A DNA stretch of 64,000 bases from contig OZ287696.1 in the NCBI GenBank assembly GCA_965649825.1, forward strand, positions 911,101 through 975,100, given 5' to 3'. Position numbers and translations under genes: made by a program. Within the stretch, counting starts at the first letter, position 1, and each line of letters starts with the position of its first letter. Origin of the DNA: Penicillus capitatus (Eukaryota > Plantae > Chlorophyta). Of the stretch, positions 1-64,000 are shown one piece after another. The notes below the pieces were generated by a model that made no database searches, was not told the origin of the DNA, and was given only the letters and a program-made list of their open reading frames with translations.

Positions 1-1087
1 GTCACACGAGGCGTCATACCAGCAAAGAGACCTTTGACGCCTTTGTCCTGATAGATCCACATCAGAGAAGCTTGCACAGATCGTTTCTGCGTTCCACACT
101 GCATCGTCGTCTTCACAACATCCAGAGGCATCGTTGCGATGGCAGCAACGGCACCAGAGAAACCGCCCAGGATCAAATGCTCCCACGTGTGCAGTTTCTT
201 GTCCGCGCGCTTAGCGGAAACCATATGACGCAGTCTGATGTCACACAATCGTAACGGCACAGTGGGTATGCGCACGCACTACCTTTCATAGAGGGAAAAT
301 TGCAAAGCAATTTCGGGGACGTCTCTCAACACCGTGGGCATGAAGCCAGCATAGAGTCCACGAATGCCCTGCTTTCTAACAATAGCTGAAGCCGATTGGA
401 AAACGTTGGGATGCATGTAGGCTTGCACACGATGACGAATCGTGTCTGTTGGAACGCGTACAACGCAAGAGGTGATCGCGCCGCAGGAAGCTGAAATCAC
501 ATGTGTCAACGGACTATCCCTACACCCCCACCACACGTCACACGCGAGAACGGCATCTGATGGCGCACTTCAGGCCGGACCAAGTGGATTCGATCCAGGA
601 TTTGCATCCCTCGTAGGCAGCGAAGTAGGCAAGGCCAACTGGCAGAGTACCAAGAATCGATCCCGTGACCCCGAGGTAGATATCGCCGGGGCCTCGGATG
701 AGCCAATTACGGAACTTGAAGACCTTTTTGCCCCGTACAAGGAATCTGATTTGATTTTTCTTGATGCTCTTTTTCCAGACCTTCACCGCTTTCGGGGGAG
801 ATCGCACCTGGAGTCGAGTCTTAATCGTGTCAATCGGGTGGATGAATGTCTGCGCCATTGTTCTGGCAAATGTGCCGGCAAAGACGTGACGCACCTATGT
901 CATTTCCATTACGTGTGTGATCACACGATAGCAGCAGTACCGCATCCGAAGCCGCCAAGACAGCCAGCGGTCGCTGGTACGGCAGAAACACAACAGATGA
1001 AGGATCAAAAGGCGTCCTTGCGTTTAGAAACGTCGTCCCTCCTCGTGGCATGTCGTCTGTCTCGACAAGATTGTGACACTCTTGCAT
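1..1087 (-). CDS. Mitochondrial carrier (SLC25) protein, SAM-carrier-like; multi-exon, runs off the window start; start codon approximate
   Basis: Three carrier signature motifs Px[DE]xx[KR]x[RK]: HPIDTIKTRLQ, VPTDTIRHRVQ, MPLDVVKTTMQ; GLYAGFMPTVLRDVP; GT-AG introns join ORFs 538-894, 279-536 and the exon below 235. Confidence 0.9.
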
Positions 1088-1392
1088 TCGTCAAGTGACA
1101 GAATAGACGGAAATCCGTTCAGCCTTGCAGCACCACGGCTGTAATTCCAAACACCGTCTATTATCGATCGAGTCGCGACCGAATTCCGTAAGCGGCGAAG
1201 AAGCACAGATGAAGAATGTATCGGCGACGATCGCCGACTGGCGAAGGCTCTTGAATATTCCTCCGCAGATTCCGCAGACGACGATGGGAGGAATATCCCG
1301 TTGATGAACGGTCTTTATCAACGATGTGACTCGGCATACGGAAACGGACACCCAGGTGTACGGCGATTTTTCCAATCCGTTGTGCCGAGAGG

Positions 1393-2202
1393 ATGAGTGC
1401 CGGGCAAGAGACGCCGATGCGGCAGAGAGCTTCGAACGACACGTCTTCTCTTGGCTCTCTATCCAGACGCTTCATGGAATTTGTGGAGACGCGCGTGGAC
1501 GGTGTCATCGATCTCAACGAAACCGCGCAACGACTCAACGTAAGACATCTTCGGCCGGTTATCTCGACCCGGTCCGTCGGTGCAGGCACACAAGCGACGT
1601 GTCTACGATATTACAAACGTTTTGGAAGGTGTCGATTTGCTGGAGAAGATTTCGAAGAACAATGTGAGATGGATGCCGCCGTCGCGCACGGATGCGTCAG
1701 AGCACGAAAGAAAAGTCGCGGCGCTGCAAAAGCACATTCGCCATCTCGAAGTGAGCGACGCGCCATCCGCTTGTCTCACGCGTCAATATACGCGAATAGG
1801 AATCGGTGCGAGTCATGGACGAAAAGATCATGGGCGTTTACGCGAATCTACGAGCATTGAAGAAAGATGCCGGCATGGATCGACTTTACATACGCAAGAG
1901 CGACATCGTGGCGATGCCGAGTTTAAAACGAAGACGGTGTTTTGCCATTCATGCAACAGAGGGTGCTCACTTCCACACCAAATCCATCTCTAAACACCAT
2001 CAGTTGCGTCATCCTTTTCCTCTGGGGGATGATGTGACAGCACCATCTTATATGACTGTGTTATGTCAGATGCATTATTGTGGAATGTGCTCCCGATGGG
2101 AACCTTCAATTCATTGACCTGACAAAGAGAGATTTCTGTGGAGATGGTGCATCGGCACAGAGATCGGAGAGTGACGAGGGATGCAAGGAAAATCATACAT
2201 GA
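1393..2202 (+). CDS. E2F: E2F-family transcription factor; 3' exon structure uncertain
   Basis: [12 protein letters not shown]...[12 protein letters not shown] joined across an intron to [28 protein letters not shown] (E2F DNA-binding domain). Confidence 0.88.
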
Positions 2203-2646
2203 AGTGGGTACAGGCAAGGAGGCGGCGGTGATTCTGATGGGTACTGCATTTCTGTTGATCGCTACTACTTTGCATTCTGAGTGTATTCAGTCATTTCATT
2301 ACTAGTCTTTTCGAGATTCACATAGTATATTAGTGTGATCTTTGCGGGAGAAGGGTCGTCTTGAGATACTTACCTCCTTAGGAAGACCCAACAACGGTTA
2401 TTATCTATGCAAAACGGCCGTGATGATGTGACAGGGCATGATGTGACGTGCGCTCGCGTTCCGCGCTGGAGAGTAGCGTGCATGTGTCAAACCTAGAATC
2501 GCCAAAGAAGAGTTCAAAGAATTCGAGGTTCCGTGCATCTGTCCAAGTTGCGTTCGTCTACGCGTTTTCAACGCAGAAAGTGTTTGCGTTTCTCTTCGTG
2601 TTTCAGTACCCTTTCTGTTCGTTCGTTTTCAAGTCCTGCGTCGAAG

Positions 2647-3207
2647 ATGCCGTCCAGTCCGCGAGAGCAAAATGAAAGTATCGAACAGCCGAAACAGCCG
2701 TCACCCTGCGCCAACAATTGCGGCTTCTTTTCGTACGGACCGTGCGAATGGAAGTCTCGTCGCTAAAGATGGTGGTGTTTACGTAGGAACGAGGCGTGCT
2801 CGGGATTTTGCTCCAAGTGCTATCAGGAACAGTTAGAACGTCAGCGCCACGAGGCAACAGATGCGAAGGAGGAGAGTTCTGAAAAAGAGTACTGCCGTGC
2901 ATCGCTGAAAGAAGAATCCGTTCAAGCGCCAAAGAGGGAAAAAAGGGCAACAGCTGTATTCGTGGAGTCCAAAGTTTCTCCTCACCTCGCAACAGAGCCA
3001 CAACGCAAATCAACACCGACTCGCTGTTGCTTCTGCAATAAGCGAGTGGGCCTGACGGGATTCACTTGCAAGTGTGGAGAGGTGTTCTGTGGCAAACATC
3101 GCCATCCGAACTCGCATGTGTGTACATTTGATCATCGAAGCGCGGAGAGAGCCCTATTAGCTCGCCAGAATCCAGTGATCCAAGGCGATAAATTGGAACG
3201 CTTATGA
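2647..3207 (+). CDS. A20/AN1 zinc-finger stress-associated protein
   Basis: A20 finger CANNCGFF|SNEACSGFCSKCY across one intron; AN1 finger RCCFCNKRVGLTGFTCKCGEVFCGKHRHPNSHVCTFDH. Confidence 0.93.
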
Positions 3208-4014
3208 GTCCGTTTGTTCGTTTGTTTGTTGGCTGAATGGTGGGTTGCCAGTTTTTGGATGTACACTAACTACTACAGATCTGTTGTGCGCGGCAATCCA
3301 TACTTAAGACAAGCTGTGGTCAATTCCCATTCATCCTATCGTTGGCTTCCATGCGTTTCTTGTGTTTCTCATTTACGCGACTTCTGTATTCATTTCTGCC
3401 ATGAAATCAGTCGCAGCAGCAGCAGCAGCAGCAGCAGAACATCATCCAGACTGAAAGAAAGAAAACAAACAAATCAGCCATGATGGAGCGGGCGTGTTGT
3501 GCCGTTTGACGTTAGATGATCCCTAGCTGTATCGATGAGATGAGATAAATGTCATCATCATCATCCGATTAGATAATCTGAAGCACATCGTCTGAGAACT
3601 CGTTGTTTTGGTAATTGCTCTGCCATGATGCTGATTGTGGTATTTCCGGGTGCTCGAGTGTGATTTCTTCTCAGTCGATGATACAACATGACATGACTTG
3701 TGCGTGTGTTCTACTATGCATGAATAAGAAATCTCACATGGCTAGGAGAACGCTGCTGCGTGTGCACGGATACAGTTACCGGGACATCCGTTTCATTTAC
3801 TATTCCATTTAATCAATGCTTTCACTCTTAGAATTCCTTTGCACCCACCCTCTGACGTTGCGCCCGTCTCCTGCTGGGAACACTGCTGTCTGTCTGTCTG
3901 TCTGACTGTGCGTGATGAGAAATTCAATGAACCGCTTGTTTAATGATAATGCTATGATGGGACGCGACGGTACTCATTGGAGGGCCTAGGGTTAGCTGCT
4001 GCTGCTAAGCAATC

Positions 4015-4564
4015 ATGGATCTCATTGCGAATCCTTATCGCGGGCCGCCGAACGTCCCCCATATGCCGGAAGACTGGTTCAAAATCATTTTCTACAGCTC
4101 GAACGTACGCACGCGCCGCCTTCCTGGCGTCGACGTCGTTAGAGAGATGGTCCGCGTAGTTGGCTTTCTCTATGCTATGTCTGCCGGGAAGATGGCTGGG
4201 GACAGAAGCCCGTCCACGTCGTTACAAGTGCGTTCGTTCACGCACGAATCTCTCTGACCGCAGAGCTGCACAGTCGGGATTTCATCATGCGTTGTGCCGA
4301 GGAGCGCGCCGTCATGCGGCAAGTTCGTCGCGGGGAGATCCCGACCTTCTCCTACGTATGCCTTTCCTCACTCTTTCTCACACTTTCGTATTCTTGTGCA
4401 CAGCGTCGTCCGATCTTAACCGATCACAGCTGGCCACGAATGTGGGACAGACATCTTCACTGGAAGAGGTATGTCCATCCCCCTCCCCCTCCATACATTC
4501 ACACGGTGTCCTGTGCCATAGATGGACATTAGAGAGAACAGGTCCCATTTACAGCGCCACATGA
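4015..4564 (+). CDS. Small hypothetical protein, about 124 aa, probably 5 exons
   Basis: Four GT-AG introns of typical size give a continuous frame MDLIANPY...WFKIIFYSSN-RDGPRSWLSLCYVC...-LHSRDFIMRC...-RRPILTDHSWPRMW...-WTLERTGPIYSAT; no family recognised and an alternative frame is possible. Confidence 0.45.
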
Positions 4565-4669
4565 AGTGCATCATGTCGCCTGCACGACATGTTATTTTGT
4601 CTATACACACTTTGCCATCATGTTATCACTTTCCCGTATACGATAGAGAACACGCACACGCTCGCGTTT

Positions 4670-5468
4670 CTATCTTCCTTTATTGCCATCAGACGGTGTG
4701 TTGTGAGACGGCGGCGGTGGCGGCTGATGCACTCCAGATGGTCCAGCACCGTTCGGCATGTTTCTTATGCAAGGATTCAGACGTGGCAGATCGTAATTCA
4801 GCAATGGCCTCTTTTGGCGACTCAATAGGGAGACGAATTGCGGCGCTTCGAGGCGTTTTCCTAAGACAGAGTTCATCTCGTGGCGGCTGCTGTCTGATGT
4901 GAGGGCAGTTGGCAATGGACGTCCCACCGCATTTCCATTGGCGCTCTCGTGGCCGCCACTGATGTCACGCACGGAATGTGTGACCAGTTTCTCGAAGCGA
5001 TAGTCTTCTTCAGGTCGTCTCTTTCTTCGACTGAGACTCTGCTCCAGCGATTCTAATCTGGATTGGATAGAATCCGCACGGCTGCGAAACTCTGCAGCAC
5101 TGGTGTCATATGCGGACGCCTGGTGTTTGCGTTTGGCTGATTCATTCCCCGTCGTCGAATTGGCGCCGAAGACTGAGTCAGCCACACAGCGGAGGTCGGA
5201 GTGAAGAATCTAGGCAGAGAAAACGAAAGTGTCAGTGTCGTTTCGCATCCAGAGGACCGTCGCTTCGTCCGACATGCAGACGGCTTACGTGAAAAGGACA
5301 TAAACGGTCGACAGCATCGTAAATATCTCGAAAAGGCGTTTCGAAATCCAAGTTGGCAAGAATTTGACAATCATGAGCCAAACAGTCGTCTCTTCGTACG
5401 GAACTTCGAGTTTTGGACGGAAAACGTAAAGAAGGCAACGTTTCACTTTGATGCGGGTGAGCAGCCAT
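4670..5468 (-). CDS. GLTSCR1/BICRA conserved-domain protein (non-canonical BAF/SWI-SNF subunit-like)
   Basis: LDFETPFRDIYDAVDRLCPFH|ILH matches the GLTSCR1 motif PDYxTPFxSxxDAxxRLLPYH; one intron joins ORFs 5232-5468 and 4670-5185, followed by a coiled-coil-like segment. Confidence 0.75.
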
Positions 5469-5667
5469 TTCAAGATCCGTTCAAAACTCATCTATCAGGC
5501 GCAAGTAAATTAGCACCGGATCCGAGGCAGAATGTCACATCATCCTCGAGCAGGCACTCTTTTCACATTACAATAGTTAGTTACTCGTAATGTACATCTG
5601 TCGAGCATGCGTTTTAGCGAGAGTCTAACAGAATGAAATGAAATTTGATCTCATGATACTCAGTCAC

Positions 5668-6860
5668 TCACAGAAAAGAGCCTTCAGAAAAACGTCGACG
5701 GCCAGCTGTGTCGACGTTGAATGAGAAGATCCCGCTAGCCGTCGTTCCCACAAACAGCTTCCTTCCCTAGAAGCAGACAGGCCCTCACTATACAGCAGGA
5801 GAACCCGAAAGCCACCGAGATCGATACGTACGTCAGGAGAGAAGCAGACGCCGGAAATGTCATCGTCTCCAGTCCTGAGCACCTGTTGCGTTCTCATGTT
5901 GCGAGCATCGACCAGGTGACAGACGCCTCGATCTTCAGTAAAGGCCATGAGATCCATTGGAAAACAGCTGAATTTCACGTTTCGACAAGCAGATGACGCT
6001 TTGAAGGTATTGATGATTTTGCAGCTGCGTCGATCCCATACACAGACACGCCCATCCTGACTAGCAGATGCAAAACGGACGCCCTGGGGATCCCACGCAC
6101 AGCACATTCCGACATTCTGATAACCCGTCAGCCGTGCCAACTTGCAATAGCCTTCATCGGTGGCCTGATGCAGATAGGTATAGATATCATCACCCACCGA
6201 GAGTAAATAACTGGCATCATGAGTGTTCGCTGAGTAATTCACTGGAACTGGAAAATTAAGTGTGGTGATTGGATCCATTTCTGGCAAAGAAAAGATCTTA
6301 ATCGACCGATCGTTATTGCAAATGAACAGGAGCAGACCTAAAGACAGACACATCGAAAGAGATCTCAGCAAGGCGCTCGTATGAGGTGCGAGAGGTTCAG
6401 ACCAAGAGGACTCTCAGCAATGTGCAGCGAATTGTTGACGGCGCCGCCAACGTTGCCAACGAAGACTTCTTGATTTTCATTCAGTAACCGTACATTTAAT
6501 CGACTTCCTTGTCCCCCGGCTGCAATATACCCATGTCCAATTGTCATGCAGTTTGGTGAGAAGGACAGCGTCTGGACGACAGATTCCTAAGAAGGGCCTC
6601 AGTTATGCCTGCATCTTTTGCTGGTGGTGGTGATCCTGTACACGTTGTTTCTGGGTATCGTAGCGAACGGTGCTACGTTGGTGCACACAGTAGAGTACTC
6701 TGCTGCTCTCACATGCGACTAAATCCCTCAACTGCCAGTGGTGTACCGTCGTTTGTTGGTCTAGAGACGTCCTTTCAAAGAGAGAAGAGCCTCGTACATG
6801 AAAGGGTATACCATAGACGGCATCGAGCTCAGCAAAGTGCGGTTGCGTGTCTTCCATCAA
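5668..6860 (-). CDS. WD40-repeat protein (S. pombe C2A9.03/DUF2415-like); start approximate
   Basis: HHWQLRDLV, IAAGGQ, CNNDRSIKIF, CCAWDPQGVRFASASQDGRVCVWDRR, RNVKFS, DLMAFTED, ISGVCFSPD|GRKLFVGT. Confidence 0.85.
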
Positions 6861-7184
6861 AACCATGACGACAGATTCGTGCCGACGCAACGGAATACCT
6901 TGGAAAGATTCAGCAATAAAACCTTTGGCTATACTCTCAACCGCGAAGCTAACTGCGAAGAGGAATCGCTCAACAACTGCAAACGTACGAAGAGTGTTAT
7001 CGTGCTTGGATGGCGAGACGTTGGCAATGAACCCATTAATGTGTTTGAGAGAAATCGAGCGCCGAGCCAAATCCTGCCGCGGCAGCTTCGCAGAAGAGGG
7101 AGGTCGTTTCTCTGTATCGGTCTTGCCAGATGTTAAAGTACTGGCATCATATACGGGACCTATCGTTTAGCTGAGTTGTCACTG

Positions 7185-7967
7185 TCAGGTGCGGGACCAC
7201 AGTTTTCGAGCGAGGTTTCCCACAGCAGGCGTGTAGAAAAAGTAGCACCAGATGACCCAGGATGTCAACAGGCCGTAAAAATCAGGCCGGCTGTAATGCC
7301 ACCATTTTAAGCCAGCGATAATCGGCAGCTCTGCCAGAGGAGCGCCAACGGCACAGAGGCATCCGAGAAAGAAACCCTGTCGCGTTTTGTCAAAGACTGC
7401 CCAGTTTAGAACAGCGAAGGATGCCAAAGCGCCATGAATGTAAATGTACTCCCATTGATGCTCATACATCCAGGCGCTGAACTCAGTTCCACAAGCTAGC
7501 ACTCCGTAGTTCAAAGCGACTGTGCCCCAACTGGGTGCTGGTCGGACATCCTTCGCCAAGGCATCCGTCAGTGGATGCAATGTCCCTGTCAACACCATTG
7601 CAAAGCTGAACGAGTATAGGTAGGATGACGCACCTAAGACAACATAGAAGGCGCCGAGGATGGGACACACCCAGAGAGATGAATGCACATCGAGACCGAA
7701 GTCGGTGAAGTCGATCGGTAGAGAGTCATACACCTGAAGCTGTGTTCGCGAATGGATCGTATCGAGTAAGGGACCTGCGACGCATCCCGTTAGAAACAAT
7801 GTACTCAAGAACTGTTTCCAGTTTGTCCCGGACTCGGCAAAAGAACGCATCTTCGAAGGCAGATCTTCAGCGGAAGCGAAAACGACGTATCGACGCGAGC
7901 GCCTTCTTAAAGGATTTGCAAAACGACGAACTGGCTGAGCCGCTGGAGAAATGACCGTGCAGGTCAT
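7185..7967 (-). CDS. INSIG-domain membrane protein with N-terminal plastid transit-like peptide
   Basis: GPLLDTIHS...SSLWVCPILGAFY...FDKTRQGFFLGCLCAVGAPLAELP...WWHYSRPDF...CYFFYTPAVGNLAR; Arg/Ser-rich N-terminus. Confidence 0.75.
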   Translation of the reverse strand: MTCTVISPAAQPVRRFANPLRRRSRRYVVFASAEDLPSKMRSFAESGTNWKQFLSTLFLTGCVAGPLLDTIHSRTQLQVYDSLPIDFTDFGLDVHSSLWVCPILGAFYVVLGASSYLYSFSFAMVLTGTLHPLTDALAKDVRPAPSWGTVALNYGVLACGTEFSAWMYEHQWEYIYIHGALASFAVLNWAVFDKTRQGFFLGCLCAVGAPLAELPIIAGLKWWHYSRPDFYGLLTSWVIWCYFFYTPAVGNLARKLWSRT

Positions 7968-8260
7968 GGTCGAAGAAGGACGATGTGGAATGAAGGGAGG
8001 GAAGTATGTCTGTTTTTCGGGAGGCTATTTGTCTATGAAGATCTAAGATGTCCTGTTAAGAGATCAAAGAACCTATAGCGATCTTGAAATTCTCTATCTA
8101 CGTCTTCTTCTGAATGTCGCTGAGAAAATTGCTGTTGCTGTATCCACAAATCTCTTAGGTGTATGGTTTCTTCTAAGGCCGTCTGAACGATCTGGTCACT
8201 CGTTGGTAACGGTATCGAATGCAGGATCTACAGAGGAATCCTATAAAGGAGGCAGATGGG

Positions 8261-11200
8261 TCATGCGATGTCTACCTGTGATGAAGAATGCAACCGTTTT
8301 CGCATTTGGAGAAGGCAGAGATGGATTTGATCACGTACAGCTTGGTTGAAGCCATCTTGGCTGTCGTCTATCTGGGGTTGAGCATGGGAAGATTCTGATG
8401 TCTTCACCAAGAAATGATCATTTAGATCTTCCGGCGGATCGCCCACGAAGAAGGCTTCGATTCTTTGCGGCGTGAGGAACTCGTGCAGGCAAGATTGAAC
8501 GAGACGATGGACACAGGAGACGCTTGTGTCAGCCGAAGAGGGCGAAATCTGCGCAACGGCGTCCTGTTGTGGAGTATGTATGTATGGAGAGGCAGCGACA
8601 TCGATCGCGGAGATGGTGGATTCCAATGCCTGCGACGCATGTTTCGGTGTTTGTTTCTCCGGAATGCGATGATGAGATTCGAGATCGTAATCGAATTCTT
8701 CATCGGATGATTCGACAGCTTCTCTGTCCACCTCATCGTGCTCTGATTAAAAGAAAAGTCGATGGTGAGAGTTCGGCATGGCGATCCGATGCACCTTCGA
8801 CAGGCCGATGATGAGGGAGGGTGGCGAGATCTGTCGACAGATTGTCCGTGCTGCTGTCACAAGGCATCGGGTTTTCGATTTCGACACTTGTCGGTTTTTC
8901 AGTTGCCGCAAATTCGATATCCGCGATGCATTCCGATCGGATTTCGATCTCGCTTTCCGAAGCCACCGAAGATGCAGAGCTCGAGCTGTCATCCTTGGTG
9001 CTTTCATCGGATATCTTGATCAAATCTCGCTCCGAAGAGCCAGAGCTTAGAGGATCTTCTATGCCCTTCGTTATCGTGCGATCGCTAGATCTTTTTGAAT
9101 CAGATGACGGTTGTCGATCCAACAGTAATAATGACTGGTCGACCAGAGGAGGACACGTGAAGTCGTCCAACAGCCTCGCATCTTGATCTTCGGTATCAGA
9201 TGTTGACTCTCTTGTCGAACAGAAAGGAGAGAGGTCAGAAGTGTGAATGCTCTCGCAGCAAGCGTAACTATGCTCTTCGTTCTTTTGATCGAGGACGACA
9301 GCATCCATTGCAGATTGCGGCCTCTCCAGATGCTCATTCTGTACTGTATCTTTGCCATCGATTTTTGTTCCCTCTTCTTCGCATGACGTTTCTGAAATGG
9401 TTGTCCGTTCACTGTCCGAAGAAGTTGTCGATACCGGCTCGGTATGACGCACCGAAGACAGAGATGCATCTTCTAGCTTTGTCTCCACGTTTTCTTGCGG
9501 GTCCACCGAAGTGCCCGTCGATCCGTCGATATTATCGAGATCCACTGTCGAAGTCGTCGCCGATGCGTTGCTCGACGAGTGAGATAGAAGATCTGCCATC
9601 TCCATGATCACACTGCCGCAATCGGATGTTCCAGATGAGGAGAGGCCAACTTCAACATCCGTTGAAGACTGCACGATCTCATCTTCTGCAGGTGCACCTT
9701 TGTCCTCGATCTTCAGATCCGACGCCACTTTCTTGTCGTGGTCATCGATCACGGGAAGGGAATCTTTGGAACGTGCGTCTTCGATGGATCCCACCGAAAC
9801 GGCGACAGAATCAACAGGCAACGGATTCTTGTTGTCGAATTCGTGGTGATCCGACGGCTGACATGCATCTGTCCTGTTCAGACGATCGTCTGCGTTGTGG
9901 GAATTCATGGAGGCACTTGGATCGGCATACTGTCTGGCGATTTCGAACACCTGTCGGTTTTTCTCCGAAGGTAATTGTGTAGGATAACTGCATTTTGAGA
10001 CAGAAGGATGAAGGATGACAGAGTTGCCATCTAAAGCGCTGCTCGTCTTATCATCATCTTCTGTCTTTGGATGCTCTGTCATCTTCCTCCTCCTTTGTCT
10101 TGCATCGCTTCTGACTTCAGAGGTCGTTTCTCTTGGACACCGTTTTTCCTTACCGTCATCACAATAACGCGGTCGACGCCGCCTTGGCTCGTGCGGTTTT
10201 TGATCTGCGTTGCGTGAAGGCAGACGATTCTTGTGAAGGAACGCATTCAGGAATTGCTCTGTAAGACAAAACAAATGTCTGGTCAGACATCCACGACTAG
10301 GGAACAATACTTTTGGCAGCAGCAAGCCTTCGAAGATGATCGAGCTCGATGGCGCAGAGTCCTTTGCTGATGGTGAGTTTTCTCAAATCTCTCTTCCGAT
10401 CGAGGATGAGAGATCTGAGATCGATGTTGGTATCTTCAGCAAGAGCGATTTGACATCCGTCTTGCGGAGTTCCTTTCTCGACCGGTCCAGATTCTGAGGC
10501 CTTACACACGGCGACATTGCCTTCGCGTTTCTCTTCTGTCGACGCTTTGTCTTCGCGTCGTCTGGGAACGCGCTGCGAATGGCATTCCGGACAATGACGG
10601 TTCGGAGTGGCGGCAGTGCTCAAAGCAGGTTTCATGGATGGGTATGGCATCGATCGCGTCTCTTCAACGAATTCTGCCGATGAGAAGGGTAAAGCGGATG
10701 TGATAACGTTAGGAGGAAGGGTACGATAGAATACGGGATTGTGGAACTGTTGCATCGGAGCAGCACAAGGCGGTTGATAGTGTGTGTTACGTGGAGTCGT
10801 GTTTGAAGGGGGTTTCATCAGAACACTGGTCAGTTTGGACACCTGCAATACGCCTTGTCATCAGAGGGACATGACAAAACGGGCCGAACTTCACATGTCA
10901 GTTGCCGGAGGTCCTTCTGAACACGGCCCAGGTCGTGCTGAATACCGATCAGGCACTCGCCTCGATCTCGATCTCGATTACGATCCGAAACACGTACGCA
11001 CGAACTTCGATGTATCGGGCCTTGTAATGGTGAACCACGTTGAGCGTGTGCAAGAGGGACACGGGCTGGAGACTCGGGTTTGATGATTCCGTCGATCGCG
11101 ACGTTCGTCTGCGGTGTTTTCTGGCGCATGGAGTAAGAAGCTGAAAGAGCAGATGTGTTGGGATGCCTCTGTTTCTTCCTCCCCTTTCTTCGATCGTCTT

Positions 11201-11603
11201 TCGGTTCATCGAGGCATCCCTGACGATGTGCCACAGGAAGCTCACGCGATGCCACCGTTACCACGACGTTCGCCGAACGATTGGCCGAACTGCATGTGCT
11301 GACGATAGATTTCGTATCGGAGAGAACTGTCCCGTCGTTCACGAAATGCATCATCGTGATCTCTGCACCGGGAGACGCGCAACGATGAGACGGCGACGTG
11401 AAGTGTTTGATGGACAAGGGCGACGCATCTCGAAAATCCGAAAAGAACATTTCGCTCAGCGGCATCGTAGATCCCTCTACAACAGTACGTGTCGCCGCCA
11501 ACATTTCGAATACGCGTACGTTACCCTGTCGCAGATAAGTCTCGACAATATTCGCATGGTGCGCCAGATCTTTAGAGGACAGTGGAGTGATGGGCTGAAA
11601 CAT
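8261..11603 (-). CDS. Large low-complexity (Ser/Asp/Glu-rich) hypothetical protein(s); probably one spliced gene
   Basis: Four abutting same-strand ORFs of 257, 183, 530 and 156 aa; no domain recognised. Confidence 0.5.
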
Positions 11604-11783
11604 CGATTCCGCAGCGGCCTGTCTTGCTTTACGTTCTCTCGGCTTCGTTTTTCCGACGATTCCTGTCCGATGGCGTCGTATCAGTCAATAGGACGATATG
11701 GAATGCGTCAAATCTTGTGTCATCGCGTCATCTGCGCTCCAGTTACTGAGCAATGATATGGCTTGCGCCGCATTGGCCGTGCG

Positions 11784-13170
11784 TTACTGGAATATGGCGT
11801 CATAGAGTAGCAGGAAAAGAGAATTGGTGAAGACATATGCCAAGGTCTTCCTTAAGCTCATGCCTGGCAATGCAACGAGCACGGATGTCTCTGTCATCGT
11901 CTGCCGTAACCAGCAATACCATCGGATACTCTCAACTTGTGGAAGGGTGGAAGGGCCTTGTGCACAAACCTTTCGCAGATGAACAGCGCCGCCGTCCAAG
12001 TGATTAGAAAGCACCAGTGCCTGCACAAATGGAAGTACGCTCCCGTGAAGTGGACAGGAATGGCGAGTACTGTTCGAAATCGTGTAAGGCCAGCGATACG
12101 AACAAACAGATGAGGATTCCAGTGATACCCCCGCCACTGGGTCGATAGAAATAGCGATGCAGCCAATTTTTCCATGATACATGAAAGCGGCGAAAGAAAG
12201 AGTTTATCGATTCAGTGCACTCAAAGACAGAGGCGGGCGTATCGACGACGGCTTCGACGCCACGAATGGCAGAAGAAAGCCACGCGACGGAGAATGGAAT
12301 GTGGGATTCCAAGAAGCTCAATAGAATAAAGCACTTGACCGCCAACCAAAAATTCAGCAAAGGAACTGAATCTGCGAAGAGAGCGCCAGGATCGTACAGG
12401 AGATCATAGACAGCGCCAAACAGCAAAACATCACACGACGCAGATAGCAATACACGGTAATGTTTGCTCTGATGCGGACGCCGTTCGGAAAGTGCCCGCT
12501 GGAATTCGCAGAAGGGCATGAGAGGTCCATTCAAGTAGAGCGGAAAGAAGGCGATATAGCGTAAGAAATCTTTATAACCATAACGGTGCTGATTGCTCGG
12601 TGACTTCTTTCTTCGACTCATGCCAGTTTCCATGCAGAAGCTGAAGCTGCGCATCATGGTGTAGCGAAACGTATACCTGACAGAGAGGTAAGCAGGGGCG
12701 CAGCCTTGTCGAACGAGCCGAGGAAGACGTCCAGTGGGTTGACGGTCCAGATAGGAATACGGCGTGAAAATTTTGGCGCATAGAAGAAGGCCGTGGACGA
12801 GGATTGTGGATCTGTAAACACAATGCGGTTTCTTAAGGGCGGCCACGTCTAGGAACACGCCGAGAGCAACGAATCCGATGCTCGCAGAGAGAAGCGGTAT
12901 GAGAGAAGCCGTTCCGTGAAATAGGGCGATCGTGGTAAGGGAGGCGATAAGATCCGCATCTTGCTTCAGCCCAAGATGCGATTCCAGAACGACCACCAGT
13001 CCTTGAAAGAATAGATGCGCGGGGAAAGCATAAACACACCACTGGAAAAATCGAGAATGCATCGACGAAAAGACGCGGAATCGCACCGATCATCACGCAA
13101 CGCATCACGCACGCCGCATCATCAACTGATCATACAAGACACCGCGATTCTAGCCCATGTCGCCATCCAT
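11784..13170 (-). CDS. MBOAT-family O-acyltransferase (GUP1/HHAT-like); start approximate
   Basis: YIAFFPLYLNGPLMPF, SINSFFRRFHVSWKNWLHRYFYRP, catalytic His in SLALHD. Confidence 0.85.
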
Positions 13171-13475
13171 ATCGTTCAAACGAGAAAGCGAACGTCTCTC
13201 CCGAAGAGCGCGATCAATCTTAAGTAGAGCGAGAGATCTACGCTTTCGCAAATGAATCCATTTTTATCGACGATCTATCCATGTCGATGCTTCGCCACTG
13301 AATTCTACAGGGACAGTGATATGCTCGAAGCTAAAAACCCATCCGTTTCCGGCACTGGACGCGATGGGTGTGAGGGGATGATTCGCGAGTTTGCCTTTTT
13401 ATGAAGACGATAGGCGATTGAAACGCTGGCGACGCAATTGGAGCACTAATCGGTACGACATTCGACTGTTCAGTG

Positions 13476-14295
13476 ATGCAGCATCCTTACGCTCCAGAGA
13501 CCCTGGCGCTTGAAGGATACCAACCGGTTGCCCTGTCGTTGCCGCAAATACTCGTTCCGTTCTTTGTCGGCTTCACCCTGATCCCCTTCGTCCTTCTGGC
13601 CGTGTTTCGTCCGTGATTGTCTATCTTCAAGTACGAACGGACTTGATGCTGTGCAGGTCATGACATGCGCCTGAGCTGGAGTGATACTTTCGTCTGTTGC
13701 TGGCTCGGCCTGTCGGGGGCAACGCACATGTTCGTGGAAGGACCCGTTGTGTGGAATTCTAACTTCTTCCGCGACCCACCCGGGAATTTCATGAACGAGC
13801 TATGTCAGCATTCCATCACACGACGGCACCTATGAAGCGTCATGATGTGACAGGGAAGGAGTATGGGAAGGCAGATTCGCGATATCTTACAAGGGACGCG
13901 TGTACGATCGGCATCGAAGCCATCACTGCCTTCGTCGAAGGGCCCACCTGTTTCTTGCTCATCTTGGCATTTACACAAAGACTGCCTTGGAGACACATCT
14001 TGACGATCATTGTTGTCGTTGGCGAGCTCTATGGGACAGTACTTTACTTCTTGACTTCCTATTACGAAGGTAACAGCGATATTCGCCATCCATCCATACA
14101 CCTTTATGATCATCTATTGTGCGACGCGCAGAATTCGAGTATCAACGCAAAGAGCCGCTCTATTTCTGGTTCTACTTTGTCTTCATGAATTCCATTTGGA
14201 TCATCTTTCCGGCGTTCGTGATATGGAGGATGGGCGTAGAGATCATCGAAGCTGTTGAGTTGGCCGAAAAGATCAAGTGCCATTGTCTTAAATAG
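13476..14295 (+). CDS. EBP: 3-beta-hydroxysteroid delta8-delta7 isomerase (emopamil-binding protein family)
   Basis: MQHPYAP start; HMFVEG; ELW|KEYGKADSRY (intron 13804-13853); IEAITAFVEGP; ELYGTVLYF; FMNSIWIIFP. Confidence 0.92.
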
Positions 14296-14376
14296 CCGCC
14301 GAACGGCGACGCATCAGAGTGTTTGTTGCTGAAGGGGCAAAGCAAAAGTAATGTGAAGCAACGGCAGGAGCATGCA

Positions 14377-16929
14377 TCATGGTGAATGGGCGCTGTCGAG
14401 CCGCATTTTCTTGACTTCGTCTGGCGGTCGCGTCGCCTCATTCGTGAGGGATTCCATTTCTTTTTCCGGTGCCTCTTGAATGTTTTCCATTTCTTCCTGC
14501 AGAAAACATGAATACGTGCAAATCTTGCAAATTGTACCAGTTTCATCAGGACGTTTGCTGTGTCTTCCTTCGGAACCATGAGATTCAACGTGTACGGAGA
14601 AATCAACCAGCCACAAACAGCCAACGGAGCACGGGCTGTCAAACCAGCTGCACAGAAATCCGCATTCACTTTGCTGCGGCAATGAACGTGCTCACCTCCG
14701 GCATCCGTCGATAGCGGAAATTTAAGGCGAGACGCATCGACATCGTCCAATAACACAATGCAACCTCCCTGTTCCAGTTTCCCCATCTTCTCAATGACAT
14801 CTCCATCCGTAATTGTCGCCACGCTGTCTGCATTGTTCGGATTTGGAATTTTTAGTGTCTTCTCTGTCAATAACTGCTTCATCTGGACAGTCCTGAGGTA
14901 GAGTTTCTGCTTCGTGATGTACGGCAGCACCAAGGGCAGCCCTTCCTGACAGAAGCGATAGATGCACTGGTAAGGAGATCCTTCCTTTCTCTGAAAAGCA
15001 CGTGTCAACACCTGGCTGCACATCTCGATCTGCCACACCATGGAATGCCCGATTCTCACCTGTTGTCCCAGTGAGGTGATGCGGATGGCAGTGTCGTACT
15101 GGTTGTCAATGAGTTCCTTGATGGCTGTGCTGATGAAGTAGGCCTTCCTAGGTTCGTTGTTATTCAGATTGCGCGAAATCAGGTTCTTTCCAAGATCAAT
15201 GCCTTCCAGTCCATAAAACGCTGTCACTTCCTGTACGACGGCGTGGCCTTCTAAACAGATGATCGGATCGATTCCTTTGAAAATCTGCCGATGCGGTGTC
15301 TCGTCCTTGTCCTTTGCCTTCGCCGTTTCCTTTGTATCGCGGCCCAGTCGTTTGTTACGCTCCTCATAGTATTCGTTTTTTCGTTCGGCAGTGCACGCTT
15401 CGATTCTGTGCTGCACCGAGGGCACCGCTGTCTCGATCACTGGCTTCAGTTTTCGAAACAGCGCCACGAAGAACCCGCCGCTATTGTTGGCATGGGGGAG
15501 CAATCGCATGCAGCGTTCCAACGGGATATCCTCCCCATCGACAGGCGGAAAGAATGATGGATCGATATCGAGTTTCTTCTGAGTTGCCTGTCTGTGCTCG
15601 ACCGCCGCTTGGTAGTTCTCGTATTCCCTGCAGCAGAGGACTCGACCGATTTCACGACGGTTAGACGAAAAAACCTGTTGTCATCGGCAACGATCCAGGT
15701 TCGTTTTCCTCGACAGTGCTTGAGCTGTGGGAACGCAGTGGAGAGGTCGACCAGTTCCATGGCCCCGTGGGATTGGCGCAGCACCTCAGCGACGACAGCT
15801 TCGTCTTCCAGTGGATTGAGAGAACAGGTTGAGTACACCATCAATCCGCCCAATGCCAAAAGCTTCAGGCCTCGCAGAGCAATGCGCAGCTGCAGTGGAT
15901 GCAAACCACAGGCATCATGAAGCTTCCACTTTCGCCACACCTCTGGATTCTTACGCGTCGTGCCATCTCCAGAACACGGGACGTCCGCCACAATTCGATC
16001 AAACTCAACGAGCGCCTAGAACAGGACGACAGAAATGATCAGAGTGCGAGATAAGTATCGTACGCACTCTTTTGTCGGATGTGACTTTGGCTCCGTTTGG
16101 GAAGAGGCTTGCATCGGCAGAAGTAATGAGGATGTTTGGACTGACCATACGTTTCACTTGATGCGTCATCATATTGCATCGCTGGAAATCCACGTCGTTT
16201 GCCATCACGTATCCCGTGGGGAGTTGCGTCTGATCTCTGTGCAGCATCTCCAGCAGTTGTACCGTTTTGGATCCAGGGGCGGCGCACATGTCCAGCACTC
16301 GATGATGTGACTGCACATCGAGAACCAGAGGGGGAATCATCGACACCGCCTCTTGACGACTGATATTGCCTGCCATTGTCTCACGCTTGATATACTCATG
16401 CAATGCCTCGAAAGTGGGATCACGTCGGAGCTCTCGCCGAGAGAACCCAAATTGCCAGGCCAGTGCATCGGGATACCAGGGCAATGCCTTTGGCGGCGCC
16501 ACCGCTCCGCTCTCCTAAAACAATGGTTATCGAACACCACGAAGGGGAAGATGTAAATGTCTGCCGGACGTCGCGTTTGGCATTGGCCAGTTTTGCAAAG
16601 AAATCGGTTTCGAGCTTATCTCGGAGACTTTGGGCATAGGGTCCTCGTCCATTGATCCGAAAGACGACGGGCAATTCTGTCCGTGCCGCCTGGAGAAAGG
16701 CCTCCCATTCGTCCTCGGGCACGATGCCCTGTTTCTGATAGTACGCTTCGAATCGTTCGTTTCGAAACTGACTGTCCTCAAGCCATCGGCTCTCTTCCCG
16801 AAACGTATCTTCCGCTTTTTGCCGGAAATCTCGATTGAGCGACTAAACAGAGCGTTTTGTGGCGCTGTGCGACATCGAGTAGGCATTCCGTACTTTCCCG
16901 CGCCATCCCCTTCCGCGTTTGTTCTTCAT
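14377..16929 (-). CDS. NSUN2: tRNA (cytosine-5)-methyltransferase, NSUN2/Trm4 family
   Basis: [86 protein letters not shown]. Confidence 0.95.
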
Positions 16930-16964
16930 TTTCTCGATACGCGCTGTCCTATCTTTGTCGCGCA

Positions 16965-17362
16965 ATGGCAGATGAACGGACCCCCATTCGCGAACCTTTG
17001 GATTTGGTGCGGCTTTCTCTGGAAGAGCGTGTCTATGTCAAACTTCGAGGCGACCGAGAGTTGCGAGGGAAGCTTCATGTGTGTCACAACGCGTTGCATA
17101 TCCCCAGCTGACGTCTCAGTACCTTAGGCGTACGACCAACATCTGAATATCATCCTTGGCGACGTGGAAGAGACGATTACGACCCTGGAGATCGACGACG
17201 AAACCTACGAAGAAATCATCAAGGTATGACAGTCCAGCGACCATCGAACGCAGTCAATCAACGACGAGCATATGTGATGAGTAGACTCAGAAACGATCGA
17301 TGCCGTATCTCTTCGTTCGTGGCGATGGAGTGATTCTCATTTCTCCGCCGCTTCGAAAATAG
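16965..17362 (+). CDS. LSM3: U6 snRNA-associated Sm-like protein LSm3 (3 exons)
   Basis: [29 protein letters not shown]|[16 protein letters not shown]...YEEIIK|[24 protein letters not shown]. Confidence 0.96.
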
Positions 17363-17709
17363 AGACGGTCTCCTTCAAAAGAAGAAAGGGTGTTGTGGAT
17401 GGTAGTGCTAGAGAGACAGCCTTGTCAGAATGACATGTCTTTGATAACATCTGTAAAAAGAGTCCATCACTCTCCTGTTGCCGTTTGCAGATGAACCAGC
17501 TGGCAAAAGATCATTCCTTGTCTAGACAGACTGCATAGTATTAGTGAAACCGTAGCAATTGAATGCTCCAGAGCCAATGTCCAAAATGCCAAACAGCAAA
17601 AACACGTTGGAATGCAAGACTGTAAACATAGGTTTGTGCTTTCTCTCACCATCCACAGCTCATAGCGCCGTTTCCCACGCGATTGTTTCCCGACAAGTAT
17701 GTCTGAAAA

Positions 17710-19470
17710 TCACACGCTTTGGCTTCTGTAACGATATAGTAGAACGTCCCAGAGAATCATTTTCTTGTAGACATCATAGATCTTTATCAGTTTTTGGACA
17801 TCCGAGAGGTCTCTGTTTTCTTTGACATCTCTTGTGGAGATTGTTGGCGGCTTCTTGCCAGAATCTTCGTATCTGCGAAGACTCTCAGCATACAACTGAT
17901 GGAGGAAGTTAAAGTTGTGCTCTGTGTCTGGGCAGTTTGCTGCGAGGAGCTCTAGATCATCAACGAGATGTGACTTCGTCGACAGCAGCTCAAAGCATCG
18001 CTGTGCAACGGCATCCTGAACAGAGACCTTGCATTTCCAACCCAAGTAATTGAAAGCAGCAATCGCACGGCCATCTAAAAATCCACCAGCCATTAGGCGA
18101 ATCTTGTTTTGCTGTTCACGCTGGCCCAAGTACATCTCATCATCCGAATTCGGATGCATACTTCCATCCTCTTTGTGCGCTTTCGACAGAGCTTCCTTCC
18201 GGATCTCCTCTGCCTCTGACTCCTACATCAAACAATCCTCACCGCATTGCTGGTGATGTGACAGCCGTTCTTGCATGCGTTAGATAGTTGTGACAGAACC
18301 AGTCGATGGCATCTTCGATGTTTGAGAAGAGGACATAATCGTCTTTGGGATTGAGCGGCGGAATGTAACCGTAGAACAGAAAGAAATCGTCATTGTTCCG
18401 TTCGCCATAGGACATGCATATCTGCCATCCGCCTTTGAACCTTGTCGACCGATAAATGCATCACCTCATGGTAAGCTGAAACGGATGTCGATGTCACAAA
18501 CTGCATCTCCCATTGATTAGTCTTCGACTTCTCCGGCGGAACAATGTCCCATTTCACCGAATCCCGTTTGTCAAATGCGTCAATGAAAGAACGAAAACAG
18601 CGATCGCCTCCATGGTTGAACATGTCGGCCAATGGCACGAGCAAATGAACGTCGGATGGGCCACGTTTACCAGCAGTTCCAAATGTCCTCGAGTGTACGA
18701 TGGACATTGCCCAGTCAAAGTCATCTCTGTCACTGTGGCTGTGTGCCTCGGGCTTCAATCTTTGCCATGCGTCGGATACCAACCAAATATACCGATCCAA
18801 GTCTGATCGGATATCTTCGTACTCAATCGCACAGATATCTTCGTAAGAAAACGAGCACAGAACGCAGAGGATTTTGCGTGGCAAGCTTTGAAGGTAGGGA
18901 AACCACATGGATGCCTCTCCAAGTGCTTTCTCACGCAGAAGGCGACAGGCCAGTCGCACAGACCATGGTGCTCCCTGTGTGCCTCGCAAGGAAATCGTAC
19001 ATGCATGAGATGACACACCTCATACATAAGCTGATTGGACACGTCATCATCTTTGTGATCGACGAGTGCTACTTTCAAAGGAAGCGTGAGGATGACGTCT
19101 CCTTTGTCGATCTCCGAAACGGCGAAGACTCCGCGATCCCCTTTCTCCGATTCGAAAAGGGAGATCTTAGAAGCATCGGTACCGATTTCTGGAACCCCTG
19201 GGCAAGCGACTTATTGAAAACCGATGCAGCAGGAAGCTGATAAACGACCATTGAAATGGCACCAACTCCACAAATCATTCAATTCTGCAAGCGATGAACA
19301 GCTCGAGGATAAAGCATCGAGTGGTCGACGCCATCGGCGGCACTACGCATCTTCAACGCTTTCGCTCAATGCGATCGACACCGTGCGCTTACCAGTCGTC
19401 TTTGGACGCGTCGATCTGTCACGATCTTCGAAATCCATGCCTGCTGAAGGTCGACGTGTATAGCGTGCAT
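17710..19470 (-). CDS. SET-domain lysine methyltransferase, Rubisco-LSMT/SETD3-like, with C-terminal substrate-binding-like region
   Basis: GNRGVFAVSEIDKGDVILTLPL, WFPYLQSLP, FDWAMSIVHSRTF, LVPLADMFNH; start inferred from a transit-like first exon. Confidence 0.85.
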
Positions 19471-19544
19471 TCTGAATCTCTGCCTGTCTTGTCGCGTCGC
19501 ACATCTCGCTTTTCCATTCTTTTAGCATGCGTCTGCGTTGCTCC

Positions 19545-20214
19545 ATGATGCTCAAGCCGACGAGTTTTAGAATCACACAGTCGCATGTACCTTCTCTTGT
19601 CATTGGTCACACGGTAATCGTTCTCGGCGGTAGGTGCCCCCAACTCAACTTCTCATACGACGACACCCAAGTGGTCACACGCAATTTCCGGCCGCAACGG
19701 CACATCTCTCCCTATTTACGTCAGGAGGCGCCGTTGCACGGGAGTACCATGGCCGCGTCGTGGTCCGTGCCGCTGCCGGAGGCGGGGTGGCGGATAAACC
19801 CGTGACCACACCGGACAAGAGCAAACAGTACAACATCTTTGCCTCTCGATTGTCTTCCTCACTCATTGTGACATATCAGGAAAGGAACGAGTCGCAGGCG
19901 ACCGCCCATTTATCGCGTTCTTCTCCATAACGATAACTACAACAGCCGGGAGTATGTTGTCCGGGTGTTGGTGAAAGTGATCGACTGCCTAAGCCTCGAT
20001 GATGCTGTCAACGTCATGCAGGTTACACAGCAGTCAATAGAAAAAGAGCTATTGATATAATGTGTGAGATCAGGTGGCACATGTCAGCGGAATTGCTCTG
20101 GTGACAGCCTGTGCTCAAGAAGAGGCCGAGACCTACTGTCAAGGACTGAGAAACAATGGACTAACGTCCACGATCGAGCCAGATGGGGGTTCTGGTGGCG
20201 GTGCAGAGATCTAA
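19545..20214 (+). CDS. clpS: Plastid ATP-dependent Clp protease adaptor ClpS
   Basis: PPIYRVLLHNDNYNSREYVVRVLVKV...DAVNVMQ|VAHVSGIALVTACAQEEAETYCQGLRNNGLTSTIEP; transit-peptide-like N-terminus. Confidence 0.92.
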
Positions 20215-20516
20215 TCATAAACATTGCGATGCAGATTCTGAGACGTGTCGATGAATACTAATCTGCCCTTGTACAACAAATACGCACCACTTTTGAGAGG
20301 ATGATGAAATGGAAGCGATACCTCCTCGCACTGAACACGACTCATTTGCGTCATCAATTGAACGACGTTTGTCAGAGAATGGTTTCGAGAGTCTTCTGCC
20401 ACTGAGATCGATAGACGTAGAACATTCGGTGTTCCTTGTGGGGGGTCCAGAATCGGCCACGATTGAACAGCGTCGTTCAGAAAAGAGAGTGAGTGATCGT
20501 CTCCCGAAGGAATGGA
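20215..20516 (-). pseudogene. Decayed 3' fragment of the NIPA/ZC3HC1-like gene (intact copy at 30667-31854)
   Basis: ORF 20211-20552 SIPSGDDHSLSFLNDAVQSWPILDP matches SVPSTDDRSLSFLNDPVRSGPILNP; nucleotide match to 30520-30810 with frameshift. Confidence 0.85.
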
Positions 20517-20639
20517 AGTCGCCTTTCTATTCTTTCTGTCAAGACCATCCATACATCTTACCTACATAACCGAATTGTCTTTGTGAAGTGTCGAGATGTC
20601 CGACGATCAGTCTTGGTTAAAAACGAGGGTCATTGGGTG

Positions 20640-21910
20640 TTTGGGTTCAGAAAATGGATGGCTTTGAATCTTTGTATGACGATATCGATCGCGGACCGTT
20701 GGCCGTTCGACATTCAGCTTTAGGCAGCTTCGTGAGATCTGCGTCTATCGAACAACAGCTGCTTTCGAAAAGATCCACTGTCTGTCCGTCAATGTTGCCG
20801 ACCATCCCTTCGGCTAGCGTCTTGCCTAAGAAGACAGAGTGGTGATCTCCACATGACTCGGGTAGCGAGCAGTGGCGAACGAATGACACACAACGAGTGC
20901 CTCTCGTCGGCGGTGTAGTCACGGCCGGCAACACATGTCGATGCGTCAAAAAGAGCATAAGCCGGTTGGTTTCTCCGCAGACGGCCAAGTTCTCGTAGAA
21001 AGGCAGAGACTGCACAGAAAACCTTCGTCGCACACGACTACTTCTTGCGGGGCATCCTCACGATGGCTGTAGCTCCGAGTGTCGCAACGTCGACTGCGGA
21101 CGACAACAGACTCCATTCGGCCTCTTTCAGAATCACCACGCACATCCTTTCGATCGAAGAAAGACATCTGGCCGCTCTAGCTGCATGCAGCCTTTGCTTG
21201 ATCGCCATCGTTCGTGCCGTCTGGCATCCGGCTTATATTCGATATACTTCTCTTGTAGCATTACAGCGAGATCCGGATCTCCAAAGCACTGTTTCCCGAA
21301 CTCAGCCTCTTTCACTTACTGTTCTGGGTAAAAGCAAGTCACCGCCGGCTTCGCAGTCAGAAGAGTCTGCTCAGCCAGTGCAGACCGAGCGAATTTCATT
21401 GGCCGTCGCCAGCCTCAGCATCAAACACTCGACGCCGTGCGCGAACCGAACTAAAACCACGGGTCCACGGCCGTCTGGTTGTCGCAGATCAGCCGGCCGT
21501 TCGGTTCTGCCTTCCATGTCCGGAGGAGTTAGGTCAACCGACAACTCCAGAACCGATTCGCGTTACACCGTCGCAAGCGCTCTCGCGACGGCGTTCGCTG
21601 CAGAAACGTCCGAGACAGACGGCCGCCATCACGAAGAGTCCTTGCTGCTTCTTCGACAGAAAACCCCTGCATCTTCTCTCTGCTCAGGCGACGTCGAGCC
21701 GACTCGAGCGGTTCGCCGTTCGCAGATTCGCGCTGAAACGGTCGCGGAAACGCATGCGCGTTACATCTACTGTTACACCTAGAGGAGAACATCCGGACAT
21801 ACTGTAGACAATCTCACCTGTAAAAAACTCTGCACAGCTTACGAGAACGCTCTCCCGCTCGCATCTCGCGTCCCGACGACAGAATTCTGCGTTTCCGGCC
21901 CTTGGGCAGC
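20640..21910 (-). pseudogene. Possible decayed gene divergent from the Pro-rich gene (also at about 53630-54900)
   Basis: Minus-strand splice-like sites (TC|GTAAGC...CTAG, CA|GTAAGT) and protein-like stretches (EFGKQCFGDPDLAVMLQEKYIEYKPDARRHERW; SVQSLPFYENLAVCGETNRLMLFL) interrupted by stops; 1-bp indels between the copies; no family recognised. Confidence 0.3.
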
Positions 21911-22002
21911 CATCTCTTCGGCCGTCGGCGCATGCAGCCGCCGCCAAACGACCACAGTTAGCAGCCGCCAACCACATGCCGCGAACGACAACCGAGGCGG
22001 CC

Positions 22003-22008
22003 TATAAA
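22003..22008 (+). promoter_or_regulatory. TATA box of the Pro-rich cassette gene (copy 2 at 54995-55000)
   Basis: CCTATAAAGG about 100 nt upstream of ATG 22105, followed by a pyrimidine-rich leader. Confidence 0.5.
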
Positions 22009-22104
22009 GGTCCTGTCGAAGCGCCTTCCGCACTCGAGTTTCCGAGTTCTGTTTCTGCTTCCGGCGACCTTTGCTACTTTCTTCGACGACCGACTTCCAC
22101 GAAG

Positions 22105-23291
22105 ATGTCTGATACCAGAATGAACACCGAGGCCGATTACGGCTACCCAGACAAGCCGTAAGTCTTTTACCCACGCTTCGACGCGTCGCGCGCCTCAGAC
22201 CTCCTCGACTGCGGCGCTGGACGATCACCGTGCACATGGATGCGTCCAGCGCCACAATCCGAACGCATGCGGTCGCGTGCCTCCGAGAACGCGCAGCTGT
22301 CCTGTTCTTCGACAGGTCTCTAACCTGCGTCTGTGTTTAGGTTTTCGCAGGTCACGCTCCGGGAGGTCTTAAGCGACAGACCTCCCCGGGCGTTCGAGGG
22401 AATGGATGAGGCCGAGCGAAGGCAGTTGTATTGGGAATTAAAAGCCCAATCAACTGCCTTCAGGGGACAACAACTGCTCGAAGAGCAGGCCCCTCCTGTG
22501 CGGTTCGGTCCCAATAGGGACCAGACCGCACAGGCTCGGCCCGGACGGCGGGCGAGGGTCCTCTCTGCCGATGAGAGGAGAGCGCGGTTGGCCCAACAGG
22601 GCCAGCCTGCTGCTCCGCCGCCTCAGGCGCGCCCCGCATCGCCGCCTCCTGCAGCCTCCCAGCCACAGACATCATCGCCGCCGCCGCCGCCGCCAGCCGA
22701 GGCGTCACCAGCAGCCTCTCATCCGACAGCCCTGCCAGCGGCACCCCAGACGAGCGCGCCGCCGACCATGGAGTGGTCACCTGCGCAGCCAGCCACTCCT
22801 CATGTCCAACCTGCTGCGCCGCCTCCGGCATCATCACAGACGCCCAGTTCAGCCGCCATGGAGTGGTCCGCCTGTCCTTCCCCGCAGCCAACCCAGACGA
22901 TGTCCAATCCAACCACCCAGCCATTCAAGCCGCCGCTCTTCCCCCCTCGCCCGCAGGTGTTTTGCATACCTGCATCCCCTCCTCCTATCATCCCCTCACG
23001 TCTTTTTAAGTTTTCCTTCCCCTTTTTTCCCCCTCCCTTTCCTGCACGCACCTCCCAATACTCCCTACCTTCTCAACCTCCAATCCCCCCTCGTCCTTTC
23101 ATCCTTTCTGTCCGATATCCTGGCATCCCTCCCAGACCATACTTCTTATCTGGCGAGTGTGTGAGCTTGGGTCCTGCGATTCCTCAGCGCCTTTTCTTCC
23201 TATCAGGCGAATGTGTAAGTCACTTTTTTGTTTCCTTCTCTCTTTTGATGTGCTTTCTGTGTAGGTTTATGTTGAAGGTTGGTCTGCCTGA
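22105..23291 (+). CDS. Orphan Pro-rich protein, copy 1 (about 340-356 aa, 4 exons)
   Basis: Introns 22158-22198, 22316-22340 (or 22272-22350) and 23215-23264 give one frame ending ...FFLSGEC|VYVEGWSA*; synonymous-biased divergence from copy 2. Confidence 0.8.
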
Positions 23292-23740
23292 GGGCATCTT
23301 TCTCCACATTTTTGAACGCTGTTTTCTCTCTTTGCTGAAAAATTTTAAAAAAACAAAAAGATTCATGGGCTGTTTTCTTTTCTTCCTGTTTCTGCCAATC
23401 CACCTTCGCTTTGTTGTGGATGGCTGTGTTTGCTGTTTTTACGTGTTGGCTGTCAACAGCTCATCAGCTGTTTTGTACATGGAGCGTGTCGTTTCTTGAT
23501 CTGCTGTTTTGCTCGGCTGGAGGATGGAGACTGGGGTGTGCCACGTACTCTCTGTTTTTTACCTGGGATGGCTGCTAGCGTCGTTCTACTTGTCATTTTT
23601 GCTGATTTGGAGGCCGCCATGTCTATTTACCTGCTGTCTGGAGCTGCCACGTCCGATTTGGCGTTTTGATGCATAGAAACTGGAGTGTCCGACTCACTGT
23701 ATTGCTGCCTGGAGGATCCCATCTGCTGTCTTGCTGCTTG

Positions 23741-24010
23741 AAGCTGCCGTACCTCACCTGCTGCTGTGCTACTGGAGGCTGCCGTTTCTCACATGCCGCC
23801 TGACTGACCAGAGGCTGCCACACCTCACCTGCTGCTGTGCTACCAGAGGCTGCCATACCTCACCTGCTGCTGTGCTACTGGAGACTGCCGTTTCTCACAT
23901 GCCGCCTGACTGACTGGAGGCTGCCATACCTCACCTGCTGCTGTGCTACTGGAAGATGCTGTACCTCACCTGCTGCCTGACTGCCCGGAGGCTGCCTTGT
24001 CTTACCTGCT
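23741..24010 (+). repeat. Degenerate 35-36 bp minisatellite, about 8 units
   Basis: Unit like GCTGCCATACCTCACCTGCTGCTGTGCTACTGGAG. Confidence 0.85.
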
Positions 24011-24654
24011 TTCCGCTGCCCAAAAGATGCCATCTATTGATGTTCCCGTGCGGAGCTGCCGTGTCCGATCTGCTTATCTTACCGCCTGGAGACTGGAGTG
24101 TCCTAACATGCCGACTGCTCATCGAACGCTGCCGAGTCTCTCTACCCGATTCCTTGCCGACTGGAGGCTGCAGTTCTTTCTTTCTACCGTCTGCTGCCTG
24201 GAGACTTCCTGGTCTGTCTACCTGCTGCGTGGTGTGGATGGAGGCCGCAGTCGACCTCGTTCTACCTGCGACATCGCTGCCCAGAGGCCACAGTCGTTCT
24301 GCATGCAGTCTCGCTTCTTATGTGGGCCCAGTCGCCATACATGCCGCATTGCTTTAAAAGTCTGTGGTCGTTCTTACTGCTGCCGTACTGACAAGAAGAT
24401 GAGGAGTCTGTCTACCTGCCGCTTTACCATGGATGCAAGGCGACAGTCGCCTTCACTGTTGCCTTGGAGTCAGTGGATTCCGCAGTCACTCTACCTGCGA
24501 CCGCGATGCCCGGAGGCCACAGTCGTTCTGCATGCTGCCTTGATGTGAATGGAGGCCGCAGTCCTTCTACCCGCTGACCAGTTGCCCAGAGACCGTCGCC
24601 ACCCTACCTGTCGCCGTGCTGACTGTAAGATGTTGAGTCAGTCCACCTGCTGCC

Positions 24655-26382
24655 TTAACGATCATTGGAGGCGGCTCTCATCCTACCTGCTGCCTCCCTC
24701 GATGTGGATGCGAGGCGGCGGATGACTGCTGCTTCGACGAGAACTGGGGTCGCAGTTGACCTACCTGCCGCCTCAACGACAACTGGAGGCGGCAGGCGTT
24801 CTACTTGCTGCTCGCTGTGGATGCGAGGCGGCAGTCGACCTACCCTGCCTCCGCGAAGACAACTGGAGGCCGCAGTCGTCATACCTGCCGCAGAAGCCCT
24901 GCTTGCTGCCTCGCTGTGGATGCGAGGCAGCGGATGACTGCTGCCTCGACGAGAACTGGGGTCGCAGTTGACCTACCTGCCGCCTCAACGAGAACTGGAG
25001 GCGGCAGGCGTTCTACTTGCTGCCTCGCTGTGGATGCGAGGCAGCGGATGACTGCTGCCTCGACGAGAACTGGGGTCGCAGTTGACCTACCTGCCGCCTC
25101 AACGAGAACTGGAGGCGGCAGGCGTTCTACTTGCTGCCTCGCTGTGGATGCGAGGCGGCAGTCGACCTACCCTGCCTCCGCGAAGACAACTGGAGGCCGC
25201 AGTCGTCATACCTGCCGCAGAAGCCCTGCTTGCTGCCTCGCTGTGGATGCGAGGCAGCGGATGACTGCTGCCTCGACGAGAACTGGGGTCGCAGTTGACC
25301 TACCTGCCGCCTCAACGAGAACTGGAGGCGGCAGGCGTTCTACTTGCTGCCTCGCTGTGGATGCGAGGCAGCGGATGACTGCTGCCTCGACGAGAACTGG
25401 GGTCGCATTTGACCTACCTGCCGCCTCAACGAGAACTGGAGGCGGCAGGCGTTCTACTTGCTGCCTCGCTGTGGATGCGAGGCAGCGGATGACTGCTGCC
25501 TCGACGAGAACTGGGGTCGCAGTTGACCTACCTGCCGCCTCAACGAGAACTGGAGGCGGCAGGCGTTCTACTTGCTGCCTCGCTGTGGATGCGAGGCAGC
25601 GGATGACTGCTGCCTCGACGAGAACTGGGGTCGCAGTTGACCTACCTGCCGCCTCAACGAGAACTGGAGGCGGCAGGCGTTCTACTTGCTGCCTCGCTGT
25701 GGATGCGAGGCAGCGGATGACTGCTGCCTCGACGAGAACTGGGGTCGCATTTGACCTACCTGCCGCCTCAACGAGAACTGGAGGCGGCAGGCGTTCTACT
25801 TGCTGCCTCGCTGTGGATGCGAGGCAGCGGATGACTGCTGCCTCGACGAGAACTGGGGTCGCAGTTGACCTACCTGCCGCCTCAACGAGAACTGGAGGCG
25901 GCAGGCGTTCTACTTGCTGCCTCGCTGTGGATGCGAGGCGGCAGTCGACCTACCCTGCCTCCGCGAAGACAACTGGAGGCCGCAGTCGTCATACCTGCCG
26001 CAGAAGCCCTGCTTGCTGCCTCGCTGTGGATGCGAGGCGGCGGATGACTGCTGCCTCGACGAGAACTGGGGTCGCAGTTGACCTACCTGCCGCCTCAACG
26101 AGAACTGGAGGCGGCAGGCGTTCTACTTGCTGCCTCGCTGTGGATGCGAGGCGGCAGTCGACCTACCCTGCCTCCGCGAAGACAACTGGAGGCCGCAGGC
26201 TCCCTACTTGCCGCAGTCGTTGTACCTGCAGCCTCGCTGTGGATGCGAGGCGGCAGTCGACCTACCCTGCCTCCGCGAAGACAACTGGATGCGGCTGTCG
26301 CACTACCTGCGACCTCGATGCCCGGATGCCGCAGTCCACCTACCTGTTGCCTTGCCGAGTTGTGAGGCGGCTATCGCCGACC
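24655..26382 (+). repeat. Tandem stem-loop array, copy 1 (114-bp and 99-bp higher-order units built from 35-40 bp hairpin modules)
   Basis: About ten 114-bp units and 4-5 99-bp units; stems CTGCCGCCTC/GAGGCGGCAG and GCTGCCTCGC/GCGAGGCAGC. Confidence 0.95.
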
Positions 26383-26619
26383 GTAAGTCCTTCTTTCGCA
26401 AGCAGACGGTCTCTCACTCTTTAATTGCATACAGACTTTGTGGCGTAGTGGGCATCTGTTCTTCCCTGCATCACAACTCAAAACTTTTCACCTGTCGGCA
26501 CACTATTTGAAAGAGTGACATTTTACAAGCTTCTTTGATATATACCGTTGTAACGCTTTCAACAGTACAACACACTTGTCTAACACTATTTCCTACTGAA
26601 CCACACTTTTAAAAAGGAG

Positions 26620-27880
26620 TGACATTTACAAGAATTGTCTAAGCAGTCGATTCCTGTTTTCGTTACATAGCGTGTTATATGATTCGACGACAGAACGCCA
26701 AGTCATCAACTCCTCCCTGACTGTTGTCGAGGCTATCGCAAGACGCCCTTCGTCGTTAACTCGTCGCCGTCTGCATGGCCAAGTCGTCTGAAATCCACAG
26801 ATCTCTTCGGTGCACTCGCCTCCGCCGACAGATAGAATGGACGCCGACTCCGACAAGGCGCCGTCGACTAAGGTGCCTAAATTCATCAAGCACGGCGCGG
26901 CGTACGACCGTGGATAACTGCTCAGTTCTTCGTATATCGAACAGTTGCCTATTGGCACTGCTAACGCCACAATGCCGTGCTTCTCTTCGAAAGGCTTGCA
27001 CTCAAGCGTCGGGTGTTCAAGTAGTGCACGAGATGTCGGAAGCGTGGCGGCGGATGAGAATAGACTTATGGCGGTTGTGTCAACGAAGTGTCGACGGGAG
27101 AGTGGAAAACGAGAACCCTGTCGATGTGCCGGACACTTGAGCAGTTAGCTTGCCCTTTCAGCTTGCAAGTCGATTCGCAACGCCGCAGACCATGTGTCGT
27201 TTGGTACTGGCTACGGCACGCCCCCCCCCCCCCGAGGCAAAATAAAAAGTCGCTGCTTGTCATCGACGGCAGATGACCGCCTCGAGGACATGTGCGGGAG
27301 ACGAACGATCCTCTCTTCGAACTTTCTACATAATGCGTCGCCTAAAACTCGGCGTTGACTCTTCCCGCCGTTCGAGGAGTGCACGCATCAGAATCCGTGC
27401 CGCTTTTCAGGGTAAAGAAGCGCGTGCATACATTGGCATCACGTACGCGCCGTTTTCGTTCTATCGCCTTGGTAACTTTGCAGTTCAAGCAAAGAGAAAC
27501 AGACGAGGAACATGGAAGACCCCGACGGAAGACGAACAAATGTAAGAACAATGCGAACTCTAAAGTGGCCGTAGTCGCAGAGGCGGTCGAGAGCAATGCC
27601 TCCAGGAATGCTTGCTTGTTTGATAGCTTAGATGACGTGAACTCGCTGCTGTTGTGCCATTCGATGCATCGATCCGCTTTTTTACTGCTCGCACTTTAGG
27701 CGTATCTCTTCGATCTAGATGAACTGCCTCGCGACGACCCGCGTTACTCATGTTCGACGGACCCCTCTAACGAGTCCTGCACAATTGATCGCCATTCAGC
27801 CGTTCTAACAACGATATCGAGGTCGACGCCTCTCTGCGTCTCGTTTGTTAGATTTCGGTAGATCGTCAGAATGACATTTG
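26620..27880 (-). pseudogene. Diverged shared segment, possibly a decayed minus-strand gene (partner about 60245-61510)
   Basis: Alignable peptides LSTVVRRAVLDEFRH versus CPSTVLRQDVLAEFRN; minus-strand TGTAA at its 3' end in both copies; frames broken in both. Confidence 0.3.
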
Positions 27881-27892
27881 CACTCGCGTTAA

Positions 27893-29067
27893 ATGGAGAC
27901 GCCTGTCCGTACGCCAATGTCGCCGCCATGGGAAGAAGATCTCGACAGAGAGCGCGTCTACAAAGCGACTTCTGCTCTTTGTCAGCACGTCCAAGAACAG
28001 AAAGAAAAATCACAAAACATCCTTGAAGACGATGCAGAGTGGATCTTCCTCGTAATCCTGAAAATATCACCTCTCGGGCTGAATGTGTCTGTATCAGTTT
28101 GTGCGCTATAAGTCGATTCCGGCCATCTTCCGAAAGTTCCCCGTTCAACTGTACTCTCCTCGAACTGCCACTAGAATGACATCTTATCTTCTACTTGTTC
28201 CTCAGGAAACTGTTCAAGTCCTTCTGGAATACGGAGGATTTTCGAATCTGCCTTATTATGCACGACAAGAATGCAGGTGCGTTTAACGCAGATGAATGCA
28301 ATAGTAAAGACGGTGGATAAAAGGAAGGAGAGTCAAGACGGCACGCGAACTCCTCATACCAGATCGTGTGACAGAAGTGCTGAGCGTTCAGGACATCCGA
28401 AGGCAATACGGCGATGACTCCTCGAAGAGAGAGCTGTGCAAATCGTATGATCTGTTTCTGCTGGAGAGATCTATACGAGATATCTCTAACGAGCTCCTCG
28501 GTGCCAATCTCCTGGCAGATCGACGTTCGCTGACGAAACGCTGCAGGTGGTCGTTTCGTGGAGATGAAGAAGGTTCCCGTGCTCGTTCATCTGACCCGTC
28601 ACCCCGAAGTGTGGATCAAATCGATCGAAGCCGAGAAAAGCAGGACACAGATGTTCTGTCACGTGCATCAGGAGAGGAGCATCAGGTACCTCTGCCCCCG
28701 TGATCATCTTTATGACGCGTTATAGTTTGACAGGGTTGGCAGGAGTTCGTTCACCGCGGAAGAGCTGACAGAGAATATATTCTCCGTCGTGCAGCAGATC
28801 GTTGAGCATCCGGAATTGGAGAACTGGCAGGACATCATGCAGCTTTACGTCTGTACAGGCAGAAGCGTCCGTTTGCCTGTCTATCAAACATTTCCCGATC
28901 CGCCGCAGATCGAAGAGGGGAAAGAGGAGGACAGATCGTCGCGATGGGGAAGAAAACGACACGCAAAGAGCCGACGATCACATCAGCTGACGAATCGTCT
29001 GATGGGAGCATTCGCAGCAACATATCCGCCTGAACCTTTGCCTGTCTCAAAGAACCCTGACAGCTAG
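27893..29067 (+). CDS. RSL1D1: Ribosomal L1 domain-containing protein (RSL1D1/Cic1/Utp30-like)
   Basis: RERVYKATSALCQH...EWIFL, KRELCKSYDLFLLERSI, QIVEH..LENWQDIMQLYVCTGRSVRLPVYQ; TGTAA at 29093. Confidence 0.8.
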
Positions 29068-29512
29068 CTTAGATGCTGATTGAGTGCGTTTGTGTAACTC
29101 CAGTAGTCGTATTGGAGAGAGCTCTAGATTCATGATCGACTCCTCGCTGAACTCGAGAACGCGATATGAAGACTTCCAAGAATCGCTGCACAAGAGGTTG
29201 CCAGTTTCGACTCCGAAAGCAGAGGTCAATGAGGAAGACCCTCGGCATCAGCAATTTCATGACTTCATTATTGACTGCACTAGATCCGTGTCGACAAACC
29301 ACGTTGCCTCTCGTTTGCTTATCCCCCGAGCACACTTCGGAGACAGTCAGAACATTCACTTGAAACGTCTGAACTGGTGACGACTCTTTGGCGGCGTCGA
29401 AGGATGCACGGACACTCTTGCCTCACGCCTGACAACTTCGACGAGAGTATTCATCTTGTGACACGTGTCATTAAACGAAGGCAGTGTTTATTCGGTGTCC
29501 AAGTGTCAAAGG

Positions 29513-29872
29513 ATGTATGACTTTTGTTTTACGTATCCCTATGCGGTGCTTCTGGCGCTGGGAGGATTAATTGGCTACGCGACCAAAGGCAGCACCGGCT
29601 CACTCGGAGGCGGTGTCGGCTCAGGCGTCGTACTTTATCTCCTCGCGCATATCAGTCTGCGCTACTACCATGCCGGGAAGCTGTGGAAGACCGGAACATT
29701 CCTTTCCCTGGTGGTCTCGGTTGCGCTGACCGTGGTCATGGCTTTGCGCTACCAGGAAAGCGGGAAGCTGTTTCCTGCTGGGGTGTTCACAGTTCTCTGT
29801 GGATCGATGTCGCTGTTCTATGTCTGGTCCCTTTTCCTGGGACCTCAGCCAAAGAAGAAGACGAATAAATAG
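29513..29872 (+). CDS. TMEM14/FAX (fatty acid export 5/6-like) small membrane protein
   Basis: MYDFCFTYPYAVLLALGGLIGYATKGSTGSLGGGVGSG...RYQESGKLFPAGV; TGTAA at 29909. Confidence 0.9.
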   Translation: MYDFCFTYPYAVLLALGGLIGYATKGSTGSLGGGVGSGVVLYLLAHISLRYYHAGKLWKTGTFLSLVVSVALTVVMALRYQESGKLFPAGVFTVLCGSMSLFYVWSLFLGPQPKKKTNK

Positions 29873-30360
29873 TGTTTCCTTTTTGTGGCATGGTGTGATG
29901 ACATCACATGTAAGAAACGGATTGAAAACACTGTCGACTTTATGCTCATCGATCGCGACGGTCACTCACTGTATAGCAGAGCATTCATCGTATCAGATCG
30001 CCACGGATTATGCAGAAGGAGTGGAGGTATGAGATAACACGAGGCACATCCCAAGGTAATGAAGCCGCGATGCATGGTCGTTGGCAGACGTGCGTTCTCG
30101 GTTAAACCGTTAGTTACCGAGCCCTGTTCACTCCAGCACCAGATCAAAGGGCAAGACAAAGTGTTCCGCAAGCGTCTTGCTTCAGCGAGTCTATCTACCC
30201 ATGCCGAGAGTTTCACACTTTTCGTGCGATCTTGGTTCATGGGGCTGAGATTGGGAACGTCGATGGACAGGCATTACAATAAGATTGATTGTTTTGTGAC
30301 TCGACATCGATTGCTCCACGCCTGAGCGTCACCACTGAGCCATCATCGAACTATAGCTCA

Positions 30361-30520
30361 TATGTGAGATCAGGTGGCACATGTCCAGCTGAAGTGCTCT
30401 GGTGACAGACAGCCTGTGCCCAAGAGGAGGCCACGACATACTGCCAAGGATTGCGAAACAATGGACTGATGTCCACAATTATGCCAGATGGGGGGTCTTG
30501 TCCTGGAGCAGAGATCTAAT
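30361..30520 (+). pseudogene. Decayed copy of the last ClpS exon and its acceptor site
   Basis: TGTGAGATCAGGTGGCACATG...GCAGAGATCTAA matches 20061-20214 with indels. Confidence 0.85.
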
Positions 30521-30666
30521 GGGACTGTGATGGAGGCGAGCAGTGAGACGTATCAATGAATTCCTTCGCGCAACAAGTTTTGCCATTTTTGAGAGGATGA
30601 TGGACTGGAGGTGGCACCTCCTCGCACCGAACACCATTCCTTTGCGTCGCCAAACGACGATGCTAG

Positions 30667-31854
30667 TCAGAGAATGGCCTCGAGAGTCCTCTGCCACTGA
30701 GATCGATAGACACAGAAGATTCGGTGTTCCTCGAGAGGGTTCAGAATCGGACCCGATCGAACAGGGTCATTCAGAAAGGACAGTGAGCGATCGTCCGTTG
30801 AGGGAACGGAGAAGACTCTCTTCTTCTTTAAGCACTGCAATCCAAAGACGGGCTGAGAGCTGCTGTCGTCCAGTTCCAACGAAAACGACCGCTTCATATT
30901 CTTCTCTGCCTCGTTGCCAGACGATGGGACGGGAGTATCTGCGGCGCTCTCTGTGACATCCGATTCGTAGAAATGCTGAAAGAGGTCTTGCACTTCTCCC
31001 GTCTCTGCATCAACCACAACGTGCAGTCCCCGATCGATGTTCGTCTTTGCTGCCTCTCTGAACTCCTCGATCGGCACTTCTGCGGCAGACTGGAACCCCC
31101 ACAGTCCAAACGAGGCCGTGCATCTGAGACAATGCAGGACACACTGACGCGACAGGCAATATCCCCTTGCTTCCGGGCGTAGCATCGTCTTCCCCTGGAC
31201 GAGGCTCTCTGGCATCGACGTGACATTGTGTCCTAGGGGATAGTCCAGCACCTTCATTTCCCAGCCCAGCAGCGCGAGGATAGTGAGGACATGACCACGT
31301 CTTTGCCAAGCATCGGACGTTGCGCTTGGCGCGGACGTTTCCACTTCTGTCTGCAGTCTCTCTTGAAGCCGCCGGAGCTTTGACGCCATTTCCGTATCCA
31401 ACTCTGGCATAAGGAAGTTAAGCTTTGGCAGATCCCATACGGTGCTGAGTCTGGTGAACCGCGTTGCCACATCGCTATAGAGGCGTTGGGGATCGTCGAA
31501 TCGGAGACTTCGAAATTCTGCCGGGCATTGGTGTTCACACCAGATGCACTCGGCGTCGTGCTCCCACTCCAGATTCTGCAAAAATTGTGTGACCGTTTCT
31601 TCGGACTCAAGTTCGAGGACGTCTTTGGACGATGTGTACTGCAAAGTGGCCTTGCAGGTGTGACACTCCAGTCTGTCCAACCCCACATTTGACCAGCCGA
31701 AGCTGGCACAGATCTCTGGCGCCACGGCCGATGGTTTGGCAAACCAGGTGTCGACACGATACGTGCTGAGCCTCTCGATGAAGCTCTCTTCGTCAGCGAC
31801 GATCGACATGTCGTACAGACCACGGCACAAACACACACCTGAATGACGCCACAT
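30667..31854 (-). CDS. NIPA/ZC3HC1 (Rsm1/Pml39-like) C3HC zinc-finger protein; start approximate
   Basis: FIERLSTYRVDTWFAKPSAVAPEICASFGWSNVGLDRLECHTC...HDAECIW; LALLGW; VLHCLRC; LNPLEEHRIFCVY. Confidence 0.85.
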   Translation of the reverse strand: MWRHSGVCLCRGLYDMSIVADEESFIERLSTYRVDTWFAKPSAVAPEICASFGWSNVGLDRLECHTCKATLQYTSSKDVLELESEETVTQFLQNLEWEHDAECIWCEHQCPAEFRSLRFDDPQRLYSDVATRFTRLSTVWDLPKLNFLMPELDTEMASKLRRLQERLQTEVETSAPSATSDAWQRRGHVLTILALLGWEMKVLDYPLGHNVTSMPESLVQGKTMLRPEARGYCLSRQCVLHCLRCTASFGLWGFQSAAEVPIEEFREAAKTNIDRGLHVVVDAETGEVQDLFQHFYESDVTESAADTPVPSSGNEAEKNMKRSFSLELDDSSSQPVFGLQCLKKKRVFSVPSTDDRSLSFLNDPVRSGPILNPLEEHRIFCVYRSQWQRTLEAIL

Positions 31855-31914
31855 CTGTTTGTTCGTTCGGGGCGTTCGCCCGTCTGTACGTTCGACTCCT
31901 GCACTTCCAGCGTT

Positions 31915-34051
31915 ATGACGTCGATACGCAATGGCGGTGACGATGACGACAATGTCACGCAACTGATAGCTCCACGTCGACCGTGGATCCAACAGCAGAT
32001 CGAGGCGCTGCATGATGCCTTTCGAGAAGAACAGCCGCTATGTACTCTTCCAGCTTCTCCAGAGGGTCCAGCCAAACCCGAAGGCGTCCAAACGCGCAAA
32101 TGGGTAAGACACCTCGGACGTCAACCCGCTTTGAACGCACGTCAGATTGGGCGGTACGTCGAAGGACAACAACTGCCACTGACGAAGCTGACAGAGGCGC
32201 TGACGAATGCTCTCTCCCACAGCGAAGGGGCCGGTTCGATCGATCTGAAGATTATCGTTTGCGACATCGCCACACGAAAGTACTATGGGCCCAAAGGTGT
32301 GCTTTCGATATCTCCCCTGATGCGATAACGCAAGGTGGGAGGTCGGCGACAGGGAAAGAAGATACAGATTTTGCCTCGTTTGATGATGTGACGCGCGGGC
32401 CGTTTTGGTTCTGGGAACTCCGATCTCTATCGATGTTGCCAGACGACTTGAGAGGACTGGCCTCACGGACGCGCCAGAAACACAAACAGGTTAGCGCATA
32501 CCAGAGAACTGAATGCGTTAACTGAGCAAGCGAGCGAGATGTATGCAGATGCAAGAGAGGCTAGAGGCATTGCTGGCTGCCAACCGACTATGCGAGCTTG
32601 AACAGGGCTCGAAAGCAAAACGAACGACAGCGTGGCACGCGCGTGTACAGAAGGCTATTGAGAAGCTGGAACGTGTTCCCGGTCTGCAGGCAATCAACGA
32701 AAAGTTCAGCGATCTCGAAGATGAAGAGGCCGTTCAACACGTCATCGATGTCGTGCCTGACGTCTGTCGATCGGTTTCTGTGAATGTAGGTGGGCAAACG
32801 CGTGAAGCGTGAAGTCGCATCAACGGAGACGCCGTCCGCGACAAAGGAGGCAAAGGGAGATGTCAGATGGACAACTGTCGTGTCTGCATCTGGGTCCAGC
32901 TGTGGATCGGCCAAGATCGTCAAGAGTGGCCAGCGTATGCTGAAAGTAACGGGAGTGGTTGTTCCTTTATCTGCTCTTGACAGATCACTCGAGCAGGATT
33001 TCTTCCGGACGCCGTTAAAAGAGACGCTGTCAGAAAAGCAAGAAGAGCCAGAGGGCTTCTCCGTGGCTGGCAAGATCGTGATGGCCTGTCCCGACAACAA
33101 GAAGTCCGTGACACATCACTCTTGCAGAATGATGAGCTGTCTCTATTAGACTGTTCTTCGAGAGAGGCGATGTTGGCAGTTTGGATGCCCAGATCTCGGC
33201 CTCTGGAGGTGCCGAGCAGGTGCAGTCTGAATTTCTAAGTCGCTGTCAGACGATTGGCTCTGCCGCAGAGAGACACAGGTTTCTTATCTATGGTATGGCA
33301 CAGAACGTGCGTACAGATTGTTTTCTACATGGTTTGCTGTGTCAGGTGCGCCAGCGACGTGGGCACGTCGGCCGAACTATACGTTGAGTTACGAAACAGA
33401 ATGCGAGAAGCTTTACGGATCTGAATGGCGCTGTCTCGACATATCGCCCGTGCGAATGAAGTACCTATGGTTCAGTTCCGACTCTGATTGTCCACCCTAC
33501 TTTGGCCCCCTTGCAAAAATGGAAGGACTGCATCCACGCAATCCCTTCTTTCAAGCTCCATCTCTCGACTACGATCACCTCTTCGACGAAGGATGGGAAG
33601 AGGAACCGGATGGCGAAAGCCTTTCTGTTCGTCTTAACCGCCGCCGCCATCGTGAGCAGACGGTTTTGTTGTGCAGGCGGAAGAGGACGACGACGATGAT
33701 AAGTGTCCACTAAGCGATGAAGACGAAGCCTTCATTGTGGAAGATGGATATCTCTCGGAGGACGAAGGCAACGTGGGAGAGGTAGAAACGGACGAGGCAT
33801 GGTCCGATTCTGGAAACGATCCCACTGCTGAGGAGGGAGTGCACGAGGCAAAGGCAGAAGGGGCAGTCGTCTCGCAAATCGAGGCACGCATGCGTCACGC
33901 TCTCAAGTGCGGAAAGCCTGTGATCTTCACAGAGCTCGATGTTACGGCGCCCACCAACAAAGACTGGATCAAGGGAGATGCCACAATGCTTAAAACACTC
34001 AAGTCCATTCCTCTGACGACACAGAAGATAACGCTCGGCAAGAAAGCGTAA
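31915..34051 (+). CDS. FAS1: Chromatin assembly factor 1 subunit A (p150/FAS1)-like
   Basis: EGQQLPLTKL...RKYYGPK, FWFWELR, PIP box QRMLK|DFF, MKYLWFSSDSDCPPYFG...PRNPF...LDYDHLFDEGWEEEPDGESLS, FIVEDGYLSEDEG; TGTAA at 34229. Confidence 0.85.
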
Positions 34052-34581
34052 GAGGAAAGCGTCTGGGCAATGCATCGTCGCAGTTCTCTGTTGTGCATCC
34101 CGTCGGCGAGATCTGATCTTGAGTGGATACCGTTCGCATCTTCTGCGCTTTCTGTGACAGTCGTTGTGTCTCCCTGCGTCGTTGTGCCCCTCACGTTTGA
34201 CCTATATGCTCCGATTACGGGAGAGATATGTAAGAAGGAAGATGAGAGACGCCATGAACAGTCATCGGATACTGTGTCGATCGCGCACGGCACATCCCTT
34301 GCTTCGGCCGATTCGATTTCTCATCCTATCGAGCTTAACCCTCTCTCCTATCGTTTCTATGCAACCATATCCGTGCGTTCGTTCGTGCTCGATCATTTCA
34401 ATCCTCTTCAGAATCTTACATACATCCACGTCTCGTGTGAACCCCGTTCCCAGACAAAAACTGTACGACATTGCATCGGACAGGCACAAATCGAGTATGT
34501 ACAGCAATTGGCAAACGAAAAGATGGATCTCAAAATCGTGAAACGCAACATGCAAATCGAGACGCCCCTGATGAAGGATAT

Positions 34582-34867
34582 CTAATGCGCGCTCTCCGTC
34601 GTTGCCTTCATGCTTGAACTCATACAGACAGGATCGACCACCTACAGGTGAACGACCACACGCTCAGCAACAAAGACAAAACGTATGACACTTCGATTTG
34701 CTTACGCGAGCATTAGAATGTCGGAAATGCTCCAACGATTCTTCATATGAACGGCGCCTCTCCTCAGGTGACGATACATAGATGGCGTCCGCGACGTCTT
34801 CCGAACACGCGCTCTTCGTGCGACGCAAAACGCGTATCGGTGTCCTTTGGGTTTCCGTTTTCTCCAT
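34582..34867 (-). CDS. Small hypothetical protein, about 73 aa, 2 exons; end approximate
   Basis: MEKTETQRTPIRVLRRTKS...HSNAR|GTAAGC...CCTGTAG|VVDPVC...SAH*; minus-strand TGTAA near 34410. Confidence 0.35.
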
Positions 34868-35131
34868 AAGGCTCTTTTAGACAATGATTATGACGTCAGC
34901 TGTTCTCATCATCACATCATCATTCCAGCAGCGCGGAGCTGGTGTCTGTCCCTACTGAACGCAAAATTGCATCGCTTAACCGTCCCGTTGCATCAGTCTA
35001 GAACATCCATAGTGTTCGAAGGTTTGCTTCATCTTGAGGTCTTTGCTCTTTGACCCGATTTGCGAAGCGTCCGTCGCTCGTTTCTTCCCTGTTTGCCGTT
35101 CGTCCGGCTTGTATTTTTGGAAATTAACAAC

Positions 35132-36911
35132 ATGAATGTCTTTACAAGTCTACGAAGTTTTTCGACCAAGCCGACTTTTGGTGGTCGGCCGGATACGACC
35201 TATACTGTTGCGAGTAAGCCCAAGTCAATGCACAGGGCAAAGAGATCTCGCATTGGGCGTACCCTCCTCTTTCAAATGCTTATTTCCGGCTCGATGGGTC
35301 ATTCCGCCTCGGCTGCCGCTCGGCGCAACGACGTGGTCACACGAAGCGCTGTGGTCTACGAGGAGGAGCAGTCTCCCACGGTGAGGTCGCCACTACTCAA
35401 CGGTGTCGCGGACGACTGGTCAGCGGAGCCAACTTCCCGCGACTGGGATGGACGCGAACTCGACGGCAGTTCACAAAGTAGGACCGTGTATGTATAGAGA
35501 CACGAGATATGAAATCTTCTGCAGATCTGACGGCCATTGCGGGATTGCTTGCGGTAGCTGGTGCTGGATTTTTTGCAACTCGTGCCGTCGGTACGCTTTT
35601 CAACCACCGCTCAGATTTGGCCCGCATTGTCCCCCATCCGGTATCTTTCTCTGCCACACCTTCCACAGCAGATGCTTCGACGCCACGAAGCTCCATCTCA
35701 TCTGATGATCATCTTCGGTCCCGTCCTCTATCACCGGGCTCGGTGGAATTCGTCCGTGCGCATCAAGATCGAGGTACTTCACCAATTCCGCACGAAAGAG
35801 GCATAGATCGCTCTACGTCCATGGGAAGCCTTGCGACTGTCAGTTCCGTGCACGAAAGCGGCAGACATCTTTCGGAAGTGGATGATGATGCCTTATCGGT
35901 AACGAGTGCGGCAGATGGTATTGATGTGGCATCGACGATCAGTTCGTCGGAGATGTCGGAAACGGGCAGTGTTGATATGATGGGAGACATGTACGCGACA
36001 AACAGAGAACTGCCGGCGGACATGCCGAGATTCCGATCACTATCGCCGGAAATGATACAGAAACTGCCACATGAACTTACGGTTGGTACACTTAGAGAAA
36101 GAGCACAGCTCGCCATGAAGGCAGCAAATACAGCAACAGAAGCAGCTCAAAGGTGAAACGACAGGTGTGTATTGCAGTGGCGAGCAACGGTGTCTCTTCT
36201 GCAGGGCTTCGGCGTTTTCTGCTGCTGCCTCGACGGCTTCGGCCACAGCTGCCAAGGCTTCCAGTAGAGCAATGTCGGCTGCAACTCTGGCGCATATTGC
36301 ACTTGAATCTGGAAATGTTGACCAAATGACAACGGTAGGTCGATCGATGAATGCACGCACGCACGGACGCTATATGTTTGTGACCCTTCTAGGCTCAGAC
36401 AGAGGCATGGAAGGCTGTACAGTTAGCTGCAGAAGCGGAGAGTCGAGCTGCTGAAGCTGCCGCACTGGCGACGGCTTACGAAGATCTGTCCGAGCAGCAA
36501 GCCAACGTTGCACGTGAACTATCTCGTCCACCCCCTGGGAATTTTCTCAAGACCATCACGATGCCGATCGTCACGTTCTTTCACCCACTCACGGCTGCAG
36601 TTGTCGGTGTGACATCGGCGATCTCCCAATGGCTGATGGGTATCTGGACATACTTCGCCTCGGGAACGTGCTGGCATCAGATCTGCTCTCTGTGTCGCAG
36701 TTGTGTTGCATACGTTTCAGGACTCTTCCTTTCTGTGGTGACCAGTATAAAGAACACGGCTTTGTACATTTTCCAAAAGATCACGGATTTCTGTGCCTTT
36801 GTCGGGAATGGTGTGAAGCACGGGTTCGATTCTTGCTTACGTTTTTTCAAAGTGCTTTACACCAGGATTTTTCACCCAAAGGGGTCTATAGGGGGAGATG
36901 CAGCTGCCTAG
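35132..36911 (+). CDS. Hypothetical protein with hydrophobic segments and Ala-rich helical region
   Basis: Same-strand ORFs 35060-35497, 35509-36156, 36167-36454 and 36561-36911 can be joined by GT-AG introns. Confidence 0.6.
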
Positions 36912-37745
36912 TCTATTCCCCCTATGAACAACTGACTACACACAAGCTGAGGTTTTGCTCTGAAAGACTCAAAAAACAACACAACGAGAGGGAGGGGGTC
37001 GCGGGAGTGATGTCAGCTTTTCGTTTAGCGCTTCAGGAGGTCCACATATCTGACTAGAATTCGACGCAGATTGGGGCTCTAATTACATACATGCATCCTC
37101 TTTCTATTACGTTGTCGGTACAGAGCGTAAGTTGCGAGGCCCTCTGTTTGCGTTTCTCTTTTCCTATGATTTGGTTTGTAACATCGATATCAATCAATAA
37201 GCACTGAAAAAGAATTTAGTGCTCGGACACTCTCGTTCAGACATTCGCTTCTTGGCAAAATCCCATGTGAGGACGATGCTTACCTGATGCTGTTGCGTCT
37301 TTCTATTCCTACTTTGTTGGGAGCGTGCATTCCGACGGGATGCCATTCCAATTCCCATTCCCATTCCCATTCGTCATTTGTCATTATTCCAGCGCAGCGC
37401 TTGATAACCCTCTCTCCTGTGCGGACGGAATCAACGGACCTGACCTGAGAACGCATGCTCGCAATGACTGTTTCCTGAAGTTGTGGTGGGTAGTGGAGTC
37501 ATCATGAATGGACTTCAATCAATGAAGAAGTTTCTGTCTGGTTGTCTGTTTATCTATCTATCTGTCTTTCTGTGTGTTCATTATCACTCTCGCTATTCGA
37601 TGACGCGTTCATCAACCATCGACCGACGCGATGCGACAGGCGACAGGCGACAACGCGCTCGTTCTTTGTCTTCAGACCCGTCTCGAATTCATTTCATCGT
37701 CTGGAAGGAACGTGATTCTTAAAGAAGAAAGCAGAAGACGACGTT

Positions 37746-38405
37746 ATGGACGTCGTTGTCGTCTCCAAAGAAGAGCAGTACGTTTTGCTTGAAGCTCCTT
37801 GTCCGGTAGAAGTAAACACCGAGCGAAAAGAAAAACCGTCTTGCGTTTGGAGCAGTGGCTCTGAAACGAGTTCGTCTCTCTTCGGTACGGTCGTCATCGA
37901 GAGTACCGACCCTTCCTCAGCAGAGACGCCCTCGGCCACTGCACACGACGCTTCGTTACTCGCCGATGTCCATCACGGAGTCCAAGAGTACGTATCTGGT
38001 GCCTTGGATACACTGGAGAGGCGATTAGAAGTGGTGCTGGATTCCATTTCGGATGAGCTGACGTCCGAAGTCATACGAGAAAGGCAGCATCTGCTTCTGA
38101 TGCAAGAAAAAGTGGATATGCAGGGGCAGACACTGCAACGCGAGTTTACGGAGCTCAATAAAAAGATGACGCAAGAGAGTACCCTTCGATCGATGGTACA
38201 GCAGAAGTACAGAGAACAGAACGATGCATTGGGTGCCTCCTTGCAGTCGATCTCCAAAGAAATTGCCGAATTAAAACGCGTCGTCAATCGACTCGAAACA
38301 CCCTGGATGTACAGAGCGCTCCACAACATGCTCTTCCTTTTTCAACAGTGTTCAGGGAATACATGTTCGTATCAGAGACTTCAGAGTGGAGACGGAGAGG
38401 TTTAG
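37746..38405 (+). CDS. Hypothetical coiled-coil protein
   Basis: 219-aa ORF with a heptad-like region LDTLERRLEVVLDSI...LQSISKEIAELKRVVNRLE. Confidence 0.6.
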   Translation: MDVVVVSKEEQYVLLEAPCPVEVNTERKEKPSCVWSSGSETSSSLFGTVVIESTDPSSAETPSATAHDASLLADVHHGVQEYVSGALDTLERRLEVVLDSISDELTSEVIRERQHLLLMQEKVDMQGQTLQREFTELNKKMTQESTLRSMVQQKYREQNDALGASLQSISKEIAELKRVVNRLETPWMYRALHNMLFLFQQCSGNTCSYQRLQSGDGEV

Positions 38406-38889
38406 TTCGTCACGTGCATAAACGGTGCGGGTATCCGAGTTGGGTTGTCCGTTCATGACTTGTGTACGATGCATAGTTTGTATGAAACGGTCGTGATACA
38501 GGCGGTAGGGCGGATGGTGGAAGTGACGCCTGTTAGTTTCGCTGTTTTCAAGATTCAGCTGTGTCCAATAATGCCAGCAACAATTTTGTTGCCCGTGCTG
38601 ATCTTCTTGAACTTGTGTGCAATAACAACACTTGTTCCCACAGCGCCAAGTCGTCATCACTCTCGACGTCGCGTCACCCGATTGCCTTTCTGCTGATCGT
38701 GTCCAATGCTTCCTCCCCCATTGCCGTCCCATCCATCCCGCGTATACTGCCGATCCATGATGGGACGAGCGTGTTCATCCTGTTCTTCGTGACTTCATCA
38801 CACCGTGTATTTGTTTGTCGACCTGACGATACCACCGTGTATTTATTTGTCGACTTTACGATCGCAACGCGTATTTGTCCACCTTTACG

Positions 38890-40081
38890 ATGCTGCGTCG
38901 TTGTGCTCAGGACCTTGTGAAAACCTCGTTTCCACTCCGCTGCGCCGCTGTGGGATGGGAGACACGACTGAAGTCGACGGTGGGATGGGAGACACGACTG
39001 AAGTCGACGGTGCGTCGCTTTGCCATTCTCTCCGTGTCGTGGTAACGGCAACGACCTTTGCTCGATAGGTATCTCACGAAAAAGAGACATTCGAACTCGA
39101 ATGGGACGAAGCGAAGCACGATTTCGAGAGGAAAGGGAAAGATACGAGCGGCACGACGCCGCTTTCGCATCCGTCTTCTCAGAAACGCGAAAAGGGCGAT
39201 ACGACTTATTTGCTCATGCAGCCTGTGTATGAAAGGGCCTATACAGAATCGATCAAGCCACGCCATCAACCTCCAACCACGGTATGGCTTCGCATTGGCT
39301 TCCTTCTGTGATGTGGGACGGATGACAGGCGACAGACAGAGCCGCCTTCTATTCGATTCAATTCATGCGTCGTATGTTTGACCTTGTCACAGGCTATGGT
39401 CCAGATATGGACATGAAGAAGTGGCTGCGCCGCATTGTTTTCTTGGAGACAGTGGCAGGAGTACCGGGAATGGTGGGCGGGATGCTGCGACATCTCCGAT
39501 CGTTGCGTTCGATGAAGCGCGATCACGGTTGGATTCACACCCTCTTAGAAGAGGCAGAGAACGAACGCATGCATCTGCTGACATTCCTGCAGTTGCGTCA
39601 ACCGGGTATCCTGTTCAGAAGCTCAGTCATCATGACACAAGTCCGATATCGCTGCCGGATGGGCTGGCGTTCTAAGCATGGATGCTGTTCTGTCCAGGGC
39701 ATCTTTTTTAATCTCTATTTCGTATCCTACATGATTTCTCCACGCTATGCACACAAAATGGTGGGCTACTTGGAAGAGGAAGCTGTGAAGACCTACACAC
39801 ATCTGTTGCACGACATTGACAGCAATAGACTCCCTGAATGGAAGCACACGCCGTGTCCAGAAATTGCCAGAAACTATTGGAAGCTGCCAGTAGAGCACAC
39901 CTGTAACCATACATGTCCGTCCCATGGGTCGTCTGTGCTGCAGGAGGGTGCGACGATGCGTGATTTGATTTTGAACGTTCGTGCAGATGAAGCGTGTCAC
40001 AGTCATGTCAATCATACGTTTGGTAACATGCCAAAGGACGAGACCAATCCATTTGATAAGTACAGTCACACTGTTCCGTGA
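38890..40081 (+). CDS. AOX: Mitochondrial alternative oxidase
   Basis: RRIVFLETVAGVPGMVGGMLRHLRSLR, LLEEAENERMHLLTF, VGYLEEEAVKTYT, VRADEACHSHVNH; presequence MLRRCAQDLVKTSF; TGTAA at 40126. Confidence 0.97.
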
Positions 40082-40133
40082 GCGACAAACTGCTCTAGAT
40101 CTTTTCCTTCTGTTCCATACGCTTATGTAAGAC

Positions 40134-43100
40134 TCAGTACCATGGATGCCACGTTGGATCCATGGTGCATAAATTCTCTGGATCTGTTGCTTTGCGAATG
40201 AGTTCTTCGACGCCTCTGTTAATGGCCCCGCGCGGCGCTCCCTCTTCCATGTAGTTCTTCGGGACATCTGGACAGATCTCTTTGACGTTCTGCATCGCCC
40301 CGGCGACATTCTTTTCGACAAGTGGCTGTAGCTGAGACATACTCGATGTGTACTGGCTTCTGGATTCTCTCCTGGAGGCCCATGCCAATAGCTCGTCTCT
40401 GAAGAAGAGACTCAGACACGAGGCGAGATTCGAATGGCGCTGCGTCAGTGCCATAGCCGCCGACACCATCGACGTCGTAAAAACGCCCTCGACACCGAAT
40501 GGACTGAAAAATGTCGCCAGGTTTCGTGTCAAGCGAAAAGGAACGGCCTCTTCGTTCTGGTGCACATATCCCTGGGCATTGACCAAGGGACAGAAATCCA
40601 CTTGCAGTACTTTGCCAGAAGAACGGGAGAACAGGATCTTTCCTGGCACCCGGCCGCCAATCGACAGCATCACAGACATCAGAGACGACAGCGCCATCTG
40701 TGCACAGAACTGCTTACGGAAGACCCAGAGATGATTCGAAGACGGCAAGATTCTGTACATATAAAGCGAAAAAATATTCTCGGCTATCTTTTCATCGGGC
40801 CCCTCGGTGATCTCTTTGAACGCTTGGAGGGCGAGTTCAGCTGGATCATCGTTTCTGTTGTAAATTTTTCCTTTGAAAAGCAGCACAGGATAGTCGGGTT
40901 CCTTGCCAAGAGACTGACAGTTGACTTCCAGCGCCTCCAAGTAAGTGGTAAAACAGGGATCCTCTTCGACGAGACGGACTTTGTTCCAGACAGGAACGAT
41001 GACAGGTGCAAAGAAGCTCAGAAATCTGCTGCGGCATTGATGGTGCTTATTCAGGAGACGGTTCAGTAGACACATCAACTGCAGCATACGTTCCTCTGAG
41101 GATGCCGGTTGGCCAGAGGTATGTCCGTTCTGCAGGATGAAGTGCGTCTTGCGTCCTTCCGAATCGTAGAAGGCGATTCTGCGAAATGCTGTCCCCTGTC
41201 GACGAATCGTCCGAATCTCTGAGCTGATCTTCTCCAGATAGACTGGAACATCGGCAATGGTATCTGGCGACTTGGTATACTGACAGGGCATCTCGATGCC
41301 GTGCAAATTGAGCTCCTGCAGTGCAGGGCTCTCTCTGTGCAGCTGCAGAACGGTCGGCATCTGTTCGTCCAGATACTGGCTCAGCATATTGCGCCATTTC
41401 TTCAATCGCTGTGTCAGTTCTCCCAGCGTTTTTGGAAAGCCGTCTGCCATGGGACTGAGATGATGAACGAACGCCTCCTTTAGATCTTTATGCACGGCAG
41501 TGCTGGCACGGGTGTCTGGGAAACAGGCACGGCATACGCCATCGATCTCGCGAATGAGATTACTCGGAACCTCCATCGTCTGCGGCCCCGGTACTTTGCA
41601 GCAACGCGCCAACAACACATGAACGACCGCCATCAATCGCTCCTCGGGTTTTGCCATAAAATTGCTGGCAATTTCGCGGAGCATAATCTCGAGTGTGTTG
41701 GACAAGGGACCCAGCTGGTGCTTGAGTCTGTCCATCCATTCCTTCACGTGTTCAAAGTTCTGACGGATGGTCGAGCGGGCGCCCAGTAGAGCTGCATCCT
41801 CTCGGCCAGTACCCGAAGAACTGCCTGCTTGTGGATTGCCTGCCTGCGTCATGTCGGATGGAGTGGCAGAACTGGTTGCCACATCTGTCCGCTTGATTTT
41901 CTCCAAAGCCACATTGGCCGCTTCTCTCATGTTCAACATGTGCACTCTCAGAAAATAGTAGAGCGCTTGGGGATGTGTCTGGATGATTCTGGGAAGAATG
42001 CCTTTCAGAGATTCGCCTTCTGGACGATGCAGCACTGAGAGAATCTGCGGAATGTAGAAGAGCCAGTAGGCAGATGGAATGACCTCGGCACCACTCAACG
42101 TCTCTCTAAAGACTTTATCCACCGTTCCTGTTAAGCCACCGATCACTCAGGCACGCAGACACAAAGAGAACGGACCTGTCTTGTCAAAGGACAGCAGATG
42201 AAGGCATCTAGGAATCATGGCACGGGCGGCAGATGATGGTAACTGCATCGCCTGGAAATAACAGCCAACGGCATATTCCAGCTGAACAGAGGCATTGGGG
42301 TCTTGCTTCTTCTTCTCATACATTTCATCACAGAAGGCTCCCCAACTGAGCCACGCCTCAGGGAACTGATGATTGAGGGTGATGGACGTGCTGAAGGATT
42401 GATTGGCCATCTCTGGATCGCCCAATGCTCTGTAGTACTCTCCCTGCAGTCGGAAGATCTGAGCCTGGAGTCCTTGATAGGGAAAGTAGTCCAGATTGGT
42501 CGAGCAAAGCATCGTCAGTCCCGTGAGTTTTTGGTCGTCCATCAGTAGATAGGCTTTGGACTGCTCCACGATCTTGAGAAAAGCTTCTTGCACGTCCATG
42601 TAGCTATCGCTGTACATGTTGTTCTCGATATCGATGCAGACGTCTAAGGCTCCGTGCTTTCGGGCGACATTTGCTAGTCGATTGATGCTCGATGCCTTGT
42701 CCTTGATGCACAGGTGATGGAGCGAAGGCGAATTGGGCTCGGATCCACCGCTGATCGAATTGGCAATGCTGCTGTATATGATGTGACGCCAGATGAAGAC
42801 ATCTGACCACACAGAAAGCGGCTCCCAGACATTAGGACTACGGAGACGCCACGTTTCCAGAATCTCCTTCATGAAACCCGACTGCTCATAACGACCGCCT
42901 CTCGGCCCGAGCTCCATGAGTGCCCTAAAAACCAAAGGCCTCAGTAGAGAGCATCTCAGAGATGTCCACCCACTTGGCGCTCTCGCACACCTCCACGACC
43001 TGTTGAAATCTCTGCAGCAGATGCACTTGTCCAAGAACGCCGATCTCTGGCAGTTGCCACCATCGTTGGAGGCACTGGTCGATGGCCTGGCTGATGTGTG

Positions 43101-46100
43101 TGTTGCAGAGATTGGCGTTGTTATCCTGAAAGGCACTGTAGATCATGAGCATCGAGTATTGGAGCTTGTCTGGAAACTGCTCCTTTGCTCCCTGGAGGAG
43201 TTGTCTGAGTTCGCTCCAATCAGGATCGGGTAATCTCCACGAGGCATCCGCCAACAAGGCAACGCTTCTCGAAGCTTCTGCCCAACTGTGCAGCTCATCC
43301 CATTGATTCAGCTCCTTGGCACATCGGCACCATTCCTCAGACCAGAGCATGACTTCCCGCGAGACGCCTTCGGATCTTCCTTCTGTGGAGTGCACGGCTG
43401 CCTCGCCAAAGACGTGCAGTGCCTCTTCCCAGTATCCATACTGCATCAGATTGATACCGTCATGCGTGTAGCCGCCAAGAAACCGTTTCTTCCACAAACC
43501 AAACATCATGTCCGTCTCCGAAAGCAGACTGTACAGTTCGACCAAGGTATCGAAGCATCGCGATTCTTCGGGAAAGATAACGACGTGCGATTCCAGCAGA
43601 GGAATGGCAATGTGCCAGGCATTGTACGTCTTGCCCAAGTACTTGATGAGCTCGGGCGGAATCTTGGGCTGTGGATAGCATAGAGAGGTCGCTTCCATCA
43701 GTCCCTGAATGACATTCGGTCGATGCGATGCTTGGACAGCGTGATAGCGCTTCGTCAGGATAGAGATGATGGGCTTCGCCAGCGAGACTTTACTGTTCTT
43801 GTCCAGTGTCGCCCAGACGATGGGAAAGATCAGGACCCATAGATGATAGGCCAGGTAAGAATGCACATGTGCAAACTCTTTGAGTGGTCCCATCAGATCA
43901 TCAGCCAAGAATGAACCTATGTGACACACAGCTGCTTGGCAGAGAGGAAGGCAGGGGGACAATGGCAGACTTCTTTCTCGAATGAACTGCATGTGGTCAG
44001 AGAGAAGTCGATCCAGAGGACTCATGGGCTCGTTTTCCATTTCCGTATCATCAGAGCCCATAGGCGGACCATGATGCATGACATCAGCCGTGCATGTCGG
44101 GAAGGGAGCCAGCTGCGCTGAGTTGGGAAAGAAGGTCACGGGTTCTCTTCCCCTTAGAGAGGCCAGGAGATAATCCAGCGCTTGTTTCAGCCAGAAACGG
44201 CTGGAGACATGTTCCCAGTCCTGTGTCTGCAGGATGAATTTCAGGCGTTCGAACAGAGAGCTTCCAAACGATCCTTGGTACAAGGTGAAGAACTGTTTGC
44301 GCAATTCTGGCGTCGTGGTGCGGATGCCGCAGAGGAACGTCTGCTCGACATGTGCAAAGACATCTCTCCTGAAATCCTATGCGTGCACGTACACACCCTC
44401 AGCCACCAATCATCAAAGCCATACCACGTACTGCATTCAGTCCAGGGGACGCGCACACGTCGTAGATGGTACTGAGAAAGAGGGAATCGAAATGCTTCTT
44501 CATACATGGCTCCACCAATCCATTGGCATCCAATCTGCAAATCTGCTGCATGGACCAGAGGAGATGTCGTCGCGTGATGGCACGCGATTCTCCGTTTTGG
44601 ATCCACTCCTTCAGCCAATTGGACACGATGACCAAGACATGATAGAAGACAGATCTGTCAGGAACGCGACCGCCTTTCCATGTGAGAAACTGAATCATGG
44701 AAACGACAAAGCATTCGCGTTCGCTGCTGCCAATCTCGTGCAGACGCCCACCACAGAGATGCAGAATCTTGCAGACGTTGTGCATCTGTGTTCCAAAGCT
44801 GGGCAAAGGAATCGTATCTGTGTCACCAGACAACGGAGGCGGTGCCGAATGGGTTGGCGTAGAAACAGGGTTTTGCAGAATGATGACGTACTCTCGAGAG
44901 TATCTCTCCAAGAGACGCACCAACGAAGAGAGAAAGCGCCCGACCATGCCAATCCTGTTGTTCTTGTCTGCCTCCAGGATTCTGAGACATGCCGAGATTT
45001 CGTGTTCGACCTGTCCCTGCTGGATGACGTGACTGTTGACGTCCAGATACTTCACGAGCAATTGCGTATCGAGGGTCTCTCTCAGGAGGGGGTTCACATC
45101 TTCGATCGCAAAGACCTTCTTGAGCGCTGAGCAAAGTCTGTCCAGGAGATCTTCGTCGTGCATGATGATGATCTTCTGTGACAGCACAATGAAATAATGC
45201 CAGCCATGTTCCAGGAAGACAATGGGCTGGTATTGCAGGGCGAGGGAGACCAAATCCAGTCCTGCTGTCAGGATCAACGCCGGCGATTGGTGCTGCATCT
45301 GACTGCCTTCGATCAGTCGCTCCACGAAATCCAATCGGAATTCGACATCTGGCCATACGTCTAGTGCCTGGCTCAAGATGCGCATGATGTCGCCGTACGA
45401 GTATTTCACGGTGTTGTCTTTGGAGTGGTCTGACGGCACCGCAAACGCTGTCTTGGCCAAGAACGCAACCACCATTTTCTTCATATTTGTGAACGTCTCT
45501 CCTGCCAACGGAGGTGGAGAGACGGATCCCATCATAGCATCGTCGCCGCATCCCTTGATTCTTTGGACCTCCCAGTCAACAATCACTCTTTCCATGTCAA
45601 TGGCCATCTGTCGATTCTCTGAATTGGCATTGATCGGAGGGCGGCGCAGACGGCTGAGTGTATTGACCATCTGGCCTAGAAAATGCGAACGGTAGGCGTA
45701 GAAGAGATCTGGATGTCCGATGATCATTTGCCAGAGATTCATCAGCAGATTGAGCTTGTGTCCTTCGGCCTGCATGTGCTTGATGGCATACTCCATCCAA
45801 ATAGGAATGCTCCCTGGCTCCGTCTGTCCAACGAATCGCTCTGCCAGTGCAGGAACCATCACATCGAGTGTTTCCTGCACGAGCTCCCTCTTCGTCTCGG
45901 CAAAATCCGATTTCAGAAGATTCACAAAGACTTGCAGGACGGTCTTGTTGCTGAGCTGAAGTGTTCTCAGGATGTGGGCGACCAAGAGAAATGCATGGCT
46001 CTTGCATTCGACGTTCTCAGCTTTGAGGAATGACCACGCATACTTAAGGACCCCTTTGCCAAATCCATCCGCGCAGATACCGGGTGCCCCCACCGTGAGC

Positions 46101-49100
46101 AGTCGCCCAACATCCAGCAATTCCACTTCCAGACAGACATCTCTCTGCACGTCCGTGTTCTTGGCCAGATTGACAAACGCCTGAATGAGATGCATAGAGA
46201 TGACGCAACGCATTTCGTCTTTCTGAATCAGCGATTGGAGAATGGGAATCACCAGGAATCTCAGCACAAAGATCGACTGCTCCTGAGACATGTGCGCATT
46301 CAGATGTGTGAGGACAAAAAGCAAAACAGAATAGAGTTCTTGATGGCTGTAGTGCTTTGGCACATAGTCCATGCAATACTCCTTAATAAAGGTGAAGTCC
46401 ACTTTGGAGCTGCTCTCAAAAGCCGTCAGCAAAGCCACAAGGGGCTCCACTTCGTGATGATGCACCGAGATGTAGTTCAGCAGACACTTGGCGATAGCTT
46501 TGCTCTCAAAGAGCTCTCCGTGTGTCATGGTCTCCTCTCTTGTTGCCCTCTCTTTCATGTCAAGACCTTTCCAGAGGGAGAAGAGGTACTGAAAGAGCTG
46601 ATGTTGATTCGGCAGCCACTCCGGTTGCAGTTTGACGATGGTCTTGATCAACTGCAGTGCATGATACATGGCCATCGATGGGATATCCATCGCAGACGAT
46701 GGTCCTTCCGATCCACAGGGATTCGACTGCAGGAGAGACACAAGGTGCCGAGTGGACTTCATCACTTCATGCAGCAGAGGCTCTCCAATCTCTGACTTGA
46801 TGATATCGATAAAACGTGTGACATAACTGGCGTTCTGCATGCGTGTGGGTGCCAGGAAGTAGTTGATGGCGTCATCCCGGTATCGGATGAGAAACTTGGT
46901 CAGTGGGGATCGGTAAGGCGACCAGAGAATGTGAGGCACAGGTCCAACAGGTGAGGCATGACCCAGTCTCTCCTCGAGTTCGATGGTCAAAACGACAAGG
47001 CCGATGCGGTCCGTTCCTGATTTTTGTGTTTCCAAAAAAGAGCTGGCAGAGTCTGGGAGCAGATGGAAGAGCTCCAGAATGGCGGCTGCGATTTTGGAAT
47101 CGTCGGCTGGTGACCACGATTTCTGGAAACCCATGCCGCCATCCGATTCAATCCACCTTTTCAGATGTTCCAACAACTTTTCCCCCAGCGTCAGATTAAA
47201 CCACTGCGAGAGCATTCGCAAGGCCTCGGCACCTCCTTGCAGAACATTGAGATCCAGTGAGCTGTATTTGTTGATCCTGGAGAGTATAGGTGTGAGAAGA
47301 GACTGGATGTCGTACTGTGGGATTCTCTGTCCCTGAATCAGCCGTGTCAGTCCTGTCTTGCAGATCTCCCTCAGCTTCTCTTCTGGCGAGATCAGCATCT
47401 TAAAAAAGACGCGCACCATGGATTCCAGCTTCTCTTTGGCTCCAGGAATATCCATGCTGTTGAGAAATGGATCCCAGCCAGACAGCGTCGCCAGCATCTG
47501 CAATGCCGATTCCTTCATTCTCGCCAAGACGCTCATCCGTTCAGGCCGCGCTCCATTGCCGCTTCGCATCATGGCTGCCGCATCGTCAGGGGCTTCGCAC
47601 AGGAGGACCACGGCAAAGTCCGCACAGAGAAGGATCTGTTCCAGCAGATGAGGGACGGAAGGAAGGCTTTGATTGATGCAGTAGACAAGCAGACGTGACA
47701 GTCCCTCCATGTGCGATGCAAATGCCGTGATCACTTGATGCGCCTTGTACTTTTTGGCGGCCGAAGCGCACTCCTCCAGGGATCTTTTGAGACTCTTCGA
47801 CTGAAGGGTCACGAATGGATCCAACACATCCACGATAGATTTTCTGAAGCTTTGACAGAGATAGACGAGACAGTCGTGGCAGTCTTCTCGGACTCTTTCT
47901 GGGACGTTCAGCAGAAAGACCGTCAAACAGAGTTTGCCAATCGCCTGTGTCATTTCCTGAGATTCTTGCATTCCTAAGGAATCTGTCATGGAGCCGTGTC
48001 CTTCGACTGCCTTGTGCATCAATTTCATCAGCTGTTCTCTCAGTAAGGTGCGAAGAGACAGTCCATGATTCGGCAGCGACTGCATCAGGTGCAGTGCACT
48101 TCTCATGAGCTGCTGCAGCGCTTTGGCCAGAAACACAGGCGGAAGCTCTGCAATGAGCACTTCTATGCCATAGATGCCTCCCGTCTTGACTGCCCAGTTG
48201 TCACCAAAACAGCAATTCACGATACGATGCAGCACGCTGTTGACCACATCTGGCAGACCACATTCCCGGGCGAGGTTGCGTTGCCTATGGTGATCTGACA
48301 CGCCACAGGGGGCATACATCTCTGAAGTGTCCATCATATCGATTTCGGGAATGCTCTTCTCGTCGTTAATCTGGAGCAGCATTTGAAGAAACCATGAGAG
48401 CGCTCGAGCACCACATTTGGTAACGGATGTCTCTTCGTTTGACATGACCTGCACAACAGATAGACATCCCACTGTCGTTTGGCCTTGGGCCGCGTACTTC
48501 GATCAAGGCATCGATGAAGAGTTCAGGTTCGAGGTGTTTGACGGTGGAGCTGGGTCGAGCATCGCCGGCGGCTGCCTGCAAGAACGATCTGGATTCTCCG
48601 GCGGCGCATCCAGATGGAGTGAAGTGAAAGAGCAGAGCAAAATGACGACAGATGCCTTTTGCAAAGACAATGGCTTCTTCTTTCAGCTCAGGATCCATAC
48701 AGAGCATGAGTGCCGTGGATATGAGGGATGTCATCGTTCTCTTCTCCGCAAGATATTGTGATTTGACTTGCATGTGTTGCTCTGGACGTCCACCGCAATG
48801 TGGGCCGTGTGGCAGGGGTGCCGCTTCCAGAATGGCGTTCTTTAGCCTCGACAGACTTGAGAAGCAACCTCGAATCTGCGGCAGGTTCATCATGGCAATT
48901 AGACAGACATGCAGAAACTGCATTCCTTGCTGGCGATAGTAAAGGACGTTTTCTGGATCGGGAGCACTTGACGAGGGAGATCTGTTGAGGAGTTTCTGGC
49001 TTGTCAGAGAAATGCATTTGTCGAGAGGGACTAAAAATTTGGTGTCCGGTGCAAAGACCAGAATGAGTCTCAGTCCGTGCTCCGGGTTGTCTTTCCATTC

Positions 49101-51663
49101 CAGCTGAAGCGGCTCGGCTAAGAAACGACGATTTCGGCCACCGAGTTTTCCGAGAAGCTGCAGGACTCGATGACCCAGTGGACTCTGTTGTTGGGGCTTG
49201 AGATGTGACCACAGTGCCAGATTGATTTCTTGGACCAGTGCCGCCATAGCAGGCTCCAAAAAGTCAGGATTCAATCGATCGATCCACTCTTCCATGGTCT
49301 GAATGGCCAACAGAACGAGTTCGTCCGTTCCTCTCAGCGCCATCAGCAATGGCTTCATGAGCTTGGGCAGAACGGCATACTTCTTTTCCAGTTCCAGAGG
49401 CAGCAGGAGGCTCAATTCAATCAACAGATCACGTGGCACTCCGAGATCTGGCCCGTCCAACATGTTCAGGAAGAGATCCAGGGCAGAGGGCAGCAAAATG
49501 ACCATCTCTGGAAACTGAAGACGGGATCGGTTCAGGTATCGAAAGAAAAACCAAAGCAGTTGCAGGTATCCTTGGCAGGTGACACAGGTCTTCGCTCTGT
49601 CCAAACAGACTCTCGTGATTCTGACAAGAGTCGTAATGAGCAAGATGGCTTTCAAATCTCCGACGGCCATTAAACTGTGGATTTCATTTTTCAACAGAGT
49701 GTGAAACAAAAGTTTGAAGAGTTTCAACACAAAACGGTACTCCTCTTGCTCCGGATCTGCCAAGACATCGAGTTTGTGGTCGGCCATGTATCCAGCCATG
49801 ATCGTCAAGAAATGCAGCCCGACTTTGGGTTTGTCCAGTAGCATGGAGACAATGGGATGGAGCTCCATCTGTGTGTTCAGTGCGGTATAGACATAGTCGA
49901 TTCTGGCCGACACGATTTCGACAAAGTCTTTGGGATCCAAGACATTGAGAGCTTCGACGAAGAGTTCCATCAGCTCTGAGATACCGCCCTGCATTTTGAG
50001 CCTCAGACACATCTTTAGTCCTTCGATGCCGCCCTTTACCATCCTACAGAGCGCCACCATCAGCTGTCACATCAAAAGTCAAATCTCACTTGACGGCAAA
50101 GCGGATTTCCTGTTCTGTTAAACAGGAGATGGGTGAAATTGGAGGTGGGGCGTTGCCGGAAGGTCGGTTGAAGGTTGTTAAACTGTACAGAACGGTTCTG
50201 AGTCCGAGGAAGAGATTCTGCAGAAGCAGCTTGACTTCAGAATTGATCTTTTTGATACGTTTCACAAAACTGAGCTTCGCCGAGAAGCACAGCAGAATCT
50301 TCTGCAGCAATTCTCTTGACATTTCAACAATGTTGCCGTCTGGTCCAACACGCTGTCGATGGATAACCTCCACCAAATGCAGCAGCAATCGAGCTGCCGT
50401 ACTGTGAGACCCGGCCGGTCTTTCGGTATCCGATATGATGCAGCAGCTTCTGTGCACAATCCAGCTCAGCTGATCGAGTTTTAGAGTGTTTCGTGTTTGG
50501 TGGGCCAGTTCTGCAAAAACAGCGTAACCGTAATGTCTCAAAGCTTCGTAGCAAGATCTGGAGCTGCCAACAATGGCCCTCTCGTCTTTAAGATCGTTCA
50601 ATCGTGCATCGAGTGTTTTGCGGAAATCGGTGACCAGCAATGTACGCGTGGAGATGAGCAGTTCTCTTCTCCACTGCACAACGTCTGGACAACTCTTGAG
50701 TAGATTCATCAGTCCATCGCAAATTTCCTGCTCGTGCGGCTGCATCATATGCATGGACTGTTTCACATAGTGTGACAAAAACGCCACTGTTTTGACTTGC
50801 GCAAATTTCATATCCTTGTAAGCCTGATGTAAATAGGGGGCTATCTCCAAGGAGCCTTCGAACTTCAGTGTCTTGACCATCAGCTCAATCAGGCGAGGAA
50901 TGCGTGTGTGTATATCACTCCCATACAGCTGAACCAAATGCAGTACTGTAAAAGACAGCTTAGGCAAAAGGTTGCTCATAGAGTGGCTGTACCTGTGATG
51001 GGACATTCGGCAATGACTCGAAAGGAACGTCGACTCGGCTGCATGTCCATGTTCAACATGGTCACCCTGTCATACACATCCATCCCATGATTCAGCTCTT
51101 CGAAGTAATGATGTGACGTGTCTTCCCAGCAGCCATACAACTAGACGGCCGTCGTTATGACCTTGTGATGTGACAGCTTCAGCGTACTTGGGTAAAGAGA
51201 TGGAGGAGAGGGCTGGCCACCTCTGAGAGCGGTGGCTTAAAAGCCCGCAGCAGATCGAGGACGACTTTCACGGCGACAATCGCATTTTCCTGATTATCTT
51301 CCGTCGCCACATTCAGTAACGCCCCAGCGAGTTTCGAGACATGCTCTTTCAGCACTTCTGTGTGCGGGACGCGATTGATGACCTCGAGTATCGACTTGCG
51401 TAACTTGTGCTCAGCGTTCGCTTCGTGCTGCGGAGGCACCGTTTCCAAAACGCGCGTCAAACTTTCGATGACGCCGTTCTGTTGGGCCGATGCTCCAGAC
51501 ATCAACTCCTCAACGTTGTCGCGAAACGCACTGGCGCATTGTTGCTTCTCATCGATGCCTGCACGATACAGTTCACCAAGTGCTTTGCTGTCTGAGTCTA
51601 CGCACTTGCGTCGTCGGCGACGAGACGCGCTGCGAGTTCCTGCGGTCGGAGACTCCACATCAT
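40134..51663 (-). CDS. TRRAP: TRRAP/Tra1 (PIKK pseudokinase, SAGA/NuA4 subunit), multi-exon
   Basis: EDNQENAIVAVKVVLDLLR, SFRVIAECPIT|VLHL, LWSHLKP...LQLLGKLGGRNRRFL, FAT region RWWQLP, EERMLQLMCLLN, VPFRLTRNL, C-terminal FATC NLCTMDPTWHPWY*. Confidence 0.97.
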
Positions 51664-51730
51664 GAATGTGGAACGAAACAGAGCGACGAGGATATGTACG
51701 ACACTTCGATCGCGACGACATTGAACAGCG

Positions 51731-53391
51731 ATGACCCAAACGAACGGCACCACGGCATCCTTCTTCGACGCGGTCTACGCGGACGAGCGCGTGTTCAAGT
51801 ACTACACGTCCGGCGAATGGAAAACGTCGACCTCGGGGAAGCACGTACCGATCAAGAATCCCGCAACGGAAGACGTGGCATTCCATGTCCAAAGTAATGC
51901 CTTCAGAGGGTCAAGGCAATAGAGATGCGAAGGTGTGCAGGTTGCACGCGTGAGGAAGTCGACGCGCTGTTTACGGAAGCGCAGTCGGTTCAGGAGTCAT
52001 GGTCAACGACGCCGCTCTGGAAACGCGCGGAGTTGATGCATCGCGCGGCGACATTGCTGCGAACGAATGCCGAGCCGATTGCAGACATCTTGGTGCAAGA
52101 AATCGCCAAGGGACGCAAAGATAGTGTCACCGAGGTCATCCGTTCGGCGGATTTGGCAGACTACTCGGCAGAAGAGGGCATGCGCGTACTGGGAGAGGGG
52201 AAGATGATGCAAGCGGATTCGTTTCCCGGACACGAACGCAACAAGATCTGCCTCGAAGTGCGTGTCCCGCTAGGCGTGGTGCTCTGCATTCCTCCCTTTA
52301 ACTATCCGGTCAATCTGGCGATGTCCAAAATTGCACCAGCACTCTTGGCGGGGAACGCAGTCGTGCTGAAGCCACCGACTCAAGGATGCGTCTCTGCCAT
52401 TCACATGATGCACTGTTTTCACGAGGCTGGATTCCCTAAGGGGCTGATTCATGTGGTAACGGGACGAGGATCGGAGATCGGTGACTACTTGACAACGCAT
52501 CCCCTCTGCAACTGCATCTCGTTCACGGGCGGCGATACCGGTGCGGATCGAAAACACCGTTTTCATTGTATGGCAAGAAGAGTGGCTTTGTTACAGGGAT
52601 CGAAATCTCGAAGAAGGCAGGAATGATACCTTTGCAGATGGAACTCGGTGGCAAAGATGTCTGCATTGTCTGCGAAGATGCCGATCTGGATCTCGCCATC
52701 AAGCACATCATCAAAGGTATCCAGAGCTGTGATCATGGATGGCTTGTTAGGAGATGCCGTTATAGGTGGGTTCTCTTACAGCGGGCAGCGTTGTACGGCA
52801 GTTAAGGTGGTGCTGGTGCTGGACTCTGTGGCAGATGAGGTGGTGGAACGTGTGACGGAAGGTGTTCAGAAGCTCAGTGTTGGAAATCCAGAAGATGACT
52901 GCTTCATCACGCCCGTCATCTCAAAATCTTCTGCAGATTTTATCGAAGGACTGATTGAAGATGCCAAAACAAAAGGCGCCGAATGCAAGACGGTGCACAA
53001 ACGCGCCGGCAACTTGATCTATCCTCTGGTGCTGGATAAAGTGACAGCAGATATGAGAATCGCATGGGAAGAGCCATTTGGTCCTGTCCTGCCTTTCATT
53101 CGCGTGCCAGATGTGGATAGCGCTGTCCAGCACTGCAATAAGAACAATGTGGCTCTTCAGGGATGCATTTTTACTCAGAACATCGACCGTGCCATTACTC
53201 TCAGCGATCGTATGAAGACAGGGACTGTTCAGATCAATGCCGCTCCTGCACGTGGTCCAGATCATTTTCCGTTCCAGGGATTCCGGGATAGCGGCATTGG
53301 ATCGCAAGGCGTTCAGAACAGTCTACGTTTGATGACGAAAATCAAGTCGACGGTTATCAATCTTCAGCAGCCAACTTATTCCCTCGGTTGA
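51731..53391 (+). CDS. GAPN: Non-phosphorylating NADP-dependent glyceraldehyde-3-phosphate dehydrogenase (ALDH11)
   Basis: IPPFNYPVNLAMSKIAPALLAGN, KPPTQG, ISFTGGDTG, LQMELGGKD, FSYSGQRCTAVK, WEEPFGPVLP, ARGPDHFPFQG. Confidence 0.97.
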
Positions 53392-55096
53392 GAGATGGCA
53401 TAACAGCTACCCTGTACCTTCTCAGCGGCAATTCAATTATTTCTTATCGCATTCTTGTTGTTGTTATAAAGAGTGAATGGCACCTCGTTGTCTTGGATGA
53501 ATAATGGAAGTCGCCTTTCTATTCTTTCTGTCAAGACCATCCATACATCCCACCTGCATAACCAAAGTGCCTTTGTGAAGTGTCGAGATGTCCGACGATC
53601 AGTCTTGGTTTAAAAACGAGGGTCATTGGGTGTTTGGGTTCAGAAAATGGATGGCTTTGAGTCTTTGTATGACGATATCGATCGCGGACCGTTGGCCGTT
53701 CGACATTCAGCTTTAGGCAGCTTCGTGAGATCTGCGTCTCTCGAACAACAGCTGCTTTCGAAAAGAACCACTGTCTGTCCGTCAATGATGCCGACCATCC
53801 CTTCGGCTAGCGTCTTGCCTAAGAAGACAGAGTGGTGATCTCCACATGACTCGGGTAGCGAGCAGTGGCGAACGAATGACACACAACGAGTGCCTCTCGT
53901 CGGCGGTGTAGTCACGGCAGGCAGCACATGTCGATGCGTCAGAAAGAGCATAAGCGGGTTGGTTTATCCGCAGACGGCCAAGTTCTCGTAGAAAGGAAGA
54001 GACTGCACAGAAAACCTTCGTCGCACACGACTACTTCTTGCGGGGCATCCTCACGATGGCTGTAGCTCCGAGTGTCGCAACGTCGACTGCGGACGACAAC
54101 AGACTCCATTCGGCCTCTTTCAGAATCACCACGCACATCCTTTCGATCGGAGAAAGACATCTGGCCGCTCTAGCTGCATGCAGCCTTTGCTTGATCGCCA
54201 TCGTTCGTGCCGTCTGGCATCCGGCTTATATTCGATTACTTCTCTTGTAGCATTACAGCGAGATCCGGATCTCCAAAGCACTGTTTCCCGAACTCAGTCT
54301 CTTTCACTTACTGTTCTGGGTAAAAGCAAGTCGCCGCAGGCTTCGCAGACAGAAGAGTCTGCTCAGCCAGTGCAGACCGAGCGAATTTCATTGCCCGTCG
54401 CCATCCTCAGCATCAAACACTCGACGCCGTGCGCGAACCGAACTAAAACCACGGGTTCACGGCCGTCTGGTTGTCGCAGATCAGCCGGCCGTTCGGTTCT
54501 GCCTTCCATGTCCGGAGGAGTTAGGTCAACCGACAACTCCAGAACCGATTCGCGTTACACCGTCGCAAGCGCTCTCGCGACGGCGTTCGCTGCAGAAACG
54601 TCCGAGACAGACGGCCGCCATCACGAAGAGTCCTTGCTGCTTCTTCGACAGAAAACCCCTGCCTCTTCTCTCTGCTCAGGCGACGTCGAGCCGACTCGAG
54701 CGGTTCGCCGTTCGCAGATTCGCGCTGAAACGGTCGCGGAAACGCATGCGCGTTACATCTACTGTTACACCTAGAGGAGAACATCCGGACATACTGTAGA
54801 CAATCTCACCTGTAAAAAACTCTGCACAGCTTACGAGAACGCTCTCCCGCTCGCATCTCGCGTCCCGACGACAGAATTCTGCGTTTCCGGCCCTTGGGCA
54901 GCCATCTCTTCGGCCGTCGGCGCATGCAGCCGCCGCCAAACGACCACAGTTAGCAGCCGCCAACCACATGCCGCGAACGACAACCGAGGCGGCCTATAAA
55001 GGTCCTGTCGAAGCGCCTTCCGCACTCGAGTTTCCGAGTTCTGTTTCTGCTTCCGGCGACCTTTGCTACTTTCTTCGACGACCGACTTCCACGAAG

Positions 55097-56275
55097 ATGT
55101 CTGATACCAGAATGAACACCGAGGCCGATTACGGCTACCCAGACAAGCCGTAAGTCTTTTACCCACGCTTCGACGCGTCGCGCGCCTCAGACCTCCTCGA
55201 CTGCGGCGCTGGACGATCACCGTGCACATGGATGCGTCCAGCGCCACAATCCGAACGCATGCGGTCGCGTGCCTCCGAGAACGCGCAGCTGTCCTGTTCT
55301 TCGACAGGTCTCTAACCTGCGTCTGTGTTTAGGTTTTCGCAGGTCACGCTCCGGGAGGTCTTAAGCGACAGACCTCCCCGGGCGTTCGAGGGAATGGATG
55401 AGGCCGAGCGAAGGCAGTTGTATTGGGAATTAAAAGCCCAATCAACTGCCTTCAGGGGACAACAACTGCTCGAAGAGCAGGCCCCTCCTGTGCGGTTCGG
55501 TCCCAATAGGGACCAGACCGCACAGGCTCGGCCCGGACGGCGGGCGAGGGTCCTCTCTGCCGATGAGAGGAGAGCGCGGTTGGCCCAACAGGGCCAGCCT
55601 GCTGCTCCGCCGCCTCAGGCGCGCCCCGCATCGCCGCCTCCTGCAGCCTCCCAGCCACAGACATCATCGCCGCCGCCGCCGCCGCCAGCCGAGGCGTCAC
55701 CAGCAGCCTCTCATCCGACAGCCCTGCCAGCGGCACCCCAGACGAGCGCGCCGCCGACCATGGAGTGGTCACCTGCGCAGCCAGCCACTCCTCATGTCCA
55801 ACCTGCTGCGCCGCCTCCGGCATCATCACAGACGCCCAGTTCAGCCGCCATGGAGTGGTCCGCCTGTCCTTCCCCGCAGCCAACCCAGACGATGTCCAAT
55901 CCAACCACCCAGCCATTCAAGCCGCCGCTCTTCCCCCCTCGCCCGCAGGTCTTCTGCATACCAGCATCACCGCCTCCTTTAATCCCCTCCCGTTTGTTTA
56001 AGTTTTCCTTCCCTTTTTGCCCTCCTCCCTTCCCTCTACGCACTTCTGTGTTTTCCTTTCCCTCTCCACCTCCAATTCCCCCGCGCCCTTTCATCTTGTC
56101 AGTAGGCCCCCTTGGTATCCCTCCCCGACCGTTTTTCCTATCCGGCAATTGTGTGCCCATCGGCCCCGCTATCCCTGAGCGACTTTTCTTCCTTTCGGGA
56201 GAATGTGTAAGTCACTCTTTGCTTTTTCTCTCTGTTAGCCTGTTTTCTGTGTAGGTTTATCTCAAGGATTGGTGA
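55097..56275 (+). CDS. Orphan Pro-rich protein, copy 2
   Basis: Same exon structure as copy 1; last intron 56207-56254; ends ...FFLSGEC|VYLKDW*. Confidence 0.8.
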
Positions 56276-56554
56276 GTCTGAGGGCCTTTCTCTCTTTTTG
56301 ATGCTGTTTTTATTGTGGGATAAAAATAAAAAAACAAAAAGATCTAGGGGCTGTTTTCCTTTCTTGCTGTTTTGCCATTCCACCTTCGCTTTGTTGTGGA
56401 TGGCTGTGTTTGCTGTTTTCATATGGGCCGTCATAATCTCATAAGTTTTTTGAAACATGGAGGGTGTTGTTTACTGATCTGCTGTTTTGGTCGCCCTGGG
56501 CTGGAGTATCTGATCTGCCGCGTCTGATTTGGCGTTTCAATGACTAGAGATCGC

Positions 56555-56835
56555 TGCCCTGTCTCACCCGCTGCTGTGCTGACTGGAGGATGCCCTGTCT
56601 CACCCGCTGCTGTGCTGACTGGAGGATGCCCTGTCTCACCCGCTGCTGTGCTGACTGGAGGATGCCCTGTCTCACCCGCTGCTGTGCTGACTGGAGGATG
56701 CCCTGTCTCACCCGCTGCTGTGCTACTGGAGCTTTCCTATCTCACCTGCTGCCCGGAGGATGCCCTGTCTCACCTGCTGCCCGGAGGATGCCCTGTCTCA
56801 CCTGCTGCCCGGAGGATGCCCTGTCTCACCTGCAG
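56555..56835 (+). repeat. Young minisatellite: about 5 x 36 bp followed by about 3 x 28 bp
   Basis: Exact units TGCCCTGTCTCACCCGCTGCTGTGCTGACTGGAGGA at 56555, 56591, 56627 and 56663; TGCCCTGTCTCACCTGCTGCCCGGAGGA at 56761 and 56789. Confidence 0.95.
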
Positions 56836-57439
56836 CCGTCTCACTGGAGGATGTCACCTGTTGATCTTCCCGTGCTGAACTGTCGTGTCCTACCTGCTTG
56901 TCTTACCGCCTGGAGACTGGAGCGTCCTAACATGCCGTCTGCTCATCGAACGCTACCGAGTCTCTCTACCTGGTTCCTTGCCGACTGGAGGCTGCAGTTC
57001 TTTCTTTCTACCGTCTGCTGCCTGGAGACTTCCTGGTCTGTCTACCTGCGGCGTGGTGTGGATGGAGGCCGCAGTCGATCTCGTTCTGCATGCAGTCTCG
57101 CTGTGGATTGGGGCGCAGTCGCCATACATGCCGCATTGCTTTAAAAGTCCGTGGTCGTTCTTACTGCTGCCGTACTGACTAGAAGATGAGGAGTCTGTCT
57201 ACCTGCCGCCTTACCATGGATGCAAGGCGACAGTCGCCTTCACTGTTGCCTTGGAGTCAGTGGATTCCGCAGTCACTCTACCTGCGACCGCGATGCCCGG
57301 AGGCCACAGTCGTTCTGCATGCTGCCTTGATGTGAATGGAGGCCGCAGTCTTTCGACCCGCTGACCAGTTGCCCAGAGACCGTCGCCACCCTACCTGTCG
57401 CCGTGCTGACTGTAAGATGTTGAGTCAGTCCACCTGCTG

Positions 57440-60112
57440 CCTTAACGATCATTGAAGGCGGCTCTCATCCTACCTGCTGCCTCCCTCGATGTGGATGCGA
57501 GGCGGCGGATGACTGCTGCTTCGACGAGAACTGGAGCCGCAATCGCTATACCTGCCGCCTCAACGACAACTGGAGGCGGCAGGCGTTCTACTTGCTGCCT
57601 CGCCGTGGATGCGAGGCGGCGGATGCCTACTCTGCCTCCGTGAAGACAACTGGAGGCTGCAGTCGTCATACCTGCCGCAGACGCCCTGCTTGCTGCCTCG
57701 CTGTGGATGCGAGGCGGCGGATGACTGCTGCCTCGACGAGAACTGGGGTCGCAGTTGACCTACCTGCCGCCTCAACGACAACTGGAGGCGGCAGGCGTTC
57801 TACTTGCTGCCTCGCTGTGGATGCGAGGCGGCTGTCGACATACCTGCCTCTGTGAAGATAACTGGAGGCGGCAGTCGTCCTACTTGCCGCAGACAATTAT
57901 CGGCGGCCGTAGTCGCCCTACTTGCTGCCTCGCCGTGAATGCGAGGCGGCGGATGCCATACCTGTTCCGTCGCCGACAAGATGCCGCAGTCGCCATACCT
58001 GCCCCCTCGAAGACAAATTGAGGACGCGGTCGTCCGACCTGTTCCGTCGCCGACAAGATGCCGCAGTCGCCATACCTGCCCCCTCGAAGACAAATTGAGG
58101 ACGCGGTCGACCTAACTGCTGCCTCGCCGTGGATGCGAGGCGGCGGATACTCTACCTGCTGTTGTCTTGACGACAACAGGATGCGTCAGTCGTCTTACTT
58201 GCCGCAGACAATTATCGGCGGCCGCAGTCGCCCTACTTGCCGCCTCGCCTTGGATGCGAGGCGGCCGATGCCATACCTGCCGCCGTGACGACAACTGGAG
58301 GCGGCAGTCGCCATACCTGCGGCATCGCTGCCTTGAGGACGCAGACGTCCACTTGCTGCCTCGCCGTGGATGCGAGGCTGCGGATGCCTTACCCTGCCGC
58401 AGACGACTACTGGAGGCGGCAGGCGCCCTACGTGCCGCAGACGATCATTGGAGGCCGCAGTCGCCATACCTGCGGCATCGCTGCCTTGAGGACGCAGACG
58501 TCCACTTGCTGCCTCGCCGTGGATGCGAGGCGGCGGATGCCTTACCTGCCGCAGACGACAACTGGAGGCGGCTCTCGTCCTACTGGCCGCAGACGATCAT
58601 TGGAGGCCGCAGTCTATCTATCTGCTGCCTCGCCTTGGATGCGAGGCGGCGGATGCATTACCTGCCGCCTTGACGACAACTGGAGGCGGCAGGCGCCCTA
58701 CGTGCCGCAGACGATCATTGGAGGCCGCAGTCGCAATACCTGCGGCATCGCTGCCTTGAGGACGCAGACGTCCACTTGCTGCCTCGCCGTGGATGCGAGG
58801 CGACGGATGCTCTACCTGCTGCCGCCTTGACGACAACTGGAGGCGGAGGATGCCATACCTGCCGCCGTGACGACAACTGGAGGCGGAGGATGCCGGACAT
58901 GCCGCCGTGACGACAACTGGAGGCGGAGGATGCCGGACATGCCGCCGTGACGACAACTGGAGGCGGCAGGCGTCCTACTTGCCGCAGTTTACCTACCTGC
59001 TGCCCTGCCGCAAATCCGAGGCGGCGGATGCCCTGCCCTGCCTCCGTGAAGACAACTGGAGGCCCGCGGTCGCTCAACTCTGCCTCCTCGAAGACAACTG
59101 GAGGACGCAGTCGTCCAACTTGCCGCCTCGCCGTGGATGCGAGGCGGCGGACGACTTACCTGTTCTGTCGCCGCTATAAAGCCGCTGTCCCCCTACTTGC
59201 TGCCTCGCCGCATATGCGAGGCGGCGGATGCCTTACCCTGCCGCAGACGACTACTGGAGGCGGCAGGCGCCCTACGTGCCGCAGACGATCATTGGAGGCC
59301 GCAGTCGCAATACCTGCGGCATCGCTGCCTTGAGGACGCAGACGTCCAACTTGCCGCCTCGCCGTGGATGCGAGGCGGCGGACGACTTACCTGTTCTGTC
59401 GCCGCTATAAAGCCGCTGTCCCCCTACTTGCTGCCTCGCCGCATATGCGAGGCGGCGGATGCCTTACCCTGCCGCAGACGACTACTGGAGGCGGCAGGCG
59501 CCCTACGTGCCGCAGACGATCATTGGAGGCCGCAGTCGCAATACCTGCGGCATCGCTGCCTTGAGGACGCAGACGTCCACTTGCTGCCTCGCCGTGGATG
59601 CGAGGCGGCTGTCGACATACCTATTCCGTCGCCGCCAAGAAGCCGCAGTTGCTATACTTGCTGCCTCGCCTTAGATGCGAGGCGGCGGTCGTCCGACCTG
59701 TTCGGTCGCCGTCAAGATGCCGCAGTCGACTTACCTGCTGCCTCGCCGTGGATGCGAGGCGGCGGATTCTCTAATTGCTGCCTCGACGACAACTGGAGGC
59801 GGCAGGCGCCCTATTTGCCGCTGTCGCCTTACTCGCTGCCTCGCCGCATATGCGAGGCGGCGGATGCCTTACCTGCTGCTGCCTTGACGACAACTGGATG
59901 CGGCAGTCGTCTCCTTGCCGCAGACGATCATCGGCGGCCGTAATCGCCCTACTTGCTGCCTCGCCGTGGATGCGAGGCGGCGGATGCTCTACCTGCTGCC
60001 GTGAAGACAACTGGAGGCGGCAGGAGCCCTACCTGCCTCGAACACGATCATCGGACGCCAAGGTCGTCCTACCCTGTCGCCTTGCCGAGATGCGAGGCGG
60101 CTGTTGCCGACT
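57440..60112 (+). repeat. Tandem stem-loop array, copy 2 (longer, more loop types; local 40-, 77- and 231-bp periods)
   Basis: Same stems as copy 1; 231-bp duplication at 59115/59346; 77-bp duplication at 57961/58038. Confidence 0.95.
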
Positions 60113-61519
60113 GCAAGTTCTCTTTTCGTGAATTTGCATCTCATTACTCTTTCTCTGCCGACTCTGTTGCGTGGTGCATTTTGTCCTTCGCGAATCACTG
60201 TTCTATCAGTGTTTCTATCGACATTACACTTTTTAAAGAAGGAATGACATTTTTACAAGCTTTGTAAACAGTCGAGTTCCATTCCTTTAACATTTATCCA
60301 GCGCGAGTTGCGTTTTGACGACGGAACGTTATATGTCGACGCCTTCCTGACTGTCGCCGAGAGCCTTGTTCGGGAGCGTTTCATCGCTAAGCTCTTTGCC
60401 ATCTGCTGAGGGAAGATGCATGGCGTCCAGAAATCTCTTTCTTGCATTCGCCTCCTGTAGACAGACGAAGACGACGGCTACTCCGTGCAGGCTCCCTCGA
60501 CCCGGGTTCCGAAACTCAGCAAGCACGTCTTGTCGTAGGACCGTGGACGGACATTTGCTGAGGATCTCGCGAGTCGCACTGCCGCCTGTCCGTAACACTG
60601 CGATGTTTCGCTCCTGTTGAGAGGCTTGGCACTCGTGTACCGGGTGTCCTTGCAGCGCCTGAGATCTCAGAAGCGTGCCTGCGGATGAGAATTGACTCGT
60701 GGCGGTCGTGTCGACGAAGTGGTGATAGGAGAGCGAGGGACGAGAGCCTCGTCGGCATGCCGGACTCTCAAGCAGCTACAGGGGTCGCCCTTTCAGCTTA
60801 CTAGCCGATTCGAAACGGCATGGGTGTCACTTAGAACGGCCGACAGAACGATCGCCCGTGGCAAAACAGAACGTCGTTGCTTGTCGTTTACAGCAGACGA
60901 CGCGCTCTAAAGAGGTGCACCGGACGAACGATCTCCTCTTTGAACTGTCTACATAGTGCACCTTGCGCTATTGGGAGTAAGCTCATTCCGTCGCCTGATG
61001 AGTGAATGCATTACAATCCGTGCAGCTGTTCGGGACAAAGAAGAACGTGACGCGCGCATTGGAATGACGAACGCGCCGTTTTTATTTCACCGCCCTACCG
61101 ACTTCGCAGTTCAAGCGAAGATCGGCGGAGGAGGAACACGGAAGACTTTGACCAAAGCCATGCAGATACAAGAAGAGCGTGAACCGTGGAGAGGTCACAG
61201 TCGTGAGACGCCGTCGATCGCCAAGCCTCCAGGAACGCGTGTTCGACAGCTCAGATGGCGTTAACTGACTGCTGCTGTGACATTCGATGCATCGAGCGTC
61301 ATCTCTGCTGCCCTACATTCAAACGTGGTTCTCTGATCTGGGCGATTCGTCTCGCCACAATCCGCGTTGCTCGTGTTTAACTGATCCTTAACGAAGCCTC
61401 TTTATTCGCTCGCCTTTCATCTTCTCTGACAACGATGTTGAGGTCTATTCGTCTCCGCGTGTCGTTCGTTCGGTGTCAAGAAACGGATTGGCGGAATGGC
61501 ATCTGACCGCTAGTTAAGT

Positions 61520-62085
61520 GATGACGCCTGTCCGAACGCCGATGTCGCCGCCGTGGGAAGAAGATCTCGGCAGCGGGCGCGTCTTCAAGGCGACCTTCGC
61601 CCTTTGTCAGCACGTCGGAGACAGAAATGTGAATCAGACTACATCCCCGAAGACGATGCAGAGTGGATCATCCTCGTGAGCCTAGGGGAAATCTCGCTTT
61701 CTGAGCTGAATGTGTTTGCATCCTGCTCCTCGGGAAACTAACTAATAAACCCTTCTGCAACACGTCCGTTTCCGAATCCGCCTCATCGTGCGCGACAAGG
61801 ATGCAGGCCACCTCAGCGCAGTACAGCGAAATGATTGCGATGAGAGCGGTGGATGAAGGGAAAGAGCGTCAAGACGGCGCACTAGCTTACGGCGAGGGAA
61901 GTGTTGAGTGTACTGGACGTCCGAAGGCAACACCGCGACGACTCCTCGAAGAGAGACCTCTGTAAACCGTGTGGTCTGTTTTTGCTGGAGAGGTCTGTCG
62001 GGACGCCTCTAACGAGCTCCTCGGTGCGAATCTCCTAGCAGATCAACGTCCGTTGATGAGGAGCTCCAGGTGTACCGGTATCATT
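61520..62085 (+). pseudogene. RSL1D1 pseudogene (5' part, internal deletions, unprocessed)
   Basis: ACGCCTGTCCGAACGCCGATGTCGCCGCCGTGGGAAGAAGATCTCG matches 27899 onward; frameshifts; intron-derived sequence retained. Confidence 0.9.
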
Positions 62086-62139
62086 GCCCGACGACAGCTT
62101 CGACGGTCGGTTTACGGCATCTTGTAGCGTGCTTCCCTA

Positions 62140-62371
62140 AACGGAGACAGTGTTCACTCGGTGTCCAAGTGCCAAACAAATGATGCATGAATACTGTTCA
62201 ACGTATCTCTATGCGGTGCTGCCGGCGTTGGGCGGATTCATCGGTTTAGCGACCGAAGGCTGGAATGGCTCGCTCGGAGGCGGTGTCGGTTCTGGCGCCG
62301 TGCACAATCTTCCTGCGCACATCAGTCTGCTCTCATACCGTGCCGGGGAGCAGTGGAAGACAGGAACAGTC
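62140..62371 (+). pseudogene. Truncated TMEM14/FAX copy, forming the 5' half of a 154-codon chimeric ORF
   Basis: [38 protein letters not shown]...WKTGT versus [38 protein letters not shown]...WKTGT; homology stops at about 62371. Confidence 0.88.
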
Positions 62372-64000
62372 GGCAGAGGAATCGACACCAGCCACGCCAT
62401 CGGCAGGTCTTGCACGACATGCTCACCGCGATCGATCTATCCCAGGTGCCGTCGACGAGCGAGACGAACGCTCCCGCTCCGAGTGCGCCTGAGCCGACAG
62501 GTAAGGTTTGGTACAAGGAGTACGCTCGTGTCCCATCTGCATCCGTTCCGCAGAGCTGTGCCGCAATGGAAAGAGAACGGACTGGAAGTTATAATGGCGC
62601 CGTCGTTTGCATAAGGCGTGTACGCGTCGACACGCCACCGGGTATAAAGTAGATGAATGACCAGTCTCGGCGTTCACACACACCGAGGCAACGGAATGCG
62701 CAACAGCTCCCCTTTCGTGCATCTCTTTCGTCGCGACATTACGCAGATGGTCTTTTATCGAGATGCGCAACATCAGAGGCAGGCAGAAAACGCTCTTTGC
62801 GATCTACCACAGATCCGCCTGACTGTAGCAGGCGTTTCCACAGGAGTAAGGGCAATTCGCGTGCCAGTTTCGCGTCGGACAAATCTAAGTCTGTATCAGC
62901 ATGACAAAGACCATAGAGAAACGCTACAAAGCAGACAGGCTGGCACTTGTAGAAATGTCGATTCTGACGTCGAATGGGATGCCGCACACGTTTCGCATTC
63001 TTCCCGCGCACAAGCGACTGTCCAACACATCTCGACTTGTAACACAGTGTTCGATGAAATCCTGATGCCAGCGGTGTCAATCGGTCCGCTCCCAAGCACG
63101 CCGCCAACCAGGACCTCAGAACCGCTAGAGCACTACTGCACAGATAAACGAATAAACGAATACGGCGACTCCACCTTGCGTCTCTTGCAGATCTCTAACC
63201 AGTTCGGCGGGACACTACTTCCCCGCGTTTAATTCGCCGCTGAAGCGCGACGAGCTCGAAATTGAGAAACGATGCTGCAGTATGGACTGACTGGAACGTG
63301 GTTTCTTCGCGATCACCACCTCTAGGCCTTTCGCTGCGTTTCTATCCTGTCGCCTTCCCCGCAGCACGAGCTCCAAACGCTCGGGATATCTGCCCATCTT
63401 TCCTCTGTCGTTTGGATGGTGGCTTGGAAGTCATCGTCTCCATCTTATGCGACAAAGCGGTGCCAGGATAGATAACGAGGCCGTTGCGCAGCGACACTCT
63501 AAGCCGACCATCGGCACGCCGCCGCAGGACCGATCCGTTGCTAGACAACTTCCGTTCGGTCCGCTCTCCGCAGCATGCACCTCCAGAGTCGTCTGCGGTG
63601 CTGCAGAGGACATCTCAACGCGACACAGGGAGCTGCCGGACAGACTACTAGCCGCTCAAGAGCATGAAACGGTAACACCGCGGTCTGAGGACAAGTTCGG
63701 CCATATCTGAATCTCCCGGGAACGCAAACCCAAATCCGTCTTCACCTCATGGCGGTCTATAGAAGAGAGGCCGTCTTCTTCGTGTGTCTGTGCCGCTTTC
63801 AGCGTGTCGACAAACATCACATGGCGGCGGCAACGCACAGGGCCGAGTGCCAGACGCGAGGCGAGGCGGAGATCAAGTCGAGATTGAAGCTCTCACATAT
63901 CGCCCAGCTCTACACGCGTATCACACTGCCAGTAGACCTGCCGCAAGATATGCGAGGTCGGCATTTGCTTCCAGTAGGAACCCAGGATCAATGTGGACGG

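Follow-up and report, generated by a model that had tools for sequence, protein, structure and literature searches.

How do two cassettes of 9-10 kb, placed in unrelated contexts on one contig, come to share an exact left end and the same set of modules? The window analysed here is a 64,000-nucleotide stretch of the Penicillus capitatus assembly GCA_965649825.1 (contig OZ287696.1, positions 911,101 to 975,100 of the forward strand). The original prediction saw in it an orphan gene and a hairpin array that had moved as one unit together with host genes, possibly as a non-autonomous selfish element. The two same-orientation copies are real. Self-BLAST finds both on the + strand, their left ends (20511 and 53503) agree to the base, and every listed module is present in the expected order in each (BLAST, TRF, Pfam, and gene models). 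They are probably two old paralogous units of a fast-copying gene family, shaped by segmental duplication and gene conversion, that is, by host recombination.

The contexts of the copies were also described correctly. Copy 1 (20502-30359, +) occupies the 9.86 kb between two repeats, A and A', and thus lies between the convergent genes for ClpS (spliced model; Pfam match, E = 7.8e-19) and a NIPA-like protein (zf-C3HC/NuBaID; 30667-32013, - strand; Pfam match, 3e-27). Copy 2 follows GAPN, whose identity was confirmed, and its upstream block (53503-55096, +) begins 112 bp past the GAPN stop codon at 53391. This GAPN|copy-2 junction is known from this assembly alone. The upstream block of copy 1 (20511-22104, +) is non-coding and 97-100% identical to that of copy 2; TATAAAG is found at 22003 in the one and 54995 in the other. 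In relatives the block is 70-77% conserved from ~20970, 21061, or 21430, and it has no reading frame preference. Nor is there a frame preference in the 1.3-kb block upstream of RSL1D1 (26603-27892, +, in copy 1; BLAST and tree), which is non-coding and has an identity of 71% with copy 2 and of 66-68% with the sister species. In copy 2, this block and the post-array block together span 60063-61517 (+; BLAST and alignment).

The identity between the copies is far from uniform. Self-BLAST aligns 20511-23515 with 53503-56493 at 95% over 3,011 bp, 26979-28095 with 60610-61722 at 71%, 28374-28549 with 61898-62072 at 82%, and 29472-29698 with 62138-62368 at 79%. While the left 2.4 kb is 97-100% identical, the 3' coding end of the gene, the 1.3-kb block, and the RSL1D1/TMEM14 part reach just 71-82%. 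The difference map counts 26 differences in 20511-21465, a single one in 21466-22958, and ~22% divergence from 22959 on; correspondingly, the identity profile runs at 100% over ~1.5 kb, 97% alongside, and 71-81% further out. The segment 21466-22958 (+), with 1 difference in 1,493 bp against 54458-55950, is the latest gene-conversion tract. It takes in the promoter, all of exon 1 and intron 1, and two thirds of exon 2 counted from its 5' end. Trees of the two parts conflict. The right-part tree places copy 2 with a lower-coverage relative (L001, 14% divergence), and copy 1 is 31% away from copy 2. In the left part, the two copies are 0-3% apart and each is ~25% from L001. Because the halves differ in this way, an old segmental duplication followed by recent gene conversion is implied, and the sharp, near-identical left end results from conversion reaching the boundary of the old duplication.

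A metagenome-assembly artefact, whether of one copy or of the identical 1.5-kb tract, is extremely improbable. A public contig of the copy 1 locus (L005) differs from the window by ~1-2%, solely within 23290-30040, and in array length, so the region is either hard to assemble or polymorphic. However, the copy 1 junctions are identical in that contig, the copy-2-type architecture recurs independently elsewhere, and the two copies are 20-30% different along most of the sequence, making a collapsed or duplicated contig end impossible.

The gene at the centre of the unit is not an orphan, contrary to what had been proposed, but a member of a multicopy unnamed family. Searches returned 18 homologous ORFs in one case and 17 more in another, and among 1.8 billion proteins the family forms 25 clusters at 50% identity. 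At least five more paralogues lie on a contig of the same sample at matching coverage (41x vs 36x). Copy 1 of the gene (22105-23291, +) has exons at 22105-22157, 22341-23214, and 23265-23291, with an intron of 50 nt before exon 3, and encodes 317 aa. Copy 2 (55097-56275, +) encodes 315 aa in an intact reading frame (gene model). Paralogues keep the same splice sites and a short last exon. In the copy 1 product, an N-domain that is basic and helical is followed by a Pro-rich middle with MEW motifs and by C-terminal repeats of the PPIPPRPF type; its AF2 model has two helices with the rest disordered. No Pfam match was obtained for the protein; it has no signal peptide and bears no sign of a surface antigen. 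It belongs to a lineage-restricted family of disordered Pro-rich proteins with basic helical N-domains, expanding in tandem. The C-terminal third, where the copies share 71-81% of their DNA sequence, has dS ~0.96, dN 0.126, and dN/dS 0.13 between copies 1 and 2 (0.13-0.2 for the family gene), and in copy 2 it is under purifying selection.

The host genes carried along were predicted for both copies. Both loci are indeed present in each, but those of copy 2 are pseudogene remnants. In copy 1, an RSL1D1-like gene with a ribosomal L1 domain (27893-29067, +) is recognized from Pfam Ribosomal_L1 pieces in two frames, its exon structure being partly resolved. It is the sole copy in this lineage with an ATG, and its exon 1 has 85% protein identity to a sister-species gene (L010). 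The copy 2 counterpart (61518-62072, +) has GTG for ATG and a 1-bp deletion in exon 1, and ~860 bp with the last exons are gone. TMEM14 is intact in copy 1 (29513-29872, +; Pfam Tmemb_14, E = 3e-21), with dS 0.54 and dN/dS 0.16 against the sister-species gene in L008. In copy 2, it is a fragment (62138-62368, +) severed mid-CDS after approximately codon 65. The L001 TMEM14, orthologous to copy 2, keeps a full ORF (dN/dS 0.45) together with ClpS/NIPA pieces. Position 62368, where copy 2 stops (62371 in the original prediction), therefore marks a secondary deletion and not the original end. In the sister species, L010 carries a complete RSL1D1 with ATG. Functional RSL1D1 and TMEM14 thus reside at different loci in the two sister species today.

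Beyond copy 2 lies block X (62443-63997, +), which adjoins copy-2-type units in relatives as well. It is 81-86% identical to L001, L003, and L004, and 65% to L010, where it directly follows RSL1D1. The architecture of gene, array, RSL1D1 remnant, and block X is found independently in L001, L003, L004, and L010, and in L004 another family unit starts 1.65 kb past block X. Relatives contain tandem units with differing boundaries. The left homology starts at 20511, ~20970-21061, or ~21430 depending on the copy, and the passengers vary from unit to unit (RSL1D1/TMEM14/NIPA/ClpS pieces, COG4 fragments, or kinase genes). NIPA pieces accompany the cluster copies: L001 17560-18113 matches 30584-31138 and L008 18520-18623 matches 31776-31869, both in the NIPA region.

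These variable boundaries bear directly on the mobile-element question. Capture of RSL1D1 and TMEM14 by a non-autonomous element mobilised in trans, be it Helitron-like, Pack-TIR-like, or of an unknown class, would suit two unrelated contexts with a common exact left end, host genes as passengers, and an apparent empty site in the sister species. Such an element is nevertheless very improbable. The window ORFs tested, cassette ORFs included, contain no RT, DDE, HUH, or tyrosine-recombinase domain, and a search for terminal inverted repeats at the copies found none, in agreement with the earlier report of no transposase and no TIR. No LTRs or short target-site duplications were found either, the flanking repeats being host DNA. 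By eye, there is no GC-rich 3' hairpin and no clear CTRR terminus near ~30359. Right ends vary among copies and lie within coding sequences, left ends vary among paralogues, and conversion up to the duplication boundary accounts for the exact left end. Nothing marks the copies as a mobile element. The proposal of a selfish element is accordingly not supported, given the unfixed ends, varying passengers, and mid-CDS breakpoint as well as the missing terminal structures and recombinase. What does stand of the idea of a moving unit is that a block of gene, array, RSL1D1, and TMEM14 was copied to a second site, but as no discrete element with fixed ends. The result is essentially a plain segmental duplication, although family copies are far more than two. 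Gene-capturing transposons such as Helitrons and Pack-MULEs likewise form multi-kb units with host genes and without their own transposase; here, the defining terminal structures are absent, the boundaries vary, and the flanks are a 442-bp duplication of host DNA.

It was correctly stated that no short target-site duplication is present, but this 442-bp direct duplication around copy 1 had been overlooked. Its length is well beyond the 2-30 bp typical of duplications made by transposases and integrases. Self-BLAST aligns A (20060-20501) with A' (30360-30795) at 78% identity. In A, delimited by self-BLAST and the ClpS model, the final ClpS intron ends and the terminal ClpS exon follows in functional form (stop near 20212). 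After ~160 bp of DNA between the genes comes a pseudo-copy, with a frameshift, of the final 129 bp of the NIPA CDS. In A', delimited by self-BLAST and site comparison, the situation is reversed: the last ClpS exon is present as a frameshifted pseudo-copy, and along with the intergenic DNA the repeat contains the functional NIPA 3' end. An empty orthologous site, of the kind that the original prediction proposed to look for, exists in the sister species (L006), where a single A copy joins the NIPA and ClpS sides. In a three-way comparison of A, A', and B, the left half of the intergenic part has 15 sites with A=B, 6 with A'=B, and 2 with A=A', while at the NIPA end 12 sites have A'=B and the two remaining patterns have 6 and 8. 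The overall distances are star-like, and no outgroup ClpS-NIPA locus was found. The sister-species cluster copies (L008) and L001 share an identical tail|A' junction between insert and flank. Since the sister cluster copies have this junction despite the empty site, the insert is ancestral, and the sister species probably lost it from the ClpS/NIPA site by recombination between A and A'.

The same junction is the expected content of a popped-out circle or tandem unit, and a Campbell-type alternative can be drawn from it. A circle made of the cassette and ~440 bp of ClpS/NIPA homology would integrate at the native junction by homologous recombination to give A and A', and the reverse reaction would remove it cleanly. 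Flanks that are direct repeats of the target sequence, a related genome with a clean single-copy site, tandem units in relatives that are able to pop out, and a copy 2 left end 10 bp from the end of A all fit this route. But NIPA sequence in the cluster copies reaches far past A' (to 31138, and at 31776-31869), so these copies look chromosome-copied and not derived from a circle with 442 bp of homology, and excision between A and A' works without circle-based integration. Movement as a circle is thus unlikely. Note that a 442-bp flanking duplication exceeds what simple unequal crossing-over gives; the first placement at ClpS/NIPA needs a replication or repair event, or circle integration. Likewise, the left breakpoint of the copy-2 lineage at 20511, just 10 bp from the end of A at 20501, is an odd coincidence for independent random breaks.

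Under the preferred explanation of duplication and conversion, at least 11 kb was copied, starting at 20511, taking in the gene, array, RSL1D1, TMEM14, and A', and reaching into NIPA. Placed beside block X downstream of GAPN, this copy founded the copy-2 lineage at about the time when the sister species split off (dS ~0.5). In this genome, the copy 2 passengers later decayed and were partly deleted. In the sister species, which lacks the ClpS/NIPA-site copy, presumably through A x A' recombination, the cluster copies retain functional RSL1D1 (L010) and TMEM14 (L008). Recent homogenisation between the window copies covered the promoter and two thirds of the family gene from its 5' side, and it reached the old left breakpoint. 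The copying itself may be attributed to ordinary host recombination together with replication errors, among them unequal crossing-over, non-allelic recombination, and conversion between paralogous genes.

Comparable processes have been described. Segmental duplication with divergent resolution relocates genes through duplication and reciprocal loss, and gene transposition of this kind is known from Arabidopsis (PMC2869320). Here too, a block of several genes is copied, each passenger decays in one of its copies, and the functional gene is at different loci in sister genomes. The block differs in being part of a tandemly amplifying family, with one copy bracketed by a 442-bp target duplication and later cleanly lost in one lineage. 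Interlocus gene conversion and concerted evolution are treated in work on protist tandem gene arrays (PMC1855330) and ampliconic Y genes (PMC2997549). The nested tracts of 100%, 97%, and ~75% identity, the conflicting left- and right-part trees, and a tract that stops at the homology limit are shared features. In contrast, homogenisation at this locus goes no further than the promoter and the first two thirds of the gene, and the C-terminal coding part is divergent yet constrained.

The hairpin arrays may mark where the conversion tracts stop on the right-hand side. Behind the gene is a T/A-rich 3' region (23292-23720, +; alignment of 8 copies from three genomes, BLAST 77-83% to relatives), which contains at ~23390-23430 an element (approximately TGCCA(T)TCCACC..CGCTTTG.TGTGG.TGGCT) that is better conserved than any other non-coding element in the unit. 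TRF then finds a minisatellite (23723-24010, +) of 35-bp units with a CTGGAGGC core; that of copy 2 (56555-56837, +) has 36-bp and 28-bp units, and the sister species has a related 36-bp minisatellite 3' of the family gene. The copy 1 hairpin array (24600-26420, +; TRF) is built of 38-40-bp units with 10-bp stems and has higher-order repeats of 114 bp and 327 bp. The copy 2 array (57400-60150, +) is more heterogeneous by TRF and hairpin counts. Both fold as RNA much more stably than shuffled sequences (z = -11 and z = -4.1 for copies 1 and 2), and 10-bp arms with at least 8 pairs number 16 per kb in the arrays vs 3 per kb in the rest of the window. The post-array block (26354-26520, +; 8 copies, 3 genomes, BLAST 76-79% to the sister species) has a conserved CC|GTAAGT, ~58 nt, and ACAG, resembling a mini-intron, followed by CACACTTTT..AAAGAGTGACA hairpins.

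Gene and tandem repeat might form a two-part module, in which transcribed stem-loops act with the basic Pro-rich protein, or the hairpins, fragile or recombinogenic as DNA, might drive duplication and conversion in cis. As had been expected, the gene and a downstream tandem repeat co-occur in every readable paralogue and species, across three genomes. Paralogues of the same genome have different stems (CTGCCGCCTC/GAGGCGGCAG vs CTGGCGGCC/GGCCGTCAG), the leader before the repeat is conserved as are the GTAAGT...ACAG signal and terminator-like hairpin after it, and the repeat comes after the right edge of the homogenised region. In imperfect stems, the sense strand has 89 G:T vs 41 A:C pairs (98 vs 98 in controls), but the T>A skew of the arrays may account for much of this excess. 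Against such a module, the sister species has just a ~450-bp minisatellite and no hairpin array, so large arrays, which are confined to this lineage, are dispensable for the family. Array length is unequal in two assemblies of one locus (~244 bp longer for copy 1 in L005), 10-bp stems are short relative to known small-RNA pathways, and there was no Rfam match. A two-part module is quite unlikely, and the arrays would rather be expansion-prone minisatellites than the machinery of a mobile element.

Structure-prone repeats of unstable length beside gene families that often duplicate and convert have parallels in the literature, for example in reports on G-quadruplex motifs near Plasmodium variant genes (PMC5093961) and on the hairpin-forming minisatellite MSY1 (PMC2599865). 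The likeness is one of sequence arrangement and implies no causal link. In this lineage, the kilobase arrays are made up of GC-rich 38-42-bp units whose stems measure 9-10 bp, and the neighbouring protein is without a signal peptide. The occurrence of arrays with differing stems 3' of different paralogues, and the conserved leader element and splice-like signal around the array, hint at a function beyond that of a neutral minisatellite.

Comparison of the window with itself yields four stretches in which the two copies match in the same orientation, in agreement with the original prediction: 20511-23515 with 53503-56493 (95% over 3 kb), 26979-28095 with 60610-61722 (71%), 28374-28549 with 61898-62072 (82%), and 29472-29698 with 62138-62368 (79%). 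Tandem arrays separate the first two stretches, and cross-matching between these arrays is heavy. Both copies begin at the same base (20511 in copy 1 and 53503 in copy 2), which is the exact left end that had been described, and every predicted module is found in both copies: TATAAAG (22003 and 54995), the spliced Pro-rich gene, a T-rich stretch, a 35-36-bp minisatellite, arrays of 38-40-bp units with 114-bp and 327-bp higher-order repeats, a diverged 1.3-kb block, and as passengers the Ribosomal_L1 exons of RSL1D1 and the Tmemb_14 of TMEM14. The arrays fold into stem-loops as proposed (fold energy z = -11 in copy 1 and z = -4 in copy 2, relative to dinucleotide shuffles), and 10-bp arms are about five times commoner in them than in the rest of the window. 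The two contexts are also as predicted, the ClpS/NIPA junction for copy 1 and the 3' end of GAPN for copy 2.

The locus corresponds to contig ctg340460 (844 kb, 36x coverage) of ENA ERZ25074695, a long-read metagenome; the contig was located via the NIPA protein. The matches of the NIPA search are the window itself, a sister species (ERZ26696514, 150x; NIPA 86% identical, dS ~0.5), and one 46%-identical sequence on a short contig. The genome of the window is intron-poor, has ~52% GC, and encodes ClpS, GAPN, and AOX. Other neighbours of the cassettes are ordinary: a TRRAP/Tra1 gene of ~12 kb with very few introns, alternative oxidase, MBOAT, and NSUN2 (40134-51892, minus strand; 39365-40081, plus strand; 12004-15991, minus strand). 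The order of the neighbouring genes is kept in the sister species, at a DNA identity of 84-88%. Between two genes at 38950-39012 there is a perfect 33-bp direct repeat with a 30-bp offset, which has no relation to the cassette.

The similarity of the two copies is uneven. There are 26 differences in 20511-21465, only one in 21466-22958, and ~22% divergence from 22959 on. Over the C-terminal third of the coding sequence of the Pro-rich family gene, copy 1 and copy 2 differ with dS = 0.96 and dN/dS = 0.13; therefore both genes are old, intact, and constrained. In the right part of the cassette copy 2 is nearest to its orthologue in L001, a locus of a close relative (14%), and is 31% away from copy 1. 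In the left part copy 2 differs from copy 1 by 0-3%, and each of them is ~25% away from L001. This conflict between the left and right parts, with the nested tracts of 100%, 97%, and 75% identity, is the mark of interlocus gene conversion. A bounded tract of near-identity within diverged paralogues and phylogenetic incongruence of converted and unconverted parts, both of which are known from concerted evolution, are present here. Conversion is unable to run past the end of homology, and so the sharp edge at 20511/53503 lies at an old breakpoint. The right end of the homogenised region falls inside the coding sequence at 22959, and the homology of old divergence ends at the start of the minisatellite. 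For genome scans this implies that an exact shared end with high identity can mean conversion stopped at an old breakpoint, not the terminus of a mobile element.

The Pro-rich gene had been called an orphan, which does not hold: a word-indexed protein search finds at least 18 related ORFs, and an exhaustive profile search over 1.8 billion representatives yields 25 clusters. The former count is a lower bound, as Pro-rich candidates swamped the word-indexed search, which failed to list the ORF of the window itself. The 88-aa N-domain alone gives zero matches in that search, although family members have identical stretches of 17 residues. Metagenome contigs are the source of all homologues, which are unnamed and have no precomputed Pfam domain. 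The product of the gene matches no Pfam family at E <= 0.1, and a scan of JGI metagenomes finds no relatives of the family. The copy 1 gene has its ATG at 22105, exon 2 at 22341-23214, and exon 3 at 23265-23291 (317 aa), and the copy 2 gene lies at 55097-56275 (315 aa). The family is recognised by its N-domain (...VTLREVLG.RPPRAF...AERE.LYW.LKAQTTA.RGQ...PPVRFGPNR...RRARVLS..RRARLAQ), MEW/MDWE..PSP motifs, PPIPPRPF-type repeats, and a conserved TGT|GTAAGT donor, which in an eight-copy alignment starts a 48-50-nt intron followed by a last exon of 5-9 codons. An AlphaFold model places two helices in the N-domain and leaves the rest disordered (mean pLDDT 54). As a guess, the product may be a disordered protein of the adaptor type whose proline motifs are SH3/WW/EVH1-like. 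Five more members are found on a 572-kb contig of the same sample, whose coverage (41x vs 36x) suggests that it belongs to the genome of the window. Two members on the 41x contig (L009) are spaced 7.7 kb apart, and both have the upstream block, a conserved 3' element, and an array of 42-bp units. These units are also hairpin-forming but have other stems, CTGGCGGCC..GGCCGTCAG. For an unsampled eukaryote lineage, this unnamed Pro-rich family, whose 3' element is conserved and whose hairpin arrays are lineage-specific, offers a new lead of modest weight.

A direct repeat of host sequence flanks copy 1 on its two sides: A (20060-20501) and A' (30360-30795) are 78% identical. A starts in the last ClpS intron and comprises the final ClpS exon, an intergenic stretch of ~160 bp, and the terminal 129 bp of the NIPA coding sequence. 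The ClpS exon is functional in the left copy and frameshifted in the right one; the NIPA end is frameshifted in the left copy and functional in the right one. An ungapped match of 22/38, counted by eye, hints that A may extend ~35 bases past 20501, but local alignment there does not rise above shuffles. In the sister species (L006), NIPA runs to ClpS through a single A, with the cassette absent. On its own, this resembles an empty site for an insertion of 9.86 kb. Two cluster copies elsewhere, however, share the junction between the cassette tail and A' (30359|30360). This junction is base-for-base the same in the cluster copies of L001 and of the sister-species locus L008, and these copies extend into NIPA past A' (L001 to 31138; L008 has 31776-31869). 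Because both share the junction and the NIPA DNA, the arrangement at the ClpS/NIPA site predates the species split. When A, A', and the single sister-species copy B are compared, the distances are star-like. In the left half of the intergenic DNA, A agrees with B at 15 positions, A' with B at 6, and A with A' at 2; in the NIPA end B leans to A' (12 vs 6 and 8). A crossover between A and A' would produce such a pattern, to which selection on the two exons also contributes. A long flanking repeat lets a cassette go cleanly and so mimics an "empty site".

The 9x contigs of the window's own sample belong to the close relative (L001, L003, L004), which has several tandem units in two layouts. The first consists of the upstream block, gene, array, post-array block, RSL1D1 remnant, TMEM14 remnant, and block X, the DNA that follows copy-2-type units (62443-63997 in the window); the second starts like the first and then passes into COG4 fragments. 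From the layout of L004, a third unit is predicted to begin ~1.65 kb beyond window position 64000 (ctg340460, below ~610.9 kb). Pieces of the COG4 gene (COG4_C and COG4_m) recur between family units of this relative (L001 4391-4960, L003 13259-13918, and L004 2916-3209) as another passenger of duplication. In the sister species, units repeat every ~16.4 kb, each with protein-kinase genes (L002 1710-3145 and 18088-19523; also L007, L008, and L010). This amplification is distinct from that in the lineage of the window. The sister-species gene is followed on its 3' side by an A-rich stretch with GTCACAC..GTGTGAC hairpins, by a ~450-bp minisatellite, whose 36-bp units share the TGGAGGC core seen in the window, and by ~3.6 kb of unique DNA where the window's lineage has the hairpin array. 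The proposed co-occurrence of gene and array is therefore borne out in part: the link to a 3' tandem repeat is conserved, whereas hairpin arrays of kilobase length are new in the lineage of the window.

Copy 2 carries its passenger genes as pseudogenes. Its RSL1D1 has GTG as start codon, a 1-bp deletion in exon 1, and a loss of ~860 bp with the last exons; its TMEM14 ends after ~65 codons. The start of the copy-2 lineage lies 112 bp past GAPN and its original end was inside NIPA, whereas its present right end is inside the TMEM14 coding sequence. In the genome of the window, copy 1 supplies the working RSL1D1 and TMEM14, and their cluster copies have degenerated. In the sister species, RSL1D1 is complete and has its ATG in a cluster unit (L010) that immediately precedes block X, the position taken by copy 2 in the window, and another unit (L008) has an intact, constrained TMEM14 (dN/dS of 0.16, vs 0.45 in L001). 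In the 1.3-kb block, copy 1 is 31% away from copy 2 and 33-34% away from the sister-species copy closest to it. TMEM14 of copy 1 and L008 have dS 0.54, and orthologous genes have dS 0.48-0.52. The tree of the right part and these dS values place the split of copy 1 and copy 2 near the species split. RSL1D1 and TMEM14 were carried along in the segmental duplication of a neighbour gene that copies fast, and the sister genomes then retained different copies. This is a clean, datable case of essential genes changing their chromosomal address without a transposon.

Regarding the proposal that the cassette moved as a unit with host genes, the copying of a segment stands, but a discrete mobile element is not supported, as the ends vary and breakpoints lie within genes. 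As had been noted, there are no terminal inverted repeats (the best end-to-end inverted match is no better than shuffles in both copies) and no transposase-type domain among the cassette ORFs tested. LTR retrotransposons have element-derived LTRs, gag/pol or PBS/PPT inside, and a TSD of 4-6 bp. The 442-bp repeats, in contrast, are host DNA, present once at the L006 site, and no RT, integrase, or gag domain is found in the ORFs tested. TIR DNA transposons and Pack-MULEs have terminal inverted repeats and a short TSD; the cassette ends, unlike these, have no inverted match above shuffles. Helitrons begin with 5'-TC and end with 3'-CTRR after a subterminal GC-rich hairpin, insert between A and T without target duplication, and encode Rep/helicase in autonomous copies. 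The cassette differs in its 442-bp flanking duplication and in right ends that vary among copies. No GC-rich palindrome was seen by eye in the last 70 bp before 30359, and the ORFs tested contain no HUH or helicase domain. As unit ends vary, breakpoints fall in genes, and LTR, TIR, or Helitron termini are not seen, a discrete mobile element is unsupported. The data support a history in which host processes duplicated members of a rapidly evolving family, both segmentally and in tandem, with conversion among the members, decay of redundant passengers, and repeat-mediated deletion. In segmental duplication breakpoints are arbitrary relative to genes, as is the case here (other family units end in COG4 or kinase genes), and redundant passengers decay in one copy, as RSL1D1 and TMEM14 did in copy 2. 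The processes behind the two copies are well known.

The cluster copies, copy 2 included, derive from the arrangement at the ClpS/NIPA site, from which at least 11 kb was copied in one segment, and the sister species probably lost the copy at that site later. The first placement of the cassette with its 442-bp duplication could be due to a template switch in replication or to integration of a circle carrying homology to the junction. Note that the left breakpoint of copy 2 is just 10 bp from the end of A. In eccDNA or Campbell-type integration, circular junction molecules occur and the flanking duplication equals the homology that the circle brings; the flanking duplication of the cassette is 442 bp.

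The length of the hairpin array is unstable. In the public contig of the copy-1 locus (L005) the array is ~244 bp longer than in the window. The window equals ctg340460 exactly over 20920-23290 and 30041-42013, and besides array length all of the ~140 differences (1-2%) lie within 23290-30040; they could reflect a conversion tract, noise in the consensus of a repeated region, or the presence of two haplotypes or two strains. Neither the array nor its flanks reach the gathering score of an Rfam family (no match in the whole window). The arrays were rejected as coding sequence, since the two copies have their long ORFs in different frames and the unit length is not divisible by 3. The upstream and 1.3-kb blocks were likewise rejected as genes: all frames on both strands are equally conserved, and the tested ORFs have no Pfam match.

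Several small elements surround the repeats. Just 5' of the minisatellite, a ~40-nt element (~TGCCA(T)TCCACC..CGCTTTG.TGTGG.TGGCT) is nearly invariant in every paralogue of three genomes (window ~23390-23430 and 56370-56410; L008 ~11800-11850; L009 ~11100-11160 and 18900-18960) and is more conserved than the DNA around it. At the 3' edge of the array a conserved CC|GTAAGT is followed by ~58 nt with a CTCAC branch-like motif and ACAG (26410-26480 and 60130-60200; L008 ~15900-15990). This resembles a mini-intron, and both ClpS (52 nt) and the family gene (48-50 nt) have introns of ~50 nt. Perfect GTCACAC..loop..GTGTGAC hairpins stand in A-rich DNA 3' of the stop codon of the family gene (L008 11530-11760; L009 ~11000-11080), and related CACACTTTT..AAAGAGTGACA hairpins stand 3' of the array (window 26500-26640). 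Hairpins of this type may be the 3'-end or terminator signals of the organism, or a tiny palindromic repeat.

An unlikely further reading is that the gene and its repeat form a conserved two-part module, in which either transcribed stem-loops act with the basic disordered protein or the hairpin DNA acts in cis. The leader element, splice-like signal, and terminator-like hairpin bracket the repeat and allow a spliced transcript containing it, and hairpin units with different stem sequences lie behind different paralogues. Among pairs of imperfect stems on the sense strand, G:T (G:U) outnumbers A:C by 89 to 41, an excess that is suggestive but confounded by the T>A skew and by the shared descent of the units. 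If the cis version were true, hairpin DNA would make the family duplicate, convert, and insert or excise via host recombination; either version would amount to a self-propagating gene-plus-repeat unit whose own enzyme is absent. Returning to the repeats themselves, the TGGAGGC core is common to the L008 minisatellite, the window minisatellite, and the hairpin units. The 36-bp minisatellite unit of the sister species (L008 11860-12290) contains GCTGGTGG, which we take to be the E. coli Chi octamer; its presence there is probably a coincidence.

Follow-up and report, generated by a model that had tools for sequence, protein, structure and literature searches.

A lineage-restricted green-algal gene family encoding a predicted disordered protein with six PxΦPxR repeats, and a conserved set of RNA hairpins inside one of its coding exons

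The 64,000-nucleotide stretch of Penicillus capitatus DNA analysed here, referred to below as the window, carries a gene at positions 22105-23291 of the + strand. A comparison of 11 related gene copies places this gene in a family with three exons, two introns and, in the present copy, a product of 317 amino acids. On sequence grounds the gene is protein-coding, and it belongs to a nuclear, lineage-restricted multigene family in a green alga. The elements of the gene and of its flanks are as follows.

21305-22054, + strand: conserved upstream block (promoter/regulatory), about 700-750 nt, with its end about 45 nt beyond the TATA box; two copies of GCGTTACAC and GCATGC motifs are present
22003-22008, + strand: TATA box (TATAAA), within the block AACCGAGGCGGCCTATAAAGGTCC
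22105-22157, + strand: coding part of exon 1, 53 nt from the ATG at 22105; encodes MSDTRMNTEADYGYPDK plus 2 nt of a split Pro codon, boundary CC/GTAAGT (22157/22158)
22158-22340, + strand: intron 1, 183 nt, with GTAAGT donor, CTAAC at 22320-22324 and TAG acceptor
22341-23214, + strand: exon 2, 874 nt, encoding the N-domain, a Pro/Ala/Ser/Gln linker and a six-repeat C-terminal region
22768-22779 and 22858-22869, + strand: two MEWS motifs in the linker, within exon 2
22933-23214, + strand: six degenerate repeats of about 16 amino acids, each made up of a Px[F/I]PxR core and then xxΦΦ; repeats 5 and 6 terminate in SGECV
23215-23264, + strand: intron 2, 50 nt
23265-23291, + strand: exon 3, a micro-exon encoding VYVEGWSA and the stop codon TGA (23289-23291)
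23318-23510, + strand: 3' region with five GCTGTTTT motifs and the conserved block CTGCCA[AT]TCCACCTTCGCTTTGTTGTGGATGGCT

The TATA box, the ATG at 22105, the open reading frame, the proline motifs and the FLSGECV duplication (at 23143 and 23197) described in an earlier note on this DNA are all present, and the peptides quoted there are borne by the long exon starting at 22341. The block containing the TATA box is near-invariant in 11/11 copies, and no ATG occurs in the stretch from about 22035 to 22105. Exon 1 follows the consensus M[AST]DxxMxxE[DAE]DYGYP[GD][KR]P, with changes sitting at third codon positions. The donor and acceptor of intron 1 are kept in all 11 copies and its length is 164-185 nt in the seven copies modelled, with an insertion of about 55 nt lengthening it in loci L002, L006, L007 and L009. 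A candidate acceptor for this intron at GCGTCCAG was rejected, as it is missing (CCGG) in L004a, L004b and L009. The exon 2 reading frame is open in all family copies examined.

The last intron and the micro-exon proposed earlier are borne out by the comparison, the boundaries TG[TC]/GTAAG ... YAG/[GA]TT being kept in 8/8 loci. Intron 2 is 48-53 nt long in seven modelled copies and fits the size of the introns of the neighbouring Tra1 gene (46-50 nt), by which the closest named relative is judged to be Ostreobium. The micro-exon homologues code for 5-8 amino acids in seven of the eight loci (VYLKDW*, VSVQF*, VSIEN*, VRVEDWSA* and VPIRD*); the ending VYLKDW*, which had been assigned to the present gene, belongs instead to the micro-exon of a paralogue at 56255. 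The first copy of the donor, GAGTGT/GTGAGC at about 23155, was considered as an alternative splice site and set aside, its GT context not being kept in paralogues. The predicted protein includes the stretches DYGYPDKPFSQVTL and GECVYVEGWSA. A non-standard genetic code was judged unlikely because the Tra1 reading frames reach 1357 codons without TAA or TAG.

Both flanks of the gene contain conserved non-coding sequence. In the upstream block the majority-base fraction is 0.74-0.88 per 50-nt segment over 10 loci, and identity to distant copies is about 71-74%, against a difference of 50-85% (saturated) at synonymous sites of the coding sequence; conservation tapers gradually at its edges. Reading this block as protein-coding on either strand fails, as the long open reading frames of some loci shift frame between loci and are interrupted by indels of 1-2 nt. 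GCATGC occurs 24 times over the window against 27.7 expected, so that there is no overall enrichment and the motif is conserved and clustered locally only. On the 3' side, 10 of the 15 matches to GCTGTTTT in the window lie directly 3' of two gene copies, all on the + strand, where 2.2 would be expected by chance.

The second of these gene copies belongs to a duplicated segment. Neither the duplication, nor the multigene family, nor the RNA structure described below had been mentioned in the earlier note.

55097-56275, + strand: paralogue (copy b), 315 amino acids; exons 55097-55149, 55333-56206 and 56255-56275

A segmental duplication of about 8 kb (20511-28549 versus 53503-62072) holds one gene copy in each arm; identity between the copies is 100% over 21494-22950 and drops to about 70-80% thereafter. 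Mosaic gene conversion between family copies was also observed. A further gene was looked for where the two arms have diverged (26.6-28.5 kb and 60.2-62.1 kb) and was rejected, since both strands and several frames score alike. In addition to at least one paralogue in the window, several copies lie on other contigs of the same sample. The family is narrow: searches of 1.84 billion representatives gave 17, then 26 matches, all unnamed, and these homologues are read-through ORF calls on genomic DNA from metagenome-type assemblies. A scan of the JGI metagenomes and IMG/VR with an N-domain profile returned no relatives. In Pfam, the only match at E<=10 to the ORF, N-domain, C-terminal region or spliced protein was a chance one to PAT1 (E=0.95), and a PDB profile search gave 0 matches at E<=10. 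The description of the gene as a spliced orphan of no recognisable family therefore stands.

Where it could be computed, dN/dS for exon 1 is 0.08-0.17, compared with 0.18-0.53 for the N-domain, 0.24-0.42 for the linker and 0.10-0.15 for the repeats, and it is because of this last value that the repeat tail is taken to be coding sequence. The N-domain shows less synonymous divergence (dS) than the remaining coding sequence.

The protein begins with a short acidic N-terminus (DYGYP), followed by a basic helical N-domain with an invariant RRARVLS, a Pro/Ala/Ser/Gln spacer and the repeats. The linker is poorly conserved and has one SPPPPPP run and several irregular SPPP-type runs. An AlphaFold2 model built on a 17-sequence family alignment has a mean pLDDT of 56 and a pTM of 0.21; it is confident only for about the first 45 residues of exon 2, which are helical, while the block-mean pLDDT of the repeat region is 37-61 and the C-terminal 100 amino acids are predicted to have no secondary structure. 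The N-terminal segment, earlier called globular-looking, is modelled as a short helix and one long helix. Short N-terminal helices aside, the prediction is thus of disorder along nearly the whole protein, and the model would place the motifs in an accessible, disordered segment.

PxxPxR is the class II SH3-ligand consensus. The PxxPxR motifs pointed out earlier are real and non-random, but number six rather than five: they lie at amino acids 216, 233, 249, 264, 278 and 296, with a spacing of 14-18 amino acids, and all fit Px[F/I]PxR. A count of six was reached in 0/20,000 composition-preserving shuffles of the C-terminal 104 amino acids (shuffle mean 0.44). The motif array is retained in distant members despite their differing linkers; one distant subfamily has five 17-amino-acid PP.IPPR.. 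repeats with a hydrophobic x[LV]F/ΦIPAx segment after each, and P0037 has four PSPPIPPRxxxFxCPAR units. All six motifs of the present gene match the class II form xPxΦPx[R/K], in each case with Arg at the last position and F or I at Φ. Class II SH3 ligands, such as those of Sos bound by Grb2/Drk, sit in disordered regions, as the present repeats are predicted to do. However, the gene has no homology to Sos or any adaptor and its host is a green alga, and the class II consensus lacks the hydrophobic pair that follows each core here as a conserved R-x-x-Φ-F. This pair is conserved as strongly as the PxxP core, and the true recognition unit may therefore differ from PxxP. Repeat 4 shares its core, PPIPPR, with Drosophila Sos-S2 (SPPPIPPRL), a peptide that is bound by the N-terminal SH3 domain of Drk with a Kd of 41 uM (PMC10532153).

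The coding sequence of the N-domain, together with intron 1, also contains a set of predicted RNA helices.

22355-22607, + strand: structured coding region with 8 helices: five local stem-loops (H1-H5), one local hairpin between H2 and H3, and two long-range helices
22363-22394, 22419-22460, 22496-22533, 22561-22582 and 22586-22607, + strand: stem-loops H1, H2, H3, H4 and H5, respectively, from RNAalifold
22207-22259, + strand: intron 1 hairpin, a 17-nt inverted repeat, 88% complementary; apex CAUGCACAUGCAUG in most relatives and GUGCACAUGGAUG in this copy

RNAalifold applied to the N-domain coding region gave 75 pairs and a consensus energy of -105.9 kcal/mol. Pairing is kept in 93.9% of alignment cells against 33-50% in slid controls, and double changes are seen at 16 pairs (37 cells), a level reached by 0/500 shuffles and compared with 2-5 pairs in slid controls, although the structure was derived from the same alignment. 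At alignment columns 169/180, for example, the pair is AU in four loci, UA in three and CG in three, and is never broken. In 10/10 loci H3 folds with a minimum free energy between -27 and -34 kcal/mol and a z-score between -7.1 and -9.3. For the whole region the z-score is -10.1 in the window copy, -6.9 in L012, -5.4 in L010 and -1.6 in L011, the most divergent locus examined, which retains part of the structure only. L012 and L010 stood outside the derivation of the structure; both keep H2 and L012 also keeps H3. The sense strand is favoured because G·U cells (53) outnumber A·C cells (12), but among variable pairs the excess is no more than 23 to 12.

Paired columns are 2-3 times less variable than unpaired ones at every codon position, and several amino-acid changes (D/G/V, A/S/E/P and Q/R) are compensating partners of synonymous changes on the opposite arm. 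In the unpaired columns of the N-domain, variation is 0.50 at codon position 3 compared with 0.31 and 0.22 at positions 1 and 2. The window contains 12 short-range inverted repeats, eight of them within the two gene copies. The hairpin of intron 1 forms the same long fold in 9/10 loci, with differing outer-stem sequences and z-scores of -2.5 to -7.9. The whole window had no Rfam match at gathering thresholds and the interval 20500-24000 had none at E<=1; no tRNAs were found.

Judged by these comparisons, the first 255 nt or so of exon 2, which code for the N-domain, also fold as a conserved sense-strand multi-hairpin, with constraints at the level of codons and of pairing both visible, and the strong conservation of the N-domain is partly owed to RNA base-pairing. 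Quasi-palindromes can also acquire compensatory changes through template switching at the DNA level or through gene conversion, with no selection acting on the RNA. It is unusual for a protein-coding exon to contain conserved hairpins of this kind. The stem-loops that localise yeast ASH1 mRNA and the HIV-1 RRE are cis-acting structured RNAs inside coding regions, and the element described here would resemble them as a multi-stem-loop structure of a few hundred nucleotides within a translated reading frame, conserved by covariation; it has no sequence or Rfam relationship to either, however, and is common to a whole paralogous family.

We propose, with a probability of about one half, that the locus encodes a disordered, lineage-specific protein that presents several ligand motifs and is translated from an mRNA with a structured cis-element. 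The gene is driven by the conserved TATA promoter, after some 700 nt of conserved non-coding sequence. The protein may be a scaffold or ligand that works multivalently through linear motifs, with several copies of an SH3- or WW-like proline-recognition module recruited by its six class-II-type polyproline cores. It is only the resemblance of the motifs that suggests SH3 or WW partners; for a disordered protein with six PxΦPxR cores a multivalent adaptor would nevertheless be the most economical reading. The N-terminal helix or an RxRxxS site could give docking or regulation, and the exon hairpins, the intron 1 hairpin and the 3' GCUGUUUU cluster may together form a post-transcriptional control element affecting the translation rate, stability, processing or localisation of the mRNA.

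A more specific form of this proposal is offered tentatively, as something we consider possible rather than probable. Here the exon would be of dual use, the same 255 nt or so encoding the N-domain and a selected five-hairpin RNA element which, with the intronic hairpin and the 3' cluster, would control where or when the mRNA of a multivalent disordered scaffold is used, so that peptide conservation would be partly dictated by pairing. The mRNA might, for example, be localised within the large coenocytic cell of a green alga, or be subject to autoregulatory cleavage. To our knowledge, few cis-elements for post-transcriptional control have been described in green algae, and, should the RNA structure prove functional, this family would serve as a clean natural system in which to study both such control and overlapping protein and RNA constraints. 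An orphan proline-rich family alone would be of modest interest; the combination of selection on the protein, RNA pairing, an intron hairpin, a constrained promoter and gene conversion is more unusual. The case also carries a warning that peptide conservation alone may be mistaken for evidence of a globular domain.

It is unlikely, in our estimate, that RNA is the main or a co-equal product, with the hairpins processed (by a Dicer-like enzyme or RNase III, for instance, into small RNAs) or acting as a bifunctional structured RNA, and with peptide conservation largely a by-product. The reduced variability of paired columns at every codon position, the amino-acid changes that compensate for synonymous changes across the stems, the low dS of the N-domain, the concentration of inverted repeats in the two gene copies and the whole-region z-score of this copy would all be in keeping with such a product. 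Against it, codon periodicity is clear in the unpaired columns, and strong purifying selection acts at the protein level on exon 1 and on the C-terminal repeats, which are in one continuous frame with the N-domain; moreover, the stems are 11-18 bp, below typical Dicer substrates, and have no Rfam match.

The proline content raises the question of a secreted or cell-wall hydroxyproline-rich glycoprotein, or of the repeat-peptide precursor suggested earlier, with the repeats serving as structural modules or excised peptides. Like extensins, PRPs and pherophorins, the protein has a very high Pro content, short SPPP and SPPPPPP runs and tandem short repeats, and belongs to a multigene family; the five closely similar 17-amino-acid units of the distant subfamily and the conserved Cys in CIPAS and SGxCV fit the same idea. 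We nonetheless regard this reading as very unlikely. The conserved N-terminus, MSDTRMNTEADYGYPDKP (M[AS]DxxMxxEDDYGYPGKPF across copies), is acidic and hydrophilic and by inspection contains no signal-peptide-like stretch, the units, which are degenerate in the window's own subfamily, are not bordered by dibasic or other regular processing sites, and there are no regular Ser-Pro(3-5) glycomodules, no regular Ser-Hyp4/Tyr cross-link array and no match to the Pfam extensin, pherophorin or BURP profiles. The repeat core, furthermore, has an invariant Arg and bulky hydrophobic residues, which sets it apart from those wall proteins.

About equally poor are the prospects of a mobile or virus-derived reading frame of gag or ORF1 type, in which the folded RNA of the 5' coding region would serve as a signal for packaging or dimerisation and the conserved flanks would be the ends of an element. 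Retroelement leaders typically have structured RNA overlapping the 5' reading frame, which the present arrangement resembles, and the unit is multi-copy and flanked on either side by conserved non-coding sequence; an A-rich tract follows the stop codon, and every copy has satellite arrays next to it. Yet a reverse transcriptase, integrase or transposase reading frame is found in 0/12 loci, and the called neighbours with Pfam matches are ordinary cellular genes (among them COG4, HSP70, TMEM14, aspartate kinase/homoserine dehydrogenase and a protein kinase). The two conserved spliceosomal introns, the age of the copies (saturated dS) with dN/dS of 0.10-0.53, which is purifying selection rather than neutral decay, and the lack of discrete shared termini, of IMG/VR relatives and of matches to Pfam transposable-element or viral profiles argue against it as well.

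The three-intron model of about 350 amino acids given in the earlier note, with introns at 22158-22198 (41 nt) and 22316-22340 (25 nt) around a 117-nt exon and a 39-amino-acid segment ending in AVLFFDR, is scarcely tenable: the 117-nt segment has a length divisible by three, keeps an open frame in this copy and has GT/AG dinucleotides at the proposed sites, but its two splice sites (acceptor at 22198, donor at 22316) are missing even in the closest relative (L005, 75% identical), the segment shows indels that are not multiples of three and the 55-nt insertion of four loci, it overlaps the conserved intron 1 hairpin, and an intron of 25 nt would be half of the host's usual 46-50 nt. The single intron of 183 nt is equally in frame, and conserved, and gives the product of 317 amino acids; the supposed exon and the peptide LFFDR of the claimed N-terminal segment are intron sequence.

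The span 22105-23291 on the forward strand runs exactly from start codon to stop codon, and the peptides quoted in an earlier note, which had described the gene from its sequence, all lie inside the long open reading frame (ORF) 22333-23499. That note's observation was largely right, but its gene model was partly wrong, as its extra exon (22199-22315) fails in relatives: the AG and GT sites are missing there, some indels have lengths that three does not divide, and a 55-nt insertion stands at this point in four loci. The error arose because 117, the length of this exon, is divisible by three, which leaves both models in frame in this copy (copy a; its paralogue, copy b, lies at 55097-56275). 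Aligning the 5' region of 11 copies from nine loci, we find a nearly invariant TATA block (AACCGAGGCGGCCTATAAAGGTCC), a poorly conserved leader of roughly 70 nt, and a first coding exon of 53 nt (M[AS]DxxMxxEDDYGYPGKP) that ends at CC/GTRAGT and differs among copies mainly at third codon positions. A single intron follows in the 5' part, ending in YAG just ahead of [GAT]TT-[TG]C-CAR-GT (FSQV/FAQV):

22158-22340, + strand: intron 1, 183 nt, with CTAAC 16 nt ahead of the acceptor

Towards the 3' end, eight of eight loci keep the donor TG[TC]/GTAAG and the acceptor YAG/[GA]TT of a last intron of about 50 nt, which a micro-exon of 5-8 codons follows in seven of them. The corrected products have 317 aa (copy a) and 315 aa (copy b).

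The gene is protein-coding, and selection on its parts was estimated by the Nei-Gojobori method.

dN/dS by part of the gene
Exon 1: 0.08-0.17
N-domain (encoded by the start of exon 2): 0.18-0.53
Linker: 0.24-0.42
Pro-rich repeat region: 0.10-0.15, synonymous sites saturated

By these values, constraint on the protein sequence is strongest in the pyrimidine-rich C-terminal part, which is therefore not a non-coding tract. A chance ORF, also considered as an explanation of the gene, was judged unlikely.

The most interesting result, which goes beyond the earlier note's view, is that the coding sequence of the N-domain doubles as a conserved RNA structure of putative role. A scan of the 64-kb window for inverted repeats gave 12 short-range ones with a length of 16 nt or more, and eight of these fall within the two gene copies. 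PPVRFGPNRxQTxQ is encoded by H3 (22496-22533), the strongest of the stem-loops; it folds in each of the 10 loci tested, with energies between -27 and -34 kcal/mol and z-scores between -7.1 and -9.3. One H3 pair stays intact in every locus, four loci having AU there, three UA and another three CG; it joins the third base of a Gly codon, a synonymous site, to the middle base of a D/G/V codon. Across the N-domain coding region (22355-22607), RNAalifold gives 75 pairs in eight helices, with 93.9% of cells paired and double changes at 16 pairs (37 cells), so many being reached in none of 500 shuffles, and pairing falls to 33-50% once the 3' partners are shifted by 1-3 columns. Both a codon constraint and a pairing constraint are visible here, the mean pairwise difference at codon positions 1, 2 and 3 being 0.31, 0.22 and 0.50 in unpaired columns and 0.10, 0.10 and 0.25 in paired ones. 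The sense transcript is favoured as the folding strand because G·U cells exceed A·C cells (53 vs 12 overall; 23 vs 12 among variable pairs). Two loci on other contigs were left out when the structure was derived: L012 keeps both H2 (22419-22460) and H3 with altered sequence, its residues being changed at and around the H3 loop, and the distant L010 keeps H2, again with altered sequence. A further locus, L011, keeps the structure in part only. Compensatory changes in quasi-palindromes can also stem from templated mutation at the DNA level or from gene conversion.

Searching with the protein encoded by the long exon gave 17 matches, all to unnamed proteins; every one looked up is a read-through ORF, called in prokaryote style on a long contig from one of two ENA assemblies. 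The exon 1-exon 2 junction is in none of the family proteins inspected, so none of these is transcript-derived, and the splicing model is a prediction from sequence. The window itself is eukaryotic:

40134-51892, - strand: Tra1/TRRAP gene with very long exons (ORFs up to 1357 codons)

The four introns read in it are 46-50 nt long (GT...AG). Ostreobium quekettii supplies its best named relative (44% identity), with Botryococcus and Lupinus next, which makes the host a green alga lacking any close annotated relative. The description of the protein as an orphan holds: an exhaustive search with an N-domain profile gave just 26 proteins among 1.84 billion representatives, none of them named, searches of Pfam and PDB gave no match, and JGI metagenomes and IMG/VR held no relatives. 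A transposable element or gag-like ORF is unlikely, as there is no reverse transcriptase or transposase in any of the 12 loci, the introns are conserved and the gene is under purifying selection.

Distant members are built in the same way, with cleaner repeats: five PP.IPPR.. units of 17 aa each in one subfamily, and four PSPPIPPRxxxFxCPAR units in the distant protein P0037. MEWS motifs are missing in some distant members (L011 has MDWES), and L002, L006, L007, L009, L010, L011 and L012 have an extra intron (donor around ...GGGEV/) directly behind the N-domain; what the family keeps invariant is therefore the N-domain together with the ΦPxR repeats. In copy a, a palindrome, GGAGTGG...CTGCGCAG...CCACTCC (22770-22799), overlaps the first MEWS motif.

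AlphaFold2 with the family alignment gave a mean pLDDT of 56. Confidence is confined to roughly 45 residues at the start of exon 2, which form a short helix and a single long one (DEAERRQLYWELKAQ...), and disorder is predicted for the remainder of the protein. Residues that hardly vary are grouped in PPRAF, LYWxLKAQxTA, PPVRFGPNR and RRARVLSxExRRxRL. RRARVLS matches the basophilic-kinase consensus RxRxxS and is a candidate site. The PxxPxR-like motifs reported earlier are present, although they number six Px[F/I]PxR cores and not five; they lie in the C-terminal 104 aa, spaced 14-18 residues, each followed by xxΦΦ, and six such cores occurred in none of 20,000 shuffles. Our best hypothesis is an orphan multivalent PxxPxR protein, and our best functional guess a multivalent proline-motif ligand, preferred because PPIPPR, found among the algal repeats, is also the core of the Drosophila Sos-S2 peptide SPPPIPPRL, for which binding to the N-terminal SH3 domain of Drk has been measured (PMC10532153), although this is a resemblance. 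A wall glycoprotein or a peptide precursor, the latter among the earlier suggestions as a repeat-peptide precursor, is unlikely, the N-terminus not being signal-peptide-like.

The gene is carried by a segmental duplication:

20511-28549 and 53503-62072: units of about 8 kb, the second with copy b inside it

From about 20600 the copies share 96-100% identity, and over 21494-22950 they do not differ at all; identity then falls abruptly to 70-80% inside the repeat-coding region, from roughly 22970 on, and this diverged part has pS 0.51 and dN/dS 0.14. Such mosaic identity suggests a recent gene-conversion tract, ending inside the repeat-coding region, over an old duplication. A TMEM14-like ORF (29465-29872) adjoins copy a and has a 78%-identical paralogue at L009 (913-1233), about 3 kb upstream of a family member; duplications therefore took neighbouring genes along.

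At 183 nt, intron 1 is roughly four times as long as the introns read in Tra1 of the host. Non-coding conservation is found within it and upstream of the gene:

22207-22259: conserved intron 1 hairpin, with apex CAUGCACAUGCAUG in most relatives
21305-22054 (copy b, 54297-55046): conserved non-coding block (about 750 nt) that takes in the TATA box and the sequence upstream of it

The outer stems of the hairpin differ in sequence yet pair in nine of 10 loci, and its apex resembles the plant RY/Sph element CATGCATG. The upstream block is 74-88% conserved over all loci, including copies of a different sample, with indels of 1-2 nt and no reading frame common to the loci. Between the same copies 50-85% of synonymous sites differ, so the block is under constraint. 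It holds GCGTTACAC twice and a palindrome, GGCGCATGCAGCGCC.

Five GCTGTTTT motifs lie on the + strand within about 200 nt 3' of each stop codon, followed by minisatellites:

23318-23510 (copy a) and 56303-56488 (copy b), + strand: GCTGTTTT clusters
23723-26400 and 56500-60100: minisatellite arrays, periods 35 to 342 nt

The two clusters hold 10 of the 15 GCTGTTTT matches in the window (2.2 expected), and may be sites for RNA-binding proteins or a polyadenylation-related element. The window's minisatellites have a common core, CTGGAGGC, with 35 of its 39 window matches in the arrays, all on the + strand. Arrays lie 3' of every copy in the window's subfamily; L003, L004 and L008 have arrays with related TGGAGGC-type cores 3' of the gene, and L005 also has downstream arrays. 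Copies a and b lack a perfect hairpin, GTCACACTCTGAAGTGTGAC, that lies in an A-rich 3' tract in L003 (~5250-5330), L008, L006 (6287-6463) and L007 (6261-6445), and of which L004b and L009 carry the variant CTCACAC...GTGTGAG.

Follow-up and report, generated by a model that had tools for sequence, protein, structure and literature searches.

Positions 24655–26382 of the window (the whole 64,000-nt stretch of DNA that was analysed) hold a GC-rich minisatellite, non-coding as judged from its reading frames, whose modules each carry two complementary arms. The reading that we prefer, with a probability of about 50%, is that this array is a lineage-specific, expanded hairpin minisatellite in the 3′ flank of a gene and persists through repeat turnover. 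The window is of eukaryotic origin, with Tra1/TRRAP, NSUN2, NuBaID, and AOX as neighbouring genes and with short GTAAGT spliceosomal introns. An IFT gene and LTR retroelements also belong to the genomic context. The array lies within one copy of a segmental duplication, and the features of both copies are as follows.

20511–29701, no strand: segmental duplication, copy 1 (blastn; partner 53503–62371)
22341–23214, + strand: main coding exon of the proline-rich family gene, copy 1 (best-conserved tblastx frame; 3′ splice site upstream)
23215–23264, + strand: 50-nt intron GTAAGT...TGTGTAG, copy 1 (conserved splice-site motifs)
23265–23291, + strand: terminal mini-exon VYVEGWSA and stop codon, copy 1 (conserved stop column)
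23346–23362, + strand: A-rich tract TAAAAAAACAAAAAGAT, candidate poly(A) signal region (aligned gene copies)
23394–23432, + strand: GT-rich element GCCA(A/T)TCCACCTTCGCTTTGTTGTGGATGGCTGTGTTTG, copy 1 (conserved core)
23500–24654, + strand: proximal zone of older, degenerate 35–40-nt modules, copy 1 (TRF; 35-nt repeats at 23723–23976)
24655–26382, + strand: main hairpin array, copy 1 (~45 modules; 114-nt and 213-nt higher-order units)
53503–62371, no strand: segmental duplication, copy 2 (blastn)
55333–56206, + strand: main coding exon of the proline-rich family gene, copy 2 (96.5% identical to copy 1 over 2.1 kb)
56374–56412, + strand: GT-rich element, copy 2 (conservation among gene copies)
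56500–57039, + strand: proximal degenerate modules, copy 2 (36-nt and 28-nt repeats)
57040–60110, + strand: main hairpin array, copy 2 (~80 modules; higher-order periods of 77, 116–121, 231, and 270)

The gene upstream of the array belongs to a lineage-specific proline-rich family and has been delimited by comparison with its paralogues. The frame of ORF 22333–23499 retains 78–83% amino acid identity among them versus 57–65% in the other frames (tblastx), and ten family members show two conserved blocks around a variable proline-rich middle. The protein has no match in Pfam or the PDB, and a collection of 1.84 billion proteins contains just 23 representative clusters of its relatives. The main exon of copy 1 is immediately preceded by a 3′ splice site (ctctaac...tgtgtttag), and protein conservation halts exactly at the 5′ splice site of the 50-nt intron, whose splice-site motifs are retained in six of six aligned paralogues (as TGTGCAG in one). 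The stop codon falls at one alignment column in 5/6 paralogues, including a TGA-to-TAA switch in L003b, and the copy 2 gene of the window stops two codons before the shared column.

On the + strand, the stop codon is followed by the A-rich tract, the GT-rich element, and then the array, which begins ~200 nt past the stop. An A-rich tract, which may act as a poly(A) signal region, is shared by all 12 gene copies of the alignment, several of which show an AATAAA or ATTAAA variant. The GT-rich element is 39–45 nt long and is conserved more strongly than the coding sequence; at least 13 gene copies, some of them at loci from a second sample, carry its core CGCTTTGYTGTGGWTGGCT without change, and the L010 element has one mismatch. 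In at least 13 copies, the element sits between the gene and the array. The sequence-only reading had tied the arrays to the cassette gene, and this association holds for every paralogue examined from this sample: the array is located 3′ of the gene, in the same orientation, in both window copies (w1 and w2), L002, L003 (twice), L004, L006 (twice), L007, L008, and L009. Two scans of JGI metagenomes, one for the module and one for the conserved element, yielded no relatives.

The array itself is built from modules of 34–41 nt (34–42 nt for the minisatellite as a whole), in agreement with the ~38-nt GC stem-loops described earlier from the sequence. Three module types have been recovered between 24655 and 26382: TGCTGCCTCGC-TGTGGAT-GCGAGGCAGC (34–35 nt), the imperfect hairpin CTGCTGCCTC-GACGAGAACTG-GGGGTCGCAG (40 nt), and TGCCGCCTC-AACGAGAACTG-GAGGCGGCAG (40 nt). 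They are joined by linkers that terminate in CTACC or CTACT, and together they form the 114-nt unit already proposed, which TRF finds in 6.2 copies with 99% identity at 25229–25939 and in a further 2.2 copies with 100% identity at 24902–25156. A 327-nt super-unit (114+213) spans 24697–26251 (TRF). The earlier counts of ~45 modules in copy 1 and ~70 in copy 2 agree with lengths, namely 1728 nt at ~38 nt per module and the stretch 57473–60108, respectively. Two points of the earlier description have been revised. The periodic tract already begins at ~23500, upstream of the main array, and the loops, which had been taken for a small vocabulary of swappable elements, form two classes, (C/T)GTGGAT and (A/G)A(C/A)GA(C/G)AACTG, each with point variants, rather than freely exchanged cassettes. 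The modules are uniformly oriented, as seen in the 318 occurrences of GGAGR on the + strand versus 63 on the − strand, and TG is over-represented and CA under-represented within the arrays. The periods of 35–42 nt and the higher-order periods of 77–327 nt (TRF) are those of a head-to-tail minisatellite.

The arrays do have a hairpin potential, one far beyond chance. On the + strand, a 342-nt sample reaches −182.7 kcal/mol compared with −140.2 ± 5.5 kcal/mol for dinucleotide shuffles (z = −7.8), and the − strand of the same sample gives z = −8.7. Local folding of the whole copy 1 array results in z = −15 on either strand, while the copy 2 array reaches −12 and −10 on its two strands, and z lies between −5 and −16 when strand-matched shuffles are the reference. 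Copy 1 has ~0.9 hairpins of at least 6 bp per 40 nt, and the main arrays in general have ~0.8–1.1 per 40 nt. On the other hand, the proximal zone of copy 1 has no excess folding (−21.2 kcal per 100 nt versus −23.4 for shuffles; z ~0), and the homologous module tracts of a related organism (L005, L010, and L011) also give z ~0 at a GC content of 49–50%. Since the proximal zone and the tracts of the related organism share oriented motifs with the main array (TGCTGC and TGGAGGC in the case of the proximal zone), the hairpins are likely derived rather than ancestral.

The most serious rival explanation, which we nevertheless consider unlikely, is that the hairpins are a selected RNA structure. A long 3′ UTR or read-through RNA would then carry 45–100 hairpins as a multivalent platform for RNA-binding proteins, with roles in localisation, granule assembly, stability, or the production of small RNAs. 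The hairpin density of the main arrays and the fixed orientation of the array relative to the gene fit this explanation, and so does the existence of two families of modules with one architecture. In family 1, the stems are CTGCCGCCTC/GAGGCGGCAG and GCCGCCTCGC/GCGAGGCGGC; in family 2, the divergent paralogues, the stem is CTGGCGGCC/GGCCGTCAG and hairpins are still formed. Despite the unrelated stems, both families have a 6–7-nt GTGGA-type loop, with additional small hairpins at the linker. GTGGA(T/G) is a conserved loop motif, and the conserved 3′ GT-rich element also contains GTGGATG. In family 2, folding is stronger on the + strand (z = −8.6 versus −3.0) and a G-U wobble is retained in 50 of 56 distinct copies, but family 1 arrays fold equally well on both strands. 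The older modules, like the homologous tract in the related organism, lack the hairpins. The A-rich tract and GU-rich block resemble a poly(A) site, which would place the array outside the mature mRNA, and no conserved element distal to the array, of the kind that would hint at a poly(A) site beyond it, has been found among the gene copies.

The exchange of T-A for C-G at one stem position, from which the sequence-only reading had argued, is real: T-A, C-G, and T-G are all found at one position, and 96.3% of cells in the module alignment are paired. Both-sided stem changes amount to 26 cells versus 12.2 in column shuffles (reached in 0/500 shuffles), or by another count to 41 versus 17.4 (0/2000), yet this covariation is present at only 3/10 pairs, all of them transitions (C-G, U-G, U-A), and the counts ignore the shared descent of copies related by amplification. 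The predominance of G-T mismatches, which would pair as G·U, has likewise been seen (168:37 and 94:10 relative to A-C). However, the C>T to G>A ratio of 2.75 in stems is mirrored by a ratio of 2.4 at unpaired sites of the same modules. Because unpaired sites show this 2.4-fold excess of C>T over G>A, the G-T excess can be attributed to strand-biased mutation, and the G-U excess has been dropped as proof of RNA selection following the unpaired-site control. The loops, with a divergence of 0.133, are nearly as conserved as the stems (0.091). No Rfam 15 family matches the window at gathering thresholds; the sole hit in the array region, CcsR1, is at chance level (20.6 bits versus a threshold of 65.3 bits), and no tRNA or tmRNA genes have been found. 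In favour of the proposed selection on RNA or single-stranded DNA structure are the hairpins above chance and the both-sided changes above shuffles; against it stand the restriction of covariation to three pairs, the mutation bias, the conserved loops, the equal folding of both strands in family 1, and the older modules and related tract that fold no better than shuffles. The sequence-only interpretation is thus supported in part, and the refutation that it had proposed is neither clearly reached nor clearly escaped. Taken together, the tests do not demonstrate maintenance of the array hairpins by selection on RNA structure. A more specific proposal is that the arrays are natural multivalent RNA hairpin scaffolds, in which each family mRNA or read-through RNA would display 45–100 GUGGA-loop stem-loops, a dedicated RNA-binding protein, possibly the proline-rich protein itself, would drive localisation, condensates, or co-translational assembly, and the stems would have co-evolved separately in the two sub-families. 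We regard this version as less likely still.

Protein-binding sites at the DNA level have also been considered and appear quite improbable. Here, each palindromic module or oriented GGAGGC/TACCTGC motif would be bound by a sequence-specific DNA-binding protein, and the array would serve as a roadblock terminator or as an insulator separating close genes, comparable to the terminators and enhancers of rDNA spacers. In support of this explanation, TGCTGC and TGGAGGC recur in one orientation at 36–42-nt spacing in 14/14 tracts examined, including non-hairpin tracts, and the GGAGR motif has the strand bias given above. The 27-nt element GCCGCCTCGC-N7-GCGAGGCGGC is kept as a sequence, loop included, and the array lies directly downstream of the gene, between tandem gene copies. 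The linkers may resemble Reb1/TTF-I-type sites. However, no candidate binding protein is known, the 2–4 kb of array far exceed the need of a terminator, and the conservation of the motifs may be plain descent from one ancestral module.

It is highly improbable that the gene and array make up a mobile element whose 3′ part is repetitive. The unit is found in many copies, at 53–96% protein or DNA identity and in several genomic contexts, its protein is without a known domain, and one copy has the reverse transcriptase of an LTR retrotransposon in its vicinity. But the duplicated segments carry host neighbours (Tmemb_14 and ~3 kb of flank), as in tandem or segmental duplication and not insertion, the gene has a conserved spliceosomal intron, and the unit is devoid of a transposase, reverse transcriptase, or terminal repeats.

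A protein-coding tandem repeat, encoded by the 539-aa ORF at 24805–26424 or another frame, is scarcely credible: long ORFs do traverse some arrays (539 aa here, 848 aa in L006, and 501 aa in L004) and stops on the + strand are about half of the composition-based expectation, but no frame of any array tract has fewer than seven stops (7–34 per frame in the tract 23520–26382, where no frame is open throughout), many periods are not multiples of three (77, 116–121, and 73 nt), array ORFs of different loci are only 32–35% identical, and the upstream gene terminates at its conserved stop. Six-frame translation gave the 539-aa ORF in one frame only, with stops elsewhere, and the comparison of paralogues showed no frame preference past the stop codon or downstream of the array. 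A reading of TGA as a sense codon, which would open a Cys-rich frame (CGCEAADDCCLDENWGRS*), has been ruled out by the stop-free long host ORFs, including a 1357-aa Tra1 piece without an in-frame stop. Tiny introns of ~21 nt on the minus strand (linker CAG|GTAGGT, CCTCCAG|) have also been rejected; they would be shorter than the local 50-nt introns, and the motif is absent in family 2.

The preferred reading, an expanded minisatellite kept by turnover, draws on the comparison of arrays between paralogues. The two duplication copies are 95% identical at 20511–23515 and 80–96% identical up to ~24600, their arrays are not collinear, and identity beyond the array is 68–78% (blastn). The w1 and w2 genes are 96.5% identical and their shared tract ends inside the array. 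The downstream flank of w2 is 82.6% identical to that of L003 and just 68% to that of w1, while the w2 gene is only 74% identical to the L003 gene, a pattern that we read as a conversion boundary. Among w2, L004, L003a, and L008b, the flanks are 79–83% identical but the array lengths (2.3–4.2 kb) and higher-order units differ. The higher-order units are locus-specific (114/213, 77, 84, 147 in 14.8 copies at 99% identity, and 231), with near-identical units in the array centres and degenerate modules at the edges. In L004, non-hairpin 36-nt modules have been amplified to ~21 copies, and hence hairpins are not needed for amplification. The Tmemb_14 copy in duplication copy 2 (62150–62614) appears decayed.

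Under this turnover reading, the tract would descend from a short run of ~40-nt GU-rich/GGAGGC modules, still present in the related organism and perhaps part of a zone of 3′-end formation or termination. In this lineage, the run would have grown 5–10-fold and turned GC-rich and palindromic. The complementary arms may be maintained mainly by turnover, that is, by amplification of hairpin units, template switching from arm to arm, and frequent exchange, and selection on an RNA fold would be unnecessary. Template switching creates and maintains hairpins and seemingly compensatory changes (PMC8794818). The strand bias of the C>T changes hints that the + strand is frequently in single-stranded form, for instance when it is the non-template strand of read-through transcription. 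In cis, the array may behave as a recombination-prone spacer, inside which the near-identical tract of the window copies stops. Several observations are less comfortable for the turnover reading: structural selection would also yield GTGGA-loop hairpins from two unrelated stem sequences, the both-sided changes go beyond column shuffles, the + strand of family 2 folds better, and the modules amplified in L004 are not hairpins.

The array is a minisatellite or VNTR in that it consists of non-coding tandem units whose number and composition change rapidly between paralogues. Known GC-rich minisatellites, such as the 40-bp VNTR that lies in the human SLC6A3 3′ UTR, share its head-to-tail units of 10–100 bp, GC-richness, strand asymmetry, higher-order units, quick turnover between alleles or paralogues, and 3′ location in genes. 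It differs from them in that each unit is an internal palindrome folding into a 9–11-bp hairpin, the arrays extend over 2–4 kb with one per gene-family member, and the stem has been replaced between sub-families. A literature search for hairpin minisatellites in the 3′ UTRs of gene families found nothing relevant. Template-switch hairpins are similar in their short inverted repeats, small loops, and complementary arms without required selection, but they have been described as single hairpins in RNA genes and the human genome (PMC8794818; PMC5453318), whereas here tandem arrays of dozens are compared by pattern. Should the array serve as an RNA scaffold, its functional counterpart would be the A-repeat of the lncRNA Xist (structure in PMC4672913), which also has tandem, short GC-rich hairpin cores and pyrimidine-rich linkers; the A-repeat has ~8 copies compared with 45–100 here and no sequence relationship to the array. 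Bacterial REP/BIME elements are GC-rich, imperfect palindromes of ~35–40 nt clustered 3′ of genes, but they alternate in orientation on bacterial chromosomes and have an associated RAYT transposase, while the modules here are tens of co-oriented units in a eukaryotic host, and so REP elements are not relevant here. In Trypanosoma brucei, 70-bp repeats flank the VSG gene cassettes; the likeness is that every gene of a multigene family comes with its own repeat array, at which conversion tracts end on one side. These repeats are upstream and AT/TAA-rich, in contrast to the downstream hairpin modules described here, for which a single conversion boundary has been seen. The exclusion of CRISPR, with its short palindromic repeats at regular spacing, is borne out by the eukaryotic window, the loops and linkers recurring in higher-order units, and the lack of cas genes.

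If turnover alone keeps the hairpins, the arrays would be a natural case in which amplification, template switching, and strand-biased mutation mimic the signals of functional RNA. The mimicked signals would include conserved stems, the C-G/U-G/U-A series, and the G-U excess, which would call for caution in genome scans. The locus offers a comparative series of one 3′-flank element in three states, namely the short non-hairpin tract of the related organism, the degenerate edge modules, and the palindromic modules in two sequence families, and therefore the origin of hairpin repeats can be tested directly. Should the arrays turn out to be functional RNA or DNA platforms tied to this lineage-specific family of genes, they would represent a cis element of unusual size for which no counterpart has been described.

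The gene upstream of the array, on the + strand, encodes a proline-rich protein in which a variable Pro-rich middle lies between two conserved blocks. The protein family is narrow: a set of 1.84 billion proteins yields 23 representative clusters, and neither Pfam nor PDB gave a relative. Up to 23214, paralogues retain the frame of the ORF at 22333-23499 clearly better than the other frames (78-83% vs 57-65% amino-acid identity), and protein conservation breaks off right at a 5' splice site, GTAAGT. The stop codon, eight codons past the intron, keeps its position in 5 of the 6 aligned paralogues, including one TGA-to-TAA change. The elements that follow in the window are:

23215-23264, + strand: conserved 50-nt intron, present in 6 of 6 aligned paralogues
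23346-23362, + strand: A-rich tract downstream of the stop codon
23394-23432 (copy 1) and 56374-56412 (copy 2), + strand: GT-rich element after the A-rich tract, non-coding
24655-26382, + strand: main hairpin array, copy 1
~57040-60110, + strand: main hairpin array, copy 2, with periods of 77, 116-121, 231 and 270 nt

Across two samples, 13 gene copies carry the core of the GT-rich element, CGCTTTGYTGTGGWTGGCT, without a mismatch. Both among paralogues of ~53% protein identity and in the second sample, the element is better preserved than the coding region. Within it lies GTGGATG, which is also the loop motif of the most frequent hairpin. It may serve as a regulatory site or as a poly(A) downstream element. 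The module tract begins ~70 nt past it. At other loci with the family gene, it is found at:

L002 8024-8042; L003 7932-7950 and 19818-19836; L004 1565-1583; L005 11540-11558
L006 3473-3491 and 11253-11271; L007 9725-9743; L008 754-772 and 10977-10995; L009 5566-5584; L011 9495-9513

A small hairpin, AATGTCACACT-N4-6-AAGTGTGAC, occurs in two to three copies within the A-rich tract that separates the GT-rich element from the stop codon, in gene copies of the second sample and in one divergent paralogue (L006):

L005 11330-11460; L010 9310-9440; L011 9295-9425; L006 ~11176-11200

Similar motifs, GAGTGACATTT(T)ACAAG, occur in the window downstream of the array (~26515-26531 and ~26618-26633).

The sequence-only reading placed an array of hairpin modules at 24655-26382, and three main module types of 34-41 nt are indeed present there: TGCTGCCTCGC-TGTGGAT-GCGAGGCAGC, CTGCTGCCTC-GACGAGAACTG-GGGGTCGCAG and TGCCGCCTC-AACGAGAACTG-GAGGCGGCAG, separated by linkers ending in CTACC or CTACT. 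TRF detects a 114-nt unit at 25229-25939 (6.2 copies, 99% identity) and a 327-nt (114+213) super-unit spanning 24697-26251; the direct-repeat families are consistent with the TRF periods of this array. The periodic tract truly starts upstream of 24655, near 23500, where its first modules are older, 35-36 nt long, and have motifs in common with the main array. Arrays are 2-4 kb long, and their higher-order units turn over locus by locus. In sample ERZ25074695 (a long-read metagenome assembly in which the window lies on an 844-kb contig; L002-L009 except L005), an array in the gene's orientation follows all eleven gene copies with fetched 3' sequence (the two window copies, L002, both copies at L003, L004, both at L006, L007, L008 and L009). 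We give a probability of about one half to the reading that the feature is a lineage-specific, expanded hairpin minisatellite in the 3' flank of every family gene.

Two module families exist. The arms CTGCCGCCTC/GAGGCGGCAG are common to close paralogues, among which a 27-nt hairpin, GCCGCCTCGC-CGTGGAT-GCGAGGCGGC, is very frequent (231 instances, 189 distinct, in ten arrays). It is often followed by the small hairpin GTCGCA-CTACC-TGCGAC, whose loop is the linker. In L006 and L009 (~53% protein identity) the modules are 42 nt long and built on another stem, CTGGCGGCC-AGTGGA-GGCCGTCAG, and 50/56 distinct copies contain a G-T wobble; these family-2 arrays also carry a small hairpin, GATGTC-CTCCC-GACGTC.

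The hairpins themselves are real. A 342-nt array sample folds at -182.7 kcal/mol vs -140.2 +/- 5.5 in shuffles, with nearly equal folding of its reverse strand; local folding of the entire copy 1 array gives z = -15 on either strand, and family-1 arrays fold equally on the two strands against shuffles. Family-2 arrays also fold better than shuffles, with z = -5.5 to -8.6 on the + strand vs -3.0 to -4.9 on the other. Older proximal modules show no folding excess over shuffles. A related organism (L005, L010 and L011, sample ERZ26696514) has the same family gene, A-rich tract and GT-rich element, but the module tract behind them spans just 0.3-0.65 kb. Its modules are 35-45 nt long (TTTTGCTGC...GGAGGCTGTCGTGG), and the tract has a GC content of 49-50% and a folding z of about 0. 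Common to all tracts is a pair of oriented motifs, TGCTGC and TGGAGGC, recurring every 36-42 nt; GGAGR is found 318 times on the + strand vs 63 on the - strand. The hairpin state is therefore derived from an older form of the module tract, and would have arisen as the tract expanded 5-10-fold and became richer in GC. The second sample is dominated by the related organism (47-162x). The ERZ25074695 contigs with the family have coverages of 36-45x, 16x and 7-9x and flanks 79-86% identical, which suggests several coexisting related strains or species, or diverged haplotypes.

The main rival, a selected RNA scaffold, is possible but clearly less probable. In its favor, stem sequences are replaced from one family to the other, and the GTGGA loops are conserved. 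Pairing holds in 96.3% of cells of the 27-nt hairpin, and both-sided stem changes exceed column shuffles in two runs (26 vs 12.2, reached by 0/500; 41 vs 17.4, 0/2000), in copies related by amplification. The stem covariation proposed in the sequence-only reading is limited to 3/10 pairs, always C-G, U-G and U-A. Loops, described there as swappable, are almost as conserved (divergence 0.133) as stems (0.091). G-T outnumber A-C mismatches 168:37 in the 27-nt hairpin, 94:10 in family 2 and 125:53 in a symmetric inverted-repeat scan, which had been taken as a sign of G.U pairing in RNA. However, in the same modules C>T changes are 2.4 times as frequent as G>A at unpaired positions and 2.75 times as frequent in stems, and in the arrays TG is over-represented and CA under-represented. 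Because of this bias and skew, the G-T excess is a strand-biased mutation pattern and not evidence of RNA pairing.

An array of DNA binding sites is less likely than an RNA scaffold, and a mobile element is improbable. An LTR-type retroelement ORF (reverse transcriptase/RNase H) lies at L002 1-881, ~5 kb upstream of a family gene copy. The gene content of the window is eukaryotic (Tra1/TRRAP, NSUN2, NuBaID, AOX and Tmemb_14), so that CRISPR, already rejected in the sequence-only reading, and bacterial REP elements, entertained there as a REP-like recombination substrate, are not relevant. A coding repeat is the least likely of all, since the array is non-coding: every tract examined has at least 7 stops per frame in all frames, many higher-order periods (73, 77 and 116-121 nt among them) are not divisible by three, array-crossing ORFs from different loci are only 32-35% identical, and no frame preference was seen downstream of the array. 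Public collections annotate the arrays at L006 11924-14470 and window 24805-26424 (also proteins P0003-P0007) as 300-850-aa 'proteins'; these gene-caller products are repeat-derived ORFs, not genes.

Other features of the window are:

20511-29701 and 53503-62371: segmental duplication whose identity varies widely, from 95-96.5% in the gene to 68-78% past the array
40134-51006, minus strand: Tra1/TRRAP gene, about six long ORFs split by short introns
39365-40081: AOX ORF

Introns in the window are ~50 nt (GTAAGT...YAG), GC is 51%, and no tRNA genes were found in it. The CpG observed/expected ratio of the Tra1/TRRAP gene is 0.79 vs 1.04 in the window outside the two duplicated cassettes, and might reflect gene-body methylation. 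Shortly upstream of the AOX ORF lie a 32-nt repeat at 38801-38878 (82% matches over 2.4 copies) and, at 38950-39012, a perfect tandem duplication of a 30-nt unit (2.1 copies), neither related to the hairpin modules.

Copies 1 and 2 are 96.5% identical across the gene and 1.2 kb upstream, 83% across the proximal modules and only 68% past the arrays. Downstream of copy 2 the flank matches L003 at 82.6% and L008 at 81.9% identity, while the copy 2 gene is only 74% identical to the L003 gene. The gene region of copies 1 and 2 was therefore homogenised after the flanks diverged, which indicates recent gene conversion between them, with a tract that ends within the array. The Tmemb_14 gene downstream of copy 1 (29465-29872) is intact-looking, at 135 aa. 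The corresponding gene behind copy 2 (62150-62614) has diverged, its reading frame is extended, and it resembles a pseudogene in decay.

Under the minisatellite reading, the array would derive from a GU-rich/G-rich downstream module tract beside a likely poly(A) site. Arm complementarity would be upheld by amplification and arm-to-arm template switching, a process documented for single hairpins (PMC8794818). The sense strand would be exposed, probably via read-through transcription, and the array may act in cis as a recombination-prone spacer. Minisatellites in 3' regions and hairpins arising from template switching are already known. What is unusual is that palindromic-unit arrays of 2-4 kb are tied to all members of a gene family, that the sub-families differ in stem sequence, and that the same element can be compared directly in its non-hairpin and hairpin states.
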